Below are positions 1 through 64,000 of a stretch of 64,000 nt of DNA, in pieces. A program made the translations under genes and the position numbers. Numbering within the stretch: position 1 is the stretch's first letter; each line of letters starts with the position of its first letter. A model generated the notes under the pieces. It was not told the DNA's origin and did not search any database. It was given only the letters and a program-made list of their open reading frames with translations. This DNA is from Leucoraja ocellata. Lineage: Eukaryota. The stretch covers positions 62,001 to 126,000 of the forward strand of contig JAWMAR010001626.1 in NCBI GenBank assembly GCA_036785375.1. Direction: 5' to 3'.

Positions 1-305
1 TTCCACTGGCCCAAGAGCTCTATCTAACTCTCTTAAATCCATCCAGTGACTTGGCCTCCACTTCCCTCTGTGGCAGGGAATTCCACAAATTCACAACTCT
101 CTGGGTGAAAAAGTTTTTTCTCATCTCTGTCTTAAATGGCTTCCCTTTATTCTAAGACTATGGCCCCTGGTTCTGGACTCACCCAGCATTGGGAACATTT
201 TTCATACATCTACCTTGTCCCAGTTCCTTTTATAATTTTATATGTTTCTATAAGATATCCCCTCATTCTTCTAAACTCCAGTGAATACAAGCATAGTCTT
301 TTTCA
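1..305 (-). mobile_element. CR1/HER1-type LINE fragment inserted in an Ig exon (paralog of 36275-36705)
   Basis: Reverse complement of the CR1 ORF2 C-terminus (RVVNLWNSLP-type sequence); abuts Ig exon sequence at ~306. Confidence 0.85.
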
Positions 306-422
306 GTTCCCTCAGCTGACAGGGAAGGATGCTGGGGTCTATCAGTGTGTGTGGGGTCTATCAGTGTGTGGCGGAGAATGACCATGGGACAGCAGAGAGG
401 GATGTGACCCTCACTGTAGAAT
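306..422 (+). pseudogene. 3' half of a disrupted C2-set Ig pseudo-exon of the left Siglec paralog
   Basis: FPQLTGKDAGVYQCV...AENDHGTAERDVTLTVE then GTGAGT donor at 423; 19-bp tandem duplication (333-351/352-370) frameshifts it; CR1 inserted upstream. Confidence 0.9.
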
Positions 423-899
423 GTGAGTAGACACACACTGTCATGTCTATGTAAAGGCAGATGGTTTATTGGCCCATGAGAGATGCTGGAATTCACTAAC
501 ACACACACTAGAACCTATGTCCTTTGGTCCTCGATTCACCTACTCTGGGCAAGAGACTTGGTGCGTCTACCCGATCTATTTCCTCTCATGATTTTAAACA
601 CCTCTATAAGATCACCCCTCATCCTCCTGCACTCCAAGGAAGAGAGTTCTAGCCTGCTCAACCTTTCCCTATAGCTCAGGCCCTCTAGTCCTGGCCACAT
701 CCTCATGAATCTTCGCTGCACCCTTTCCTGCTTGACAACATACTCCTATATTTCTCTCGCCTCTTCTAAGATGAGGAAGATTAGATAAAATTATTTGAAG
801 CATTGTGTGCAGGTTCTGGTCACCCCATTACAGGAAGGATGTGGTCCAGGGTGCACAACGCTGCCTAGTTTTAGAGAGTATTACCAATAAGGAATTTTA

Positions 900-1215
900 A
901 GGGGGGCACACAGTGGTTCAACGGTAGAGTTGCTGCCTCACAGCACCAGAGAGCCAGGTTTGAATCCTCACCTACGGGTGCTTGTCGGTACGGAGTTGGC
1001 AAGTTCATCCCATAACCTACGTGGGTTTTCTTCAGGTGCTCCCGGTTTCCTCCCACACTCCAAAGATATACAGGTGTGCAGGTTAATTGGCTGGGTATAT
1101 TTGGTAAATTGTCCCTAGTGTGTTGCAGGATAGTATATGTGTGGGGATCGCTGGCCGGCGTGGACATGGTGGGCCGAAGGGCCTGTTTCGCGCTGTATCT
1201 CTAAACTAAACTAAA
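900..1215 (+). mobile_element. tRNA-derived SINE (HE1/V-SINE-like)
   Basis: A/B-box-like head, conserved GGTTTCCTCCCAC core, LINE-like tail ending (CTAAA)n; inverted paralog at ~32255-32560. Confidence 0.85.
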
Positions 1216-1519
1216 GAAGAGGTTGGATAGACTTTCTCTGGGAGTTCATGTTCACAAGTGATGGGAGCACAATAAGTCCATTCGGCCCATCAAGTCTACA
1301 CTGCATTCGATCATGGGCTGATCTATTTCTCCCTCCCTGCCCCATTCCCCTGTCTTCACCCCAAAACCTCTGACATCCGTACTAATCAATAATCTATCTC
1401 TCTCTGCCTTAAATATAACCACTGACTTGGCCTCCACTGCTGTCTGTGGCTAAGAATTCCACAGATTCACCACCCAGTTGAAAGGCTGAGGGGAGACCTG
1501 ATAGAAAATATAAAACTAT

Positions 1520-2415
1520 TAGACCAAGTGCAGACCCGTTGGGTCTGTTCCCCCAACGTGCGGTTGTGGTGGGGGGGGGGGGGGGGGGGAGAGGGGGGGT
1601 TTAGGGGAGGGACGGTGGGGAGAGGGGATGGAGGTGAGAAAAAGAGAGGAGAGAGAGAGGAGGGGGGAGAGGAGAGGGGGGAGAGGAGAGGGGGGTAGAG
1701 GAGAGGGGGGGGCAGAGGAGCGGGGGAGGAGGGGGAGAGAGAGAGAGAGAGAGGAGGGGGGGGAGAGAGAGGGGGGGGAGAGGGAGGGAGAGGAGGGGAG
1801 GAGAGAGGGAGAGAGGAGAGGGGAGAGGGGAGAGGGGAGAGAGGAGGAGGGGAAGGGGAGAGGGGGAGAGAGGAGAGGGGGGAGAGGAGAGGGGGAGAGG
1901 AGAGGGAGAGAGGAGAGAGGGGGGAGAGAGAGGAGGGGGGAGGGGGGGGGGGGGAGGAGAGAGGGGGGGGGGGGGAGGAGAGAGGGAGAGAGGGGTGGGG
2001 GGGTTTAGAGAGAGAGAACCCAAACCCCCAAACAACCATTTTGCAGGCAGTGTTTTTTTTCTTCAAACTAACCATAACCATATTTTCATTTTCAAACCAA
2101 ATTAAGGGTACTTACTCACAGCTGTGTAGACATTTGTTCAGTCATTCAGAGCTCTGACCTCCATCTTGTAGAGACTGATTGAGGCACACCACTTCCTGGT
2201 TTTTATAGTCCCTCCCCCTCCCACCAGCAGGAGCAGCAGAAAGAATGGGGAATTTTGTAAAAACATTAATATCTCTGTCATATTTCATCGACGGGAAAAA
2301 TCCTCGGCACACATGCGGCGGAGGGGGGCTCTGAGTGAGGTGGCCATAAATTCTCTCGGAAATCGCAGCACAGATGGCCAAAACCGGTCAAGAACAGAGT
2401 TTTAGTAATATAGAT
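1520..2415. mobile_element. Non-autonomous Helitron/Helentron-like insertion with central G/A-rich satellite
   Basis: Absent from the right arm (empty site AAAACTAT|GAGTTGC near 31950); no TSD; 5' hairpin CAGACCCgttGGGTCTG; ends TAGTAATATAGAT. Superfamily assignment is inference. Confidence 0.55.
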
Positions 2416-2544
2416 GAGTTGCATTGATAAGGTAGACAGTCAGAATCTTTTTCACATGGTGCAAATGTCAAGGTTGAGAAAGCAGAGCTTTAAGGTGAGC
2501 GGGGAAAATTGTAAAGGAGATGTGCGGGGCAACTTTTACAATAC

Positions 2545-3165
2545 GATACGACACGATAGAACTTTCTTTATTCCTGGAGAGAACTAAAAACACAAAATAC
2601 ACAAACACAAAAAACTTGAAATATGAAATTAAAGTGACGAGTGGAGCCTTGGGGGCTGTGCAAAGATTACGTGGGAGGGGGGTGGTGGGGAGGCAAGTCA
2701 GTCTCAGTCTACACTATGACAGAAGGGGGAGGAGTTGTATAGTTTGATAGCCACAGGGAAGAAGGATCTCCTGTAGCGTTCTGTGCTGCATCTTGGTGGA
2801 ACCAGTCTGTTGCTGAATGTGCTCCTCAGGTTGAACAATGTGTCACGGAGGGGGTGAGCTGTATTGTCCAGGATGCTCCACAGTTTGAGGAGCATCCTCC
2901 CCTCCAAGACCAAACTCCTGTGAATCCAACTCCGCCCCCAGGATGGAGCCGGCCTTCCTGATGAGCTTGTTAATCCCATTGGCATCCGCAGCCTTCGCCC
3001 TGTTGCCCCGGCACACGGCAGCGAAGAAGATGGCACTGGCCACCACCGATTAGTAGAACATCTGCAGCTTCTTGCTGCAGATGTTGTAGCAGCGGAGCCT
3101 TCTCAGAAAGCTCTGTCCCTTCTTGTACAGGGCCTCAGGGTTCTTGGATCAGTCCCGTTTACTGA
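2545..3165 (-). mobile_element. Rex1/Babar-like LINE 3' fragment (paralog 30310-30930, +)
   Basis: ORF ...NKLIRKAGSILG...TERYRRSFFPVAIKLYN; short tandem-repeat tail. Confidence 0.7.
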
Positions 3166-4059
3166 AGATAGACACAAAATGCTGGAGCAGACAATGCTGG
3201 AGAAACTCAACGGGTGAGGCAGCATCTATGGAGCGAATGAAATGGGCAACCTTTCGGGTCGAGGCCCTTCAGACTGATGTGTGAAAAAGTTACCCCTCAG
3301 ATTCCTATTAAATCTTATCCCCTTCACGTTGAACCTATGTCCTCCGGTGTTCGATTCCCCTACTCTGGGCAAGAGACTCTGCGCATCTACCGGATCTAAT
3401 CCTCTCATTATTTTATATACAATATGTCTGCGTTACAGTTTAGTTTAATGTCATGTTTACCGAGCCACAGTGAAAAGCTTTTGTTGTGTGCTAACCAGTC
3501 GGTGTACAGACCATACATGATTACAATCAAGCTGTTTACAGTGTTTAGATACACGATAAGGGAATAATATTTAGTGCAAGGTAAAGGCAGCAAAGTTCGA
3601 TCAAGGATAGACCGAGGGTCAACAATGAGGTAGATAGTAGTTCAGCACTGCTCTCTGGTTGTGGTGGGATGGTTCAAGGTGTATCTGTGGTGCGTTTAGT
3701 TCAGTTTAGCTTATTGTCACGTGTACCGAGGTACAGTGAAAAGCTTTAGTTGTGTGCTAACCGCAAGAAATTGCATAAAGTTGTGGACATAGCCCAGACC
3801 ATCGCACAATCCAACCTCCCTACCATCGACTCCATCTACACCTCACGCTGCCTCGACAAGGCCAGCAGCATTATCAAGGGCCAGTCTCACCCCGGCCACT
3901 CCCTCTTCTCGGAAATCACTTTTAACACATAGGGGGGGGGATACAATTTCCTGGAGGCCTGATGACAAGACAATGTCTACGACAAGCTACACCTAGTCGA
4001 CGATTAATATGGTTTAATCTACAATTTGAGTGGGAGAAGGGAAAATCAGAAATGTCAGC

Positions 4060-4465
4060 AGCATTTAGAAGGATGAGAGGCAATCTTATTGAAACATGTA
4101 AGATTGTGAAGGGATTGGACACTAGGGGCAGGAAACATGTTCCCGATGTTGGGGGACTCCAGAACCAGGGGCCACAGTTTAAGAATAAGGGGTCGGCCAT
4201 TTAAAACGGAGATGAGGAGAAACGCTTTTACCCAGAGAATTGTGAATCTGTGGAATTCTCTGCCGCAGAAAGCAGTGGAGGCCAATTCAATGGATGCTTT
4301 CAAGATACAGTTAGATAGCGCTCTGAAAGATAGCAGAGTCAAGGGATATGGTGAGAAGACAGGAACGGGGTACTGAATGTGGATGATCAGCCATGATCAC
4401 ATTGAATGGCGGTGCTGGCTCGAAGGGCCAAATGGCCTACTCCTGCACCTATTGTCTATTGTCTT
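4060..4465 (+). mobile_element. CR1/HER1 LINE 3' fragment
   Basis: ORF SRTRGHSLRIRGRPFKTEMRRNAFTQRIVNLWNSLPQ plus conserved 3' UTR. Confidence 0.85.
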
Positions 4466-5493
4466 GAATCTTCTCTGCACTCTTTCCAGCTTCCTTCCTA
4501 GAGCAGTGTGACTAAAGCTGGACGCAATATCTCAAATGCGGTCTCACCAACGTCTTGCACAACAACTAGACTCTAACATCTGCGGCAGGCAAGATATCAT
4601 TGAGTCATAGTGACATCGCATGAAAACAGGCCCATATCCGTGTGAACATCCTCTCATAGTGTTATACTGATACATTGTGGAAACAGGTCCTTTGGCCCAA
4701 CTTGTCCACACCAGCCAACATGCCCCAGTGACACTAGTCCCACCTGCCTGTGCTTGGTTCATATCCCTGCAACCCAGTCCTATCCATGCACCTGTATAAC
4801 TGTTTTGTAAATGTTGGGATAGTCTCTGCCTCAACGGCCTCCTCTGGCAGCACAATCCATACACCCACCACCCACTGTGTGGAAAAGTTACCCCTTAGAT
4901 TCCTATTAAATCTTTTCCCCCTCACCTTAAACCTATGCATTCTGATGTTCGATTCCGCTACTCTGGGCAAGAGACGTGTGAATCTACCCGATCTAATCCA
5001 CTCATGATTTATACACTACTATAAGACTACGTTACAGTTTAGTTTATTGTCATGTTTACCGAGCTACAGTGAAAAGCTTTTATTGTGTGCTAACCAGTCA
5101 GTGTACAGACCACACATGATTACAATCAGGCTGTTTACAGTATTTAGATACATGATAAGGGAACTGGTGTGAAAACGCACATCTCCAGATCCAGGGACAG
5201 TTTCTTCCCAGCTGTTATCAGGCCATTCTACCACAATTAGGGAGCAGTCCTGAACTACTATCTACCTCATTGGTGACCCTCGGACTATGTTTGATCGGAC
5301 TTTGCTGGCTTTACCTTGCACTAAACCTTATTCCCTTTGTTCTGTATCTGTACACTGTGGACAGCTCGATTGTAATCATGTATTGCCTTTCCGCTGACTG
5401 GATAGCACGACACAAAAGCATTTCACTGTACCTTGTTACACGTGACAATAAATTAAACTGTAAAAACTGAAAACACACCTCTTGTTTTTACAG

Positions 5494-5590
5494 ATAATGG
5501 CTTCAGTATTTGGAAGGCAGTTTTGCTTACAGCAGGGATAATACTGATGGCTGTGCTAGCTGGATTCATCATCTACAAGTATATACTGCG
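5494..5590 (+). CDS. Transmembrane exon of the left Siglec-like gene
   Basis: Acceptor cttgtttttacag, donor gtaagt; phase 1 to 2; (Y)NGFSIWKAVLLTAGIILMAVLAGFIIYKYIL(R) gives a ~20-aa hydrophobic helix followed by basic residues. Confidence 0.88.
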
Positions 5591-6514
5591 GTAAGTTTCA
5601 ATAAATCCACATTTTTACTTCCAAATCCATCTCTTTGTCATCTGCTTATGACTGCTTCTGCCAGGCTAACTCCTGTTCACAGACACAAAGTGCTGGAGTA
5701 ACTCAGCGGGTCAGGCAGCATCTCTGGAGAACATGGACAGGTACAAAGTGCTGGAGTAACTCAGCAGGTCAGGCAGCAACTCTGGGGATTCAGGAATAGG
5801 TGACATTTCGGGTCGGGACCTTCTTCAGACTGAAAGGTTGAGAAAGTTAGAACAAATCAGAGCCAGCAACAGATGGCCTTTAGACTGTTGTGAGCCATTT
5901 TGGGCCCCATATCTGAGGGAGAATGTGCTGGCTCGGGAGAGGGTCCAAAGGAGGTTTACGAGAATGATTAACATATGATGAGTGTTTGACACTTACTGGG
6001 CCTGTACTAGCTGGAGTTTAGAAGGATGAGGGGAAGACCTCATTGATATTTAATGAATAGTGAATGGCCTGGATAGAGTGGATGTGGAGAGGATGTTTCC
6101 ACTAGTGGGAGAGTGAGTTTAGGACCAGAGGCCACAGCCTTAGAATTAAAGGACTACCTTTAGGAAGAAGAGTAGGAGTTTCTTCAGTCAGAGGGTGGTG
6201 AATCTGTGTAATTCTTTGCCACAGAAGGCTGTGGAGGCCAAGCCAATCAATATGTTTAAGGCAGAGATAAATAGGTTATTGATCAGTATGGGTGTCAGGG
6301 GTTATGGGGAAAAAGGCAGGAGAATGGGATTAGGAGGAAGAGTTAGATCAGTCATGATTGAATGGCACAGTAGACTTGATGGGCCGAATGACTTCATTCT
6401 GCTCCTATCATTAATAACCTCATCACTTTATGACTAACGTCTAATACAACTGCAACTTTATACTTGGACTTTGCTGATGTGCTGTAAACTTGGTGTGATC
6501 TTCTGTAGCTGCAG

Positions 6515-6581
6515 GAGGGAAGATGCTTCAGGAAACCAAGACACCAATGTGATCTACTGCCCACACTCTGCCACCAATCAG
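6515..6581 (+). CDS. Juxtamembrane cytoplasmic exon of the left Siglec-like gene
   Basis: Acceptor ctgcag, donor gtagtg; 67 nt, phase 2 to 0, compatible with both flanking exons; REDASGNQDTNVIYCPHSATNQ; conserved in the paralog at 29028-29094. Confidence 0.8.
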
Positions 6582-7124
6582 GTAGTGGAACTTTGTATTT
6601 AATCTCAATTTAAGATGAAACAAATGTGGGTACAAAAAGCTGGAGTAACTCAGTGGAACAGGCAGAATCTCTGGAGAGAAGGAACAGGTGATGTTTCGGT
6701 CGAGACTCGAGGGGCCTGAGCTACAGGGAGAGGTTGAGGAGGCTGGGACTCTATTCCTTGGAGTGCAGGGGGATGAGGGGTGATCTTATAGATGTGTATA
6801 AAATCATGAGAGGAATAGATCGGGTAGATGCACAGAGTCTCTTGCCCAGAGTAGGGGAATCGAGGACCAGAGGACATCGGTTCAAGGTGAAGGGGGAAAA
6901 AATTTAAGGGGTTACTTTTTCACACAAAGGGTGGTGCGTGTATGGAACGAGCTGCTGGAGGAAGTAGTTCAGGCTGGGACTATCCCAACGTTTAAGAAAC
7001 AGTTAGAAAGGTACATGGACCAAGCGCAGGCAGGTGGGACTAGTGTAGCTGGACATGTTGGCCGGTGTGGGCAAGTTGGGCAGAAGGGCCTGTTTCCACA
7101 ATGGATGACTCTATATAGACGACG

Positions 7125-7470
7125 ATGTAGAGAGAGATAAAGAACAATGAATGAAAGATAGATGTAAACAAAGTAACGATGATAAAGGAAACAGGCAACT
7201 GTTAGTGGTTTGTTGGGTGAAAATGAGAAGCTGGTGCGACTTGGGTGGGGGAGGGATGGAGAGAGAGGGAACACAGGGCTACCTCAAGTGAGGGAAATCA
7301 ATGTTCATATCACTGGGCTGTAAGCTGCCCAAACGGAATATGTGATGCTGGTCCTCCAATTTGTGTTTAGCCTCACTCTGTCAATGGAGGCGACCGAGGA
7401 CAGAAAAGTCAGTGTGGGAAGGGGAATTAAAGTATTTAGCAACCGGGGGTATGAATATTGATTTATCTAA
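7125..7470 (-). mobile_element. Penelope-like element fragment (GIY-YIG C-terminus); paralog ~28120-28470
   Basis: Encodes KLEDQHHIFRLGSLQPSDMNIDF, similar to the PLE endonuclease end. Confidence 0.65.
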
Positions 7471-7873
7471 CTATGTGAGAGTGTGTGAGTGTGAGAGTGG
7501 GTGTGAGAGAGAGAGAAAGTTTGAGAGAGGGGGAGACGGGGCGAGAGAGGGAGAGAGAGAGAGTGGTTGAAAGTGCGAGTGTGAGAGACACAGTGCCTGA
7601 GTGTGAGCGAGTGAGAGAAAGAGGAGAGGGAGAAAGGGGGAGAGAGAAAGTGTGAAACTGCAAGGGAGAGGGAGAGGGAGAGGGAGAGAAAGTGAGAGAG
7701 GGGGAGAGAGAAGGAGAGCGAGAGTGTGTGAGAGGAGAACATCAACAACATGGCTGAACCTGGGTCTGTGGGAGTACAGGAGTTGTGAACCTTCTCGCTG
7801 ATGGTATTAAATGCCGGGCCACACTGCTCTGTACTAAACCCACAACTGCCCGTCTGCTTCCCTTTACTTCCAG

Positions 7874-8065
7874 AGCACGGGGAGTGGAGAGAACGGGCCG
7901 GCCCCAGTGGAGCGGAAAGAAGGAGGGGAATCAGGAGAGGGGGAAGAGCAAGCGGTCGTGTACGCCGACATGCAGGAGGTGCTGAGCAGCGGAGACACCG
8001 GGCACAGTGGCGAGGGGGTGGAATATGCGGAGCTCTGGTTCCAGTCCAAGCAGGGGAAGGGGTAG
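7874..8065 (+). CDS. Terminal cytoplasmic exon of the left Siglec-like gene with ITIM/ITIM-like motifs
   Basis: Acceptor cctttacttccag, phase 0; STGSGENGPAPVERKEGGESGEGEEQAVVYADMQEVLSSGDTGHSGEGVEYAELWFQSKQGKG*; VEYAEL fits the V/I/L/S-x-Y-x-x-L/V ITIM consensus. Confidence 0.88.
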   Translation, partial: STGSGENGPAPVERKEGGESGEGEEQAVVYADMQEVLSSGDTGHSGEGVEYAELWFQSKQGKG

Positions 8066-8321
8066 GTGGGAGGATGGAGGGAGGGGTGGTGAGGAGGGAG
8101 AGGCGATCGGGAGAGAGCGCTGCACCAGCCTTAACTACCTTGGGTTTCATAGATTAATTAACCCTCTGTAGATGAAATAGTGGGATAACATAGAACTAGT
8201 GTGTGAACGGATGACCGATGGTCGGTGCGGACTCGGTGGGCTGAAGGGCCTGTTTCCCCGCTGTATCTCTTTAAAAAAGCCTTTGTTCTTTAGAACCCAG
8301 ACTGTTCCGCGGGTAACTATT

Positions 8322-10953
8322 GATTTTTTTGATTTTTTTAAAAGAATAGAATAAGAAAACGAAGTTAGATAGTAAAGGATAGAAAGATGTGAAATATATA
8401 GCGTGTGAAGAAAGAAAACGAGTAAATGAAGAAAGTTGAGAGAGAAAATAGAGAAAAGAAAAGAAAATAAAAAAAGAAAAGGAGATCATTATTTATAATC
8501 TTGACCAACCCTCGTCCAGTCCTGAAACAGTTATTTTTTACAATTGTGTTGCACCATATGATTCCAAAAAAACGACGAATGGAGACCAACTCGTTATGAA
8601 TTGGTCTGATTTATCCATTAGGAGGAATCGCATTTCCTCAAGATGAGCGGTGTGCAACATACTTGCAATCCACATTTTAAGCGTTGGTATTGATGTACCC
8701 TTCCAAAATTTAAGTATTAATTTTTTTGCTATTATTAAACCATAGTTAAGGAATAGATTTTGAGATGTGTTCAATTTATTCCCATCTTCCATTACACCAA
8801 ATATAATCATTTCAGTATTAGGTTCCATTCTTGTCTTGAATAATTTTGTAAATATTTCAAAAATATCATTCCAAAATCTATAAAGTTTTATGCAGGAAAC
8901 TAAGGAGTGTGTTTTATAGTTGCCTTTTGGGCTAGACATTTATCACAAGTGGCGGATATATTTGGATAAAATTTGTTCAATCTTGTTTTTGAATAATATA
9001 ATCTATGTACAATTTTAAATTGTATTACATTATGTCTTACATTAATTGAACATTTGTGAATATATATCAGGTATTTTTCCCATTTAACCTTAGTAATTTT
9101 TATCATTAGTTCCCGTTCCCACTCTTCTCTAAGTACCTCTGTCGATGGTAGGTCTATATTTAGAATACTATTATATAAATATGATATTAATTTTTGTGAG
9201 TCAGCTTCAATATTCATTGCTTCTTCCAATGTCAGGAGTTACTTTTTGATATCCTTGTACAGGTACAGGTATATATTTTTTCACAAAGTCGCAAATCTGA
9301 AGATATTTAAAATATTGGTTGTTTTTCAATTTAAATTTTAATTGTAGTTGTTAGAATGATAGTAGGTTTCCCATTTCGTACATATCCCCGATCCTTCTAA
9401 TTCCGAGACTTTCCGATTGGTTATATGTTTTATCAATAAGAGATGGTTTAAATAAAGGGTTATTCGCAATTGGCATTAACAGTGATAGATTTCTTAATTT
9501 TAAAGATAATTTTATTTGTTTCGAAATTCTTATTGTACCATATATAATTGGGTTCTTCTTATATATTGTGTTATTCCGGTTTTTTGGGGAAAAGAGGATC
9601 GTTCCTATATTACAAGGATGGCAATCCTCCTTCTCCATTTTTATCCATTCTTTCTGTTGGGTAGAACTATCCAACCAATAAATCATATTCTTAATATGCA
9701 CTGCCCAGTAATAATACATAAAATTCGGAAGTGAATTTCGAAAGTGAAAGTCCCCCGACCTCTTTTGGTTTACATAAGTGTTTTTTTGTGATTCTATGTG
9801 ATCTATAGTCCCAAATATAATTTGTAATGTTAGAGACTAATTTTTTTTAAAAATATTTTGGTATATATACCGGTATAGACTGAAATACGTATAGTAATTG
9901 TGGTAGGAAGATCATTTTTATTGCATTTATTCTACCTAATAATGATAAGGGAAGTGCTTTACAAAATTTAATCAGCGTATTAAGTTTATTTAATAAAGGT
10001 ATGAAATTAGCGTTGAATAATGCTTTATATTTTCTAGTAATCTGAATACCCAAATATTTAAATTTTTCTGTTGCGATTTTAGAGGGGAACTTCAATAAGT
10101 GTGTAGGTTCTTGAGGTTTTAATGTCATGATTTCACTTTTGTTCCAGTTTATTCTATATCCAGAAAAAGATCCAAATTCCTCTATTAAGTTTAATAAATT
10201 TGGTATGCTTGTTTGTGACTTTGTAATGTATAAACGTATATCGTCTGCATATAATGAGATTTTATTCTTTGCGTCCCTGGTATTATAGCCCTGAATATTC
10301 GGATGAATTCTTATACTTTCAGCCAGGGGTTCTATCATAAGGGCAAATAGCAGGGGTGATAGTGCACATCCCTGCCTATTACCCCTTGATAGTTTACATT
10401 TTTGAGATAACATGTTATTAGTTAAAATTCTTGCCATCGGTTTATCATATAATAATTTTACCCATGTTATAAAATTCCCATATTAAATTTTTGTAGTACT
10501 TTACATAAGTATTGCCACTCTACCTGATCAAATGCTTTCTCTGCATCCAAAGAAATAATTGATATATCTTCTTCCTCTACTTTATGCGAGTACATTATAT
10601 TAAACAGGCGTCTCAGATTATTAAATGAGTATCTTTTAGGTATAAACACCGTTTGATCAGGGTTTATCAATTTACTAATATATTTGCTTAATCTTCTTGC
10701 TAAAATCTTTGCTAAAATTTTCTGATCTGTATTTAAAAGTGATATAGCTCTGTACGAGCCCGGATCTTCTAAATCTTTATCTTTTTTTTGGAATAAGCGT
10801 AATAGTTGATTCTGTTAGTAGTTTGTTTTCTTTAAAAGCATGGGAGTATAAATTAAATAAATAAGGGGTCGTTATCTCCTGAATTTTTTTAATAAAATTC
10901 ATTATTAAAACCATCTGGTCCCGGTGTCTTACCATTTTTCAGCGATTTTATTG
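8322..10953 (-). mobile_element. 5'-truncated L1 LINE (ORF2 RT and C-terminus), left-arm specific
   Basis: RT motifs SLDAEKAFD, RQGCALSPLLF, YADD; A-rich 3' end; 11-bp TSD GGGTAACTATT (8311-8321/10954-10964); empty site near 27270. Confidence 0.92.
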
Positions 10954-11212
10954 GGGTAACTATTAACATTGACAATAATTGCTTCTATCAAATGATAGTC
11001 TGTTAAACACAGTCTTTACCTGCAGTTACAAAATCCACTCGTAGCTATTAAATATATATTTTGAGAATCCTGTGGGATTGTTGCTAATGCTATTCTGAAG
11101 CTCTTGCTCTTGTAGCACCATGTTCTATAACAAGTTTCATAGCAAGCAGCTCTCTGTGTGGCATTGTTGAGTAATAATAATAATGAAATGCAGACGCTGG
11201 AAATCTGACAAA

Positions 11213-11890
11213 GGGCGGCACGGTGGCGCAGCAGTAGAGTTGCTGCCTCACAGCGCCAGAGACCCGGGTTTGATCCTGACTACAGGTGTTGTCTGTGCGG
11301 AGTTTGTACGTTCACCCCGTGAACTGCGTGGGTTTTCTCCGGGATCTTCGGTTTCCTCCCACACCCCACAGATGGGCTGGTTTGTAGGTTAATTGGCTTG
11401 CTGTAAATGTACATTGTCCCTGCTTACCCACCACACCACCTCCAGGTCCCACAGACCGCCAGACTTGGGGTTACTGAACATCCTGCGGTCTAGGCATAAG
11501 CTCAGGGGCGACCGTGCCTTTGCGGTTGCAGCTCCGTGACTGTGGAACAGCATCCCTCTTCCCATCAGAACTGCCCCCTCCATCGACTCTTTTAAGTCGA
11601 GACTTAAAACTCATCTTTACTCTCAAGCCTTTCTTGTCATCCTCTGAGGGAGGGCTATATGTATGTATTTATGTATGTACTTAATCTATGAACCACTGTT
11701 GTATAACGTTAGTACCTCCACCAATGTAAAGCACTTTGGTCAACGAGAGATGTTTTTTAAATGTGCTATAGAAATAAAATTGACTTGACTTGACTTGACT
11801 GGGTGTGTGTAGTGTGTGGGTATCGCTGGTCGGCGCTGACTCGAAGGTCCTGTTTCCGCGCTGTGTCTCTAAACTACACTAAACTAAAAC
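11213..11890 (+). mobile_element. HE1/V-SINE-like SINE interrupted by an L2 3' fragment (~11425-11800); paralog 26330-27010
   Basis: SINE head and core, then L2-type RGDRAFAVAAP-LWNS with (GACTT)n tail, then the SINE 3' part resumes. Confidence 0.75.
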
Positions 11891-12074
11891 TAATCAGTCA
11901 TGGTCATCTAATAGTGGTGCAGGTGCAAGATTAATCCTGATACGATTTTTATCTCATTACATGTTTTCTGCAGCGGATTTGGATTTGTTGCATTTGTAAA
12001 AAAAGAGATTAAAATGCTGAACCATTACAGTCACATGTCTCAGAATTATGTTTTACACATCTCTTTTATTTGAT

Positions 12075-12590
12075 TTTTGTCTCCTAATTTGAGGAAGGAC
12101 ATTCTTGCTATTGAGAGAGTGCAGCGTAGGTTCACCAGGTTAATTCCCGTGATGGTGGGACTGGCATACGATGAAAGAATGGATCGACTGGGCTTGTATT
12201 CACTGGAATTTAGAAGGATGAGAAGGGACCTTATAGAAACATATAAATCCTTAAGGGATTGGACAGGGATGCAGGGAAAATGTTCCCGATATTGGGGGGA
12301 GTCCAGAACCAGGGGTCACAGTTTAAGAATATGGGGTCGGCCATTTAGGACTGAGATGATGAAAATTGTTTTCACCCAGAGAGTTGTGAATCTGGGAATT
12401 CTCTGCCACAGAAGGCAGTGGAGGACAATTCTCCTGATGTTTTCAAGAGTTAGATTTAGCTCTTTGGGCTAACGGAATGAAGGGATATGGGGAGAAAGCA
12501 GGAACGGGGTACTGATTTTGGATGGTCAGCCATGATCATATTGAGTGGCGGTGCTGGCACGAATGGCCTACTCCTGCACGTATGTTCTGT
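12075..12590 (+). mobile_element. CR1/HER1 LINE 3' fragment (paralog 25615-26140)
   Basis: ORF LRKDILAIERVQRRFTRLIP...LYSLEFRRMR. Confidence 0.85.
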
Positions 12591-13170
12591 GTCCTCGCTG
12601 TGTCTCTAAACTAAACTAAAGCCTTCCGATTACATTCCCGTCTGATTATCTTGTAAAAGTCGCGATTGTGTCCTTTCGAAAGATTCAATTTCTTAAATTT
12701 CAAAATATACTTTATTTGAGAAATAAATATATCCGATAGATGATCCTTACAAGACTCCATCCAACATTCTTGGAGGCCATATATACTTTCAATAATGTTT
12801 ACACAAATTACACAAATTTATCCCCCACCCTTGCCACTCATGTGGCCCACTGGCATGGAATCCCTTCCCTTATTTTTGAGGGGCGTCTCCACCACACCCT
12901 GCCCCCCATGTCCAGCAGCGGAAGGAACCTAGACTGTGGTCCTCCCTCACTGAGAAATGTTTTTATATCAAAAAATGTAATCAATTATTAAAAATAATAT
13001 TTACAATACAATGAAACAAACCAGATCCCACCCCCATAATACAAGACCAACAAATATACTAAATAAACGACTATACAACTATGTTACAATCCTTGTCAAG
13101 GATGCATTCCACCCCCCGCGGTGCCCAACGGTGCGGCAAATCCCCCAGGTTGCCCGTGGACAGTGTGTAG

Positions 13171-13564
13171 CAAAGATCCTACAGCGAGCAAGATCGTCCA
13201 CTCGACCAAAAGACATAGTACGGTCATGGGCATATTCATGGGTAATTTAAGGCCCCATTCCGGTAACCGGCTTCCGTTTCCGCACCACAGATCCCATAGG
13301 ATAATAGTGCGGAGATGGAAGCCGGTTACGGAAACATCCTCGTAAAAATAAAAGTTAGTTGGTAAAAATCTTCTTCTCATTTTCAAAATTTTAATGTATT
13401 AACACAAACTGATCCCCCGCAGCGTTGATTACACTGCGAGTCGGGTCGGGTCCGGTTACGGAAATGGATGAAAAAAAGGCCCACGTTCCATTCCGTTGCG
13501 TACTACACGTCAGCCCATTGCATTTAGCAGGAGTGGTCTATCTTGTTCCGCTATAGGATCTTTG
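13171..13564. mobile_element. Non-autonomous hAT-type MITE
   Basis: ~24-bp imperfect TIRs CAAAGATCCTA(C/T)AGCG..., perfect 8-bp TSD GTGTGTAG (13163-13170/13565-13572). Confidence 0.88.
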
Positions 13565-13572
13565 GTGTGTAG

Positions 13573-14840
13573 TCCCTCTCTAACACCACCCGGGCACGGA
13601 CGTGGTTGAGAAATGCAGCCAGAAGGCAAGTAGCAGCAGCTTTAGATATTCGAACAGGGGATGCAGCCTCACACACTCCATATACACGTGGTTCACAGAT
13701 TCTTCCAGCCCACAAACGTGGCAGGCGACTGGTGAGTCTGGTTGGTGAGGCCCCCCCCCCACCGAGCCTTGGCGTTGGCTGCACCAAGCTTCAGTGTGTC
13801 CCTTCAGCACGTACTCCTGCAGTCTGCAGCGGGCCAGTCGGCAACATTCTCCGACAGACATCCCGCTCCGCTGGGTGGTCAACAAAGCTCAGGTAGACCA
13901 AAGGGCGTCTTTCACCGAGTTGATGACCTTCCAGCAGCACTCGATATCAGTCTCTGAATGTGTCCCTGGGAACAGTCCGTGAATCACAGAGTCCTCTGTG
14001 ACGGAGCTGTTCAGTATAAATCGTGACAGGGACCCTTGCAAACCTCTCCAGACTGTCTTTGCAAATCCACACTCTGCAACGAGGTGGGCAACCGTCTCCT
14101 CTCCATAGCAGCCGTCCCAAGGGCAGCGTGCGCTGGTAGTGAGGTTCCGACGGTGCAGGAAGGATCTGACTGGGAGGGCACCCCTCACCGCCAGCCAAGC
14201 CAGGTCTTGGTGCTTGTTGGTGAGTTGTGGCGATGAGGCATTTTGTCAGACAAGCTGGGCAGTCTGCTCTGGGAACCACGCCACAGGATCCATGGAGTCA
14301 TTTCACTGTAGAGCCTGCAGGACGTTCCGTGCTGACCACTGCCCGATGGATTGTGGTCAATGGTGTTGGTCTGGAAGAACCTTTCCACAAATGACAGATG
14401 GTGCACAATGTCCAGCTGACTGGCATATTTCATGGCATCTGCGCCAGGCCCATCCTTCGCAACACCGGGGACAGGTAGAACCTCCGCAGGTAGTGACACT
14501 TGGTGCCCACGTGCCTTGGCTCTACACTCCGCCTGATGCAGCCACACACGAAGGTGGCCATCAGGGTGAGGGCGACGTTGGGCACGCATTTACCCCCTTT
14601 GTCTGCCAACTTGTGTATTGTGGCCCGTCACACCCGGTCCATCCTCGACCCCTGGATGAACTGGAAGACGGCCCGGGTGCTCCCTGTGGCATAGGAGGAA
14701 GGGACAGGCCACACGTGCGCCAAGTACAGCAGCCCCGAGAGCACCTCGCACCTGATGACCAAGTTTTTTCCCGTTATAGAGAGTGAGCGTTGCTTCCACA
14801 GCTCCAGTTTCTTCCCAACCTTGGCTATCACTCCAGCGTA
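13573..14840 (-). mobile_element. Tx1/L1-clade LINE ORF2 3' portion (paralog of 22960-24650)
   Basis: ORFs LELWKQRSLSITGKNLVIR and ALPVRSFLHRRNLTTSARCPWDGC..EETVAHLVAEC (CCHC-like). Confidence 0.8.
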
Positions 14841-14909
14841 AATAAAATACACAGAGAGTTGTGGACGTAGACCCGGTCCCTGTCACACAACCAACCTCGC
14901 CCCTCGCCT

Positions 14910-15982
14910 ATCGCCCCATATCTGAGGAAGGAGGTGCTGGTTCTTGTGAGGGTCCAGAGTATGTTTACAAGAATGATTCCAGGAATTAGTGGGTTAGCGT
15001 CTGATGAGCGATTGACAGCACTGGGCCTGTACTCGCTGGCATTTAGAAGGTTGAGGGGGACCTCATTTAAATGTACAGATTAGTGAAAGGCCTGCATAGA
15101 GTGGATGTGGGAAGGATGTTTCCATTGGTGGGAGAGTCTAGGACTTAGAGATAGCCTCAGAATTAAAGGGCGCTCTTTTAGGAAGGAGGTGAGGAGCAAT
15201 TTCTTTAGTCAGATGTGAAAATTGAATTATTTGCCGCTGAGGGCAAGTCACTGGATATTTTTAATGCAGAGATGGACAAATTCTTGATTAGAAGGGATGT
15301 CAAGTGTTATGGGGAGAAGGCAGGAAAATTAGATTGGGAGGCCGAGATCAGGCATGATTGAATAGGGGAATAGGCTCGATGGGCCGAATGGCCTAATTCT
15401 ACTCCGATAACTTGTGAACTTGCAACTCCATCTACACTTCACGCTGCCTCGGGGAAAACTACCAACATAATCAAGGGCCACTCACACCACAGCCATTCCC
15501 TCTTCTCCCCTCTCCCATCGGGAGGCACGGTGGCACAGCGGTAGAGGTTGTGCCTTACAGCGAATGCTGCACTGAAGACCCAGGTTTGATCCCTTCTCAT
15601 CCCTCAACATATAAAATTATAAAAGTGCTAGACAAGCTAGATGCAGGAATAATGTTCCCAATGTTGGGCGAGTCCAGAACCAGGGGCCACAGTCTTAGAA
15701 TAAAGGGGAAGCCATTTAAGACTGAGGTGAGAAAAAACGTTTTCACCCAGAGAGTTGTGAATTTGTGTAATTCCCTGCCACAGAGGGATGTGGAGGCCAA
15801 GTCACTGGGCGGATTTAAGAGAGAGTTAGATAGAGCTCTCGGGGCAAATGGTATCAAGGGATATGGGGAGAAGGCAGGCACGGGTTATTGATTGGGGACG
15901 ATCAGCCATAACCACAATGAATGGCGGTGCTGGCTCGAAGGGCCGAATGGCCTCCTCCTGCACCCAATTTCTATGTTTCTAT
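14910..15982 (+). mobile_element. Cluster of CR1 3' fragments plus a SINE head (paralog 18325-19295)
   Basis: CR1 ORF2 C-terminal peptides and conserved 3' UTRs. Confidence 0.75.
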
Positions 15983-17135
15983 GATCCCGACTACGGAGCT
16001 TGTATGTCCTCCCCGTGACCTGCATGGGTTTTCTCCGAGATCTTCGGTTTCCTCCCACACTCCAAAGACGTACAGGTATGTAGGTAAATTGACTTGGTGT
16101 AAATGTTTTTAAAAATTGTCCCTAGTGTGTGTAGGATAGTGTTAGTGTGCGGGGATCGCTGGTCGGCGCTGATCTGGTGGGCCGAAGGGCCTGCTTCCGC
16201 ACTGTATCTCTAAACTAAACTAAATAGAAAAGCTTGAAAGAGCGTACCCCCAGATTCAGGAAAGGATTCATCCCCTTAGTTATCAGATTACTGGAGTGCA
16301 GGAGGATGAGGGGGTGGGGGAATAATGAGAATAGATTGGGTAGACACGCTGAATCTCTTGGCCAGCGTAGGGGCACCAGAGGATATAGGTGAAAAGATTT
16401 AATAGTAGTCTGAGGGGTAACTCTTTCACACAAAGGGTGGTGGGTGTACGCAACGAGCTGCCGGAGGAGGTACTTGAGGCAGGGACTGTCCCTACGTTTA
16501 AGAAACAGTTAGACAGGAACATGGATAGGACACATTTGAAGGGATATGAACCAAACGCAGGCAGGTGGGACTAGTGCAGATGGTACATGTTGGCCGGTGT
16601 GGGCAAGTTGGGCCAAAGGGCCTGTTTCTACACCGTATCAGTCTATGTTCCTTTCATAAGTTAGAAATGAATTTCCCAACCTTCCAATCTACCTCATTGT
16701 AGTCCCTTTTGTTTTAGAGCCACACAGCGTGGAAACAGGCCCTTCGGCCCAACTAGCCCACACCGACCAACGTGTCCCAGTTACACCAGTCCCACCTGCC
16801 TGTGTTTGGCCCAAAAACCCCCCAAACCTGTCCTATCCATGTACCTGCCCAATGTCTTTTAAATGTTATAGTTGCTGCCTCAATCACCTCCACCTGCAGC
16901 TTGTTCCATACACCCACCACCCTCTGAATGAAAACCTTTCCCAAAAGTTCCTATTAAATCTTTCCCCCCTCACATTATACCTATGTCCTCAGGTTCTTCA
17001 TTCCCCAAATTTCGAGTTGAGGCCCTTCTGTAACAGCACCTATTCTTCCAGAGATGCTGCCTGTCCCGCTGAGTTACTCCAACACTCTGTGTCTCCAATG
17101 TCTGTGTCGGGGCCTGGGTTGGTCTCTGTGACGGG

Positions 17136-17323
17136 ACAACTGCAGATGCTGGAAAAATCACAGATAAACAAAAATGCTGGAGAAACTCAGCGGGTGAGGC
17201 AGCGTCTATGGAACGAAAGAATATGTGACGTCGCCTACTCCTCTGTTCCACAGACGCTGCATCACCCGCTGAGTTTCTCCAGCATTTTTGTTTACCTTCG
17301 ATTTTTCCAGCATCTGCAGTTGT
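17136..17323. repeat. ~188-bp hairpin built from two inverted Penelope-associated repeat ends, at the palindrome apex
   Basis: ACAACTGCAGATGCTGGAAAAATC...CAGCGTCTATGGAAC is near-perfectly complementary to GTTCCACAGACGCTG...GATTTTTCCAGCATCTGCAGTTGT; ~30-nt loop. Confidence 0.85.
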
Positions 17324-17460
17324 TTCTGAAACATCAGACAGCGGTTGATCAGGTCCAGGAACGTGGAGCAGAGCCGGCGGTCACAGTTCATACAAGCGCA
17401 GCCCCTGTGAGCCAACGTGGCGAGGAGGAGAAACACAGCAGCCAGATTATTCTGGGACAT
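17323..17460 (-). pseudogene. Truncated first coding exon of a secreted protein, IZUMO-family-like
   Basis: gtcaagATG (A at -3); MSQNNLAAVFLLLATLAHRGCA-CMNCDRRLCSTFLDLINRCL is a signal peptide followed by CxxCD, as at the start of Izumo domains; runs into a repeat with no donor site. Confidence 0.4.
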
Positions 17461-20400
17461 CTTGACCTCGGCGCTGGATGAAAAACCTTCTCGCCTTGTG
17501 GGCGGCATCGTCCGGGAACCTCCCCGACGCTCAACAAATGTCTCCAGGATGTCCCGACACAGAGACCAACCCAGACCCCGACACAGGCATTGGACACACA
17601 GAGTGCTGGAGTAACTCAGCGGGACAGGCAGCATCTCTGGAGCACACGGATAGGGAGAGGGATGAGGGAGGGAGAGAGGAGGATGGGAGAGGGGGAAGGA
17701 AATGAGAGAGGGGAGAGGGAAGGGAGGGGGAGGAAGGAAGGAATGAAGGAGGGAGGGGCCGAGGAAAGGAGGGGAGGGGCGAGTCGGGGGGGAGGGGGTG
17801 AGAGGGAGGGAGGGGGAAGGGGAAGGAGGATGGGAGAGTGGGGGGCGAAGGGAGGGGCGATGGAGGAGGGGGAGCATCGGGTTATTAAACAGACAATTGT
17901 ACCTGGGAATAGTCAGGATGTGTTGGAGAGAGTGGACGTGTTTGGCTTTAGTGAGGAAACAGCTAATTGTGTTCAGATAAGCTCACGGCTCCCGTCTTTA
18001 TCAGCATTGTCTCTCTCTCTCTCTCTCATCCTCCCTTCCATTAGCCTAAACAGAGACTATGGTTTTCAAGAAGGAACTGCAGATGCTGGAAGATCGAAGG
18101 TACACAAAATTGCTGGAGAAACTCAGCGGGTGCAGCAGCATCTATGGAGCGAAGGAAATAGGCGACGTTTCGGGCCGAAACCCTTCTGGAGAACACGGAT
18201 AGGGAGAGGGATGAGGGTGGGAGGGAGGGGAGAGGGACCGGGGAAAGGAGGGGAGGTGAGAGGATGGGAGGGAGAGGATGAGGGGGAGGGAAGCAGGGAG
18301 AGAAACAAGGAGGGAAAGAGGGAGAAACATAGAAAATAGACGTAGGAGGAGGCCATTCGGCCCTTTGAGCCAGCATCGCCATTCATTGTGATCATGGCTG
18401 ATCGTCCCCAATCAATAACCCGTGCCTGCCTTCTCCCTACATCACTTGATTCCACTAGCCCCTAGAGCTCTATCTAACTCTCTCTTAAATCCATCAAGTG
18501 ACTTGGCCTCCACTGCCTTCTGCTTCTGGACTCGCCCAACATTGGAAACATTATTCCTGCATCTAGCTTGTCCAGTCCTTTTATAATTTTATATGTTGAG
18601 GGATGAGAAGGGATCGAACCTGGGTCTTCAGTGCAGCATTCGCTGTAAGGCAGCAGCTCTACCGCTGTGCCACCGTGCCTCCCGATGGGAGAGGGGAGAA
18701 GAGGGAATGGCTGCGGTGTGAACAGCCCTTGATTATGTTGGTAGTTTTCCCGAGGCAGCGTGAAGTGTAGATGGAGTTGCAAGTTCACAAGTTATCGGAG
18801 TAGAATTAGGCCATTCGGCCCATCGAGCCTATTCCCCCATTCAATCATGCCTGATCTCAGCCTCCCAATCCCATTTTCCTGCCTTCTCCCCATAACCCTT
18901 GACATCCGTTCTAATCAGGAATTTGTCTATCTCTGCCTTAAAAATATCCATTGACTTGCCCTCTGTGGCAAATAATTCAATTTTCACCGCAAATGACTAA
19001 AGAAATTGCTCCTTACCTCCTTTCTAAAAGAGCGCCCTTTAATTCTGAGGCTATCTCTGGTCCTAGACTCTCCCACCAATGGAAAAATCCTTCCCACATC
19101 CACTCTATGCAGGCCTTTCACTATTCTGTACATTTAAATGAGGACCCCCCTCAACCTTCTAAACACCAGCGAGTACAGGCCCAGTGCCGTCAATCGCTCA
19201 TCAGACGCTAACCCACTAAGTCCTGGAATCATTCTTGTAAATCTACTCTGGACCTTCTCAAGAACCAGCACCTCCTTCCTCAGATATGGGGCGATAGGCG
19301 AGGGGCGAGGTTGGTTTGTGTGACAGGGACCGGGCTACGTCCACAACTCTCCGTGTATTTTTTTACGGTCTTGGGCTGAGCTGTTCCCAAACCAAGCTGT
19401 GATGCATCCCGATAGGAAGTATACAGTAGTTCAGTAGAGTCATTGGGAAAATACCAAATGTTTACGAGGATGTTGCCTGGACTCGAGGGTCTGAGCTACG
19501 GGGAAAGGTTAAGTAGTCTGGGACTCTATTCCTTGGAGCGCAGGAGGATGAGGGCTGATCTTATAGAGGTGTACAAAATTGAGAGGAATAGATCTGGTAA
19601 ACGCACAGAATCTCTTGCCCAGAGTAGGGGAATCGAGGGCCAGGGGACATAGTTTTGGTCTCCTAACTTGCAGTTTGATCTCCTAATTTGAGGGACATTC
19701 TTGCTATTGAGGGAGTGCAGTGTAGGCAGAAACCTCCCCTCGGAGGAGGAGGAGGCGACATCGTGGACCCGGCGACGGAGGCAGAGGAAGAAAACGGGAG
19801 AGGAGAACGGAAAGGGAAAGGACTCGCTTGTTGTCCTGCAGGACCGGGAACAGTGCAGCGGCCAATGGGCCCCAGCTCCGGGAGACCGGGAACAGTGCAG
19901 CGGCCAATGGGCTCCAGCTCCGGGAGACCGGGAACACTGAATCAGTCACCGTACGCCAGCTACAGGAGGCGGAGGGGGCGCTGCGCCCAGAAGTGGGTGG
20001 AACAAGGAGGGTCCCTCCAACAACTTCAGCTACGCCAGAGGAGACCCCCCTCCTTGAGGATGCCAGCACCCAGTACCTGAGCCCAGAAACGGCCCTGCAA
20101 TTCACCAAAGCGGTGGGCATGAGAGGACAAGATCATGGTCAGTGACAATTTAAGGGCAATGGAGCTAAAACTGGCCTCGCTAAACGTGCGCAGTGTGAAG
20201 AACACTGTGCGATGTGTAAACGCCTCACAGTATCTGGGCCACACGGACTGTCGGTACGGTCGGGGGAGGCAATGATTTCCGCGCTTCCGGTCCGGGGATC
20301 TTGCTGCGGGGAGGGAGATTCACCATCACTGAGGTCATGGAGGTGGTTGGAGGGGGGGGGGGGGGGGGGGGCTTCTCCTGGTGGTGGATGTAATGTACCG

Positions 20401-20624
20401 TGGCTCTCCGCTCCAGCTGACTAATGTGTATCGGAAGGCAGGCAGAGGGACGTGGAAGTTAAATGTGAAGCTGTTAACCCCAGAGTACATTGAGGAGCTA
20501 AAGAGGGACTATGCATGTTGGAGAACGGTGAGGCCCCTCTTTGACTCCCCGACACTCTGGTGGGAAGCAAACCAGGAAAACATCAAGAGGTTCTTCATAT
20601 TTAAAGGGGTTCAGAGAGCAAGAC

Positions 20625-21575
20625 TGTGCTGAGTCCCATCTTATACACAAGATACACCTATGACTGCACACCAACACACAGCACAAACCGTGTCATCAAG
20701 TTTGCGGATGACACGACTGTGGTGGGGCTGATAAATAACAACGACGAGTCTGCCTACAGAGATGAAGTCCAAAAACTGACTGTCTGGTGCACTAAAAATA
20801 ACCTGGTACTCAACCCAACCAAAACAAAAGAACTGGTTGTTGACTTCAGGAGGAGGAGAGTGGAACCTGCTCCTCTCTACATCAAAGGAGACATGGTGGA
20901 GAGAGTCACTGACTTTAAGTTTCTGGGAATATACATCTCCCAGGACCTCAAATGGCAAATGAACACCGTCACTCTGGTGAAGAAGTCACAGCAGCGGCTG
21001 TATTTCCTGAGGTCTCTGCGGAGAGCAAACGTTTCACAGCCGCTGCTGCTGTCCTTCTACCGGTGGGCAGTGGAAAGTATCCTCTCCTATGGCATCCTGG
21101 TGTGGTTTGCTAGCTGCACTGTGGCTGAGAGGAGGGCGCTGCAGAGAGTTATAAAAACTGCACAGAGCATCACAAACGCTCAACTACCCTCCCTGGATGA
21201 CATATACACGGCCCGATGCTTGCGCCAGGCCACAAACATCAAACAGGGCACATCACACCCTGCCAATCACCTTTTCACTCTGCTACCCTCTCTGAGGCGA
21301 TACAGGTCTCTGTAGACTAAAAAATAGTTTCTACCCATGTGTGATAAAAGAACTTAACTCTAACAGAGAACACTGGGGAAGCACAATATAATTCGTGGTG
21401 CAAGATAATGCGAAATATTTTTTAAAATCTATTTAATACATATTTATTATTTATTTACTGGTTTGTGTATATGTGAGTCAATGGCTGTTGTGTTTTGTTC
21501 TTTTTAAACCGAAGGAGATGCAATGGATTTTGTTGCACAGTATTGAGTAATGACAATAAATGTATTCTATATTCT
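20625..21575 (+). mobile_element. Rex1/Babar-like LINE 3' part nested in the Tx1 element
   Basis: 229-aa ORF LSPILY...KFADDTTVVGLI...LNPTKTKELVVDFRR...QQRLYFLRSL; AATAAA and (ATTCT)n tail. Confidence 0.85.
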
Positions 21576-23040
21576 AGACAGAGGGAATTGTGTCAACTCC
21601 AGACAGATTTGTAGCAACTGCTCCTTCTGCAGTCGAGAGGGGGGTGTGAGGGAGGAACTTAGAGAGTTGAAGGGCCGGCAAACTTGTCTCTTTAGCTGCG
21701 AATCCCCCAAGATCATCTTCTGATCCATGGTCCGTCACGTGGAGCAGGATGAGACGTGCTCACGTTTCTTCTTCCGTAAGGTTCACAGGGGGAGCTCTGT
21801 GATCAACAGCCTTAGGGAGAAGGACGGCTCGGTAACATCCTCACAGACGGACATGCTGATGATCTGCACATCCTTTTACACGGATTTGTGCGACAGAAAG
21901 GCCACAGACAGCACCGCCTCCCAGAACTTCCTGTCCTCCATCACGGAGGTCTTGGAGGACAGTAAGCGGGAGAGTCTGGAACAACCACTGACCATAGAGG
22001 AGCTGACTGGATCCATCCGTTCCATTGACTCGAATAAAACTCCCGGAAGCGATGGCTTACCGGCCGAGTTGTATTGGACTCTGTGGGACTGGGTGGGCCC
22101 GGACCTGCTGGAAGTGTACAACCACATGCTTCTAGCCGGCAGCATGTCAGACTCTATGAGGAAGGGCAGCATCACCCTAATCTACAGCAGAAGGAGGAGA
22201 TGAATGATATAAGGAATTGGAGACCCATCACATTATTGAATGTTGATTACAAGATCCTGTCTAAGGCCATCGCCAACGGGTCAAGACTGCCCTGGGATGG
22301 GTGATCCACCCGGACCAAACCTGTGCTGTACCTGGCAGGAAAATCTCAGAGAGCCTGGCGCTGCTGAGAGATACCATCGCCTACATGCAGGACAGACAGG
22401 TGGATGCCTGCCTAGTCAGCTTGGACCAGGAGAAGGCCTTCGACAGGACATCGCACATGCACATGAGGGACGTGCTCTCCAAAATGGGCTTTGGGAAGAG
22501 AATCAGGAATTGGATCTAACTGCTCTACACCGATATCTGTAGTGCAGTCCAAATCAATGGGTGGGAATCAGACTGTTTCCCCGTCAGGCCTGGAGTCAGG
22601 CAGGGTTGCCCTCTCTCCCCTGTCTTGTTCGTCTGTTGTATTGAACCTTATGTCGAGTTCATCAGGAAGGATGCGAGCATAAGAGGAGTGACATTGCCAG
22701 GCAGTGGGGGCACTCGGGTCAAAACCTCCCTGTACATGGACGATGTCGCCATCTTCTGCTCGGATCCAGGGTCGGTCCGCAGATTGATCAGCATCTGCGA
22801 CCAGTTTGAGTCGGCCACGGGAGCCAGGGTGAACCGCAGGGAGAGCGAGGCCTTGCTCTTTGGCAACTGGCCCGACCGATCTTCCGTCCCCTTCACCATC
22901 AAGCCTGAAGGTGCTGGGGATCTGGTTCGAGGGGGCTGAGGCATGTGACAAGATTATGCTGGAGTGATAGCCAAGGTTGGGAAGAAACTGGAGCTGTGGA
23001 AGCAACGCGCACTCTCTATAACGGGAAAGAACTTGGTCAT

Positions 23041-23612
23041 CAGAATTTATGGAGATTTATGCAGGAAACAAAATAATGTGTTATAGTGGCATTTTGAGAT
23101 AAACATTTGTCACAAATGGGAGAAGTATTTGGATGAAATGTATTTAGTCTAGTTTTTGAATAATATAATCTATGTAAAATTTTGAATTGAATTAAGTTAT
23201 GTCTTACATTCATCGAAAATTCATGTGTATATATATCAAATACTGTTTTTTTCGTGATTTTTATCAATAATTCTCGTTCTCAATCTTCTCTCTGTCGATG
23301 GTAGTTCTATACTTAAAATACAATTATATAAATATGATATTAATTTCTGTGAGTCAGCCTTAATATTCATTGCTTCTTCCAGTGGGTCTAAAATTATAGT
23401 TTGATGTCTTTGTATATATTTCTTCATGAAATCGCAGATCTGAAGATATTTAAAATATTGGCTATATTTCAACAAATTTTAATTGCAATTGTTGGAATGA
23501 TAACAGAGTTCCCATTTCATACATATCGCCGATCCTTTTAATTCCCATTCTTTCCCATTGGTTATGTTTTATTGGTAAGAGATGGTTTAAATGAAGGATT
23601 ATTCACTATTGC
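23041..23612 (-). mobile_element. Internal L1 ORF2 fragment replacing ~400 bp of the Tx1 element in the right arm
   Basis: LEEAMNIKADSQKLISYLYN...NVRHNLIQFKILHRLYYSKTRL, same family as 8322-10953; no poly-A or TSD. Confidence 0.8.
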
Positions 23613-24651
23613 CATTGACCACAAGTCCATCGGGCAGTGGTCAGCACGGAACGACCTGCAGGCACTGCAGCGAAATGACTCCATGGATCTTGTGGCGTGG
23701 TTCCCAGAGCAGACTTCCCAGCTTGTCTGGTGAAATGCTTCATCGCCAGTACTCACCAACAAGCACCAAGACCTGGCTTGGCTGGCGGTGAGGGGACCCC
23801 TCCCAGTCAGATCCTTCCTGCACCGTCGGAACCTCACTACCAGCGCACGCTGCCCTTGGGACGGCTGCTATGGAGAGGAGACGGTTGCCCACCTCGTTGC
23901 AGAGTGTGGATTTGCAAAGAGAGTCTGGAGAGGTTTGCAAGGGTCCCTGTCACGATTTATTCTGAACAGCTCTGTCACAGAGGACTCTGTGATTTACGGA
24001 CTGTTCCCAGGGACACATTCAGAGACTGACATCGAGTGCTGCTGGAAGGTCATCAACTCGGTGAAAGACGCCCTTTGGTCGGCCTGAGCTTTGTTGACCA
24101 CCCAGCGGAGCGGGATGTCTGTCGGAGAATGTTGCCGACTGGCCCGCTGCAGACTGCAGGAGTACGTGCTGAAGGGACACACTGAAGCTTGGTGTAGCCA
24201 ACACCAAGGCTCGGTTGGGGGGGTCCCTCTACGCAGGGATTCTCCCCCTCTACATCGGGGACCTGGGGTGCAGGGTATTGCACCGGAGTCCCCTGCAACC
24301 TGTTTCTCTCGCGGTTCACAGACTCACCAGCCGCCTGCCGCTTTTGTGGGCTGGAAGAATCTGTGAGCCACGTGTGTGTGTGTGAGGCTGCATCCCCTGT
24401 TCCAATATCTAAAGCCGCTGCTACTTGCCTTCGGGCTGCATTTCTCACCCACCATCCTCATCTTTGGACAACCTGTGCAGGGGGAGAGGGTAGAGCTGAA
24501 GATGTCATGGTTGGGTTGCTCCTGGGCCTGGCCAAGCTGGCCATCCTCGAGTCACTGGGTCAGGCAGAAGAGGGCTCTGCCCGAGCCAGATGCCTGCCCC
24601 TTTTCCAGGGTTACGTCCGTGCCCCGGTGGTGTTAGAGAGGGACTACGCAC

Positions 24652-25039
24652 CAAAGATCCTATAGCGGAACAAGATAGACCACTCCTGCTAAATGGAATG
24701 GGCTGACGTGTAGTAGGAACGGAACGTGGGCCTTTTTTTCATCCATTTCCGTAACCGGACCCGGCCGGACTCGCAGTGTAATCAACGCTGCGGGGGATCA
24801 GTTTGTGTTAATACATTAAAATTCTGAAAATGAGAAGAAGATTTTTACCAACTAACTTTTATTTTTACGAGGATGTTTCCATAACCGGCTTCCGTCTCAG
24901 CACTTTATCCTATGGGATCTGTGGTGCGGAGACGGAAGCCGGTTACGGGAATGGGGCCTTAAATTACCCATGAATATGCCCATGACCATACTATGTCTTT
25001 TTGGTCGAGTGGACGATCTTGCTCGCTATAGGATCTTTG
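24652..25039. mobile_element. hAT-type MITE, duplicated copy of 13171-13564
   Basis: Same TIRs; degenerate 8-bp TSD CTACGCAC/CTACACAT. Confidence 0.85.
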
Positions 25040-27418
25040 CTACACATCGTCCATGGGCAACCAGGGGGATTTGCCGCACCGTTGGGCACGGCAGAGGGTG
25101 GAATGCATCCTTGACAAGGATTGTAACATAGTTGTATAGTTGTTTATTTAGTATATTTGTTGGTCTTGCATTATGGGGGTGGGATCTGGTTTGTTTCATT
25201 GTATTGTAAATATTATTTTTAATAATTAATTACATTTTTTGATTTAATAAAAATTCTCAGTGATGGAGGACCATAGTCTAGGTTCCTTCCGCTGCTGGAC
25301 ATGGGGGGCAGGGTGTGGTGGAGACGCCCCTCAAAAATATGGGAAGGGATTCCACGCCAATGGGCCACATGAGTGGCAAGGGTGGGGGATAAATTTGTGT
25401 AATTTGTGTAAACATTATTGAATGTATGTATAGCCTCCAAGAATGTTGGATGGAGTCTTGTAAGGATCATCTATCGGATATATTTATTTCTCAAATAAAG
25501 TATATTTTGAAATTTAAAAAATTGAATCTTTCGAAAGGACACAATCGCGACTTTTACAAGATATTCAGATGGGAATGGAATGGAAGGCTTTAGTTTAGTT
25601 TAGAGACACAGCGAGGAAACAGAACATACGTGCAGGAGTAGGTCATTCGGCCATTCGTGCCAGCACCGCCACTCAATATGATCATGGCTGACCATCCAAA
25701 ATCAGTACCCCGTTCCTGCTTTCTCCCCATATCCCTTCATTCCATTAGCCCAAAGAGCTAAATCTAACTCTTGAAAACATCAAGTGAATTGGCTTCCACT
25801 GCCTTCTGTGGCAGAGAATTCCCAGATTCACAACTCTCTAGGTGAAAACGATTTTCCTCATCTCAGTCCTAAATGGCCGACCCCATATTCTTAAACTGTG
25901 ACCCCTGGTTCTGGACTCCTCCCAATATCGGGAACATTTTCCCTGCATCCCTGTCCAATCCCTTATGGATGTATATGTTTCTATAAGGTCCCCTCTCATC
26001 CTTCTAAATTCCAGTGAATACAAGCCCAGTCGATCAATTCTTTCAACATATGTCAGTCCCGCCATCACGGGAATTAACCTGGTGAACCTATGCTACCTAC
26101 TCAATACCAAGAATGTCCTTCCTCAAATTAGGAGACCAAAAATCAAATAAAAGAGATGTTTCAAACATAATTCTGAGACATGTGACTGTAATGGTTCAGC
26201 ATTTTAATCTCTTTGTTTACAAATGCAACAAATCCAAATCCTCTGCAGAAAACATGTAATGATATAAAAATAGTATCAGGATTAATCTTGCACCTGCTCC
26301 ACTATTAGATGACCATGACTGATTAGTTTTAGTTTAGTGTAGTTTAGAGACACAGCGCGGAAACAGGACCTTCGGCCCATCGAGTCAGCGCCGACCAGCG
26401 ATCCCCGCACACTACACACACCCAGTCATGTCAAGTCAAGTCACTTTTATTTCTATAGCACATTTAAAAAACATCTCTCGTTGACCAAAGTGCTTTACAT
26501 TGGTGGAGGTACTAACGTTATACAACGGTGGTTCATAGATTAAGTACATACATAAATACATACATATAGCCCTCCCTCAGAGGATGTCAAGAAAGGCTTG
26601 AGAGTAAAGATGAGTTTTAAGTCTCGACTCAAAAGAGTCGATGGAGGAGGCAGTTCTGATGGGAAGAGGGATGCTGTTCCACAGTCACGGGGCTGCAACC
26701 GCAAAGGCACGGTCGCCCCTGAGCTTATGCCTAGACCGCGGGATGTTCAGTAACCCCAAGTCTGCCGATCTGTGGGACCTGGAGGTGGTGTGGTGGGTAA
26801 GCAGGGACAATGTACATTTACAGCAAGCCAATTAACCTACAAACCAGCCCATCTGTGGGGTGTGGGAGGAAACCGAAGATCCCGGAGAAAACCCACACAG
26901 GTCACGGGGAGAACGTACAAACTCCGCACAGACAGCACCTGTAGTCAGGATCGAACCCGGGTCTCTGGCGCTGTGAGGCAGCAAATCTACGGCTGCGCCA
27001 CCGTGCCGCCCTTTGTCAGATTTCCAGCGTCTGCATTTCATTATTATTATTACTCACCAATGCCACACAGAGAGCTGCTTGCTATGAAACTTGTTATAGA
27101 ACATGGTGCTACAAAAGCAAGAGCTTCAGAATAGCATTAGCAAAATTCCCACAGGATTCTCAAAAAATAAAGGTCTTCATTTAATAGCTATGAGTGGATT
27201 TTGTAACTGCAGGTAAAGACTGTGTGTAACAGATTATCATTTGATAGATGCAATTATTCTCAATGTTCATAGTTACCCGCGGAACAGTCTGGGTTCTAAA
27301 GAAACAAAGGCTTTTCTAAAGAGATACAGCGGGGAAACAGGCCCTTCAGCCCACCAAGTCCGCACCAACCATCGATCATGTGTTCACACACTAGTTCTAT
27401 GTTATCCCACTATTTCAT

Positions 27419-27706
27419 CTACAGAGGGTTAATTAATCTATGAAACCCAAGGTAGTTAAAGCTGGTGCAGCGCTCTCTCCCCATCGCCTCTCCCTCCTCC
27501 ACCACCCCTCCCTCCATCCTCCCACCTACCCCCTTCCCCTGCTTGGACTGGAACCAGAGCTCCGCGTATTCCCACCCCTCGTCACTGTGCCTGGTGTCTC
27601 CGCTGCTCAGCACCTCCCGCATGTTGGCGTACACGACCGCTTGCTCTTCCCCTCTCCTGATTTCCCCTCCTACTGGGGCCGACCCGTTCTCTCCACTCCC
27701 CGCGCT
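27419..27706 (-). pseudogene. Terminal cytoplasmic exon of the right Siglec-like gene (probably untranslated; stop lost)
   Basis: Acceptor ttccttccag; SAGSGENGSAPVGGEIRRGEEQAVVYANMREVLSSGDTRHSDEGWEYAELWFQSKQGKG then read-through; relative to the left copy it has an in-frame 12-nt deletion, ITIM V>W and a +1 insertion removing the TAG. Confidence 0.8.
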
Positions 27707-29027
27707 CTGGAAGGAAAGTGAAGCAGACGGGCAGTTGGTCGGTTAGGTACAGAGCAGTGTGGCCCGGCATTTAATACCATCAGTGAGAAGGTTCACAACT
27801 CCTGTACTCCCACAGACCCAGTTCAGCCATGTTGTTGATGTTCTCCTCTCACACACTCTCGCTCTCCTTCTCTCTCCCCCTCTCTCACTTTCTCTCCGTC
27901 TCCCTCTCACTTGCAGTTTCACACTTCTCTCTCCCCCTTTCTCCCTCTCCTCTTTCTCTCACTCGCTCACACTCAGGCACTGTGTCTCTCACACTCGTAG
28001 TTTCACCCACTATCTCTCTCCCTCTCTCGCCTCGTCTCCCTCTTTCTCAAACTTTGTCTCATACTCACACCCACTCTCTCACACCCACTCTCACACTCAC
28101 ACACTCTCACATAGTTAGATAAATCAATATTCATACCCCCGGTTGCTAATACTTTAATTCCCCTTCCCACACTGACCTTTCTGTCCTCGGTCGCCTCCAT
28201 TGACAGAGTGAGGCTAAACACAAATTGGAGGACCAGCATCACATATTCCGTTTGGGCAGCTTACAGCCCAGTGATATGAACATTGATTTCCCTCACTTGA
28301 GGTAGCCCTGTGTTCCCTCTCTCTCCATCCCTCCCCACCCAAGTCGCACAAAGCTTCTCGTTTTCACCCAACAAACCACTAACAGTGGCCTGTTTCCTTT
28401 ATCATCGTTACTTTGTTTACATCTATCTTTCATTCATTGTTCTTTATCTCTCTCTACATCATCATCTATATAGAGTCATCCATTGTGGAAACAGGTCCTT
28501 CTGCCCAACTTGCCAACACCGGCCAACATGGCCCAGCTACACTAGTCCCACCTGCCTGCGCTTGGTCCATATCCCTCCAAACTTGTCCTGTCCATGTACC
28601 TTTCTAACTGTTTCTTAAACGTTGGGATAGTCCCAGCCTCAACTACCTCCTCCAGCAACTCGTTCCATACACGCACCACCCTTTGTGTGAAAAAGTAACC
28701 CCTCAGATTTTTTTCCCCTTCACCTTGAACCTATGTCCTCTGGTCCTCGATTCCCATACTCTGGGCAAGAGTCTCTGTGCATCTACCTGATCTATTCCTC
28801 TCATGGTTTTATACCCATCTATAAGATCACCCCTCATCCCCTTGTGCTCCAAGAATAGAGTCCCAGCCTCCTCAACCTCTCTCTGTAGCTCAGGCCCCTC
28901 GAGTCTCGACCGAAACATCACCTGTTCCTTCTCTCCAGAGATTCTGCCTGTTCCACTGAGTTACTCCAGCATTTTGTACCCACGTGTGTATCATCTGTAG
29001 TTGAGGTTAAATACAAAGTTCCACTAC

Positions 29028-29094
29028 CTGATTGGTGGCAGATTGTGGGCAGTAGATCACATTGTTGTCTGGGTTCCCTGAAGCATCTTCCCTC
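29028..29094 (-). CDS. 67-nt exon of the right Siglec-like gene; supplies a junction TGA when spliced to the C2 exon
   Basis: Intact AG/GT; ancestral frame REDASGNPDNNVIYCPQSATNQ; begins GAG, so upstream phase-1 T plus GA gives TGA. Confidence 0.7.
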
Positions 29095-29261
29095 CTGCAG
29101 CAAAGGAAGATCACACCAAGTGTACAGCACATCAGCAAAGTACAAGTATAAAGTTGCAGTTGTATTAGACGTTGGTCATAAAGTCGTGAGGTTATTAATG
29201 ATAGTAGCAGAATTAAGTCATTCGGCCCATCAAGTCTACTCTGCCATTCAATCATGGCTGA

Positions 29262-30225
29262 TACATAGAAACATTGTCATATGTTGATAAAATGAAGCTG
29301 CTGGGCTTGTATAGAAACATAGAAAAATAGAAATTAGGTGCAGGAGTAGGCCATTCGGCCCTTCGAGCCTGCACCGCCATTCAATATGATCATGGCTGAT
29401 CATCCAACTCAGTATCCCGTACCTGCCTTCTCTCCATACCCCCTGATCCCCTTAGCCACAAGGGCCACATCTAACTCCCTCTTAAATATAGCCAATGAAC
29501 AGGCCTCAACTACCCTCTGTGCAGAGAGTTCCAGAGATTCACCACTCTCTGTGTGAAAAAAGTTCTTCTCATCTCGGTTTTAAAGGATTTCCCCCTTATC
29601 CTTAAGCTGTGACCCCTTGTCCTGGACTTCCCTAACATCGGGAACAATCTTCCTGCATCTAGCCTGTCCAACCCCTTAAGAATTTTGTAAGTTTCTATAA
29701 GATCCCCTCTCAATCTCCTAAATTCTAGAGAGTATAAACCAAGTCTATCCAGTCTTTCTTCATAAGACAGTCCTGACATCCCAGGAATCAGTCTGGTGAA
29801 CCGTCTCTGCACTCCCTCTATGGCAATAATGTCCTTCCTCAGATTTGGAGACCAAAACTGTACGCAATACTCCATGTGTGGTCTCACCAAGACCCTGTAC
29901 AACTGCAGTAGAACCTCCCTGCTCCTATACTCAAATCCTTTTGCAATGAAAGCTAACATACCATTCGCTTTCTTTACTGCCTGCTGCACCTGCATGCCTA
30001 CCTTCAATGACTGGTGTACCATGACACCCAGGTCTCGCTGCATCTCCCCCTTTCCCAATCGGCGACCATTTAGATAATAGTCTGCTTTCCCGTTTTTGCC
30101 ACCAAAATGGATAACCTCACATTTATCCACATTATACTGCATCTGCAAACGTTTGCCAACTCACCCAGCCTATCCAAGTCACCTTGCAGTCCTCCTCACA
30201 GCTAACACTGCCCCCCAGCTTAGTG
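29262..30225 (-). mobile_element. Young CR1/HER1 LINE 3' ~950 bp occupying the place of the deleted TM-exon region
   Basis: 212-aa ORF MQYNVDKCEVIHFG...RDLGV...RVLVRPHMEYCVQFWSP; (TTTCTATG)n tail; flanks map to left-arm 6345 and 3250. Confidence 0.92.
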
Positions 30226-31014
30226 TCTATTTCCTTCGCTCCATAGATGCTGCCTCACCCGCTGAGTTTCTCCAGCATTGTCTGCTCCAGCATTTTGTGT
30301 CTATCTTCAGTAAACGGGACTGATCCAAGAACTCCGAGGCTCTGTACAAGAAGGGACAGAGCTTTCTGAGAAGGCTCTGCTCCATCAACATCTGCAGCAA
30401 GAAGCTGCAGATGTTCTACTAATCGGTGGTGGCCAGTGCCATCTTCTTCACTGCCGTGTGCCGGGGCAACAGGGCGAAGGCTGCAGACGTCAATGGGATC
30501 AACAAGCTCATCAGGAAGGCCGGCTCCATCCTGGGGGCGGAGTTGGATTCACAGTAGGTTGGTCTAGGAGGGGAGGATGGAGCTGTGGAGCATCCTGGAC
30601 AATACAGCTCAACCCCTCCGTGACACATTGGTCAACCAGAGGAGCACATTCAGCAACAGACTGGTTCCACACAGATGCAGCACAGAACGCCACAGGAGAT
30701 CCTTCTTCCCTGTGGCTATCAAACAGTACAACTCCTCCCCCTTCTGTCGTAGTGTAGACTGAGACTGACTCGCCTCCCCACCACCCCCCTCCCACGTAAT
30801 CTTTGCACAGCCCCCAAGCCTTTCCACTCGTCACTTTAATTTCATATTTAAAGTATTTTGTGTTTGTGTATTTTGTGTATTTAGTTCTCTCCTGGGATAT
30901 ATAAAGTTCTATTGTGTCGTATCGTATTGTAAAAGTTGCCCCGCACATCTCCTTTACAATTTTCCCCTCTCACCTTAGAGCTCTGCCCTCTCAACCTTGA
31001 CATTTGCACCATGT

Positions 31015-31920
31015 TAGCAGTGTTAGCTGTGAGGAGGATGCTAGGAGACTGCAAGGTGACTTGGATAGGCTGGGTGAGTGGGCAAATGTTTGGCAGATGC
31101 AGTATAATGTAGATAAATGTGAGGTTATCCATTTTGGTGGCGGAAAACAGGAAAGCAGACTATTATCTAAATGGTGGCCGACTAGGAAAAGGGGAGATGC
31201 AGCGAGACCTGGGTGTCATGGTACACCAGTCATTGAAAGTAGGCATGCAGGTGCAGCAGGCAGTGAAGTAAGCGAATGGTATGTTAGCTTTCATAGCAAA
31301 AGGATTTGAGTATAAGAGCAGGGAGGTTCTACTGCAGTTGTACAGGGTCTTGGTGAGACCACACCTGGAGTATTGCGTTTTTGGTCTCCAAATCTGAGGA
31401 AGGACATTATTGCCATAGAGGGAGTGCAGAGAAGGTTCACCAGACTGATTCCTGGGATGTCAGGACTGTCTTATGAAGAAAGACTGGATAGACTTGGTTT
31501 ATACTCTCTAGAATTTAGGAGATTGAGAGGGGATCTTATAGAAACTTACAAAATTCTTAAGGGGTTGGACAGGCTAGATGCAGTAAGATTGCTCCCGATG
31601 TTGGGGAAGTCCAGGACAAGGGGTCACAGCTTAAGGATAAGGGGGAAATCCTTTAAAACCGAGATGAGAAGAACTTTTTTCACACAGAGAGTGGTGAATC
31701 TCTGGAACTCTCTGCCACAGAGGGTAGTTGAGGCTAGTTCATTGGCTATATTTAAGAGGGAGTTAGATGTGGCCCTTGTGGCTAAGGGGATCAGAGGGTA
31801 TGGAGAGAAGGCAGGTACGGGATACTGAGTTGGATGATCAGCCATGATCATATTGAATGGCGGTGCAGGCTCGAAGGGCCGAATGGCCTACTCCTGCACC
31901 TAATTTCTATGTTTCTATGT
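31015..31920 (+). mobile_element. Young CR1/HER1 LINE 3' ~900 bp, right-arm specific
   Basis: Near-identical to 29262-30225; empty site TTTTTCACATGGTGC at ~2450; ATGT at both junctions. Confidence 0.92.
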
Positions 31921-33378
31921 GAAAAAGATTCTGACTTCTCAATGCAACTCATAGTTTTATATATTTCTATCAGGTCTCCCCCTCAGCCTTCCAATGGGTG
32001 GTGAATCTGTGGAATTCTTTGCCACAGACGGCAGTGGAGGCCAAGTCAGTGGTTATATTTAAGGCAGAGATAGATTCTTCATTAGTACGGGTGTCAGAGG
32101 CTATGGAGTGAAGGCAGGGGAATGGGGCAGGGGAGGGAGAAATACATCAGCCATGATCGAATGGCAGAGTATACTTGATGGGCCAAAAGGCCTTATTGTG
32201 CTCCCATCACTTGTGAACATGAACTCCAGAGAAAGTCTATCCAACCTCTTCTTTAGTTTAGTTTAGAGATACAGCGCGGAAACAGGCCCTTCGGCCCACC
32301 GTGTCCACGCCTGCCAGCGATCCCCACACATATACTATCCTGCACACACTAGGGACAATTTACAAATATACCAAGCCAATTAACCTGCACACCTGTATAT
32401 CTTTGGAGTGTGGGAGGAAACCGGAGCACCCGAAGAAAACCCACGTAGGTTATGGGATGAACTTGCCAACTCCGTACCGACAAGCACCCGTAGTGAGGAT
32501 TCAACCTGGCTCTCTGGTGCTGTGAGGCAGCAACTCTACCGTTGAACCATTGTGTGCCCCCCTTGAAACTCCTTATTGCTAATACTCTCTAAACTAGGCA
32601 GCGTTGTGCACCCTGACCACATCCTTCCTGTAATGGGGTGACCAGAACTGCACACAATGCTTCAAATAATTTTATCTAAACTTCCTTATCTTAGAAGAGG
32701 AGAGAGGAAATATAGGAAGTATGTTGTCAAGCAGGAAAGGGTGCAGCGAAGATTCATGAGGATGTGGCCAGGACTAGAGGGCCTGAGCTATAGGGAAAGG
32801 TTGAGCAGGCTGGGACTCTCTTTCTTGGAGAACAGGGGGATGAGGAGTGCTCTTATAGAGGTGTTTATAATCATGAGAGGAATAGATCGGGTAGATGCAC
32901 CAAGTCTATTGCCCAGAGTAGGTGAATCGACGACCAGAGGACATAGGTTCAAGGTGAAGGGGAAATTATTTAAACGGAACCTGGGCGGTGACTTTTTCAT
33001 ACAAAGGCTGGTTGTTGTATGGAATGAGCTGCCAGAGGAGGTCGCTGAGGCTGGGACTATCCCAGCGTTTAAGAAACAGACAAGTACATGGTTAGGGCAA
33101 GTTTGGAGGGATATGGGCCAAACATGGGCAGGTTGGACTAATGTAGCTGGGACATGTAGGTTGTTGAAAGCAAGTTGAGCAGTTCCCACGCTGTATCACT
33201 CTATGAATCAATGGCTCTATAGCTCTATGGCTCTATGAGAAGGCAGGAGAATGGGGTTAGGAGGGAGAGATAGATCAGCCATGATTGAATGGTGCAGTAG
33301 ATTTGACCATTCAACATTCTAATTCTGCCCCTATCATTTATGACGTTGTGAGGGATGTGTTAGTGTGTGTCTACTCAC

Positions 33379-33660
33379 ATTCTACAGTGAGGGTCACATC
33401 CCTCTCTGCTGTCCCGTGTTCATTCACCGCCACACACTGATAGACCCCAGCGTCCTGCCATGCCAGCTGAGGGAACTCCAACCACAGCTCGTTGCTGGAA
33501 TATGTTGTGTTCAGCGTGACACCAAGATGTATCCACGTCAGGTTAGATGCTGGGAAACTCTGAACGGAGCAGAGGATCGCTGCAAAGTTTCCTTCCTTTA
33601 CAATCACCCGGGAACTGTTCGCATCGGCGTGGGAAGTGATTGAGAGATTTCGTGGAGCAT
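33379..33660 (-). CDS. Siglec-like gene, intact C2-set Ig exon
   Basis: ttgtctttag/gtgagt, 282 nt, phase 1-1; YAPRNLSI...VKEGNFAAILCSVQSFPASNLTW...DAGVYQCVAVNEHGTAERDVTLTVE. Confidence 0.93.
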
Positions 33661-33761
33661 CTAAAGACAAACGAAGGTTTAAACGCGAGTTAACATGGCA
33701 GAATTCAACGCGCCAACCAGGACAGTACAGAGAGAAAAGATGAAGTACGAATGCAACTAGT

Positions 33762-33789
33762 CTGAAGAAGGGTCTCGACCCGAAACGTC
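33762..33789 (+). ncRNA. Minimal hammerhead-ribozyme-like motif within a Penelope-associated repeat
   Basis: CTGAAGA-A-GGGTC-TC-GACCC-GAAAC-GTC: CUGANGA core, stem II, GAAA and palindromic ACGT stem III; stem I weak. Confidence 0.45.
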
Positions 33790-33959
33790 ACCCATTCCTA
33801 CTCTCCAGAGATGCTGCCTGACCCGCTGAGTTACTCCATCTTTTTGAATCTATCTTTGGTTTAAACCAGCATCTGCAGTTCCTTCCTACTCATTCCGTCT
33901 GCTCCACTGTGAAATCTCCTCAAGATATGTCTACTTTGAAGAAATTCTCCTCTCTCTGA

Positions 33960-35265
33960 CGAGAGTTAGAGTCATAGGGTGATCGTGTGGAAACAGGCCC
34001 TTCAGCCCAACTTGCCCACACCGGCCAACATGTCCCAGATACACTAGTCCCACCTGCCCATAACCCTCCATATTTGTTGTATCCATGTACCTGTCTAACT
34101 GTTTTTTAAACGTTGGGATAGACACTGCCTCAACTACCTCCTCTGGCACCGTGTTCCATACACCAACTACCCTTTGTGTAAAAAGTTCCTCAGGTTCCTA
34201 TTAAATCTTTTCTCCTTCACCTTGAACCTATGTCCTCTGGTCCTCGATTCCCCTATTCTATGCAAGATACTCTGTGCATCCACTCAATCTCTTCCCCTCA
34301 TGATCTTTTCACTATAAGATCACCCCACATCCATCTGCGCTCCAAGCAATAGAGACCCAGCCTGCACAACCTCTCCCTGTAGCTCGGGCCCTCTAGTCCT
34401 TGGCAACATTCTCATAAATCTTCACTGAACCCTTTCAAGCTTGATAATATCTTTCCTGTAACATGGTGCCCAGAACTGAACACAATATTCTAAATGCGGC
34501 CTCACCAACGTCTTATACAACTGCAACATGACCTCCCAACTTCTATACTCAATACTCTGACTGATGAAGGCCAGTATGCCAAAAGGCTTTTTGACCACCT
34601 GTGACTTGATCTTCAAGGAACCTTGCACCTGCACTCCTTGATCCCTCTGCTCTACAACACTCCCCACAGGCCTACCATTAACTGTGTTGGTGCTGCTTTT
34701 GTTAGACGTCCCAAAATGCAACATCTCACATATCTCTGATTTAAATTCAATTAACCATTCATCAGCTCATCTGGCCAATGATCAAGTTCCTGCTGCAATC
34801 TTTCACAACATTGCAGTTCTGCCACACCCCCTCTCACTGCTCCCCCTCTGTGATGCCTCCTGCTCTCCGATCTTACATTCATTGTTCTTTATCTCTCTAC
34901 ATAGAAACATAGAAATTAGGTGCAGGAGGAGGCCTTTCAGCCCTTCGAGCCAGTACCGCCATTCATTGTGATCACGGCTGATCGTCCCCAATCAATAACC
35001 CGTGCCTGCCTTCTCCCCATTTCCCTTGACTCCACTAGCCCCTAGAACTCTATCTAACTCTCTCTTAAATCCATCCAATGATTTGGCCTCCACTGCGCTC
35101 TGTGGCAGGGAATTCCACAAATTCACAACTCTCTGGGTGAAAAAGTTATTTCTCACCTCAGTCTTAAATGGCCTCCCCTTTATTCTAAGACTGTGGCCCC
35201 TGGTTCTGGACTCGCCCAATATTGGGAACATTTTTCCTGCATCTAGCTTGTCCAGTCCTTTTTAT
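33960..35265 (-). mobile_element. CR1-type LINE fragments in an intron
   Basis: ORFs LQLYKTLVRPHLEYCVQFWAP and SRTRGHSLRIKGRPFKTEV. Confidence 0.8.
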
Positions 35266-35914
35266 AAGGAACGAGCTGCTGGAGGAGGTAGTTGAGGCTG
35301 GGATCATTGCAACGTTTAAAAAACAGTTGGACAGGTAACATGGATAGGAGGTAGACAAAAGTGCTGGAGAAACTGAGCGGGTGGAGCAGCATCGATGGAG
35401 CGAAGGAAATAGGCAATGTTTCGGGCCAAAACCCTTCTTCAGACTGATGGACGTCAAACATGGATAGGACTTGTTTGGAGGGATATGGGCCGAAGTAGGG
35501 CAGGTGGGATGCGTGTAGATGGGGCTCATTGGCCGGTGTGGGCAAGTTGGGCCAAAGGACCTGTAACCATGCTGTAAGACTCTATGACTCTAAAGACACT
35601 GCCTGACCCACTGAGTTGCTCCACTACTTTGTGTTTAAGCAACGTGAGGAGTGACGATACATAGAGGGAGGCATTGAAGGTTTCTGGGTGGAAAGACCAA
35701 TATAATCCAACAACGTCAGGCAGAGGTGAGACAGGTTACTTACAGGTGGGGAACAAACAAGGCTGTAGATGTGGGTGGCACGGTGGCGCAGTGGGTAGAG
35801 CTCCTGCCTCACAGCGCCAGAGACCCGGGTTCAATCCTGACCACCCGTGCCTTTCTGTACGGAGTTTGCACGTTCTCCCCGTGACCTGCCTGGGTTTTCT
35901 CCGAGATCTTGAGG

Positions 35915-36002
35915 ATGTGTGTCTGTATGTGTTTGAGTGAATGAGTGCGTGTGTGTGTGTGTGAAGAGAGGGAGCGTGTGTGTGGCGATTGTTTGTGAGA
36001 GA

Positions 36003-36062
<60 letters not shown>

Positions 36063-36100
36063 GTGCATGTGTGTGTAAGTGCGAGTGCGAGTGAGAGTGT
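35915..36100. repeat. (GT)n microsatellite
   Basis: Long pure GT run at ~36004-36057 with degenerate flanks; close to the breakpoint of the left-arm deletion. Confidence 0.95.
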
Positions 36101-36176
36101 TAGTGAATTCCAGCATCTCTCATGGGCCAATAAACCATCTGCCTTTACATAGACATGACAGTGTGTGTCTACTCAA

Positions 36177-36888
36177 ATTCTACAATGAGGGTCACATCCC
36201 TCTCAGCTGTCCCATGGTCATTCTCCACTACACACTGATAGACCCCAGCATCCTTCCCTGTCAGCTGAGGGAATTGTAAAGAATAGGCTTGTATTCACTG
36301 AAGTTTAGAAGGATGAGGGGATGTCTTATTGAAACATATAAAATTATAAAAGGACTGGACAAGGTAGATGCACGAATGTTCCCAATGTTTCCCAGAACCA
36401 GGGTCTATAGTCTTAGAATAAAGGGGAAGCCATTTAAGGCTGAGGTGAGAAAAACCCTTTTCACCCAGAGAGTTGTGAATTTGTGGAATTCCCTGCCAGA
36501 GAGAGCACTGGAGGCCAAGTTACTCGATGGATTTAAGAGAGAGTTAGATAGAGCTCTAGGGGCCAGTGGAATCAAGGGATATGGGGAGAAGACAGGCACG
36601 GGTTATTGATTGGGGACGATCAGCCATGACCACAATGAATGGCGCTGCTGGCTCGAAGGGCCGAATGGCCACCTCCTGCACCTATTTTCTACGTCTATGT
36701 CTATGTCCATCCACAGCTCGTTGCTGGAACGCGTTGTGTTCAGCGTGACACCGATGTCTCCACATCAGGTTAGACGCTGGGAAACTCTGGAGGGAGCAGA
36801 GGATCGCTGCAGAGTTTCCTTCCTTTATACTGACCCAGGAATTGTTCACATTGTCGGGGGAAGTGATTGAGAGATCCTGGGGGGGTGT
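36177..36888 (-). pseudogene. Dead C2-set Ig pseudo-exon, paralogous to 33379-33660, split by CR1 (36275-36705)
   Basis: TPQDLSITSPDNVNNSWVSIKEGNSAAILCSLQSFPASNLMW... and FPQLTGKDAGVYQCV..NDHGTAERDVTL; extra C in the C-run, 2-nt deletion, CR1 insertion, donor GT>TT. Confidence 0.9.
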
Positions 36889-37159
36889 CTGCAAACAGAT
36901 AACATTCAGCATTTAAGAGGGAACTGCAGATGCTGGAGAATCGAAGGTTACACAGAAAAGCTGGAGAAACTCAGCGGGTGCAGCAGCATCTATGGAGCGA
37001 AGGAAATAGGCAACGTTTCGGGCCGAAACAGCACTTTCGGTGATCCTTGTAAAAGACTTTAGTCTGCAGAATGTAGAGATACACTGCGGAAATAAGCCCT
37101 TCAGCCCACGGAGTCCGCGCCAACCATCGATCACACATTCACACACTAGTTCTATGTTT

Positions 37160-37670
37160 AGGGAAATGAGAGATATAGACGATGGTGTAGAGACATATAG
37201 AACAAAGAATGAAAGATATGCAAAAAGTTAACGATGATAAAGGGAACAGGCCGTTGTTCGCTGTTTGTTGGGTGAGAACGAGAAGCTGATGAGACTTGGG
37301 TGGGGGAGGGATGGAGAGAGAGGGAATGCCGGGGCTGCCTGAAGTTAGAGAAATCAATATACATACCACTGGGCTGTAAACTGCCCAAACAAAATATTAG
37401 ATGCTGATCCTCCAATTTGCATTTAACCTCACTATGACAATGGTGGTGTCCGAGGACAGAAAGTTCAGTGTGGGAATGGGAAGGAGAATGAATGTGTTTA
37501 GCAACCAGGAGATCAGGTAGGTCATACATCTCTCCACATCATCGTCTATATCTCTCGTTTCCCTTTCCTGTAACTTTCAGTCTGAAGAAGGTTCTCGATC
37601 TGAAACGTCACCCATTCCTTCTCTCCAGAGATGCAGCCTGTCCTGCTGCGTTTCTCCAGCTTTTGGTGTT
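37160..37670. mobile_element. Penelope-like fragment with inverted terminal portion and hammerhead-like motif (37582-37609)
   Basis: Minus-strand ORF HTELSVLGHHHCHSEVKCKLEDQHLIFCLGSLQPSGMYIDFSNF; the 3' part recurs inverted at ~37525-37670. Confidence 0.7.
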
Positions 37671-37877
37671 GATTTGATTAGTAGGGGTGTCAGAGGATAT
37701 GGGGAGAAGGCAGAAGAAAGGGGTTAGGAGAGAGAGATTTATCAACCATGATTGAATAGCAGAGTAGAGTTGATGGGCTGAATGGCCTAATTCTGTACCT
37801 ATCGTCTATGACCTTATATACCAGCGCTGCTAATAGATTATTGATGTTCGTGCACAATATACGATCTCCGTACTTAC

Positions 37878-38171
37878 ATTCCACAGTCAGTGTGAGGGTC
37901 TGCTCCGATGACACAGTTGGGTATGTGACTCTGCAGGTGAGGCTTTGTCCGTGATGTTTGAGCGCTGGGGTCAGGGACAGAACAGAAGTATATGTCAGAG
38001 TGTTACCCTGCTGAGTTACACTGTGTGAGGCTGACGGTGGTTCATCAGCGGGGGTGACCCAGGTTAAGGTGGGTGCCGTTCCATCACACGTGGTGCTGAA
38101 GGAGCAGGTCATGTTCACAGGCTTTCCTGCCACCAATTCAGCAGGAAATATCGTGGGTTTATCCGTGAAAT
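37878..38171 (-). CDS. Siglec-like gene, first C2-set Ig exon
   Basis: gtgttag/gtaagt, 294 nt, phase 1-1; DFTDKPTIFPAELVAGKPVNMTCSFSTTCDGTAPTLTW...HHGQSLTCRV; extra Cys typical of the Siglec inter-domain disulfide. Confidence 0.95.
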
Positions 38172-38860
38172 CTAACACACAGAGAAACAAATACTGTTAG
38201 TTAAATATCACTGGATACATCGGTTCACATCGAAATCCCAGTCCCACACGAGCAAGGATGTTTTTACAAGGTATAGAAGTGTGAAAACGCACACCTCCAG
38301 ATTCAGGGACAGTTTCTTCCCAGCTGTTATCAGGCAACTGAATCATCCTACCACAACCAGGGAGCAGTCCTGAACTACTATCTGCCTCAGCAGAAAGATT
38401 ATACATGATTGCAATCGAGCCATTTGCAGTGTATGGATACGTGAAGGAGTTTCTTCCCAGAGGCAATTCGGACTGTAAACGCCTTTCTCACCAGGGACTA
38501 ACTGTATAGAACGTTTTTCCTTCTATTATTTATTAAGTAAAATAATATGTGTGTTATGATTGTGTTTATAATTTGTTTGGTTGTTTTGTTGTTCCGCGAG
38601 CATTGCCACTTTCATTTCACTGCACATCTCGTATGTGTATGTGACAAAAAAACTTGACTTGACTTGACTTGACTTGATAAGGGAATAACGGTTAGTGCAA
38701 GGTAAAGCCAGCAAAGTCCAATCAAGGATAGTCCGATGGGTCACCAGTGAAGTCGACAGTAGTTCAACACTGCTATGTGGTTGTGGTAGGATGGTTCAGT
38801 TGCCCGATAACAGCTGGGAGAAACTGTTGAGTGAATGAGTGAATTAAACAGAGCACTTAC

Positions 38861-39223
38861 CACTAACAGTGAGCTGTGTTACAGTGGGGTAGCTGTAACG
38901 ATTTCCCCCATCGAAATCAACTCTGAACAAATAAGGACCTGCATCTTGCGGCGTGACGTTGTCTATAACCAGGGAACAGTCGTTGTTTCTCAGGATTCCT
39001 GACAGCCGGGTCCGATGCTGAAACTTTGTTGATTCTAGACTGTGATCCCCGGAGTGGAAGGCTACAGGATCTTTGTGCGACCCACTGTTATACCAGATTC
39101 CAGTCCGTGGTTTACTGTTCAGATACGACGGGTATGAGTAGTGACACGGAATCCGTGCACACAAACCGTTCTGCGCTGTCACAGCTCTGGGATTCCACGC
39201 TCTCGAGCGTCCCGACATCACGG
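38861..39223 (-). CDS. Siglec-like gene, N-terminal V-set sialic-acid-binding exon
   Basis: ctcctcag/gtaagt, 363 nt, phase 1-1; GLCARIPC, GIWY, RTRLSG, NNDCSLVIDNV, DAGPYLFRVD (essential Arg), NRYSY. Confidence 0.95.
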
Positions 39224-39359
39224 CTGAGGAGAGAAGGAACAATCTTTAGCAGTGAACACCCTGTCCGTTCACTGGACTTTCCACACCGTTTATCCTGTGC
39301 TGTGGACCCGGTGTGAACAGAGCGTAGAAGAGCAGCATGATGGCGTAGTGGTAGAGTCT

Positions 39360-39660
39360 CCCTCCTCAACGCCCCTCCCCCAGTGCATCACTCCCTCCTC
39401 ACCGCCCCTCCCCCAATGCATCACTCCTCCTCACCGCCCCTCCCCCAATGCATCACTCCCTCCGCACCGCCCCTCTCCCAGTGCATCACTCCCTCCTCAC
39501 CGCCCCTCCCACAGTGCATCACTCCCTCCGCACCGCCCCTCCCCCAATGCATCACTCCCTCCTCACCGCCCCTCCCCCAGTGCATCACTCCCTCCTCACC
39601 GCCCCTCCCCCAGTGCATCACTCCCTCCTCACCGCCCCTCCCCCAGTGCATCACTCCCCG
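39360..39660. repeat. 33-bp minisatellite, ~9 copies, in a Siglec intron
   Basis: Unit CAGTGCATCACTCCCTCCTCACCGCCCCTCCCC. Confidence 0.95.
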
Positions 39661-39690
39661 TAAACACTTCTGAGTTGCTGCTGATGGTAC

Positions 39691-39730
39691 CTTGGAGAAG
39701 GGAGAGGACGAAGAACGATCTCCCGATCAT
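39691..39730 (-). CDS. Siglec-like gene, signal-peptide exon (exon 39691-39772 including UTR)
   Basis: acaATG MIGRSFFVLSLLQ plus phase-1 G, donor gtacca; joins in frame to the V-set exon (..LLQAVMSG); acceptor ctttctcttccag at 39773. Confidence 0.88.
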
Positions 39731-40949
39731 TGTCCGATCCCAGATATCCCGTCAGATACCCGATCTCCCGGTCTGGAAGAGAAAGTTATTGCAGTAAAAC
39801 TCCAGCGACCAATATACATTAAGCAACATGAATGCAATGCTGAGGCTCTATGAGGAGCTGGTGAGGCCACATTTGGAATATTGTGAGAACTTTTGAGCCC
39901 TGTATCTGATGAAGAATGTGCTGGCTCTGGAGGTCCAGAGGTGGTTTACAGGAATGGTCCCAGGAATGAGTGTGTTTACATATGAGAGTGTGTGTCAGCA
40001 CTGGGTCTGTACTACCTGGAGTTCAGAAGAATGAGGGAGGACCACATTGAAACTTACCGAATAGTGAAAGGCTTGGATAGAGTGGATGTGGATAGGACTT
40101 TTCCATTACTGGGAGGGTCATAGCCTCAGAATTCAACGTTGTTCTAGGAAGGAGATGAGGAGGAATTTCTTTAGTGAGAGGGTGGTGAATCTGTGGAATT
40201 CTTTGCCACAGAAGGCTGTGGCGGCCCAGTCAGTGGATATTGTTGAGGCAGAGAAAGATAGATTGTGAATTTGTCCGGGTGCCACGGGTTATAGGGAGAA
40301 GGCAGGAGAATGGGATTAGTAGGGAGATGGATCAGCCATGATTAAAAGGCGGAGTAGATTTGATGGGCTGAATGGCCTAATTCTGCTCCTATCACATGTC
40401 TGTAAATATCACCAACATCATACGCTGCACCAACTACATTGAAGCTGTGGTCAATAAAGCAACTGATGTCTCATCTTGCTCAAAAGATGAAGAAAGTTCA
40501 GCATTTCTCCAGTGACTCACACCAACTTCTCCACATGAACTATGAAAGAACACTGTTAGGTTGCATTACACTTTGGTTTGGGACCAGCTCTGCCCAAGAC
40601 CACAAGAAATTGCTCAGAGCTTATTTTAGTTTAGAGATACAGCACAGAAACAGGCTCCCACGGCCCACAGACCATGCCGACCACTTCACACACTAGTTCT
40701 ATGTTTACCTTTTGAGATACAACACGGAAACTGGACCTTTACCCCACCGTGCCCGCATCGACCATCGATCACCCGTTCACACACTAGTTCTGTGTTTAGT
40801 CTAGAGATACAACGTGGAAACAGGCCCTTCGACCCATCGAGTCTGTGCCGACCAGCGATCCCTCGCACACTAACACTATCCTACACACGCTAGGGACAAT
40901 TTACAATGTTGCCAAGCCAATTAGCCTACAAACCTGCATGTCATTGGAA

Positions 40950-41395
40950 TGAAGGGGGAAGGGGTGTGTGGGGAGGGGGTTTATGGGGGCGGGGGGTGTA
41001 GGGGAGGGGGGTGTAGGGGGGGAGGGTGTAGAGGAGGGGCGGTTTAGGGGAGTGGGGTGTAGGGGAGGGGGGGTATAGGGGAGGGGTGATGTAGGAGTGT
41101 GGGGAGGGGGGGTGTAGGGGAGGGGGGGTGTAGGGGAGGGGGGTGTAGGGGAGTGGGGTGTAGGGGAGGGGTGTGGGGGAGGGAGGGTGCGGGAGTGGGG
41201 GAGTGTGGGAGGGGGGGTGTGGGAGGGGGAGTGTTTTAGGGGGGTCAACAGCCCACACTCTGCTGCTTCAGCTTTATTCTCGGCAGCTTCTGGACGGGCG
41301 ACATCTGAACCGTTTTTGAGCAAATTTAAAAACAACACAGAGGGGAAGTGGTCAAGATGAGAGTTTTAGTAATAGTGTAGACAGAAGATAGATCG
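40950..41395. repeat. G-rich satellite-containing element related to 1520-2415
   Basis: (GTAGGGGAGGGG)n-like core followed by GAGTTTTAGTAATA, also found at the end of 1520-2415. Confidence 0.5.
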
Positions 41396-43539
41396 TAACA
41401 GGATGCATCGCAGCTTGCTTTGGGAACAGCTCCTCCATCCAAGATCTAGGACAAGGGGTCACAGCTTAAGGATAAGGGGGAAATCCTTTAAAACCGAGAT
41501 GAGAAGAACTTTTTTCACACAGAGAGTGGTGAATCTCTGGAACTCTCTGCCACAGAGGGTAGTTGAGGCCAGTTCATTGGCTATATTTAAGAGGGAGTTA
41601 GATGTGGCCCTTGTGGCTAAGGGGATCAGGGGGTATGGAGAGAAGGCAGGTACGGGATACTGAGTTGGATGATCAGCCATGATCATATTGAATGGCGGTG
41701 CAGGCTCGAAGGGCCGAATGGCCTACTTCTGCACCTAATTTCAATGTTTCTATGTTTCTATGCAACAGGTCCTTCGGCCCACCATGTCCATGCCAGCCCT
41801 TTTTTCAGCCCATCTATTGGTATGATTGTATAATTGCCATGTGTACCAGAATTCAGTGTTTGCACGCAACCCAGGCTGGTCGTACTGTATAAGGTCATAA
41901 GTGATAGGAGCAGAATTAAGCCGTTCGGCCCATCAAGTCTGCTCCACCATTCAATCATTGCAGACCTATCTCTATCTCCTAACCCCATTCTCCTGCCTTC
42001 TCTCCATAACCTCTGACACCAGTACAAATCAAGAATCTATCCATCTCTGCCTTAAATAATCCACTGACTTAGCCTCTACAGTCTACTGTGGCAAAGAATT
42101 CCACAGATTCACCACTCTCTGACTGAAGATGTCCTTCCTCATCTCCTTCCTAAAAGAACATCCTTTAATTCTGAGGCTGTAATCTCTAGTCCTAGACTCT
42201 CCCACTAGTGGAAACATCCTCTCCACGTTCACTCTATCCACGCCTTTCATTCTTCTGTATGTTCCCCCCCTCATTCTTCTAAACTCCAGCGAGTACAGGC
42301 TCAGTGCTATCAAACACTCATCATATGTTAACCCACTCATTCCTGGGATCATTCATGTAAACCTCCTCTCCAGAGCCAGCACATCCTTCCTCAGATATGG
42401 GGCCCCAAATTGCTCACAATATTGAGTACAATATATACTGAGAGTCATGGGAGAGGGAGACACAGAAATACCTTTCTGTCCTGGGCCTCTTTCACTGTTA
42501 GAGTCAGGCCCAACGCAAATTGGGGAACAGCACCTCATATTACGCTTGGGCAACTTACATCCGTACGATTATCTACTTCTCTAACTTTGTAGCCTTGCTT
42601 TCCCTCTTTCTCCATCCCTCCCCTTTCCTATTCTACAACCAGTCTGACGTCCCCTTGATTAAATCTTATCTCTGTTTGCTTCGTTGTCAGCTTCTCCTAG
42701 CTAACAATGATCTATGCTACATTTTCATCCAACTTCATTCTCTTTGCCTTGTTTTCACACCTTTCACTTCCTTAACTCTGTGCCTCCCCCTCACCTGACT
42801 TTCAGTCTGAAAGACGGTCTCGACACAAAACATCACCCATTCCTTCTCTCTGATTCTCAGATTCGGGGACAGTTTTTGCCCAACTGAATCATCCAACCAC
42901 AACCAGAGAGCAGCGCTGAACTACTGTCTACCTTTTTGATGACCCACGGACTATCCTTGATCAGACTTTGCTGGTTTTACCTTGCACTGAACACTATTCC
43001 CCTATCTGTACACTGTAAATGGAACAATTGTAATCATGTGTAGGATGGAACTGCAGATGCTGGTTTAAACCGAAGTTAGACACAAAATGCTGGCTTAACT
43101 CAACAGGACAGGCAGCATCTCCTGAGAGAAGGAATGGGTTTTCACACCTTACCCTTCCATATCTATAGACTCTGGATAGAAGAAATGGGTGACACTTCAG
43201 GTCAAGACGAGATGCTGCTGGTCCCGCTGAGTTACTCCAGCATTTTGTGTCTATCTTTGATTGTAAACATGTGTTGTCTTCCCTCTGACTGGTTAGCTTG
43301 GAACAAAGGCGTTTCCCTGTAACTCAGTGCACGTGACAATAAACTAAACTAAATTCTCCAGAGATGCTGCTTGTCCCGCTGAGTTACTCCAGCGCTTTGT
43401 GTCTATCTTTGGTGTCAACCAGCATCTGCAGTTACCTTAATACACAAAGTATTTCAGTGATCAGACTCTGCACAAAGTCGCAACTCAGCTGAACTGGTGG
43501 TTGTACGTGGGAACGAGCGACAGACACGGAATTACGTAC

Positions 43540-43690
43540 CTGGGTTCTCTCCGCTGGTCGAGTATCGACTGACAAACACTCAGGGGGCCAGTGTCCTCAT
43601 CCTCAGCGGCCGTCACTGTGTGGAGAACACAAATGTGTAGAGGGGTAGATTAGCATTTGAAAACGGAAGTAAAATAAGGAAGTATTATTT
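43540..43690 (-). promoter_or_regulatory. Putative non-coding first exon (donor at 43540) and TATA-less ETS-site promoter of the right Siglec gene
   Basis: Unique sequence island among repeats; CAG|GTACGT donor; two GGAAGT motifs (43664-43670, 43677-43683); short uORF at 43580-43600. Confidence 0.55.
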
Positions 43691-43704
43691 TATCAGCAAA
43701 CGGT

Positions 43705-46185
43705 TAAGTAAGTAAGTAAATAAGTTTAATGGTCATGTATCCATATACAAGGAATTTGCCTTGGTGCTCTGCCCACAAGTAACAACATGACATACAGTGA
43801 CAGTTACGAATAACTCAGAAAACACTAAACATTAATAATAATAAAACATTAATGATAAAACACCATTGATCAAGCATGTGAACCAACAAAATACCAGATC
43901 AAAGGGAGGCTACAGATTTTTGGCTGTTGAGTAGAGCAACTATTCGTGGATAAAAACTGTTTTTATGTCTGGCTGTAGCAGCTTTGACAGTCCGGAGTCG
44001 CCTACCAGAGGGAAGTGATTCAAAGAGTATGTGGCCAGGGTGAGAGGGGTCAGAGGTGATCTTGCCCGCTCGCTTCCTGGCCCTTGCAGCGTACAGTTCA
44101 TCAATGGAGGGACGGTTGCAGCCAATAACCTTCTCAGCTGATCGGACGATTCGCTGCGGCCTCCAGGTGTCGTGCTTGGTGGCTGAGCCAAACCAGACCA
44201 TGATGGAGTAGGTGAGAACAAACTCTACGACGTCCGTGTAGAATTGGACCATCATTGCCAGTGGCAGATTGTGCTTCCTCAGCTGCCGTAGGAAGTACAT
44301 CCTCTGTTGTGCCTTTTTGACTGTGGGGTCGATGGTAGCCCCCCCCCCACTTAAGGTCCTTGGAGATGATGGTTCCCAGGAACTTAAAAGACTCCACAGA
44401 TATGACTGTGGTGTTGTTGATGGCGAGTGGGGTGAGGGGAGGGGGAGCTCTCCTAAAGTCTACAATCAATTCCACTGTCTTAAGAGCATTGAGCTCCAGG
44501 TTGTTGCGATGGCACCAGGACACCAGCTGTGACACTTCCTGTCTGCAGGCAGATTCCTCCCCACCCTGAATCAGTCCAATCAGGGTTGTGTCATATGCAA
44601 ACTTGAGACACTTGATAGAGGAGTCAGTGGAGGTGCAGTCATTGGTGTAGAGAGAGCAGAGGAGAGGAGAGCGCTTTGCGGTGCTCCTATGCTGAGTGTT
44701 TGCGGGTCCGAGATGTGCTTTCCCAGCCTCACAAGCTGCTTCCTGTCTGTCAGGAAGCTGGTGATCCGACAGAGGGGTTCACGCACAGTCAACAAGGAGA
44801 ATTTGGAGTGTAATAGCACTGGCACAATAGGTCCCCTGGCGGTCGAGGAGCTGTAGGATGAAGTACAGGCCCAGGTTGACTGCATCATTCACAGATCTAT
44901 TGGCCCGATATGCAAACTGCACAGGGTCCAGCGTGATATTTTTGAACTTGGCCAGCATAAGCCTTTCAAGTGTCTTCATGACTACAGAGGTCAGTGCGAC
45001 AGGCCTGTAGTCATTAAGACAAGTAGTCCTTGCCTATTTGGGTACAGGGAGAATAGTGGAGACTTTGAAGCAGGCAGGAACAGTACATGTTTGCAGGGAC
45101 TGGTTAAAAATGTCTGTATAGACCTTTGTTGTGGGTGTAGAAGGGCCCAGTCTTTGCAGACTGAGGTCAGACTGTGAGTGGGTGTGAAGTGTTGGTTGGG
45201 GTGGGAAATGGTCCAGTCTTTTCAGACTGCAGTCTTGCCTAAAGTAGGTGTGAAGTGGTGATTGGGAAGGAGAGGGTGCAGGGTCGATTCTTTGCAGGCT
45301 GGGGTCTGGCTGTGTTGGTTGGGGAGGGGGTACCAGGGTTACGTTTCCGATTTTCAAACCTGCAGTAAAACTCATTCAGGTCGTTGGTCAAAGAGCGGGG
45401 ACCTCCCTCTTGTAGCTGGTAATTTCATGCCCCTCCAAACTGAAGAAGAGTCACTAGCTGAGAACTTGCTCCGCTATTTCTCAGAGTACCTTTCCTTGGC
45501 AGCTCTGATTCCTCTTGTCAGCTTGTACTTGGCCTGCCTGTAGAGGTCTGCATCCCCGCTCCTGTAGGCCTCCTCTTTAGACCGACCGGAGCTGTCTGAG
45601 TTCTGCAGTGAACCAGGGCTGTTGCTGTTGAACCATGTCCGGGTGTTAGTTGGAATGCAACTGTCCTCGCAAAAGCTGACATATGATGATAGTGTGATGA
45701 TACAAAGCCAGGTCTCGGTGAAACACAGGGCAGCAGCTCGAGAGAAATCCTTGTTTGTCGGATGCAGGAGTTGCAGTTCGTGCACTTTGTTCTTGAGAGA
45801 ACGTATGTTTGCCAGGAATATGCTCGGGAGTGGTGTGCGTGATCCTCGTCGGGTGAGTGCTCCAGAGCATTTCCCACGGGTCCTCCTCCGTCTCAAGACC
45901 TTGAACGCAGTCACAGCCCCGCCGATGAGTACGTCCAAATAATCCAGCGAGTGAGAGACATCCGCAACAATATTTGCAGGTATCGTATGTCCGATGTTTA
46001 TGAATACATCTCTCATAAAAGTAATCTTTGTAGGGTTTTCACAGACGACACAAATGAACAAACACATACAAAACAGCAAGGAGCAGTACACCGTGGCCGC
46101 CATCGTCGCAAGCAAGCTGCACTGCAAGCAAGCTACACTGCAAGCAAGCTACACTGCAAGCAAGCTACACTGCAAGCAAGCTAAC
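43705..46185 (-). mobile_element. Rex1/Babar-clade LINE, internally deleted
   Basis: APE motifs LPSIFLANIRSLKNK and LCFTETWL; RT QFAYRANRS, LELNALKTVELIVDFRR, YFLRQLRK; (TTAC)n tail; 16-bp tandem repeat CAAGCAAGCTACACTG at the 5' end (~46109-46183). Confidence 0.85.
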
Positions 46186-48304
46186 CCTTTAACCCCAGAT
46201 GGGGCATGACTTTGACTTATTGGAGGGAGTGCTGTACTGTGGGAAGAGTCCCTCACTCTCTCTGCAAACCTATTCTGGCTGTAACCCTATTTCTGGTCTC
46301 TACAACCCCCTCCCCACCAGCCCCTACACCCCTCCCTGTCAAATTGGAGGTATTTAATCTAACGGGTGTGCCAGCTTCCTGTTCCACAGTGCCATGGTTA
46401 GGTTGCTGATTTGGATAAGACTGCACTGATTCAAGAATTGTTTAGGAAAGAACTGCAGATACTGGTTTGGACAGGCAGCATCTCTGGATAGAAGAAGGGT
46501 CTCCACCCGAAACATCACCCATACCTTCTCTCCAGAGATGCTGCCTGACCCGCTGAGTTACTGACTCAAGAATGTCTGGAATTGTGCAAGGCAAGTTTGC
46601 TCAACTAACTATGCAAAGTTTTATAATGAATTAGCAGAGGGTCAGAATCAAGAACAGAGAACAGCACAGGAACAGCCCCTTCGACCTCAAATGTCTGTGC
46701 CGAACATAATGCCAAACTAATCTCCTTTGCCTGTCCATAATCTGGAATTCTCCGCATGTCCAAGTGCCTATTTAAAGGCCACCAAAACACCTCTATCACC
46801 GCTGGGTCGACCATCACCCATAGGCACCACCACTCTCTGGGTAAAAAAATAATCCCCACACATTTTAAATCGCGTTAAGTTTAGAGATACAGCGTGGAAA
46901 AAGGCCCCTCGGCCCACCCAGTCCACACCAACCATCGATCATCAGTTCACAAACTAGTTCTATGTTTAGTTTAGAGATACAGCGCGGAAACAGGTCCGCC
47001 GGCCCTTCAAGTCCGTGCCAACCAGCGATCCCTGCACAGTAACACCATTCGATACACACGAACAGTGGCGGATTGGCCAGGGTGTCAGCTTGCAAGTGGC
47101 AAGTGGGCCCCTGATGAAGTGGGCCCCATATATCAAATAAAAATGCAACAAAGAAACAAACACAGACAACTGTTTTAATAATCAAAAGGAATTAGAAAAA
47201 AAAGAGAACAGGACACAAATAAGCAGTGCATGAAAAGGAACAAAGCAGGAGAGGTAGTGGAAGGATGTGGAATAGGGGGGCTCGGGTCGGGCATAATTAA
47301 GGAAATTCGATGTTTGCAGCAAGAGTGTGTGAATTTAAAGATAAAGTTACAGTTCGTGGTTTGAGATGGTCGGCAACTTGAAAGGATATCAAGCCGTACA
47401 TAGCGTCGTGAGGTCACCGAAAAGGAGACATGGTACCTTTGACCGTGAATCATGAGGTCAAAGATATTGAAGTGATAAGTCATGAACTGTAAACTCAAAG
47501 GGTTGCGACTTGTAACACTGCACTGGTATCAAACTGGACATGTTCACTTTGGTCGTGGGACCATTATTAATGTCTTACTATAGTCGGACCAAACTTCTAA
47601 GTTTCAACAGATGGCTCAGTTGCTTGCTGGTGTGAGCACTGGACAAGTGGATTGTCTCCTCTTCTGAAGCTGCATAGGCCACAGTAGTATTGACTAATGA
47701 ACATAGCCTATTGAAGTGTAAGTAAGTTATTTGATATTTTTTATCAAGTAGGGGTTTATCTGGCGTTCTTTCAAGTTATTCTTGCAATCATCAATATTCA
47801 TAATATGTTTAATGTGGCATATGAAACGTATCTACATTGGAAATCTTCGTAAAGTTGTTGGGTGTATGTTTTCCTACCATTTGTAAATGCTCCGATTGAA
47901 AGTCTTTAAAGCAGTCAGAAGTTAATCAAAACCGAGCATAGAAATAGCCCCAAAAGAGAAAGTTACGCGAGTTATTACATTCAAAAGAAGGGTTTGCAGT
48001 CATTGAGAAAATTGCTGATCAATTAGAGTTACATACCTACCCAGAAATGATCAGGCTTTTGAAGAATGTAAAAAGCAATGCCACCGATTCTGAGGCCAAT
48101 ATGGTTATTGAAGAACATTATTTTGAAATTTTGAGTTTTTGTATATGTATTATAATGTAGGCTAACCTAGTGAAGGGAAATGTTAAGTTTTCAATAAAAT
48201 ATCATTGTTGCATATAACTTCTTGTTGCATCATTCACCAGGCAGCTAGACGTGGCCTTTACCATCCTTTTATATATTTTTTCGAGTTTCGTAAAAAAGGT
48301 TTCG

Positions 48305-49998
48305 GTAAACAATATCCAAGTTCCATCTCCCAGAAGTACTGGAGGACAGAGGATCTAAGGGGGTAGAGGAACTGAAAGAAATTTTCATTAGGCGAGGAAT
48401 AGTATTGGGTAGGCTAAGGGACTGAAGGATGATAAATCCCCTGGGCCTGATAGTCTGCATCCCAGGGTCCTCAGGGAGGTGGCTCTAGAAATAGTGGACG
48501 CATTGGTGACCTTTTTCGAATGATCAATAGATTCAGGATCAGTCCCTGTGGATTGGAGGATAGCTAATGTTATCCCACTTTTCAAGAAAGGAGCGAGAGA
48601 GAAAACGGGGAATTACAGACCAGTTAGCCTGACGTCGGTGGTGGGAAAGATGCTGCAGTCAATTATTAAAAAAGAGGTAATAATGGGGCATTTGGATAGC
48701 AGTAAAAGGATTATTCCAAGTCAACATGGATTTATGAAAGGGAAATCATGCTTGACTAATCTTCTGGAATTTTCTGAAGATGTGACAAGTAAAATGGATG
48801 AAGGGGTGCCAGCGGATGTAGGGTATCTAGACTTTCAGAAAGTCTTTGATAAGGTCCCGCTCGGGAGACTGGTGACTAAAATTAGAGCACATACTATTGG
48901 GGGTAGGGTGTTGACATGGATAGAAAATTGGTTGGCAGACCGGAAGCAAACAGTAGGAGTGAACGGGTCCTTTTCAGAATGGCAGGCAGTACTAGTGCAG
49001 TGCCGCAAGGCTCGGTGTTGGGGCCGCAACTGTTTACCATATATATTAATGATTTGGAACAGGGAATTAGGAGCAACACGAGCAAGTTTGCGGATGACAC
49101 AAAGCTGGGTGGCAGTGTGAACAGTGAAGAGGATGTTAGGAGGTTGCAGGGTGACCTGCACATGTTTAGTTAGTGGGCAGATGCGTGGCAGATGCAGTAT
49201 AATATAGATAAATGTGAGGTTATCCACTTTGGCGGCAAAAACAAGGGGGCAGATTATTATCTCAATCGGGTTAAGTAAGAGGGAGGTACAGCGAGACCTG
49301 GGTGTCCTTGTACACCGGTCACTGAAAGTTGGCGTGCAAGTACAGCAGGCAGTGAAGAAAGCTAATGGAATGTTGGCCTTCATAACAAGAGGATTTCAGT
49401 ATAGGTTCTTCTGCAGTTGTATAGGGCTCTGGTGAGACCACATCTGTAGTATTGTATACAGTTATGGTCTCCCAATTTGAGGAAGGACATCCTTGTGATT
49501 GAGGCAGTGCAGTGTAGGTTCATGAGATTGATCCCTGGGATGGCGGGACTATCATATGAGGAAAGATTGAAAAGACTAGGCTTGTATTCACTGGAGTTTA
49601 GAAGGATGAGGGGATATCTTATAGAAACATATAAAATTATAAAAGAACTGGACAAGCTAGATGCAGGAAAAATGTTCCCAATGTTGGGCGAGTCCAGAAC
49701 CAGGGGCCACAGCCTTAGAATGAAGGGGCGGCCATTTAAGACTGAGGTGAGAAAAAACTTTTTCTCCAAGAGAGTTGTGAATTTATGGAATTCCCTGCCA
49801 CAGAGGGCAGTGGAGGCCAAGTTACTCGATGGATTTAAGAGAGAGTTAGATAGAGCTCCAGGGTCTTGTGGAGTCAAGGGATATGGGGAGAAGGCAGGCA
49901 CGTGATATTGATAGGGGACGATCAGCCATAATAACAATGAATGGCGGTGCTGGCTCGAAGGGCCGAATGACCTCCTCCTGCTCCTATATTTTATGTTT
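48305..49998 (+). mobile_element. CR1/HER1 LINE (RT region to 3' end) nested in the hAT
   Basis: DWRIANVIPLFKKG..GNYRPVSLTS, QHGFMKGKSCLTNLLEF, VPQGSVLGP, FADDTKL. Confidence 0.92.
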
Positions 49999-50591
49999 CT
50001 AAGTTCAACTACATGAGAATTCAAACGTAAATTACTAGTTATGCATAGTAATGATCTCATTTACATGAAATGACAACAACATATGTCAGAAATGCTCCGC
50101 AATCTATCAATGTGGTTAATGATGGCACCTAAGATAATTTTTTTGCAGCATCTCTAATTAAAAGGAAAGAAGAAGTATTGAAGCAGAGAAGTATTGTCAT
50201 GAGGATTATAGACATCATGAAGATGTTTGGCAAACAAGCACTTCCTTTTCGAGGTCACAGAAATGAATCGGCCTACCCTCTAGATAATGAGGTTCTGAAT
50301 CAAGGCAATTTTTTAGCTACAGTGCAGTTGATGGCAAAATATGACCCCATTATGGCAGCTCACGTTTCTGCAGTGCAAAACTAGTCTAAACAAAGAATCA
50401 AATGATTAGAGCAACAAGGAAAGGCTCAAAGTAAAGGCCGTGGTGGACTTGTTACATACCTGAGTAAAACTACTATAAGCATGTTAATCAAAATTATGAA
50501 GAATATGATACAAGAAAGAATTAGTCATGAAGTTTCTCAAGCACAATATTATTCTATTGGTTGATTCAACACAAGATAAAATGCATCCATC

Positions 50592-53500
50592 GATTGATAC
50601 AAATACATCGATAGATGCTCCTGAACACATCATCCGTGATGTAACCTGGGGTCATTGGGTGTTTCAGGTCTTTCAACATCAGACACCCTCACCCAGGCGA
50701 CCCAGCCGTGGTTGATCAGACCACGACTTGTGTTCAGGTGGCATTCGCTCCTCCCCATTGTCTTCCTCTCCTGATCCAGAGCCATTTCGAGGCCTTCTCC
50801 GCTGCCTCTGTGGTGTTCTTGATGGCCCTTCTCCTTGCCACTACGTTTATGCCCAATGCACTCAAGGCTTTGTAGAGCGATTGCCCTGCAAAACCTCTGC
50901 AGCCAACCTCGATGGGCATACACCTTGCCTTCCAGCCCTGCTTGCGGCAGTCTATGACCAGTTCTTCATATTTGGCCATCTTCCTCTCGTGGGCCTACTC
51001 CAGACGGTCCTCCCACGGCACTGTCAGGTCCAACAAGACGATGTTTTTGGTCGCCTCTGAGACCAGGAGGATATCTGGCCTCAGGGTGGTCGTGGCAATG
51101 TGCTGTGGGAACTTCAGCTGTTTCACCAGGTCTACGGAAAGCTGCCAGTCCTGCGCAGTCGCCAGGATTCCTGACGGATTCCTGGCTGCTGTGGTTTTTG
51201 GCCGCTGCACTCCGGCCTTCACGAAGGTGATCATCTGGGTGGTGGGGCATTATCGTCTGCAGCTGCTGATTCCCATGCTGATGGCTTCTGCAATGGGTTT
51301 GAGAACCTGGTCGTGACACCATGTGTACCGGCCCTGCCCAAGAGCCTTTGGGCAACAGCTCGGGATTTGTTCCAACGTCCTCTTGCCTGAGCATTGCGTG
51401 CAATCTGGAGATTTCCACTTTGCCCCAGATGAAGAGGTTCGATGGGCTGGGCAGGACATCATACACTGCCTGGACCAGGAACTTGATGCGCTGTGCTTCA
51501 GCCTGCCAGAGCTCAGTCCATGTGACTTTTCGGTCCATGGCCTGCTCCCACCTTGTCCAGGCTCCTTGCTGCCTCAATCCAACTGCTCTGGTACACCTCT
51601 CCTTCTCCACCACTGCCCTCAATTCCTCCTGGACCAGCCTGCGCCTCTCCTTCCCCTTGGCCTTGTCAAACTGGGGAGATGGGAAGATTCCCAGGCCTGC
51701 TCTTCCACCAGTCACTGTTCCCACCAGGACTCTGTGGCGTATCCGGGACTCTGCTTGCAGCACGGCTTCACCGGCTCTCCACTTCCTCCCAGTTTTCACC
51801 TCCACCCCTGCTTGAGCCACCTTGGGGTCGCTGGAGTCCCTGTACAGCATCACCTCTCTGGCCCGAGTCACCTTGAACTCCTCCTCCAGGGACGTCAGGG
51901 GCAGCTGGAGCTTGGTGTTATTTCCGTAAAGGGCGATGGTGCTAAGGCTCCTGGGCAGTCCCAGCCACCTTCTGAGAAAGCTGCTGACTTTCCTCTCCAA
52001 TCTCTCTACAATGGATATTGGGACTTCGTAGACAAGCAGTGGCCAGAGTATCCTTGGCAGGATACCATGCTGGTAAATCCATGCCTTGAACTTGCCGGGA
52101 AGCCCCGACTGGTCCACTGCTCTCAACCAGCTCTCCAGCTCCTGACAGGTTGCCTGGACAGATGCTGTATCCTTCAGGCTGCTGTTAAACACCTTGCCAA
52201 GACTCTTCACGGGCCTTTCGGAGACAGTTGGGATTGGTGTCCCTTCGATGTTGAAGCGGAACCTGTCCATGACTTTGCCCTTCTTCAGCACCAGTGACCT
52301 TGATTTTCCTGGCTTAAACCTCATCCTTGCCCATCCAATCAGTTTCTCCAACCCCTGCAGGATCCACCTGCCTCCTGGCACTGACAGTGGTCGGCCATGA
52401 AGGCTCTGATTGATGGTTGGCGCATTCCTGACTTGGTCCGAGGGCTCCGGCACTCTGTCTCAGCAGACTTGACGATCATGTTCATCGCCAAGGCAACAAG
52501 GATCACAGAGATGGTACAGCCTGTGATGATCCCAACCTCCAGTGTGTGCCACTCTGATGTTACTGACCCTGGTGAGACTCTCATGCTGAACTGGTTGTAA
52601 TAGTCCAGGATGAGATCTGCCACTTGGCACGGCACATGATGCTTGGCCATGACTGTCTGGATCAGCTTGTGCGGGATGGAGCCGTAGGCGTTGGCCAGGT
52701 CAAGCCAGAACACTGTCGGGTCACCCTTGTTCTCCCTGGCTTCTCTGATGAGCTGGGACACCACTCCCATGTGCTCTAGACACCCCGGCACTCCAGATAA
52801 GCCTCCCTTTTGCACTGAGCTGTATGCTGAAGAAAATCTTGCCTTCAACACTTAGCAAGGAGATGATTCTGAACTGATCGATCTTTTAGGAATCTTCCTC
52901 CTTTGGGATCCAGACTCCTTCAGCGAATCGCCACTGCTGCGCCACTTTTCCTCTCCTCCAGATGTCTTTCAGGATCTTCCACAGCCGTTTCATTAACAAG
53001 GGGCAGTTCTTGTAGACCCTGTAGGGGACTCCGCTCGGGCCATGGGCTGAGCCAGCTCTTGCTCTCTTCACAACGTCCTGGACCTCTTTCAGGAGTGGCT
53101 CTCTACTATCAAACTCCTTGATGGGTGGAGGTGGTTTTATCAGGATGTTGCACTGGCCCAGCTCCTGCTGCCTGATGGGGTCACTTTAGGTCATCTGGAT
53201 GTGCCGGTCGATCTCCTCCTTAGGGCAAGCCAAACTCCCACTGCGCTTCTGCCCAAGTAGTTGTTTGGTGAAGCCGAAGGGCTTGGCTATGAAGGATGCT
53301 CCTCGCTTCCTGGCTCTTTCCTTCCGGTGTCTTCGGTGCCACTCAGCCCTACGGAGGGTCATCAGCTTCTTCCTCAGGATGGTTCACAGCTCAGCCAAGG
53401 GGGGACGTTGCTCTTCCCTGGCCTCTTCATACTGCTTCTTGAGAGACTTCATCTCCTGCCGGATCTTGTGGATCTTCGTTGCTCGTTGGTTCATGGTGAA

Positions 53501-54250
53501 AGGTGTTCAGGACGGCTTCTTCTCCACTTCTCCAAACCTTTCCACAGCTAGGCTGATGATGATTGTCGTCATCGACCGCAGCCTTTGGTCCACGTCTCCC
53601 TTCGCAGTCGCTTCCAGCACCTTGTCGACGTCCTCGTCGAACTGATGCCAGACTGCCGTCTTGCAGGCCTGAGGCCATCTGACTCGAACCTTCTCCGGAG
53701 AACTGTTCTGAGGGACTAGTTGCGCCACTTGGAGGCTTCGGGCTCTATGGGGTGATTCCGGGCCTGGCTCCTCCTGCGTCTCACCAGGTAAAATACCTGT
53801 GCGTTGTGACACTCCCTGTCCATCCAAACACTTCATCCGGGTCTGGTGAATCTTCAGGCCTCGGCTGATCTTGCAAACCTTACCACATCTGCATTTGATA
53901 CTCATAGTCGGTTGTCCATTGCCATTAGTCGTGAACCTTTGATCCATCCAATAGAGGTGCTCATCCTCCCCCCCCCCCCCCCCCCCCCCCCCCCTTTTCG
54001 GGCACCCTGGGGTATTTTTCCATGTGTTTTTCTGTAGCGTGATTTGGGTCTCCTCCTCTCAGAGGATGCGGTTTGGGCTGCCAACCCGCCCCACCCCGGT
54101 TACCGTCTTTCCTAGCTGTCCACTGTCTCTCCAGTCGTCACCACCCTATTCTTGGTTTCAACCAGTCTATTCCTGGTTGCCACTGGTTTCACCAGCACAG
54201 TGATTGATACAAATATATCAATAGATGCTCCTGAACACATCATCAGTGAT
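50592..54250 (-). mobile_element. Near full-length HERO-like (RLE-type) non-LTR retrotransposon nested in the hAT transposase
   Basis: N-terminal Zn finger CRCGKVCK..GLKIH, RT WLDLANAYGSIPH/GIITGCTIS, CCHC region, RLE RPDILL..LTVPWE..KY..EVGCRGF; frameshifted. Clade name from recalled similarity. Confidence 0.8.
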
Positions 54251-57014
54251 CAGTAGCATTATTATTCAGTATGTGCTTAAAGGTATTATCTGTGAGCGAC
54301 TACCTTCAGTTGTGCCAAGTAATGATGGTACAGGACAGGGACTTTTTGATCTATTGATTGAAACATTACAGCATCTTAAAATCGCCCCCCAAAAATGTTT
54401 ATCCGATAGCACAAATGGCGCTGCAAGCTACCATGGCCAGTATAATGGATTACAAAGTAAAATTGCTGATGTGGCTGATCAACATGTTCATATATGGTGC
54501 TATGCCCATGTCTTGAATTTGGTGATAACTGAAACAACAAAATGTTGTGTGCCTGCAGTTTCTTATTTCAATTTGCTCCAGAATATAGCAACTTTTATGA
54601 AAGCATCATACAAGAGAATGGCTGTATGGATAGAAGTTGGTGGAAAACATCTAGGACAAGAAAAAATTAAACGATTAAAGCTAATTGGTGAGACCAGATG
54701 GTCAGGAAAATCCAATGCAGCAACAACTATATTTGGACGTTTTGATGATGCCGCTGCCAGTACTTTCGTAAATCTATTGACATGCTTATCAATGATACAA
54801 GATTCAGAAAAGTTTGATGCAAAAACAAAACATGAAGCAAATGTTTTACTTCAAAGTCTTCTAAAGTTTGAAACCATATTGACTGCATTTACTTGTATAT
54901 ATTTGAAACTACAACCCTGTTGTCAAGTTATCTACAGACATGTGGTTTAGATATTTTTACAGCATGGAGTTTGCTAGATTCAGCTACAACAAACTTGAAG
55001 GAACAGACAAGAACATTTGATAAAGTTCACTGCAAGGCTTTGGAATTTGTAAATAAGTGTAATGACAGGATTTCACAGATGAATATGGATGAAAATCACA
55101 CATTGGAAATTGATGCATTGGAAACAGCATTGCCAGTTAAGAGGCAGAGGAAGAAGAAAAGAATGGCAGATGAGCTTATTGATGATGAAAGAAATTCCTC
55201 AGATTCTCTCGCTGATTTTGGGGTAAATGTGTTTAACCCAATAATGGATCGCATTGTCCAGTCACTAGAATCACGCTTTGTACAACACAAACAGTTGCAT
55301 AAAGATTTGTCCTGCTTGGACCCAGCAAAGTTTAAAACTATTGCAGAGAAGGGCCTTGAAGATGAAGCATTGGAAGGTATTATTAAGCTGTTTCCACAAA
55401 TCAGCAAAGATCAAGTAATATTGGAATTGTTTTCTTTTGCTTGAAACTTTGATGTATTAAAGCTATTGCTTAATGATGGTGAAAATATGGATTCGAGTTG
55501 CAACAATTGTAAAATTTGCAGCACTTGCCCATCGGTGTTCTAAAAATTCTGGCATCCATAACAAGGCATATGATAACCTTTATGAACTTTATAAAGTCAT
55601 CTGCACACTATCAGTTACTCAATCCAATGTGAGAGGACATTTTCAAACCTAAAGATCATAAAGACAAGGTTAAGAAATTCGCTGTCTGAGGAGAATTTTG
55701 AATCATACATGTTGCTATCCATTGAAAAGGAATTGTTAGATGAATTAGATGCAGAAGCAATTATTGGCAGATTCGCACAATCATCAGCGAACACAAACGA
55801 TTGCTCTTAATATAGTGGACCATGCAATGCTCTATTGTGCTTTTGAACTATGTTAATGTGTAAATTGTGCAGTAAACTATTTAAAAATATCAACCAATTA
55901 CTTAATGTAAAAAAGTAAATAAAGAATTCAATTATAACATTCTGTATTTACATTTGGTATCGACTGCCAGTAATATGTACAGTACATGTACACTGTAATT
56001 ACTAATACACATTTTTTCCACAAACATTTTAATTGTACCCTTTTTTCCATATGTATTTTTTGAAAATGTTATTTCTTCGTTATGAAAATTAAATGATAGC
56101 ATTGTAGTTGTGGGTGGGCCCCCTTTGTCTCCTGACAACCAATATTTTTAGACCCCGTCCGCCACTGTGTGGCTGAGTGAGTTTGCTGACGACACCAAGT
56201 GTGGAGGAGTTGCAGACAGTGAGTAAGCTGTCGGAAGATACGTTGGGATGAAAATCAGATGCAGAAATGGGCGGAGAAATGGCAGACGGAGTTTAATCCG
56301 AGCAAGTGTGAGGTGCGCACTTTGGGAGGATGAAGGCACAAGGAGAGAGTGTAGAGTTAATGGCAAGACCATTAACAGCATTGATTTTTTTTAGTTTACT
56401 TTAGAGAAACAGCGCAGAAACTTTGCAGCACACACTGGGGACAATTTACATTTATACTAAGCCAATTAACCAACAAACTGTACCTCTTTGGAGTGTGGGA
56501 GGAAACATAAGATCTCGGGGAAACACACACACGTACAAACTCCGTACAGAAAAGCACCTATAGTCGGGATTGAACCTGGGTCTCTGGCGCTGTTAGGCAA
56601 GATGCTGGTGATCTCGGGCTTGTCCCAACATCTTATTCCTGTGATCTTCAAAGGAGGAGTTGTGGCGACCTCAGGCTTCTTTCTGCAGTCCACCTTTGCC
56701 ATAAGCAGTGCTGGCAATGCAGATTTATTCCTGGCAGCTCAACCTTTGGGCTTGAAGAAGTGATGATTGCAGTCTCTCGATTATCCTGTCGGGCAGTCTA
56801 TGCCTGTGTGTATGTGTGTGGGTACAGTCCGTCGTTGTCTGTGGGCCAGAAGAATCACTGGCACCTCAGGCTTGCCAAGGCCACTCTATAAGCCTGAGGT
56901 TGAAGCCTTGTATAGGCTTCTTTCCAGCAGTCCAGACCTGACCATTGCAGGTGGTCTCGGGTTTGGCCTAGTGGCTCAGTCTTCCTTGAACCTGTGACAG
57001 GGGGATCGCAAGGA

Positions 57015-57300
57015 CGGCATGGTGGCACAGCGGTAGAGTTGCTGCCTTACAACGCCAGGGACCCAAGTTAGATTCTGCCTATGGGTGCTGTCTGTATTGT
57101 GTTGACACGTTCTCCCTGTGACCGTGTGTGTTTTCTCCGGGTGCTCTGGTTTCCTCCCATATTCAATAGACAGACAGGTTTACAGATTAATTGGCCACTG
57201 TAAATTGTCCCTAGTGTGTAGGATAGAACTAATGTAAAGGTGATCGCTGGTCGGCGGGGACGGTTCCTGTTTCCACATTGTATCTGTGATTAAACTAAAA
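57015..57300 (+). mobile_element. HE1/V-SINE-like SINE
   Basis: tRNA-like head, GGTTTCCTCCCA core, LINE-like tail. Confidence 0.8.
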
Positions 57301-58490
57301 CGAAAACTCTGACTTCTTTCTGGTCCTCTCTCGGTCTGTCCAGCGGGCGAGAATGCATATGTTCCCGCCAGGGGCGGTGAGGAGGGAGAACTGTGCTTTG
57401 GTAGAGGTGGTGAGGAGGGAATGCTGCATTGTATTAGGGAGAGTGAGGAGGGAGAGCTACACTGTGGGTGGAGGGGGTGAAGGAGTTCCGTGTTGCGGAA
57501 GGGATGATGAGGAAGCGCTGTTCTGTGAGAGGAATAGGAGGTGCAACTCCAGAGCCAACAATATCATGAGCGACCCCTTCCACCCCTGCAACGGACTGTT
57601 CCAGCTGCTACGTTCAGGCAAATGCCTCCGTTGCCATGCGGTCAGAACGGAGAGGTTGAGAAGGAGTTTCTTCCCAGAGGCCATTCGGACTGTAAACGCC
57701 TATCTCACCAGGAACTAACTCTACTGAACATTTTTCCTTCCATTATATATTATGTAAAAGAATATGTGTGTTATGATTGTGTTTATAGTTTGTTTGGTTG
57801 TTTGTCTTTTGCACAAAAGTCCACGAGCATTGCCACTTTAATTTCACTGCACATCTAGCATGTGTATGTGACAAATAAACTTGACTTGACTTGTTCACTC
57901 CTTACCCTGTCTCACCATCCCTCAGTCCCTCCTGACTTCCCCTCAAACCCTCGTCCATCACAACTCAGACCCTCCTACCCTCTGTCCCTCACAACAGTCC
58001 CTCCTCACAGAGTCCCGACTCGAAACGTGGCCTATCCATGTCCTCCACAAATGCTGCCTGACCCACTGAATTACTCCAGTGCTGTGTTGATTTGTAATCC
58101 TGCATCAGCAGTTCCTTGCGTCTCGCCCCCATTTCCTGACATTGACCTCGCTCTCCCTTCCGCCCACACTCACCGGGGTCCCACACACACACACACGGTT
58201 TCCTCGCCTATCGTGGGAACCTCACAGTGGATGGAGGAGCAGGGTCCACGTCACAAGCGCATCGTACACAGACTGGGGAAACCGCTTGCATGAGCCGCGT
58301 GTGCATCAATGCAGCGTTGCTGAGGGTGAAGCCGGCCGGCCTCAGACACATTCTCAAAGTAAACCAGTGGAGTGAAATGGAAGGACCTGGTCTCAGAAAG
58401 CATTTAGATATCATGTAGGAGAAAAAAACTCATATCAGCATGCATCATTAAAAAAAAGCAAATAAAAGGGAAGTAATATTTTCCACAAAC

Positions 58491-58614
58491 CCCAATGACA
58501 AGCACGGCTTCATAATTCTGCTTCATGTTCTTATAACGGACCTTCACCCAGTCACTTATTTCTTCAAACTTTTCCATGGAAAAATAGCCAGCAATGTCTT
58601 TGAACGTCAACATC
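58491..58614 (-). CDS. PRDM9/SSX-type (ancestral) KRAB-domain exon, apparently orphan
   Basis: tttgtttttccag acceptor, gtttgt donor, 124 nt; MLTFKDIAGYFSMEKFEEISDWVKVRYKNMKQNYEAVLVIG fits the FxDIxxYFxxEEW..DWEKxRYxNxKxNY..IG pattern; no SET or ZF array seen downstream. Confidence 0.8.
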
Positions 58615-59589
58615 CTGGAAAAACAAACATTGTACTTTGGTGCATAATCTGAAATAATCAGATATTAATTCCAAAACTGATTTTAAAATATCATTTGTTT
58701 ATTAAATACAGGACAATTCCAGTATAAAGTGTCAACAGCTTAAAATAAAGGGTAACTTCTTCAGGATAGAAATTAGATATTTCTTCGCTCAGAATATAGT
58801 GAGTTGTTTTCTAGGGTTGAAATAAATCAGTTGTTAATTGCATTCCACTAAGATCAAAATATTACTGATTCCAAGAAGTAATAAACCGTATGACAGTAAG
58901 AGAGGAAACTGCATTTAGGGTACAGGTCAGGCCTGATCTGCCGGAAAGGTCCAGACCCTAAATGTTGCCTGTCAAGATTCAAGATTGCAGCTTCCAGCCA
59001 ACAGACATCAGTGTCCATATTTCTGGTAATCAATACAGTGAATATCATGGGCTTCCCCCTCACTGAAACACCCAGGGGCTGCTGCAAAACTACTATTGTA
59101 AAAAATAAGTTGTCGGAGATAAAATAGGAGATAATCAGCAAGCCAGGCAGCATCTGTGGAGGTAGAAATTGAGTGAATGTGTCAGGTTGATATTCTTTCC
59201 TCACAGCTGGGGAAAGTTGTCAGATAGAGAAAGACATCTAGGGGGATGGGGGAGATGATCTGAATGGCCTCCCGGTTCAATATTAATGTCAGTGATCCAC
59301 TCCAGAGCCCAGGGAACTCATCCACTCCTCACTGACACCAGTTCCTGGGATTGTGATGGTCTAAGAAGGAGCAGCAGCATTTTCCCCATTCCCAGGCCCC
59401 TGAGAGGATATTTATCCGGCACCTTAGAAACATAGAAAATAGGTGCAGGAGGCCATTCGGCCCTTCGAGCCAACACCGCCATTCATTGTGATCATGGCTG
59501 GTCATCCACTATTGCCGCTGAAGGTAGGTTTTGTAACATCGCTACCTTATCTACTCTGGACAGGAAGAGGAGGGAGTGAAGCATTGAAG

Positions 59590-60191
59590 GAGAAAATGGA
59601 GTTGGATTGGACACACCCTCAGGAAACCTGCCACAAACATCACCCGGCAAGCCCTGAAATGGAACCTCCAAGGAAAAATCAGAATCAGAATCAGAATCAA
59701 TTTAATTGTCATTTGGACCCCTGGAGGTCCAAACGAAATGCCGTTTCTGCAGCCATACATTACACACAAATAGACCCCAGACACAACATAATTACATTTA
59801 ACATAAACATCCATCACATCGCTGTGATGGAAGGCCAAATAAACGTCTCTCTCCACTGCACTCTCCCCCCCCCCCCCCCCGATGTCAGAGTCAAAGTCAT
59901 AGCCCCCGGCTGGCGATGGCGATTGTCCCGCGGCCATTAAAGCCACGCCGGGTGGTGCGAGGTCGCACACCGGGTCTTGGTGTTGGAGCCCCCGGTGTGC
60001 GCTCGCAGAGTCCGCGGCCATTCCAGCCGCGCGGGTCAGCGATGTCAGGCCCAGCTCCAGGAGCTCTTCGACCCCGCAACTCGGGCGGGAGAAGTCGCCG
60101 CCGCAGAAGCCCCGAAAAGCGGTCTCCCCCCAGGGAGCCGTGGGCTCCCGGCGCCGTCGTCCACAGACCTGTAGAGAGCCTCCGACTCTCC

Positions 60192-60229
<38 letters not shown>

Positions 60230-60520
60230 CAACAGCATCAGCAGCAGCAGCGCTCCTCCACCGCTCCGGACTCGGCCAGCTCCACGACGGCAACGGTGAG
60301 TCGACACCTGAGTCCCCGGTCTCTTCCTGTTGGAGGCCGCTCCTCGTTGCGGCCTCAACGACGACTGAGACCCGACGAGAAAAGGTCGCCCCAGGAACAG
60401 ACAAATGTCTGAGAGTGGGCTCAACTGGGGAGATCTCGAAAGAACTACCAACAACCGAGTGAGGTGGAGGAAACTTGTCAATGGCCGATGCTCCCTAGAG
60501 GAGCAAAGGGCTTAAGAACT
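59590..60520 (+). mobile_element. RTE-clade LINE 3' fragment interrupted by a GC-rich, (CAG)n-containing insertion (~59678-60378, minus)
   Basis: [26 protein letters not shown] / GRPRN..NRVRWRKLV; the insert has a (GATTCT)n tail and a CAG run at ~60193-60251. Confidence 0.65.
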
Positions 60521-60965
60521 AAACCCCTCAACCACCTCGACCAAACGTCACTTCAACTAAACCTCACATCAGCTAAATTTCACACCTCGCTAAATCTTGC
60601 TTTGATTAAACCCCTAGCTTCAACTAAACCTCACATCGACTAAACCTCACACCTCGCCACCAAACTACTCCTCACACCTAAACCTCGCTACATCTAAACT
60701 CCTCGCCTCGAACCTCACCTCGACTAAACCTCGCCCCAGATAAACCTCACCTCGACTAAACCTCACCCCTCGCTGAAACTTTCCTCACTAAACATCACCC
60801 AACTAAACACACCTCACTATTATATTTCACCTCACACCTAAACCAACTAAACTTGACCTCACTAACCCTAATCCCTCACAACTAAACTTCACCTCAACTA
60901 CACTTCTCCTGAACTAAACCTAAACCTCGCCTCAGCTAAACCTCTCACCTCACTAAATTCCACCT
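60520..60965. repeat. Degenerate ~15-bp tandem repeat (ACTAAACCTCACCTC-like)
   Basis: Recurrent CTAAACCTC motif, strongly G-poor on the + strand. Confidence 0.85.
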
Positions 60966-60974
60966 CCCGCCTAA

Positions 60975-61580
60975 TCGCCGTCTCTCTCTCTCTCTCTCTC
61001 CCGCCCTCTATACATTTACAGCCCCGCCCCCTCCCCACCCCCGGCCGTTGGCGACGACTCACGTGAGCTGAGCGGCTCCAACCAGAGCGCGGGTCACGTG
61101 GGCAGCTCGAGCCCTCGGCGGGAAAAGGCGTCAAAAGACGTCCCGAGTCTCTCGCCATCCTCGCTTTGGCTGACGTTGACGGAGGGCGGGGCTCTCCATG
61201 AACGTCAACGCGCCTGCGCCCCCCCCCCCCCGGGTTGTCTCGGACCGTGCGCCGAGGCCTCGAGCTGTCCACGTCATGGACTCCAGCGGCAGATGCTGCA
61301 GTGGAGCGACTCCTGCAGTAATGCAGCCGCCCTGCAGTGGAGCAACTCCTGCAGTAATGCAGCCGCCCTGCAGTGGAGCAACTCGTGCAGTAATGCAGCC
61401 GCCCTGCAATGGAGCAGCTCCCTGCACTGCAGTTGCTATTACAATGGAGCTGCTGCTGTTGCAGTGTGATGAAGCTTCTCCAGTGGAGCATCTCCCGCAG
61501 CAGCAGGAACAGTTCAAGCCTCCACCATCTCCTCAGGCAGCGTGCCCCAGATTGCATCCACCCTCTGGGTGAGTTTAATC
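60975..61580. promoter_or_regulatory. CpG island, probable bidirectional promoter
   Basis: High CpG density; E-boxes TCACGTG (61059, 61094), CRE half-sites TGACGT/ACGTCA (61171, 61202, 61271), GC boxes; GTGAGT donors face outward on both strands (61062 minus, 61569 plus). Confidence 0.75.
61276..61568 (+). other. Putative first exon of an unidentified + strand transcript with a 36-bp x3 repeat
   Basis: gtcATGg Kozak; MDSSGRCCSGATPAVMQPP(CSGATPAVMQPP)...; GG|GTGAGT donor; product not recognised. Confidence 0.35.
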
Positions 61581-63761
61581 TCATACACGTCCGTTTTATT
61601 GTTCTGTTAGTATAGTCTGGTCTGCAGTTCCTTGTACCATTATCTTATTCTAATTGCTGACTACAAATACTAAGTTGCTTCATCTGTACTTGCCCCATCA
61701 GTGATGTCCCCTTTGTTCCACCAATCCACCCCAACCCCTCTCTACAACTGAAAAATAACTTGTTTTTGCTCTTTTATATTCTGGTGAAGGATCTCTGATC
61801 CGAGACTGTTTATTTCCACAGAACTGCTGTCTAACCTGCTGATTTAAAAAAAAAATATTCTATTTATATTTCAGATTTTCAGCATCTGCGATTCTTTGCT
61901 TTACACATTTATTTTTTGTGACCTGCCAACAATGGATCAAAGGAAATCAGATGCTTGATGTCATAATCTACTGGGATTCAAGTAATTAGTAAGTGTTTCA
62001 ATGGGAAAGTTCTACCTACCCGGAATAGACTCCATTTATGTTTCGTTTAGAGATACAGCGCGGAAACAGGCCCTCTGTCCCACCGAGTCCATGCCGATCA
62101 GCGATCCCCGCACGCTACCACTATCCTATACACTCGAGGGACAAATTACACTTATACCAAACCAATTATTATTCAAATCTTTACGTCTTTGGACTGTGGG
62201 GGGAAACTGAAGATCTTGGAGAAAACCCACGCAGATATTAAGTGATTGGAGCAGAATTAGGCCATTCGGCCCATCAAGTCTACTCTGCCATTTAATCATG
62301 GCTGATTGCTCCCTCCCAACCCCATTCTCCTGCGTTCTCCCCATAACCCCAAAATGTCCATTGGCGTGGCCTGCATTGCCTTCTGTGGCAAATAATTCCA
62401 CAGAATCACCACCCTCCGAGCTGAAACATTACCATTACCTCTCTCCAGAGATGCTGCATGTCCCGCTGAGTTACTCCAGCATTTTGTGTCTATCTTCGGG
62501 AAGAATACTGATTTATCTAACTTCAAGTAACGCTTTCATCCCCTCTCTCTCCCTCCTTTCCCTACCCATGTAATTGAACAAGTTTCAAAGTCGTCTTGTT
62601 GTGTCTCATTGTCTGTAACTCGTTTTCACCAAGCCCTCAGCTAACAATGTCCTATTTCCTTTATCATCGTTACAGTTTTTCACATTTCTTTCGTTCATTT
62701 ATTCTATATCTCTATATATTCAATTTCCCTCCTGGGATAAATAAAGTTCTACTGTATCGTATCATACACCCATCTGTATCGCTCGTGCCAATTTCCTGAC
62801 TCGACTCCAAACGTCACCTATTCCTTTTCTCCAGAGATGCTGTCTGACCCGCTGAGTTACTCCAGCTTTTTGTGTCTATCTTCGGTTTAAACCAGCATCT
62901 GCAGTTCCTTCCTACAAACAACATGTGTTAATTGGGTGTACGGGGAGATTGTGCTGAAACTGTGATGTTTAAAACTTGCAGACTGTGGAAGTCAGAGCAC
63001 CAGTTGTGACTTTGAGGCGTGGTGTTGTGTTGGAAGCACACATATGGCCTGGGACAGAACACTTGCATTAGATGCATAAAGAAGTTGCTATGGAGACGGT
63101 GCAGGACATTCCCCCCCCGGCTACGGCAGGGTTCCCTTCCTGGGAACCGTTCCCAAACGGAACATGCGACCGTGAACAGACTTCCCACACGGCAGAAGAT
63201 GCCTGACGCCCAGCAGCAGCCGGTAAATCCATCCCACATCTCCCAGACACTCGCTCATGTGTACGGGCTGTACTTTAATGTGTCCGTAAGCTGGGGATGA
63301 CCTACACCTCGGGGCCTGGACAACCATTAAGGAGAATACAACAAAGAAATAATGACAGAAAATGCTTGAAATACTCATCCAGTCGGGCAGCATCTTGTGG
63401 AGAAAGAAACAGTTCATGTTTCACGCTCATGTAGAAACAGACCCTTCGACCCAACTTGTCCATGCTGACCAAGATGCCTCCTCTAAGCTGATCCTAATTG
63501 CCCATATTTCACCCATAGCCCTCTGACCTTTCTTATCCATGTACAAATGTCTTCGGAAAAATGTATTTTCAGATCAATGACCTTCATCAGAACTGGCTGC
63601 AGTTACATGATGTGGCCAGTTCTGATACAAACTGCGAAGGCTGGTTATCTGAAATTGCCCATATTGATGACGACCTCAAGGATTGCACCACACCCAGACG
63701 TGGTGCTGCTCCACAAGATTTTGTCGACTTCGTTGGAACAATGAGAATGGTTACATTTGGG

Positions 63762-64000
63762 GGCGGCAAGATGGCGCAGCGGTAGAGTTGCTGCCTTACA
63801 GCGCCAGAGACCCGGTTTGATCATGACTACAGGTTCTATCTGTACGGAGCTTGTACGTTCTCCCCGTGACCTGCATGGATTTTCTCCGAGGTCTTTGGTT
63901 TCCTCCCACACACCAAAGACGTACAGGTTTACTGTAAATTGTCCCTAGTGTGTGTAGGATAGTGTTAATGTGCGGGAATTATTGGTCGCAGCGGACTCGA
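63762..64000 (+). mobile_element. HE1/V-SINE-like SINE (runs off the window)
   Basis: GGCGCAGCGGTAGAGTTGCTGCC head and conserved core. Confidence 0.85.

Follow-up and report, generated by a model that had tools for sequence, protein, structure and literature searches.

Tail-to-tail Siglec-like genes in the skate Leucoraja ocellata: one of 23 copies of an old inverted duplication, with arms likely reshuffled across the array

A stretch of 64,000 nucleotides from Leucoraja ocellata (the window) carries two long arms in inverted orientation, which raises the question of what such a structure records. The original prediction was a single ancient palindrome of more than 36 kb, with transposable elements (TEs) layered so that they can be read as a stratigraphy. 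Our analysis points, with good probability, to a different account: the window holds one of 23 tail-to-tail two-gene cassettes for Siglec-like immune receptors, which sense sugars. The cassettes descend from an old inverted duplication, and their arms have likely been reshuffled array-wide, a process that likely drives birth-and-death evolution of the receptor array.

The arms abut at 17138/17550, with 411 nt between them and an arm identity of 92-96%. Between them, 11 inverted blocks (block identity 87-97%) form a collinear chain:

17047-17138 with 17641-17550, inverted, 94.6% identity
15781-15980 with 18522-18323, inverted, 89% identity
14837-15683 with 19367-18520, inverted, 94% identity
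14752-14841 with 23043-22954, inverted, 97% identity
13747-14363 with 24229-23612, inverted, 96% identity
13602-13740 with 24452-24319, inverted, 90% identity
10954-13603 with 27278-24613, inverted, 95% identity
6347-8320 with 29262-27269, inverted, 92% identity
2454-3243 with 31014-30229, inverted, 94% identity
508-1522 with 32953-31948, inverted, 94% identity
1-509 with 36571-36090, inverted, 87% identity

Because the unique exons cyt1 and cyt2 (cytoplasmic exons) lie inside this chain, the inverted match is not one of dispersed repeats, which contradicts the possibility that a self-comparison might give dispersed repeat matches only. The inverted duplication of this Siglec-like locus is both real and old. 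The collinearity, the apex and the short spacer of the predicted palindrome hold, but only 8,923 of the 17,138 left-arm bases are paired with the right arm, the remainder having no partner. Likewise, the arms are collinear at the window edge as proposed, but they continue outside it: the inversion occupies 31.4-127.4 kb of contig C1626, about 31 kb past the left edge. Its main parts are as follows.

1..17138, plus strand: left arm, with the 3' half of Siglec-like gene A, continuing upstream to about C1626:31,400
17047..17138, plus strand: left apex arm, 94.6% identical to 17550-17641, about half of it dispersed repeat
17136..17323, unstranded: zero-loop hairpin of 188 bp with 94-nt arms 88% identical, a high-copy repeat
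17324..17549, unstranded: unique spacer
17550..64000, minus strand: right arm, with Siglec-like gene B, extending to about window position 65,400

Dispersed repeat at the apex comprises the 188-bp hairpin, a putative Penelope-type inverted end, and about half of the 92-bp apex arm. In an Rfam scan of window positions 1-40000, to E 0.05, neither spacer nor hairpin matched an RNA family. All 25 apex candidates in the assembly were scored; two are partial and 23 are near-identical full copies (spacer identity 98-100%, on 12 contigs), a count that may include both haplotypes. From the arm counts given below, two short arms and two apex copies lying at the ends of contigs are excluded. Every spacer copy with both flanks in hand (19/19) lies between convergent Siglec-like 3' exons, and one minus-strand frame of the spacer is open in 22 of the 23 copies.

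The duplication is old, as had been claimed, because the apex is also found in an outgroup copy in the assembly (about 9-13% diverged) and, with about 90-92% identity, in contigs of two other organisms. No uninverted (pre-inversion) allele was found, every other spacer match being an apex too. The spacer/right-arm junction is crossed by short-read contigs of runs X12, X15 and X17, from three studies: the X12 contig, which may come from the source species or sample, shows 1 difference in 244, and the X15 and X17 contigs show 24 differences in 311. One X17 contig crosses the left-arm/hairpin junction; no single contig spans the whole apex. Contig depth over the spacer in X12 was kept out of the copy-number estimate; it was 270, where four of the other listed pieces had about 23-35 and two had 129-269.

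The left gene has the following exons in the window, with its leader, V-set and C2 exons lying 2.6-1.2 kb upstream:

1..422, plus strand: 3' end of the third-Ig pseudo-exon, CR1-split and frameshifted
5494..5590, plus strand: transmembrane (TM) exon, AG/GT, open, hydrophobic core without a charged residue
6515..6581, plus strand: cytoplasmic exon 1
7874..8065, plus strand: last exon, bearing the ITIM-type tyrosine motifs VVYADM and VEYAEL

From these exons, the product of gene A is predicted to be an inhibitory receptor of 350 aa with an ITIM-type tail, the same in length and layout as the Amblyraja CD33-like model P0013 (350 aa). VEYAEL recurs in 27 of the 28 full-length (192-nt) last exons of the family.

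In Siglecs, the F-strand Arg of the V-set is essential and extra cysteines are characteristic. Here the Pfam domains are V-set, C2-set_2 and I-set, with an N-terminal V-set followed by a C2-set as in Siglecs. The best PDB matches are MAG, sialoadhesin, CD33 and Siglec-8, and the F-strand Arg falls at the same alignment position as in MAG and sialoadhesin. Among 19 unique open V exons this position is Arg in 17 and Lys in 2, and three Cys are invariant. As far as match scores can tell whether the genes group with mammalian CD33-related Siglecs or with MAG or sialoadhesin, MAG comes out ahead (67 bits against 55 with the V-set, and 190 against 110-137 with P0019). At least 114 V-set matches, split hits included, occur in the assembly. 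Automated skate models called 'CD33-like', 'Siglec-12-like' and 'MAG-like' (Amblyraja P0013 and P0020; Leucoraja P0016 and P0019) belong to the same gene family, with V-sets 67-77% identical and with TM and tail nearly identical to P0013; their names are automatic and say nothing of cassette architecture, copy number or variant classes.

The V exon is the most divergent block (8-10% vs about 3%), and the two window V exons are 91.5% identical. Its pN/pS reached 2.20 (codon bootstrap 1.48-3.40; 19 unique open exons), a value from non-independent pairs that recombination can inflate, compared with 0.63 for C2 and 0.62 for Ig3. Clustered genes, a fast V-set and an ITIM-type tail are traits like those of CD33-related Siglecs. 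Ligand-binding exons homogenised between partners, as in paired receptors, were not seen. Four of 37 TM exons, none of them in the window, carry an Arg, with the tail cut before the distal ITIM and the proximal Tyr kept. Two of these four copies have an open V exon. By their sequence, the Arg-TM variants may be a candidate activating class.

The right gene differs in its membrane anchor:

39691..39730, minus strand: leader exon
38861..39223, minus strand: V-set exon, with the conserved F-strand Arg
37878..38171, minus strand: C2-set exon
36090..36911, minus strand: third-Ig pseudo-exon, CR1-split
33379..33660, minus strand: intact third Ig exon (Ig3), each continuation of which stops at once
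29262..30228, minus strand: hybrid CR1, with the 5' junction of CR1-b (site corresponding to left 3243) and the 3' junction of CR1-a (site corresponding to left 6347), the TM exon between them gone
29028..29094, minus strand: cytoplasmic exon 1
27527..27706, minus strand: last exon, its tyrosine motifs unreachable by any frame from Ig3

What had been read as a simple CR1 insertion at 29262-30225 is instead a CR1-a/CR1-b hybrid marking the deletion of the TM exon. CR1-a occurs alone in C478_104 and C428_475 and CR1-b alone in C428_92, and all three arms keep the TM exon. The parent copies have the same orientation and are about 2% apart (98% identical) over about 900 bp. A hybrid that takes one junction from either parent repeat is what a repeat-mediated (NAHR) deletion leaves, and the crossover was called from 5 internal diagnostic sites (2+2 parents), the hybrid being b-type at 4 of the 5. 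The TM exon was thus likely removed by recombination between two jumping genes, CR1-a and CR1-b, both parent states being preserved; the anchor-less arm would then have spread to the 7 arms that now carry the hybrid. An independent second CR1-mediated loss in C2094_67 was ruled out, since this arm has a short internal deletion and a site pattern common to the other hybrids. In the right arm of C1051_215, TM and cyt1 were lost in a separate event. A fixed design of receptor left and decoy right is also ruled out: the TM exon is retained in 13 of 20 right arms and missing from one left arm.

Gene B is predicted to encode a secreted three-Ig protein of 326-328 aa, which would serve as a soluble binder or decoy. 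All three routes end cleanly at this length, and the automated Amblyraja model P0020 (326 aa) has the same ending. Leader, V, C2 and Ig3 remain open with canonical splice sites in 5 of the 7 hybrid-CR1 arms, and these arms are 0.3-2.7% apart, compared with 2.5-3.8% for their partner arms. On the other hand, with the same cassette history, gene B could be a decaying pseudogene that travelled by neutral arm replacement, no soluble Siglec being made or selected. We regard this as a serious possibility, a little short of probable. Decay is common: a V or C2 exon is broken or absent at 11 of the 29 gene starts covered, so gene B may be no more than another decaying copy, and in two of the 7 hybrid-CR1 arms V or C2 is not intact. 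Splicing from Ig3 to cyt1 would place the stop codon about 65 nt upstream of the final junction, with possible NMD. Neither AATAAA nor ATTAAA occurs in the first 1.5 kb after Ig3, and at the position of the N-terminal Trp of most copies and of MAG this V-set carries Ser. For genes A and B alike, RNA runs gave no splice joint among the rows listed: in one of four runs, from a related species, C2 and V showed exon-restricted depth of 1-10x; in RNA run X18 neither the spacer nor the Siglec exons were covered. No RNA run was among the matches listed in the sequencing-run search.

We compared arms across the cassettes at increasing distance from the apex. The distinction between left and right arms weakens outward. 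At the apex the mean left-right distance was 5.8%, compared with 2.0% left-left and 0.2% right-right; the three values were 4.2, 3.4 and 3.1% at 2 kb, 3.3, 2.5 and 3.5% at cyt2, and 3.3, 3.3 and 3.1% at 16 kb. In 12 of 12 blocks, own-partner and other-partner distances were equal to within 0.7 points. Because this distinction fades outward and own partners are no more alike than arms of different copies, exchange appears to be array-wide, and arm identity is therefore no clock. Single arms show the same pattern. The right arm of C1984_78 carries the left-marker L1 described below, and the left arms of C1051_215 and C1051_391 have an empty site there; C1051_215 left and C478_316 right differ by 0.30% over 20.8 kb, compared with 3.5% between their partner arms. 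Arms were likely swapped among copies by recombination across the array. A 519-column tree agrees with this: the 39 family arms grouped apart from the outgroup left and right arms (98/82), on a short outgroup branch of 4 vs 1 informative sites, and the left-right distance was 4.9% in the family and 9.4% in the outgroup.

Concerted evolution by arm-to-arm gene conversion within each palindrome, as on the Y chromosome, is an unlikely alternative source of this homogeneity. It would account for family arms being 4-5% apart compared with 9-12% for outgroup arms. However, own arms were not more alike than paralogous arms, as they are in Y/X palindromes, the sole slight own-partner excess being in the C2 block (2.7 vs 3.1%, 6 pairs). 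Nor did a sliding comparison of the window arms, suggested earlier as a check for conversion over exons, give any exon-level identity peak, identity being 94-96% throughout.

The TEs bear on whether the locus is one palindrome frozen by asymmetric deletions, with arm divergence and TEs recording its age:

1520..2415, unstranded: unclassified insertion, in only 2 left arms, post-amplification
8322..10953, minus strand: L1-like insertion with an 11-bp TSD, left-arm marker (20/22 left, 1/21 right)
13171..13564, unstranded: hAT-like MITE of 394 bp with 16-bp TIR and 8-bp TSD, within a block common to both arms
19367..22954, unstranded: ancestral segment absent from the window left arm, present in outgroup left arms and in 3/22 left arms
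23041..23612, unstranded: L1-like insertion remnant, right-arm marker (20/21 right, 2/22 left)
31015..31920, plus strand: young CR1 insertion, right-type sub-lineage

The marker counts confirm that both L1s are younger than the inversion, and the TIRs, TSD and location of the MITE agree with its reading as a shared insertion. The rest of the layering fared less well. The 1520-2415 insertion came after amplification, and the CR1 at 31015-31920 and the hybrid at 29262 belong to right-type sub-lineages, not to plain arm-specific layers. The rule that a shared element is older than the inversion, applied to the pseudo-exon CR1 and the RT-in-SINE block, fails more than about 9 kb from the apex because left and right arms are homogenised there. 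(The names Tx1 and L2 come from the original prediction alone; the elements match Pfam RT/zf-RVT.) Several segments seen only on the right, such as 19367-22954, represent the ancestral state, which the outgroup left arm retains and most left arms have lost by deletion; the CR1 near 19726, a candidate shared derived marker of exchange, was discarded as this undeleted ancestral state. Instead of two layers there are three: pre-inversion, inversion to amplification, and post-amplification. A single frozen palindrome fits the collinear chain with its short spacer, the two arm-marking L1s and the apex common to other organisms, but it is refuted as a full account by 23 copies with swapped arms, a left/right difference that vanishes outward and three of five 'arm-specific' elements being sub-lineage events, and we consider it most improbable. 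An artefact of assembly, from chimeric fold-back reads or from haplotigs left uncollapsed, which fragmented contigs and one 99.8% pair over 15 kb (the distal right arms of C2127 and the window) might suggest, is very unlikely for the structure, the exact count being less settled, given that the arms differ by 4-8% and in insertions with TSDs, that a single contig holds as many as 4 apexes, that left arms are separated by 1.8% or more, and that contigs cross the junctions as described above.

For the cassette, the sequence shows that an inverted duplication with the 411-bp spacer predates the split from the outgroup copy and the two other organisms. The two arm-marking L1s and asymmetric deletions followed, and then amplification of whole cassettes in both orientations. 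With both orientations present, the left arm of one cassette is a direct repeat of the right arm of another, which would make crossing-over or conversion possible; unequal crossing-over or conversion may then have homogenised everything outside the asymmetric core. Finally, the V-set exons may have diversified by positive selection, as the pN/pS suggests.

Parts of this history have counterparts elsewhere. Sub-clusters A and B of the eutherian CD33-related Siglecs are attributed to inverse duplication (Cao et al. 2009, cited in bioRxiv 10.1101/051953), proposed to stabilise cluster size (bioRxiv 10.1101/051953). Siglec genes are arranged through inverted duplication in both lineages, but the eutherian case is one large multi-gene inversion, whereas the skate has a two-gene tail-to-tail unit, at most about 10% diverged and copied 23 times. 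The suggested convergence therefore holds as independence in time and is otherwise a loose parallel. SIGLEC11/SIGLEC16 and SIGLEC5/SIGLEC14 are similar as adjoining paralogues homogenised by recombination, with TM/tail variants and fusion or deletion alleles (PMC5701461, PMC4042635). SIGLEC11 and SIGLEC16 are head-to-head and about 9 kb apart, with local conversion confined to ligand-binding exons; the skate genes are tail-to-tail with array-wide exchange, a V-set that diverges most and two inhibitory-type genes in most cassettes. Fold-back inverted duplications also have arms around a short unique spacer, which is single-copy and 766 bp to 70 kb (PMC3907307), compared with 411 bp here, or 226 bp without the hairpin. 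They are de novo events whose microhomology can be read against a reference allele, whereas the skate apex, for which a fold-back origin as first proposed is one possibility, is fixed and amplified.

We found no paper on a large Siglec-like array in cartilaginous fish in Creative Commons PMC and bioRxiv, subscription reviews lying outside these sources. The passages seen of review PMC13358205 do not contain 'shark' or 'cartilaginous', and the part seen of a literature listing held nothing relevant on soluble Siglecs. One caution follows for multicopy arrays generally: neither the identity of its arms nor the TEs that they share can date a palindrome within such an array. A bolder reading, which we hold to be doubtful, is that a Siglec system of three classes (inhibitory, Arg-TM activating and secreted decoy) arose independently in skates from an invertible two-gene cassette as the unit of amplification and shuffling, the CR1-made secreted form sweeping under selection. 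The locus reveals a large, fast-evolving Siglec-like array in a cartilaginous fish. Its inverted unit, amplified and shuffled, is a counter-example to the stabilising role proposed for the mammalian inverted duplication, and its retrotransposon pair offers a deletion, with both parent states preserved, that likely turned a membrane receptor gene into a candidate gene for a secreted form.

Comparison of the window with itself supported the original prediction that two inverted arms meet at 17138/17550 and stay collinear to the window edge: an 11-block inverted collinear chain ran from this apex out to the left edge, with 87-97% BLAST identity. Counted on gap-free columns, arm identity was 94-96% throughout, and the gap between the arms was 411 nt. 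With flanks included, the inversion ran past the window (C1626:62001-126000 of a 3.44-Gb assembly), extending from ~31.4 kb to ~127.4 kb of the whole contig, but only 8,923 of the 17,138 bases in the left arm were partnered. A second apex in the same orientation lay 67 kb downstream on C1626.

The arms carry two tail-to-tail Siglec-like genes:

Gene A, left arm, + strand: leader, V-set and C2 exons just upstream of the window; CR1-split pseudo-exon; transmembrane (TM) exon, 5494-5590; cytoplasmic exons cyt1 and cyt2.
Gene B, right arm, - strand: leader, V, C2, pseudo-exon, intact third Ig exon (Ig3), no TM exon, cyt1, cyt2.

All splice sites of gene A were canonical. With the pseudo-exon skipped, it is predicted to encode 350 aa, matching the automated Amblyraja CD33-like model P0013 in length and layout, and its tail motifs are VVYADM and VEYAEL. 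In gene B, splicing Ig3 to cyt1 or cyt2 gave a stop codon right at the joint, which would end the protein at 326 aa, and read-through past Ig3 reached a stop after 328 aa. By Pfam and PDB comparison, the domains belong with those of MAG, sialoadhesin and CD33; the scores favour MAG, so CD33r orthology is not established. The first (leader-V) intron of gene B holds a 33-bp VNTR of 9 copies (39358-39658). Upstream of the gene, a degenerate retroelement-like stretch and frames resembling transposase occupy 50630-54058 and 54225-55444; three frames scanned there had no Pfam match. A weak KRAB-box match (58404-58664; E 0.006, below the Pfam cut-off) lies inside the duplicated arm.

We then considered how often this cassette of apex and arms occurs. 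The unique part of the spacer gave 23 full matches at 98-100% identity and 2 partial ones (25/25 candidates scored), the full matches lying on 12 contigs in both orientations, with at most 4 per contig. The flanks of all 23 copies were examined up to a length limit or the contig end, and in all 19 with both flanks sufficiently long, Siglec 3' exons faced the apex from both sides. Since the closest pair of left arms was 1.8% apart (median 2.8%), the copies are not simple haplotig duplicates. The count may include both haplotypes; one distal right arm was 99.8% identical to the window across 15 kb. Genome-wide, at least 114 V-set matches, some being split hits, were found when the best 150 of 161 candidates were scored, and the nearest named proteins come from Amblyraja and Leucoraja, which marks the animal as a skate. 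More Siglec-like V-set subfamilies (56-71% identity), lacking the spacer, occur on C508, C1048, C3195 and many small contigs.

The missing TM exon of gene B can be traced through TM-keeping sister arms. One element, CR1-a, sits at the site matching left 6347 in C478_104 and C428_475 (TSD about 7 bp), and another, CR1-b, at the site matching left 3243 in C428_92; they share an orientation and are ~2% apart across 900 bp. The window's CR1 combines the 5' junction of b with the 3' junction of a and matches b at 4 of 5 internal sites. In the simplest account of these junctions, it is a hybrid produced by recombination between the two, which would have deleted everything between them, TM exon included. 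The hybrid was present in 7 arms only 0.3-2.7% apart, whereas their partner arms are 2.5-3.8% apart, so the TM-less arm moved recently onto different cassettes. Loss of TM and cyt1 from an eighth arm was a separate event, and 33 of the 41 scorable arms retained the TM exon. In the window, two young CR1s (29317-30211 and 31017-31920; 95.6% identical, with a near-identical truncation point) are oriented towards one another with 800 bp between them.

Arms have probably also been exchanged among cassettes. The left/right distance at the apex was 5.8%, against within-class distances of 2.0 and 0.2%; this excess was smaller at 2-6 kb and absent from cyt2 outward. An arm resembled its own partner no more than it did the opposite arms of other cassettes, and one left arm was 0.30% from another cassette's right arm across 20.8 kb. 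The left-marker L1 was found in 20/22 left and 1/21 right arms, the right-marker L1 in 20/21 right and 2/22 left arms. Of the elements originally called arm-specific, these L1s held up, while CR1 29262-30225 is the hybrid. Some right-only segments reflect left-arm deletions. Because cassettes lie in both orientations, a left arm can form a direct repeat with the right arm of another cassette, and ordinary unequal recombination between the two would produce arm swaps; the asymmetric core by the apex, with no partner for pairing, retains its handedness. Across 22 copies, variation was low at 17324-17641 (pi 0.9% in the spacer and 0.4% in the right apex arm; 1.7-2.7% in adjoining core blocks). 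Its cross-species identity is ordinary, about 90-92%. One minus-strand frame of the spacer was open in 22/23 copies.

A census of the flanking DNA covered 29 gene starts. Membrane-form exons were all open in 10, three of which require skipping another broken exon; 5 were open TM-less genes, 2 were open Arg-TM genes whose tail is cut short, 1 had an early stop in the last exon, and 11 had V or C2 broken or missing. The pN/pS of V exons was 2.20 (1.48-3.40), compared with 0.63 for C2 and 0.62 for Ig3, as pairwise values uncorrected for recombination. The N-terminal V-set Trp has a role in sialic-acid binding; the TM-less lineage has Ser (38861-39223) where most copies and MAG have this Trp, which may weaken binding. 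A 100-nt TM variant with Arg near its outer end (C478:1436651, C2420:66530, C2500:68783, C352:2332896) was always paired with a last-exon insertion, the tail stopping before the distal ITIM; these are candidate activating receptors. Ectodomains ranged from 2 up to 5 or 6 Ig domains, and at C1626:162999-181345 tandem repetition of a 4.9-kb module made up of a partial C2, the pseudo-exon and an intact Ig3 gives one gene copy four Ig3 exons. Among four RNA runs of related species, a single one gave 1-10x depth, and only over the C2 and V exons; the matches listed included no splice joint. This is a weak signal and has no bearing on the TM-less lineage.

A diverged outgroup apex on C94 and C3196 was 87-91% identical to the window. 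On C94, degenerate TM, cyt1 and cyt2 exons lead into it, and its right arm is a remnant that shares 88-90% identity with the left arm of the same copy. A tree of 519 columns separated 39 family arms from both outgroup arms (support 98/82); the outgroup left arm was no nearer to left than to right family arms, with only 4 versus 1 informative sites. Spacer and junction sequence also occurred, at about 90-92% identity, in short-read contigs of two further organisms. Because these organisms and the outgroup copy carry the apex, the inversion is older than the 4-6% arm divergence implies. Some segments confined to the right arm in the window are present in the outgroup left arm, so this asymmetry reflects deletions, not insertions. 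Such a short, unique spacer is compatible with an origin by fold-back or template switching, as in the fold-back inverted duplications described in PMC3907307; the only other spacer matches were themselves apexes, so no uninverted allele was found. Beside the left arm is a 188-bp hairpin, one of the many copies of a highly abundant repeat; it lies 226 bp off-centre and so is a doubtful seed of the inversion.

For mammalian Siglecs, an inverse duplication is summarized as one large event and a proposed stabilizer of cluster size (Cao et al. 2009, cited in 10.1101/051953); PMC5701461 describes head-to-head SIGLEC11/16 with local conversion of ligand-binding exons, and PMC4042635 conversion and fusion of SIGLEC5/14. 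Compared with these systems, the processes in the skate cassette (inverted duplication, NAHR, birth-and-death, repeat-mediated exon loss) are known, but the architecture is different. We found no paper describing a Siglec expansion in cartilaginous fish in Creative Commons PMC and bioRxiv. What makes the locus notable is the array together with the candidate secreted form, rather than the palindrome itself.

What the first reader, a model, noticed from the sequence alone, without database searches (positions are those of the whole stretch)
306..39730. Candidate membrane-inhibitory / soluble-decoy Siglec pair formed by reciprocal exon loss in an inverted duplication
Seen: two convergent paralogs. 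The + copy has intact TM (5494-5590), 67-nt (6515-6581) and ITIM (7874-8065) exons with compatible phases. A ~3.1-kb deletion (junction ~510, joining right-arm 36095 to 32950) removed its intact third C2 exon. The - copy keeps leader+V+C2+C2 fully open but has no TM exon. Known: Siglecs occur as paired receptors (SIGLEC5/14, 11/16), and soluble forms can compete for sialylated ligands. Inference: the copies subfunctionalised into a short CD33-like inhibitory receptor and a secreted lectin. I know of no description of this in cartilaginous fish.
Basis: partly seen in the sequence, partly recalled or inferred. Interest (0 to 1): 0.85.

Follow-up and report, generated by a model that had tools for sequence, protein, structure and literature searches.

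The report
Skate Siglec twins with reciprocal exon loss
Two mirror-image copies of a skate sialic-acid-receptor (Siglec) gene have each lost a different exon, so one keeps its membrane anchor and inhibitory tail and the other has none, but whether the anchorless copy works as a secreted protein or is dying is not settled.

Summary
The window holds an inverted duplication with 4.4% mismatches between the arms carrying two convergent copies of a Siglec gene.

- **The + copy** has intact TM, 67-nt and tyrosine-motif exons. A 3.1-kb deletion removed its last C2 exon.
- **The - copy** has an intact leader, V, C2 and C2 exon, each with its splice sites. It has no TM exon anywhere in the window.

- Both copies carry a C2 pseudoexon split by a repeat element. 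The same lesion appears in Amblyraja radiata gene models.
- The - copy's tail is decaying, with four indels and a lost stop codon. The + copy's TM and 67-nt exons match an annotated A. radiata "CD33-like" V-C2-TM-tail protein.
- Keeping the - ectodomain intact by chance has probability 0.007-0.085 in my simulation.

The "inhibitory receptor plus secreted decoy" reading is therefore plausible but unproven, and a dying duplicate is nearly as likely. The scan holds 32 other Siglec notes on other DNA of this genome.

The parts
1..15683 (.). Left arm of the inverted duplication. It is cut by the window start and carries the 3' part of the + copy.
   Evidence: 7 colinear reverse-complement blocks against 36571-18520.
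15684..18519 (.). Unique spacer between the arms.
   Evidence: the innermost block pairs 14837-15683 with 19367-18520.
18520..36571 (.). Right arm as far as it can be paired. It carries the - copy, whose 5' exons run on to 39730.
1..305 (+). Repeat element inserted in the dead C2 exon of the + copy. The window begins inside it.
   Evidence: 1-509 pairs with 36571-36090, and the same element has 10 or more other copies in the window at 77-91% identity.
306..422 (+). Second half of the dead C2 exon in the + copy. It has a 19-nt tandem duplication (333-351 and 352-370) and a GT donor at 423-424.
504..509 (+). Junction of the 3.1-kb deletion that removed the last C2 exon from the + copy.
   Evidence: three-way alignment; block ends at right-arm 36090 and 32956.
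5494..5590 (+). TM exon of the + copy, 97 nt, phase 1 to 2.
   Evidence: 29 of 31 residues match A. radiata XP_032870526. It is the only copy in the window.
6515..6581 (+). 67-nt cytoplasmic exon of the + copy.
   Evidence: 22 of 22 residues match XP_032870526.
7874..8065 (+). Last coding exon of the + copy, with VVYADM, VEYAEL and the stop TAG.
   Evidence: 85.7% identical to the XP_032870526 tail.
8321..10953 (.). Insertion specific to the left arm. It is AT-rich and holds reverse-transcriptase-like ORFs.
19368..23611 (.). Insertion specific to the right arm, with reverse-transcriptase-like ORFs.
27422..27706 (-). Relic of the last exon in the - copy. It has a 12-nt deletion, a +1/-1 indel pair, V>W in the ITIM, and a +1 that puts the old TAG (27528-27526) out of frame. 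The new stop is at 27421-27419.
29028..29094 (-). 67-nt exon of the - copy. Its splice sites are intact, and 3 of 22 residues are changed.
29317..30196 (.). 0.88-kb LINE fragment standing where the + copy has 3.1 kb (3243-6347) that includes the TM exon.
31043..31920 (.). Second copy of the same LINE fragment, inverted and 96.5% identical. It stands where the + copy has a GA-rich stretch (1522-2454).
33379..33660 (-). Last C2 exon. It is intact, phase 1 to 1, and present only in the - copy.
   Evidence: (I-set 1.1e-10).
36177..36273 (-). Second half of the dead C2 exon in the - copy. The donor at 36176-36175 is TT.
36274..36705 (-). Repeat element inserted in the dead C2 exon. It is shared by both arms.
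36706..36888 (-). First half of the dead C2 exon in the - copy. The acceptor is intact. It has one extra C in a C run and a 2-nt deletion.
37878..38171 (-). First C2 exon of the - copy, intact, phase 1 to 1.
   Evidence: (C2-set_2 9.9e-10).
38861..39223 (-). V-set exon of the - copy, intact, phase 1 to 1.
   Evidence: (V-set 1.8e-11).
39691..39730 (-). Leader exon of the - copy, with ATG at 39730 and a GT donor.
   Evidence: The start matches the homologues' MIGRSFF start.

Best explanation
A gene of the expanded skate Siglec family was copied by an inverted segmental duplication. The ancestral gene ran leader, V, C2, a C2 exon already broken by a repeat element, an intact C2, TM, a 67-nt exon and a tyrosine-motif exon.

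Each copy then lost one exon through a deletion of about 3 kb.

- **The + copy** lost the intact C2 exon and keeps the TM and tail. If its unseen 5' exons are whole, it encodes a short V-C2-TM receptor with one canonical ITIM (VEYAEL). This is the architecture NCBI annotates in A. radiata as "CD33-like".
- **The - copy** lost the TM exon. Its old tail exons are now drifting, but its leader, V and two C2 exons remain open with all signals. It can therefore only encode a membrane-less product: signal peptide plus V-C2-C2. That product ends at a TGA formed where the last C2 exon meets the 67-nt exon.

Shown: the structure, the lesions, and the contrast between a conserved + tail and a decaying - tail.

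Inferred: that the - ectodomain is still kept by selection, and that it is made and secreted.

Speculative: that it competes with the + copy for sialylated ligands.
For: **Siglec identity**
- Pfam gives V-set at 1.8e-11, C2-set_2 at 9.9e-10 and I-set at 1.1e-10.
- PDB sequence hits are MAG at 1.8e-17, sialoadhesin at 2.3e-17 and CD33 at 8e-14. The arginine of YLFRVD aligns with theirs.

**Structure**.

**+ tail constrained**
- 22 of 22 residues of the 67-nt exon and 29 of 31 TM residues equal A. radiata XP_032870526. There are no indels.

**- tail released**
- 3 of 22 residues are changed in the 67-nt exon.
- The last exon has 4 indels, the stop is lost, and the ITIM's V is now W.

**- ectodomain kept**
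- There are no stops and no frameshifts.
- The ATG and 7 of 7 splice dinucleotides are intact.
- No gaps appear against the nearest homologues, and only 2 of 310 residues depart at columns that are 90% or more conserved.
- Simulated neutral decay at the arms' own rates leaves it intact in 0.7%, 3.1% or 8.5% of 20000 trials, at 4.9, 3.0 or 1.7 indels per kb.
- All 4 coding indels of the - copy lie in the 259 nt of tail out of 1238 coding nt. By my arithmetic, the chance of that is about 0.002.

**Precedent for the short architecture**: XP_032870526, 350 aa, V-C2-TM-tail.
Against: - There is no RNA evidence. Two RNA runs gave zero depth on the V exon and the last C2 exon. Their species was not shown to be the window's, and only about 5% of each run was read.
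- The + copy's V and C2 exons are outside the window.
- With no indels at all, the simulation leaves the ectodomain intact in 34% of trials. Exons are less indel-prone than the repeat-rich introns that set my rate, and the tail is G-rich and prone to slippage.
- Gene conversion is likely in this family. The - copy's C2 and pseudoexon are 86-96% identical to A. radiata XP_032870550, but its V is only 76% identical.
- The last C2 exon carries 5 residues seen in none of 30 homologues.
- The T|GA stop lies 65 nt before the last junction, and no AATAAA or ATTAAA follows the last C2 donor within 1.4 kb.
- The +1/-1 indel pair in the - tail restores the frame. That hints the tail was still in use for part of the time, which would make the TM loss later.
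Confidence: 0.45

Rival explanations
1. The - copy is an unprocessed pseudogene, a duplicate dying in a birth-and-death receptor cluster. Its ectodomain frames are still open by chance, or because the TM loss is fairly recent, or because neighbouring paralogues overwrite it by gene conversion. Only the + copy, at most, works.
For: - The TM exon is gone, the tail has 4 indels and the stop is lost.
- A dead C2 exon with an intact acceptor sits in the transcript path.
- The predicted stop is borderline for nonsense-mediated decay, and there is no nearby poly(A) signal.
- Intactness by chance is not excluded: 0.7-8.5%, or 34% without indels.
- Exon mosaicism fits conversion.
- There is zero RNA depth on the exons in the two runs laid.
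- The last C2 exon has 5 residues found in no homologue.
Against: - 979 nt of coding sequence plus the ATG and 7 splice sites are untouched, while 259 nt of tail took 4 indels.
- The essential arginine and all six cysteines of V and the first C2 are kept.
- Only 2 of 310 residues change at conserved columns.
- The arms show 4.4% divergence and arm-specific insertions, so wholesale arm-to-arm conversion is not acting in the part that can be seen.
Confidence: 0.38
2. Neither copy is a working gene. The + copy's 5' exons are missing or broken, or its transcripts are trapped by the repeat-split C2 exon, which in this arm still has a GT donor. The locus would then be debris of a turning-over cluster.
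For: - The + copy's V and C2 exons were not seen, because the window starts inside the repeat insert.
- Its dead C2 half keeps a GT donor at 423-424 and has a 19-nt duplication.
- Its tail has 6 residues that differ from both homologues, including L>M, which breaks the proximal ITIM consensus.
Against: - The TM and 67-nt exons are nearly identical to an annotated A. radiata protein, and there are no indels in 356 nt of + copy coding sequence.
- A. radiata genes carrying the same dead exon are still modelled as V-C2-...-TM-tail proteins.
Confidence: 0.12
3. The mirror structure, or the absence of the TM exon in the right arm, is an assembly error at repeated elements.
For: - Two 0.88-kb LINE fragments, 96.5% alike, flank the place where the sequence is missing.
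- I could not check long-range structure with reads.
Against: - The arms differ by 4.4% with 81 gap openings, and each has its own insertion of 2.6 kb or 4.2 kb. This is not a duplicated haplotype.
- Contigs of an independent run (X15) cover right-arm unique sequence with 0-3 differences per 100 nt, for example 36109-36197 and 33283-33391.
Confidence: 0.03

Closest known systems
Amblyraja radiata XP_032870526.1, "myeloid cell surface antigen CD33-like" (350 aa, NCBI model)
   Same: It has the same leader start, V, C2, TM, 67-nt exon and tail in the same order. The C2 joins directly to the TM. TM is 29 of 31 identical, the 67-nt exon 22 of 22, and the tail 85.7% identical to the + copy.
   Different: It comes from another species or paralogue. 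Its V is 78% identical to the - copy's V. Its motifs are VVYANL and LEYAEL, both consensus ITIMs, whereas the window has VVYADM and VEYAEL. It is an automatic model and I saw no RNA support.
A. radiata XP_032870550.1/551.1 (302 aa) and XP_032870542.1 (471 aa), NCBI Siglec-12/13 models
   Same: They read the same frameshifted C2 exon ending in the same repeat-derived stop as the - copy's dead exon, at 86% identity over 73 residues. The 302-aa model has no TM. All lie on one 13.4-Mb scaffold with XP_032870526.
   Different: In the window that exon has one more frameshift and a TT donor, so the TM-less product proposed here must skip it. Their V domains are 75-76% identical to the window's.
Mammalian paired Siglecs (SIGLEC5/14, SIGLEC11/16); recalled, not tested here
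   Same: Neighbouring duplicates share a ligand-binding end but differ at the signalling end.
   Different: Those pairs are inhibitory versus activating, with a charged TM residue and the DAP12 adaptor, and gene conversion keeps their ectodomains alike. Here the partner has no TM at all, and the ectodomains of the two copies could not be compared.
Soluble Siglec forms (for example soluble Siglec-5, PMC5125011, listing and abstract start only) and the germline-encoded soluble LILRA3 (recalled)
   Same: A receptor ectodomain without an anchor could compete for the receptor's ligands.
   Different: The paper's abstract describes engineered soluble Siglec-5 variants. My recollection, untested here, is that natural soluble Siglec forms arise by splicing or shedding. 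Here the TM exon is deleted from the gene. No expression, secretion or binding has been shown.
Human CD33 (Siglec-3), V-C2-TM-ITIM
   Same: It has the two-domain layout proposed for the + copy. The V exon hits CD33 structures at 8e-14.
   Different: The best structure hits are MAG and sialoadhesin at 2e-17, so orthology to CD33 is not shown. The short layout here arose by a recent deletion.

Membership tests
Siglec (I-type lectin) | N-terminal V-set Ig domain most like those of known Siglecs | tested here: met
   Pfam V-set at 1.8e-11. The top 18 PDB sequence hits are all Siglecs: MAG, sialoadhesin, CD33 and Siglec-5, -7, -8, -10 and -15.
Siglec (I-type lectin) | Conserved arginine on the F strand that holds the sialic acid carboxylate | tested here: met
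   The R of YLFRVD aligns with the R of YYFRGD (MAG) and YNFRFE (sialoadhesin). It is kept in all 14 homologues aligned. That this is the binding arginine is recalled.
Siglec (I-type lectin) | Siglec cysteine pattern: three Cys in V with no F-strand Cys, and three Cys in the first C2 | tested here: met
   Read. V has GLC, IPC and DCS, and YLF stands where other V-sets have Y-x-C. The first C2 has TCS, TCD and TCR. The meaning of the pattern is recalled.
Siglec (I-type lectin) | Binds sialylated glycans | not testable with these tools
   Needs protein and glycan binding assays.
CD33-related Siglec, inhibitory type | Cytoplasmic ITIM plus a second ITIM-like tyrosine motif | tested here: inconclusive
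   In the + copy the distal VEYAEL fits (I/V/L/S)xYxx(I/V/L), but the proximal VVYADM fails at +3. The A. radiata homologue has VVYANL and LEYAEL. In the - copy the motifs are VVYANM and WEYAEL, and neither fits.
CD33-related Siglec, inhibitory type | Orthology to the mammalian CD33-related clade | not tested
   No tree was built. MAG and sialoadhesin score slightly better than CD33. The NCBI names are automatic.
Paired inhibitory/activating receptors | A partner with a charged TM residue and a short tail; ectodomains kept alike by gene conversion | tested here: not met
   The - copy has no TM exon. The + TM core has no charged residue. Ectodomain likeness could not be tested because the + copy's exons are outside the window.
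Germline-encoded secreted decoy of a membrane receptor | Signal peptide and ligand-binding ectodomain, no anchor, and actually expressed and secreted | tested here: inconclusive
   The sequence part is met. Expression is unresolved: zero depth on the exons in two RNA runs of a species not shown to be the source.

The most novel reading that the evidence does not exclude
A skate keeps, under selection, a germline-encoded secreted Siglec (signal peptide, V, C2, C2) next to its ITIM-bearing membrane twin. The two were made from one gene by an inverted duplication followed by reciprocal exon deletions. This would be a receptor/decoy pair in the oldest jawed-vertebrate lineage. It would be a soluble counterpart to the inhibitory/activating Siglec pairs of mammals.
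Probability: 0.25. Interest if true: 0.6.

Novelty: new member of a known kind. Interest (0 to 1): 0.35.

Why it matters
If the membrane-less copy is expressed and kept by selection, it would show two things. First, tuning a sialic-acid checkpoint with a soluble competitor is ancient. Second, exon-level loss after duplication can split a receptor into a signalling form and a secreted form.

If it is a dying duplicate, the locus is still useful. It is a dated example of birth-and-death turnover, repeat-element damage and exon mosaicism in the large and barely described Siglec family of skates and rays. The annotated models for this family include read-through artefacts.

Tried and rejected
1. 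**Unequal crossing-over as the cause of the 3.1-kb loss.** I considered recombination between the two similar C2 exons (88-90% alike). This is rejected. The three-way alignment puts the junction in a CA repeat and a repeat element 80 nt past the dead exon, not in the exons.

2. **Loss of the 67-nt exon's acceptor in the - copy.** This was my own early reading (note 1). It is rejected. The exon uses the CAG acceptor, which is intact in both copies, and the A. radiata protein junction agrees.

3. **A hidden TM exon in the - copy or elsewhere.** None was found.

4. **RNA evidence.** The look-up of sequencing runs listed no holder on record as RNA.
   - In read laying on 33230-39229 I used X15, X3, X23 and X24, which is 4 of the 24 runs listed.
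   - The two RNA runs covered only repeat elements. Their depth was 0 in the V bins and in the core bin of the last C2 exon, and at most 0.45 in the first C2 bins.
   - X15 behaves like DNA of a close relative.

6. **Proteins of the window's own species.**
   - The V exon as query gave 1 hit among 1 candidate (the length filter applies).
   - XP_032870526 residues 228-350 gave 3 hits among 175 candidates.
   - P0007 residues 1-160 gave 51 hits among 115 candidates.
   - None is identical to a window exon. The best are 96% for C2 and 89% for V.

7. **An intronic poly(A) site after the last C2 exon.** None within 1.4 kb.

8. **Literature.** Five searches gave no description of Siglec pairs in cartilaginous fish in the listed papers. 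I read one passage of PMC8455134 and the listing and abstract start of PMC5125011. Supplements were not consulted.

9. **Earlier notes of this scan.** The look-up by words returned nothing.

10. **Steps not taken.** I did not build a tree or fold a structure. I did not search a joined spliced model. Exons were searched, aligned and simulated one by one, and the joined step was left out.

Full report
**What is in the window**

Self-comparison shows an inverted duplication. Seven colinear reverse-complement blocks pair 1-15683 with 36571-18520 around a 2.8-kb spacer. Over 8307 aligned nt the arms differ at 362 positions (4.36%) and by 81 gap openings. Each arm also has its own insertion with reverse-transcriptase-like ORFs: 8321-10953 on the left and 19368-23611 on the right. 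This is an old, real-looking duplication, not a doubled haplotype. The window has no N runs.

**The genes are Siglecs**

On the - strand, the ORF holding 39223-38861 scores as V-set (1.8e-11). The one holding 38171-37878 scores as C2-set_2 (9.9e-10), and the one holding 33660-33379 as I-set (1.1e-10). Against the sequences of solved structures, the top 18 matches of the V exon are all Siglecs. MAG scores 1.8e-17, sialoadhesin 2.3e-17 and CD33 8e-14. The arginine in YLFRVD aligns with the arginine of YYFRGD and YNFRFE.

An exhaustive search with the V exon found 942 proteins at E up to 0.001 and 25 at E up to 1e-30. The ten of these that I looked up are elasmobranch models named Siglec, CD33-like or MAG-like. 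The closest proteins come from skates: Amblyraja radiata, Leucoraja erinacea and Rhinoraja longicauda. No stored protein is identical to a window exon. The best are 96% for the C2 exon and 89% for the V exon. The source species is therefore a skate or close kin whose own proteins are not in the collections I could reach.

**Anatomy of the - copy**

- Leader 39730-39691, starting at the ATG, with a GT donor.
- V exon 39223-38861.
- First C2 exon 38171-37878.
- A dead C2 exon (described below).
- Last C2 exon 33660-33379.
- 67-nt exon 29094-29028.
- Relic of the last exon, from 27706.

The four ectodomain exons are open. The ATG and all seven splice dinucleotides needed are present, and the phases agree, each being 1 to 1.

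The dead C2 exon has these features:
- It starts at an intact acceptor (36888).
- It has one C too many in a C run.
- It has a 2-nt deletion.
- A 432-nt repeat element interrupts it at 36705-36274.
- It resumes at 36273-36177.
- It ends at a TT where the donor should be.

**Anatomy of the + copy**

The window opens inside the same repeat element (1-305). The second half of the dead exon follows at 306-422, with a 19-nt tandem duplication and a GT donor. The repeat insertion is therefore older than the inverted duplication.

At 504-509 the + copy jumps from the equivalent of right-arm 36090 to 32956. The junction lies in a CA repeat and a repeat element. That 3.1-kb deletion took away the intact last C2 exon.

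Downstream lie three exons with compatible phases:
- the TM exon 5494-5590, with AG and GT flanks and an uncharged hydrophobic core;
- the 67-nt exon 6515-6581;
- the last exon 7874-8065, with VVYADM, VEYAEL and a TAG stop.

**Loss of the TM exon in the - copy**

Where the + copy has 3.1 kb (3243-6347) including the TM exon, the - copy has 0.97 kb. Of that, 29317-30196 is a LINE fragment. Its twin is inverted, 96.5% alike, and sits at 31043-31920.

No TM exon exists anywhere else in the window:
- the DNA pattern gives 1 match at up to 3 mismatches;
- tblastn of the exon's translation finds only 5493-5591;
- 197 stored homologues hit no other TM.

Joining the last C2 donor (…GAA T) to the 67-nt exon (GA GGG…) makes TGA at the junction. 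The scan's other note on this window (s1-885090) said this, and I confirm it.

**Comparison with annotated skate proteins**

- **XP_032870526 (350 aa).** This A. radiata model runs leader, V, C2, then directly TM, the 67-nt exon and the tail. That is exactly the short layout proposed for the + copy. The + copy matches it at 29 of 31 TM residues, 22 of 22 residues of the 67-nt exon and 85.7% of the tail.
- **XP_032870550/551 (302 aa) and XP_032870542 (471 aa).** These read the same frameshifted C2 exon, and the 302-aa model ends at the same repeat-derived stop. The lesion is thus older than the window's duplication and is carried by several genes on one 13.4-Mb scaffold.
- **Age of the duplication.** Both window copies have M where all six homologous tails aligned have L (YANL or YTNL). 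The window's duplication is therefore younger than its split from those genes.

**Polarity of change in the tails**

With the A. radiata tails as outgroup, the two copies differ sharply.

- The + copy has no change in the 67-nt exon. It has 6 residue changes and no indel in the last exon.
- The - copy has 3 of 22 residues changed in the 67-nt exon. In the last exon it has a 12-nt deletion, a +1/-1 pair that rewrites four residues, V to W at the -2 position of the distal ITIM, and a +1 that removes the stop and adds about 35 codons.

The - tail is no longer kept. The + copy's TM and 67-nt exons are.

**Is the - ectodomain kept?**

I simulated neutral decay of the four exons, each handled on its own. 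I used half the arm divergence (0.0225 substitutions per site). At 4.9, 3.0 or 1.7 indels per kb, the exons stayed free of stops, frameshifts and signal loss in 0.7%, 3.1% and 8.5% of 20000 trials. With no indels the figure was 34%.

No gap separates these exons from their nearest homologues. Only 2 of 310 residues depart at columns that are 90% or more conserved. All four coding indels of the - copy lie in the 259 tail nt out of 1238 coding nt, which by arithmetic has a chance of about 0.002.

Several points weigh against constraint:
- The tail is G-rich and slippage-prone.
- The +1/-1 pair restores the frame, which hints the tail was used for a while.
- The last C2 exon has 5 residues seen in none of 30 homologues.
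- The family is mosaic. The - copy's C2 is 96% identical and its dead exon 86% identical to XP_032870550, but its V is only 76% identical. This fits gene conversion, which can keep frames open without selection on this copy.

**Expression**

No run is on record as an RNA holder. I laid 4 of the 24 listed runs on 33230-39229.

- The two oligo-dT RNA runs (about 5% of each was read) gave depth only on repeat elements. Depth was 0 in the V bins and in the core bin of the last C2 exon (33430-33629), and at most 0.45 in the first C2 bins. Nothing showed that their organism is the source species.
- Run X15 covers exons and unique intron sequence with 0-3 differences per 100 nt. It looks like DNA of a close relative.

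Expression is therefore untested. Two Logan contigs of about 1-1.5 kb encode intron-less relatives: P0161 (V 89% identical) and P0169. Close paralogues or orthologues are thus transcribed somewhere.

**Fate of a - copy transcript**

The dead exon has an acceptor but no donor, so skipping to the last C2 exon is plausible, though not shown. If the dead exon is used, the extra C shifts the frame and a stop follows within the exon. Either way the product lacks a TM.

The T|GA stop lies 65 nt before the last exon junction, which is borderline for nonsense-mediated decay. No AATAAA or ATTAAA occurs within 1.4 kb after the last C2 donor.

**Verdict**

The twins are Siglecs and the exon losses are reciprocal. 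The + tail is conserved and the - tail is decaying, and the - copy can only make an anchorless protein.

| Reading | Weight |
|---|---|
| The anchorless copy is a maintained, secreted lectin | 0.45 |
| The anchorless copy is a dying duplicate | 0.38 |
| Neither copy works | 0.12 |
| Assembly error | 0.03 |

A decoy function is inference only.

Literature searches found no account of such pairs in cartilaginous fish among the listed papers. One passage of PMC8455134 only lists Siglecs among gnathostome gene families. The abstract start of PMC5125011 reports activity of soluble Siglec-5. NCBI's automatic annotation already shows both architectures in A. radiata, so I rate this a new member of a known kind.

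The scan holds 32 other Siglec notes on other pieces of this genome, none followed up.

Noticed in passing
window 39358-39658: A 33-nt unit is repeated 9.2 times (94% matches) in intron 1 of the - copy, between the leader and V exons.
   Followed up: partly
window 29317-30196 and 31043-31920: Two 0.88-kb LINE fragments, inverted and 96.5% alike, flank 0.85 kb of the right arm. Each stands where the left arm has other sequence: 3243-6347 with the TM exon, and the GA-rich 1522-2454. This suggests one rearrangement rather than two plain insertions.
   Followed up: partly
window 38861-39223 versus 37878-38171: The exons are mosaic. The - copy's first C2 exon is 94-96% identical to A. radiata and L. 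erinacea models, while its V exon is 72-78% identical to the same proteins and 89% to an unnamed Logan transcript. This fits V-exon conversion or fast V evolution.
   Followed up: partly
A. radiata and L. erinacea proteins P0007, P0160, P0167, P0199: Several NCBI models of this family run into intron or repeat-element sequence, or join half exons. P0167 matches the window's intron translation after the C2 exon at 93%. Annotated lengths and names in this family are unreliable.
   Followed up: partly
window 1644-2017: A GA-rich tandem array with periods of 14, 28 and 29 nt gives long ORFs in all frames. It is present only in the left arm.
   Followed up: no
window 33230-39229: Repeat elements in the introns draw heavy RNA read depth on both strands in two oligo-dT runs. 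Many reads run on into unlike sequence (share 0.92-0.93). These families are therefore widely transcribed in that organism.
   Followed up: no
window 17323-17549 and 58491-59018: Other first-stage notes place an IZUMO-like fragment in the spacer and a KRAB-type exon downstream. I did not examine them.
   Followed up: no
window 33627 and 38004: In run X15 one contig each reads another letter inside the last C2 exon and the first C2 exon. Worked out by hand from the exon frames, both change the residue (A to D and N to D). The N to D change restores the state seen in the homologues.
   Followed up: partly

Follow-up and report, generated by a model that had tools for sequence, protein, structure and literature searches.

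Genomic loss of the transmembrane exon in a skate Siglec-family gene and its predicted secreted product

Gene B, a Siglec-family gene of the skate Leucoraja ocellata, has lost its transmembrane (TM) exon through a deletion in the genome itself, and its remaining exons keep an open frame which, spliced as drawn, would encode a secreted ectodomain of three Ig domains. We lean towards reading gene B as a near-neutral by-product of birth-and-death evolution rather than as a selected decoy; if the protein is made, it would likely be a low-level secreted form with weakened sialic-acid binding. The window (the whole 64,000-nt stretch analysed, C1626:62001-126000 of a 3.44-Gb assembly) holds gene B on the - strand, tail to tail with the 3' part of a relative, paralog A, on the + strand. 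Paralog A is an intact 350-aa V-C2a-TM-ITIM receptor, whose tail (cy1 + cy2) carries VVYADM and VEYAEL motifs.

5494-5590, + strand: TM exon of intact paralog A
6515-6581, + strand: cy1 of paralog A
7874-8065, + strand: cy2 of paralog A
39730-39691, - strand: coding part of the signal-peptide exon of gene B, 40 nt, encoding MIGRSFFVLSLLQ
39223-38861, - strand: V-set exon, MAG/sialoadhesin-like, 363 nt
38171-37878, - strand: C2a exon, 294 nt, second domain of CD33-like type, carrying the inter-domain Cys163
36888-36177, - strand: dead C2b copy with a LINE fragment inside and a TT donor, common to most paralogs
33660-33379, - strand: C2b exon, the last Ig exon, 282 nt, 3' end GTA GAA T
29094-29028, - strand: cy1, the first cytoplasmic exon, 67 nt, starting GA G, its first two bases finishing TGA
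27706-27520, - strand: cy2, the last exon, starting AG, once the ITIM exon and now 3' UTR

Exon structure and predicted protein of gene B

All four coding exons of gene B have canonical AG/GT ends, and the signal exon has an acceptor at about 39771, which implies a 5' non-coding exon further upstream. The dead C2b copy is presumably left out of the mRNA by skipping. The spliced frame comprises 326 aa with the C-terminus DVTLTVE*, its stop formed as T|GA at the C2b-cy1 junction, 65 nt upstream of the last exon junction. If C2b is joined directly to cy2, that codon becomes T|AG, and read-through of the C2b donor into the intron ends VECE*. A sequence-only reading of this stretch had proposed the exon lengths (40+363+294+282), the junction stop, the 326-aa product and the VECE* read-through, all of which were reproduced on the gene B sequence; its caveat about nonsense-mediated decay (NMD) also stands, the 65 nt between stop and last junction lying just above the 50-55 nt limit.

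The same reading had called the product a secreted Siglec, and the family assignment is borne out both by the Pfam domains (V-set, C2-set_2 and I-set, i.e., an N-terminal V-set followed by C2-type Ig) and by the closest solved structures, which are MAG (E=1.5e-17) and sialoadhesin (2.3e-17) for the V domain and CD33 (E=4.7e-8) for C2a. Secretion itself is a prediction: the signal peptide is there as a hydrophobic N-terminus, and the expected lack of an anchor was found as well, with a later hydropathy maximum of 1.14. The predicted protein has six N-glycan sequons and keeps all eight Cys, among which C35, C40, C96, C157, C163 and C214 align with Cys of MAG, sialoadhesin and CD33; B-E intra-sheet and V-to-C2 inter-domain bonds would thus be expected.

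Two binding-site residues shared with MAG (Siglec-4), sialoadhesin (Siglec-1) and CD33, namely the F-strand Arg and the G-strand aromatic, align with gene B. The essential F-strand Arg114 (38924-38922) is kept and corresponds to Arg97 of sialoadhesin and to its F-strand counterpart in MAG, and Tyr123 is kept at the position of sialoadhesin Trp106. Those three are membrane proteins, whereas gene B has no anchor and carries a Ser (Ser20, TCG, 39206-39204) in place of the A-strand aromatic, sialoadhesin Trp2 or MAG W22. Of 66 database relatives, 4 lack the region and the other 62 all have the A-strand Trp in their first V domain. The skate RefSeq models keep it, unlike gene B; in ray proteins, two V domains other than the first have Ser there. 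Within the skate's own genome, 29 V loci include 19 with the Trp and eight with Ser, the latter being six TM-less copies, gene B among them, and two loci whose 3' ends lie outside the sample.

For Siglec-1 binding, Trp2, Arg97 and Trp106 are described as especially critical (PMC13086771; PMC10243309), whereas the contacts listed for MAG are R118, Y65, Y127 and T128, and mannosylation of W22 gave no added MAG binding (PMC5150538). Since Trp2 is rated critical in Siglec-1 but the MAG contact list omits W22, the Trp-to-Ser change likely, though not certainly, weakens sialic-acid binding of the predicted protein. The membrane anchor and signalling tail are absent, the TM exon being deleted and the tail exons lying out of frame behind the stop. 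By sequence, gene B is thus a Siglec-family gene by descent that fails two receptor features, the anchor and the A-strand aromatic.

Deletion of the transmembrane exon and the family-wide junction stop

Nothing in gene B matches the TM exon of paralog A over more than 18 nt (best short-word matches 9-18 nt), and the window contains no N. When a hidden TM was sought in AG..GT-bounded, in-frame segments of the C2b-cy1 intron, the best hydropathy was only 1.92, for a segment at 30615 that sits inside a decayed repeat. This segment and the repeat-rich nature of the cluster are what would speak for gene B splicing to an unrecognised TM exon, or for a TM missing from the assembly only, a reading to which we give hardly any credence given the N-free window, the lack of TM homology in the intron and the existence in the genome of both parental LINE contexts described below. 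The TM loss claimed from the sequence is indeed genomic: six TM-less copies on four contigs (~4 distinct loci) have the same loss, and since their shared intron has diverged by 0.14-1.5%, an assembly artefact is very unlikely.

Two LINE fragments lie in this intron of gene B:

29317..30227, - strand: hybrid LINE Z, in the C2b-cy1 intron
31017..31920, + strand (span 31920-31017): LINE fragment Y, antisense to gene B, a 95.6% inverted copy of Z

The 5' flank of LINE Z is that of a TM-bearing locus (C428:121k) whose LINE is upstream of the TM exon, and its 3' flank is that of another TM-bearing locus (C478:70k) whose LINE is downstream of it. From Z onward, C428:121k has ~6 kb that include the TM exon, and C478:70k has a longer LINE copy in the same direction between TM and cy1; these two parental copies are 98% identical. 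Unequal recombination between two such same-direction copies is likely, as the simplest cause of the TM loss in gene B, and would have removed ~6 kb together with the TM exon. Diagnostic sites inside Z are mixed and mark no single crossover point. The LINE Z 5' junction recurs in exact form, with nine occurrences in all, and its position in gene B (30229) was rejected as the deletion breakpoint, as C428:121k has the same junction plus the TM exon. LINE Y is missing at the same site in one paralog (C478:169k), and it is possible that the inverted Y/Z pair caused exon skipping before the deletion.

Two further carriers of this junction lost the TM exon independently, one (C2094:90k) with the Z tail joined to a similar tail before cy1 and the other (C1051:246k) by a deletion taking cy1 too; in both, the V exon is deleted or interrupted. 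TM loss thus recurs in the repeat-rich C2b-cy1 intron.

The junction stop had been presented as a creation of the TM loss, a view that the family as a whole does not support in any notable sense. Every full-length C2 exon examined (50/50) ends in T, which starts the Tyr codon at the head of the next domain, all 41 cy1 exons start GA, and nearly all cy2 exons in the family loci examined start AG, so that any loss or skipping of the TM exon stops at the same codon. As these exon ends predate the loss and T|GA was inherited with them, the coincidence is uninformative on selection in gene B. The idea that gene B had lost an upstream AG, forcing use of the GA acceptor, was rejected since most paralogs also lack that AG.

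The TM-less copies within the skate Siglec cluster

A first look at the genome gave 61 TM, 69 cy1 and 102 V candidates, 40 of each being scored, and a 1.38-Mb sample was taken around candidate matches, hence targeted rather than random. In this sample, 34 of 41 cy1 exons have a TM exon upstream and seven have none. Among 29 loci with a signal exon, three are incomplete; automatic models give an intact frame for 7 of the 18 loci that bear a TM and for 4 of the 8 that lack it, and some of the apparent breaks may come from assembly errors or be avoided through exon skipping. ITIM receptors also occur in the cluster, as does an Arg-TM type lacking the distal ITIM (candidate activating). The skate Siglec cluster is one of 60-plus genes with high birth-and-death turnover, and even if gene B is neutral, its locus is a record of such a cluster, in which repeat-driven TM loss recurs and both recombination parents persist in the genome. 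The nearest named relatives of the gene B V exon are from Amblyraja radiata (at most 78% identity) and Leucoraja erinacea (at most 72%), and a literature search, with subscription journals mostly uncovered, returned no report of expanded Siglecs in skates or of a secreted Siglec with a gene of its own.

The six TM-less copies (gene B, C1626:184k, C1051:194k, C1051:369k, C478:293k and C2127:121k) have in common a 4.3-kb C2b-cy1 intron and form one clade in the cy1 tree (support 100/98); the V-exon tree, from which one 5'-truncated V was excluded, leaves this clade unresolved. Gene B and the C2127 copy are 99.7% identical over 14 kb upstream, and the C1051:194k and C478:293k copies differ by about 0.2%. 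Both pairs may be allelic, in which case the six copies correspond to about four loci, with two pairs of loci on shared contigs. Over the block that runs from the signal exon through cy2, divergence is 0.3-2.3% per kb vs. 3-4% in the upstream flanks, which suggests that this block spread as a unit, and at least 12 kb upstream of gene B are colinear with intact paralogs.

Four of the five readable copies keep the 326-aa frame open, and in the fifth, C1626:184k, C2b is present as four repeats, only the last of which carries a frameshifting 1-nt deletion; C2127:121k, whose C2 region reads partly as N, was left out of the scoring. Four of the six copies still have a cy2 exon free of breaks in its former frame, and faster decay of the tail exons in TM-less copies was rejected on this count and because several TM-bearing loci are frameshifted too. 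Retention of the 326-aa frame counts against the by-product reading, as do the spread of the signal-to-cy2 block as a unit, the upstream colinearity and the recurrence of anchorless forms in other skate models.

Selection, expression and the possibility of a decoy

A rival reading, which we hold doubtful, is that the gene B clade is a functional secreted Siglec, a decoy similar to LILRA3 or soluble Siglec-14, that competes for ligand with the inhibitory and candidate activating paralogs or neutralises microbes exploiting them. LILRA3 (and LAIR2) are soluble, have no TM or tail, and belong to a cluster that includes inhibitory Ig receptors as well as activating ones of the Arg-TM type (PMC8562567); gene-level absence of a TM in a cluster having inhibitory and charged-TM members is a feature present here as well, and the ITIM and Arg-TM paralogs fit a decoy. 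LILRA3 belongs to another receptor family and is a demonstrated protein, whereas the gene B protein is a prediction only. The ectodomain of human soluble Siglec-14 ends a few residues past the last Ig domain and is reported to damp signalling by the membrane form (PMC8787094); it arises by retention of intron 5, the TM exon still being part of the gene, while in gene B the genome itself has lost that exon. The soluble Siglecs known in the literature examined are splice products of membrane genes.

Related models exist in other skates, namely Amblyraja radiata (P0007, and P0016 = XP_032868304.1), Rhinoraja longicauda (XP_078287860.1/XP_078287859.1) and Leucoraja erinacea (XP_055487246.1). The CD33-like and MAG-like RefSeq models share the exon architecture and signal peptide of gene B, with V domains 60-78% identical in P0007, P0016, P0035 and P0049. 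P0007 and paralog A share their TM and ITIM tail, whereas the last residues are VECE* in P0016 and P0035 and TLTVE* in P0049; isoforms of the Rhinoraja longicauda gene terminate in TLTVE* and in TLTVEST*. Seven skate models end VECE*, and 25 of 66 database matches lack a TM by hydropathy, although such anchorless RefSeq models are automatic and may be truncated. Anchorless models in three other skates fit a decoy, as do a protein that lacks an anchor but keeps its signal peptide, eight Cys, Arg114 and six sequons, and four intact copies with amplification to about four loci. The same holds for the arrangement in which both downstream junctions, as well as read-through, reach a stop within two codons; these stops, however, were inherited from the family rather than evolved, and the Trp-to-Ser change falls in the putative binding site.

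No signal of selection on the TM-less clade was seen among five copies, a comparison of low power as the copies are too young. Their variable codons comprise 8 synonymous and 13 nonsynonymous (neutral expectation about 5 + 16; P=0.12), so that synonymous change is not in excess, which counts against a decoy, and intron rates give a chance of about 0.28 that four copies would be open without selection.

In RNA data covering the stretch from C2b to cy1, drawn from 1-5% of the reads of three raw runs plus one contig set, depth on the C2b and cy1 exons was 0-3; reads piled on repeats, and the source organism may differ from the window species (0.58 of words shared at best). The C2b-cy1 joint was absent among the 15 shown of 298 joints, which tells against a decoy to the extent that these libraries, with the family near-silent, can. 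Reads from paralogs would also have mapped, so the Siglec family is nearly silent in these libraries. Near-zero exon depth in the four RNA runs and the high pseudogene rate across the cluster would also suit a fully silent pseudogene family spread passively by unequal crossover. We think this improbable, as paralogs at least 94% alike are equally silent in the same libraries, which makes the silence unspecific, and splice sites and the upstream region are intact.

If gene B is transcribed, the intact cy1 acceptor makes the NMD-prone C2b-cy1 form the default, and its message is probably degraded in part; the 50-55 nt rule is canonical but insufficient alone (PMC4770240). A form that skips cy1 (T|AG) or one that terminates in the intron (VECE*) would escape NMD. 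A decoy would depend on such cy1 skipping, on intronic polyadenylation or on its closeness to the 50-55 nt limit; the C2b-cy1 intron holds one ATTAAA (30840) and no AATAAA, which argues against the second route.

It is tempting to go further and speculate that skates built a Siglec triad resembling LILR/KIR, in which ITIM receptors and activating receptors of the Arg-TM type are joined by a gene-encoded secreted clade that arose by LINE-LINE recombination, was amplified as a block and was retuned as a decoy by the Trp-to-Ser change, a scenario we consider unlikely. If it were true, the exon ends (T|GA, T|AG and T|GT GAG TAG) would turn every TM loss into a clean soluble ectodomain, decoy-bearing paired-receptor clusters would have arisen independently from Siglecs, and a cartilaginous fish would have, in a secreted Siglec clade encoded by its own genes, a parallel to LILRA3.

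A large and varied Siglec family

Exon searches of the skate's own genome assembly (G000) revealed a very large Siglec expansion, with 61-102 first-look candidates per exon, among which V-set (V) exons are far more diverse than C2-type (C2) or transmembrane (TM) exons. The expansion includes the following G000 contigs, among others:

C478, C428, C1051, C1278, C1626, C2094, C2127, C2559

A second type of TM exon, 100 nt long with an Arg near the start of the helix, was found at these loci (G000 contig:position):

C2500:68783
C2559:3875
C428:276943
C428:285287
C478:1436651
C2127:20903

The last exon of this type, as read at C2500, C428:281k and C478:1439k, ends ahead of the distal ITIM (HSGEQSH, then stop). 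These loci are candidates for an activating class of Siglec that would pair with the ITIM-bearing receptors.

Binding-site residues of the V exon

Three TM-bearing loci (C1278:127225, C2500:55967 and C2559:50956) carry Lys in place of the essential Arg. V exons of several paralogs (e.g., C478:36663 and C1278:48528) include a WxxW motif resembling the C-mannosylation site of MAG, which the clade of six TM-less copies lost through a Trp-to-Ser change.

C2b exons and repeats

Most paralogs share a dead C2b exon split by a LINE, found twice in the window:

1-421 (+), dead C2b exon, LINE-split
36177-36888 (-), dead C2b exon, LINE-split

The TM-bearing plus-strand gene (paralog A) lacks an intact C2b and encodes a CD33-like, two-Ig receptor of 350 aa. 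A TM-less copy at C1626:158900-184300 (G000) contains four repeats of a 4.9-kb unit made up of part of C2a, the dead C2b and C2b.

Directly 3' of paralog A lies an L1-like, AT-rich insertion (window 8320-10950), with none at the corresponding place of gene B, the TM-less minus-strand copy. One intron holds an inverted LINE pair (window 31017-31920 and 29317-30227, 95.6% identity over 900 nt), which could form a duplex in the pre-mRNA. The signal-V intron (window 39355-39660) contains a ~33-nt tandem repeat whose length differs between copies.
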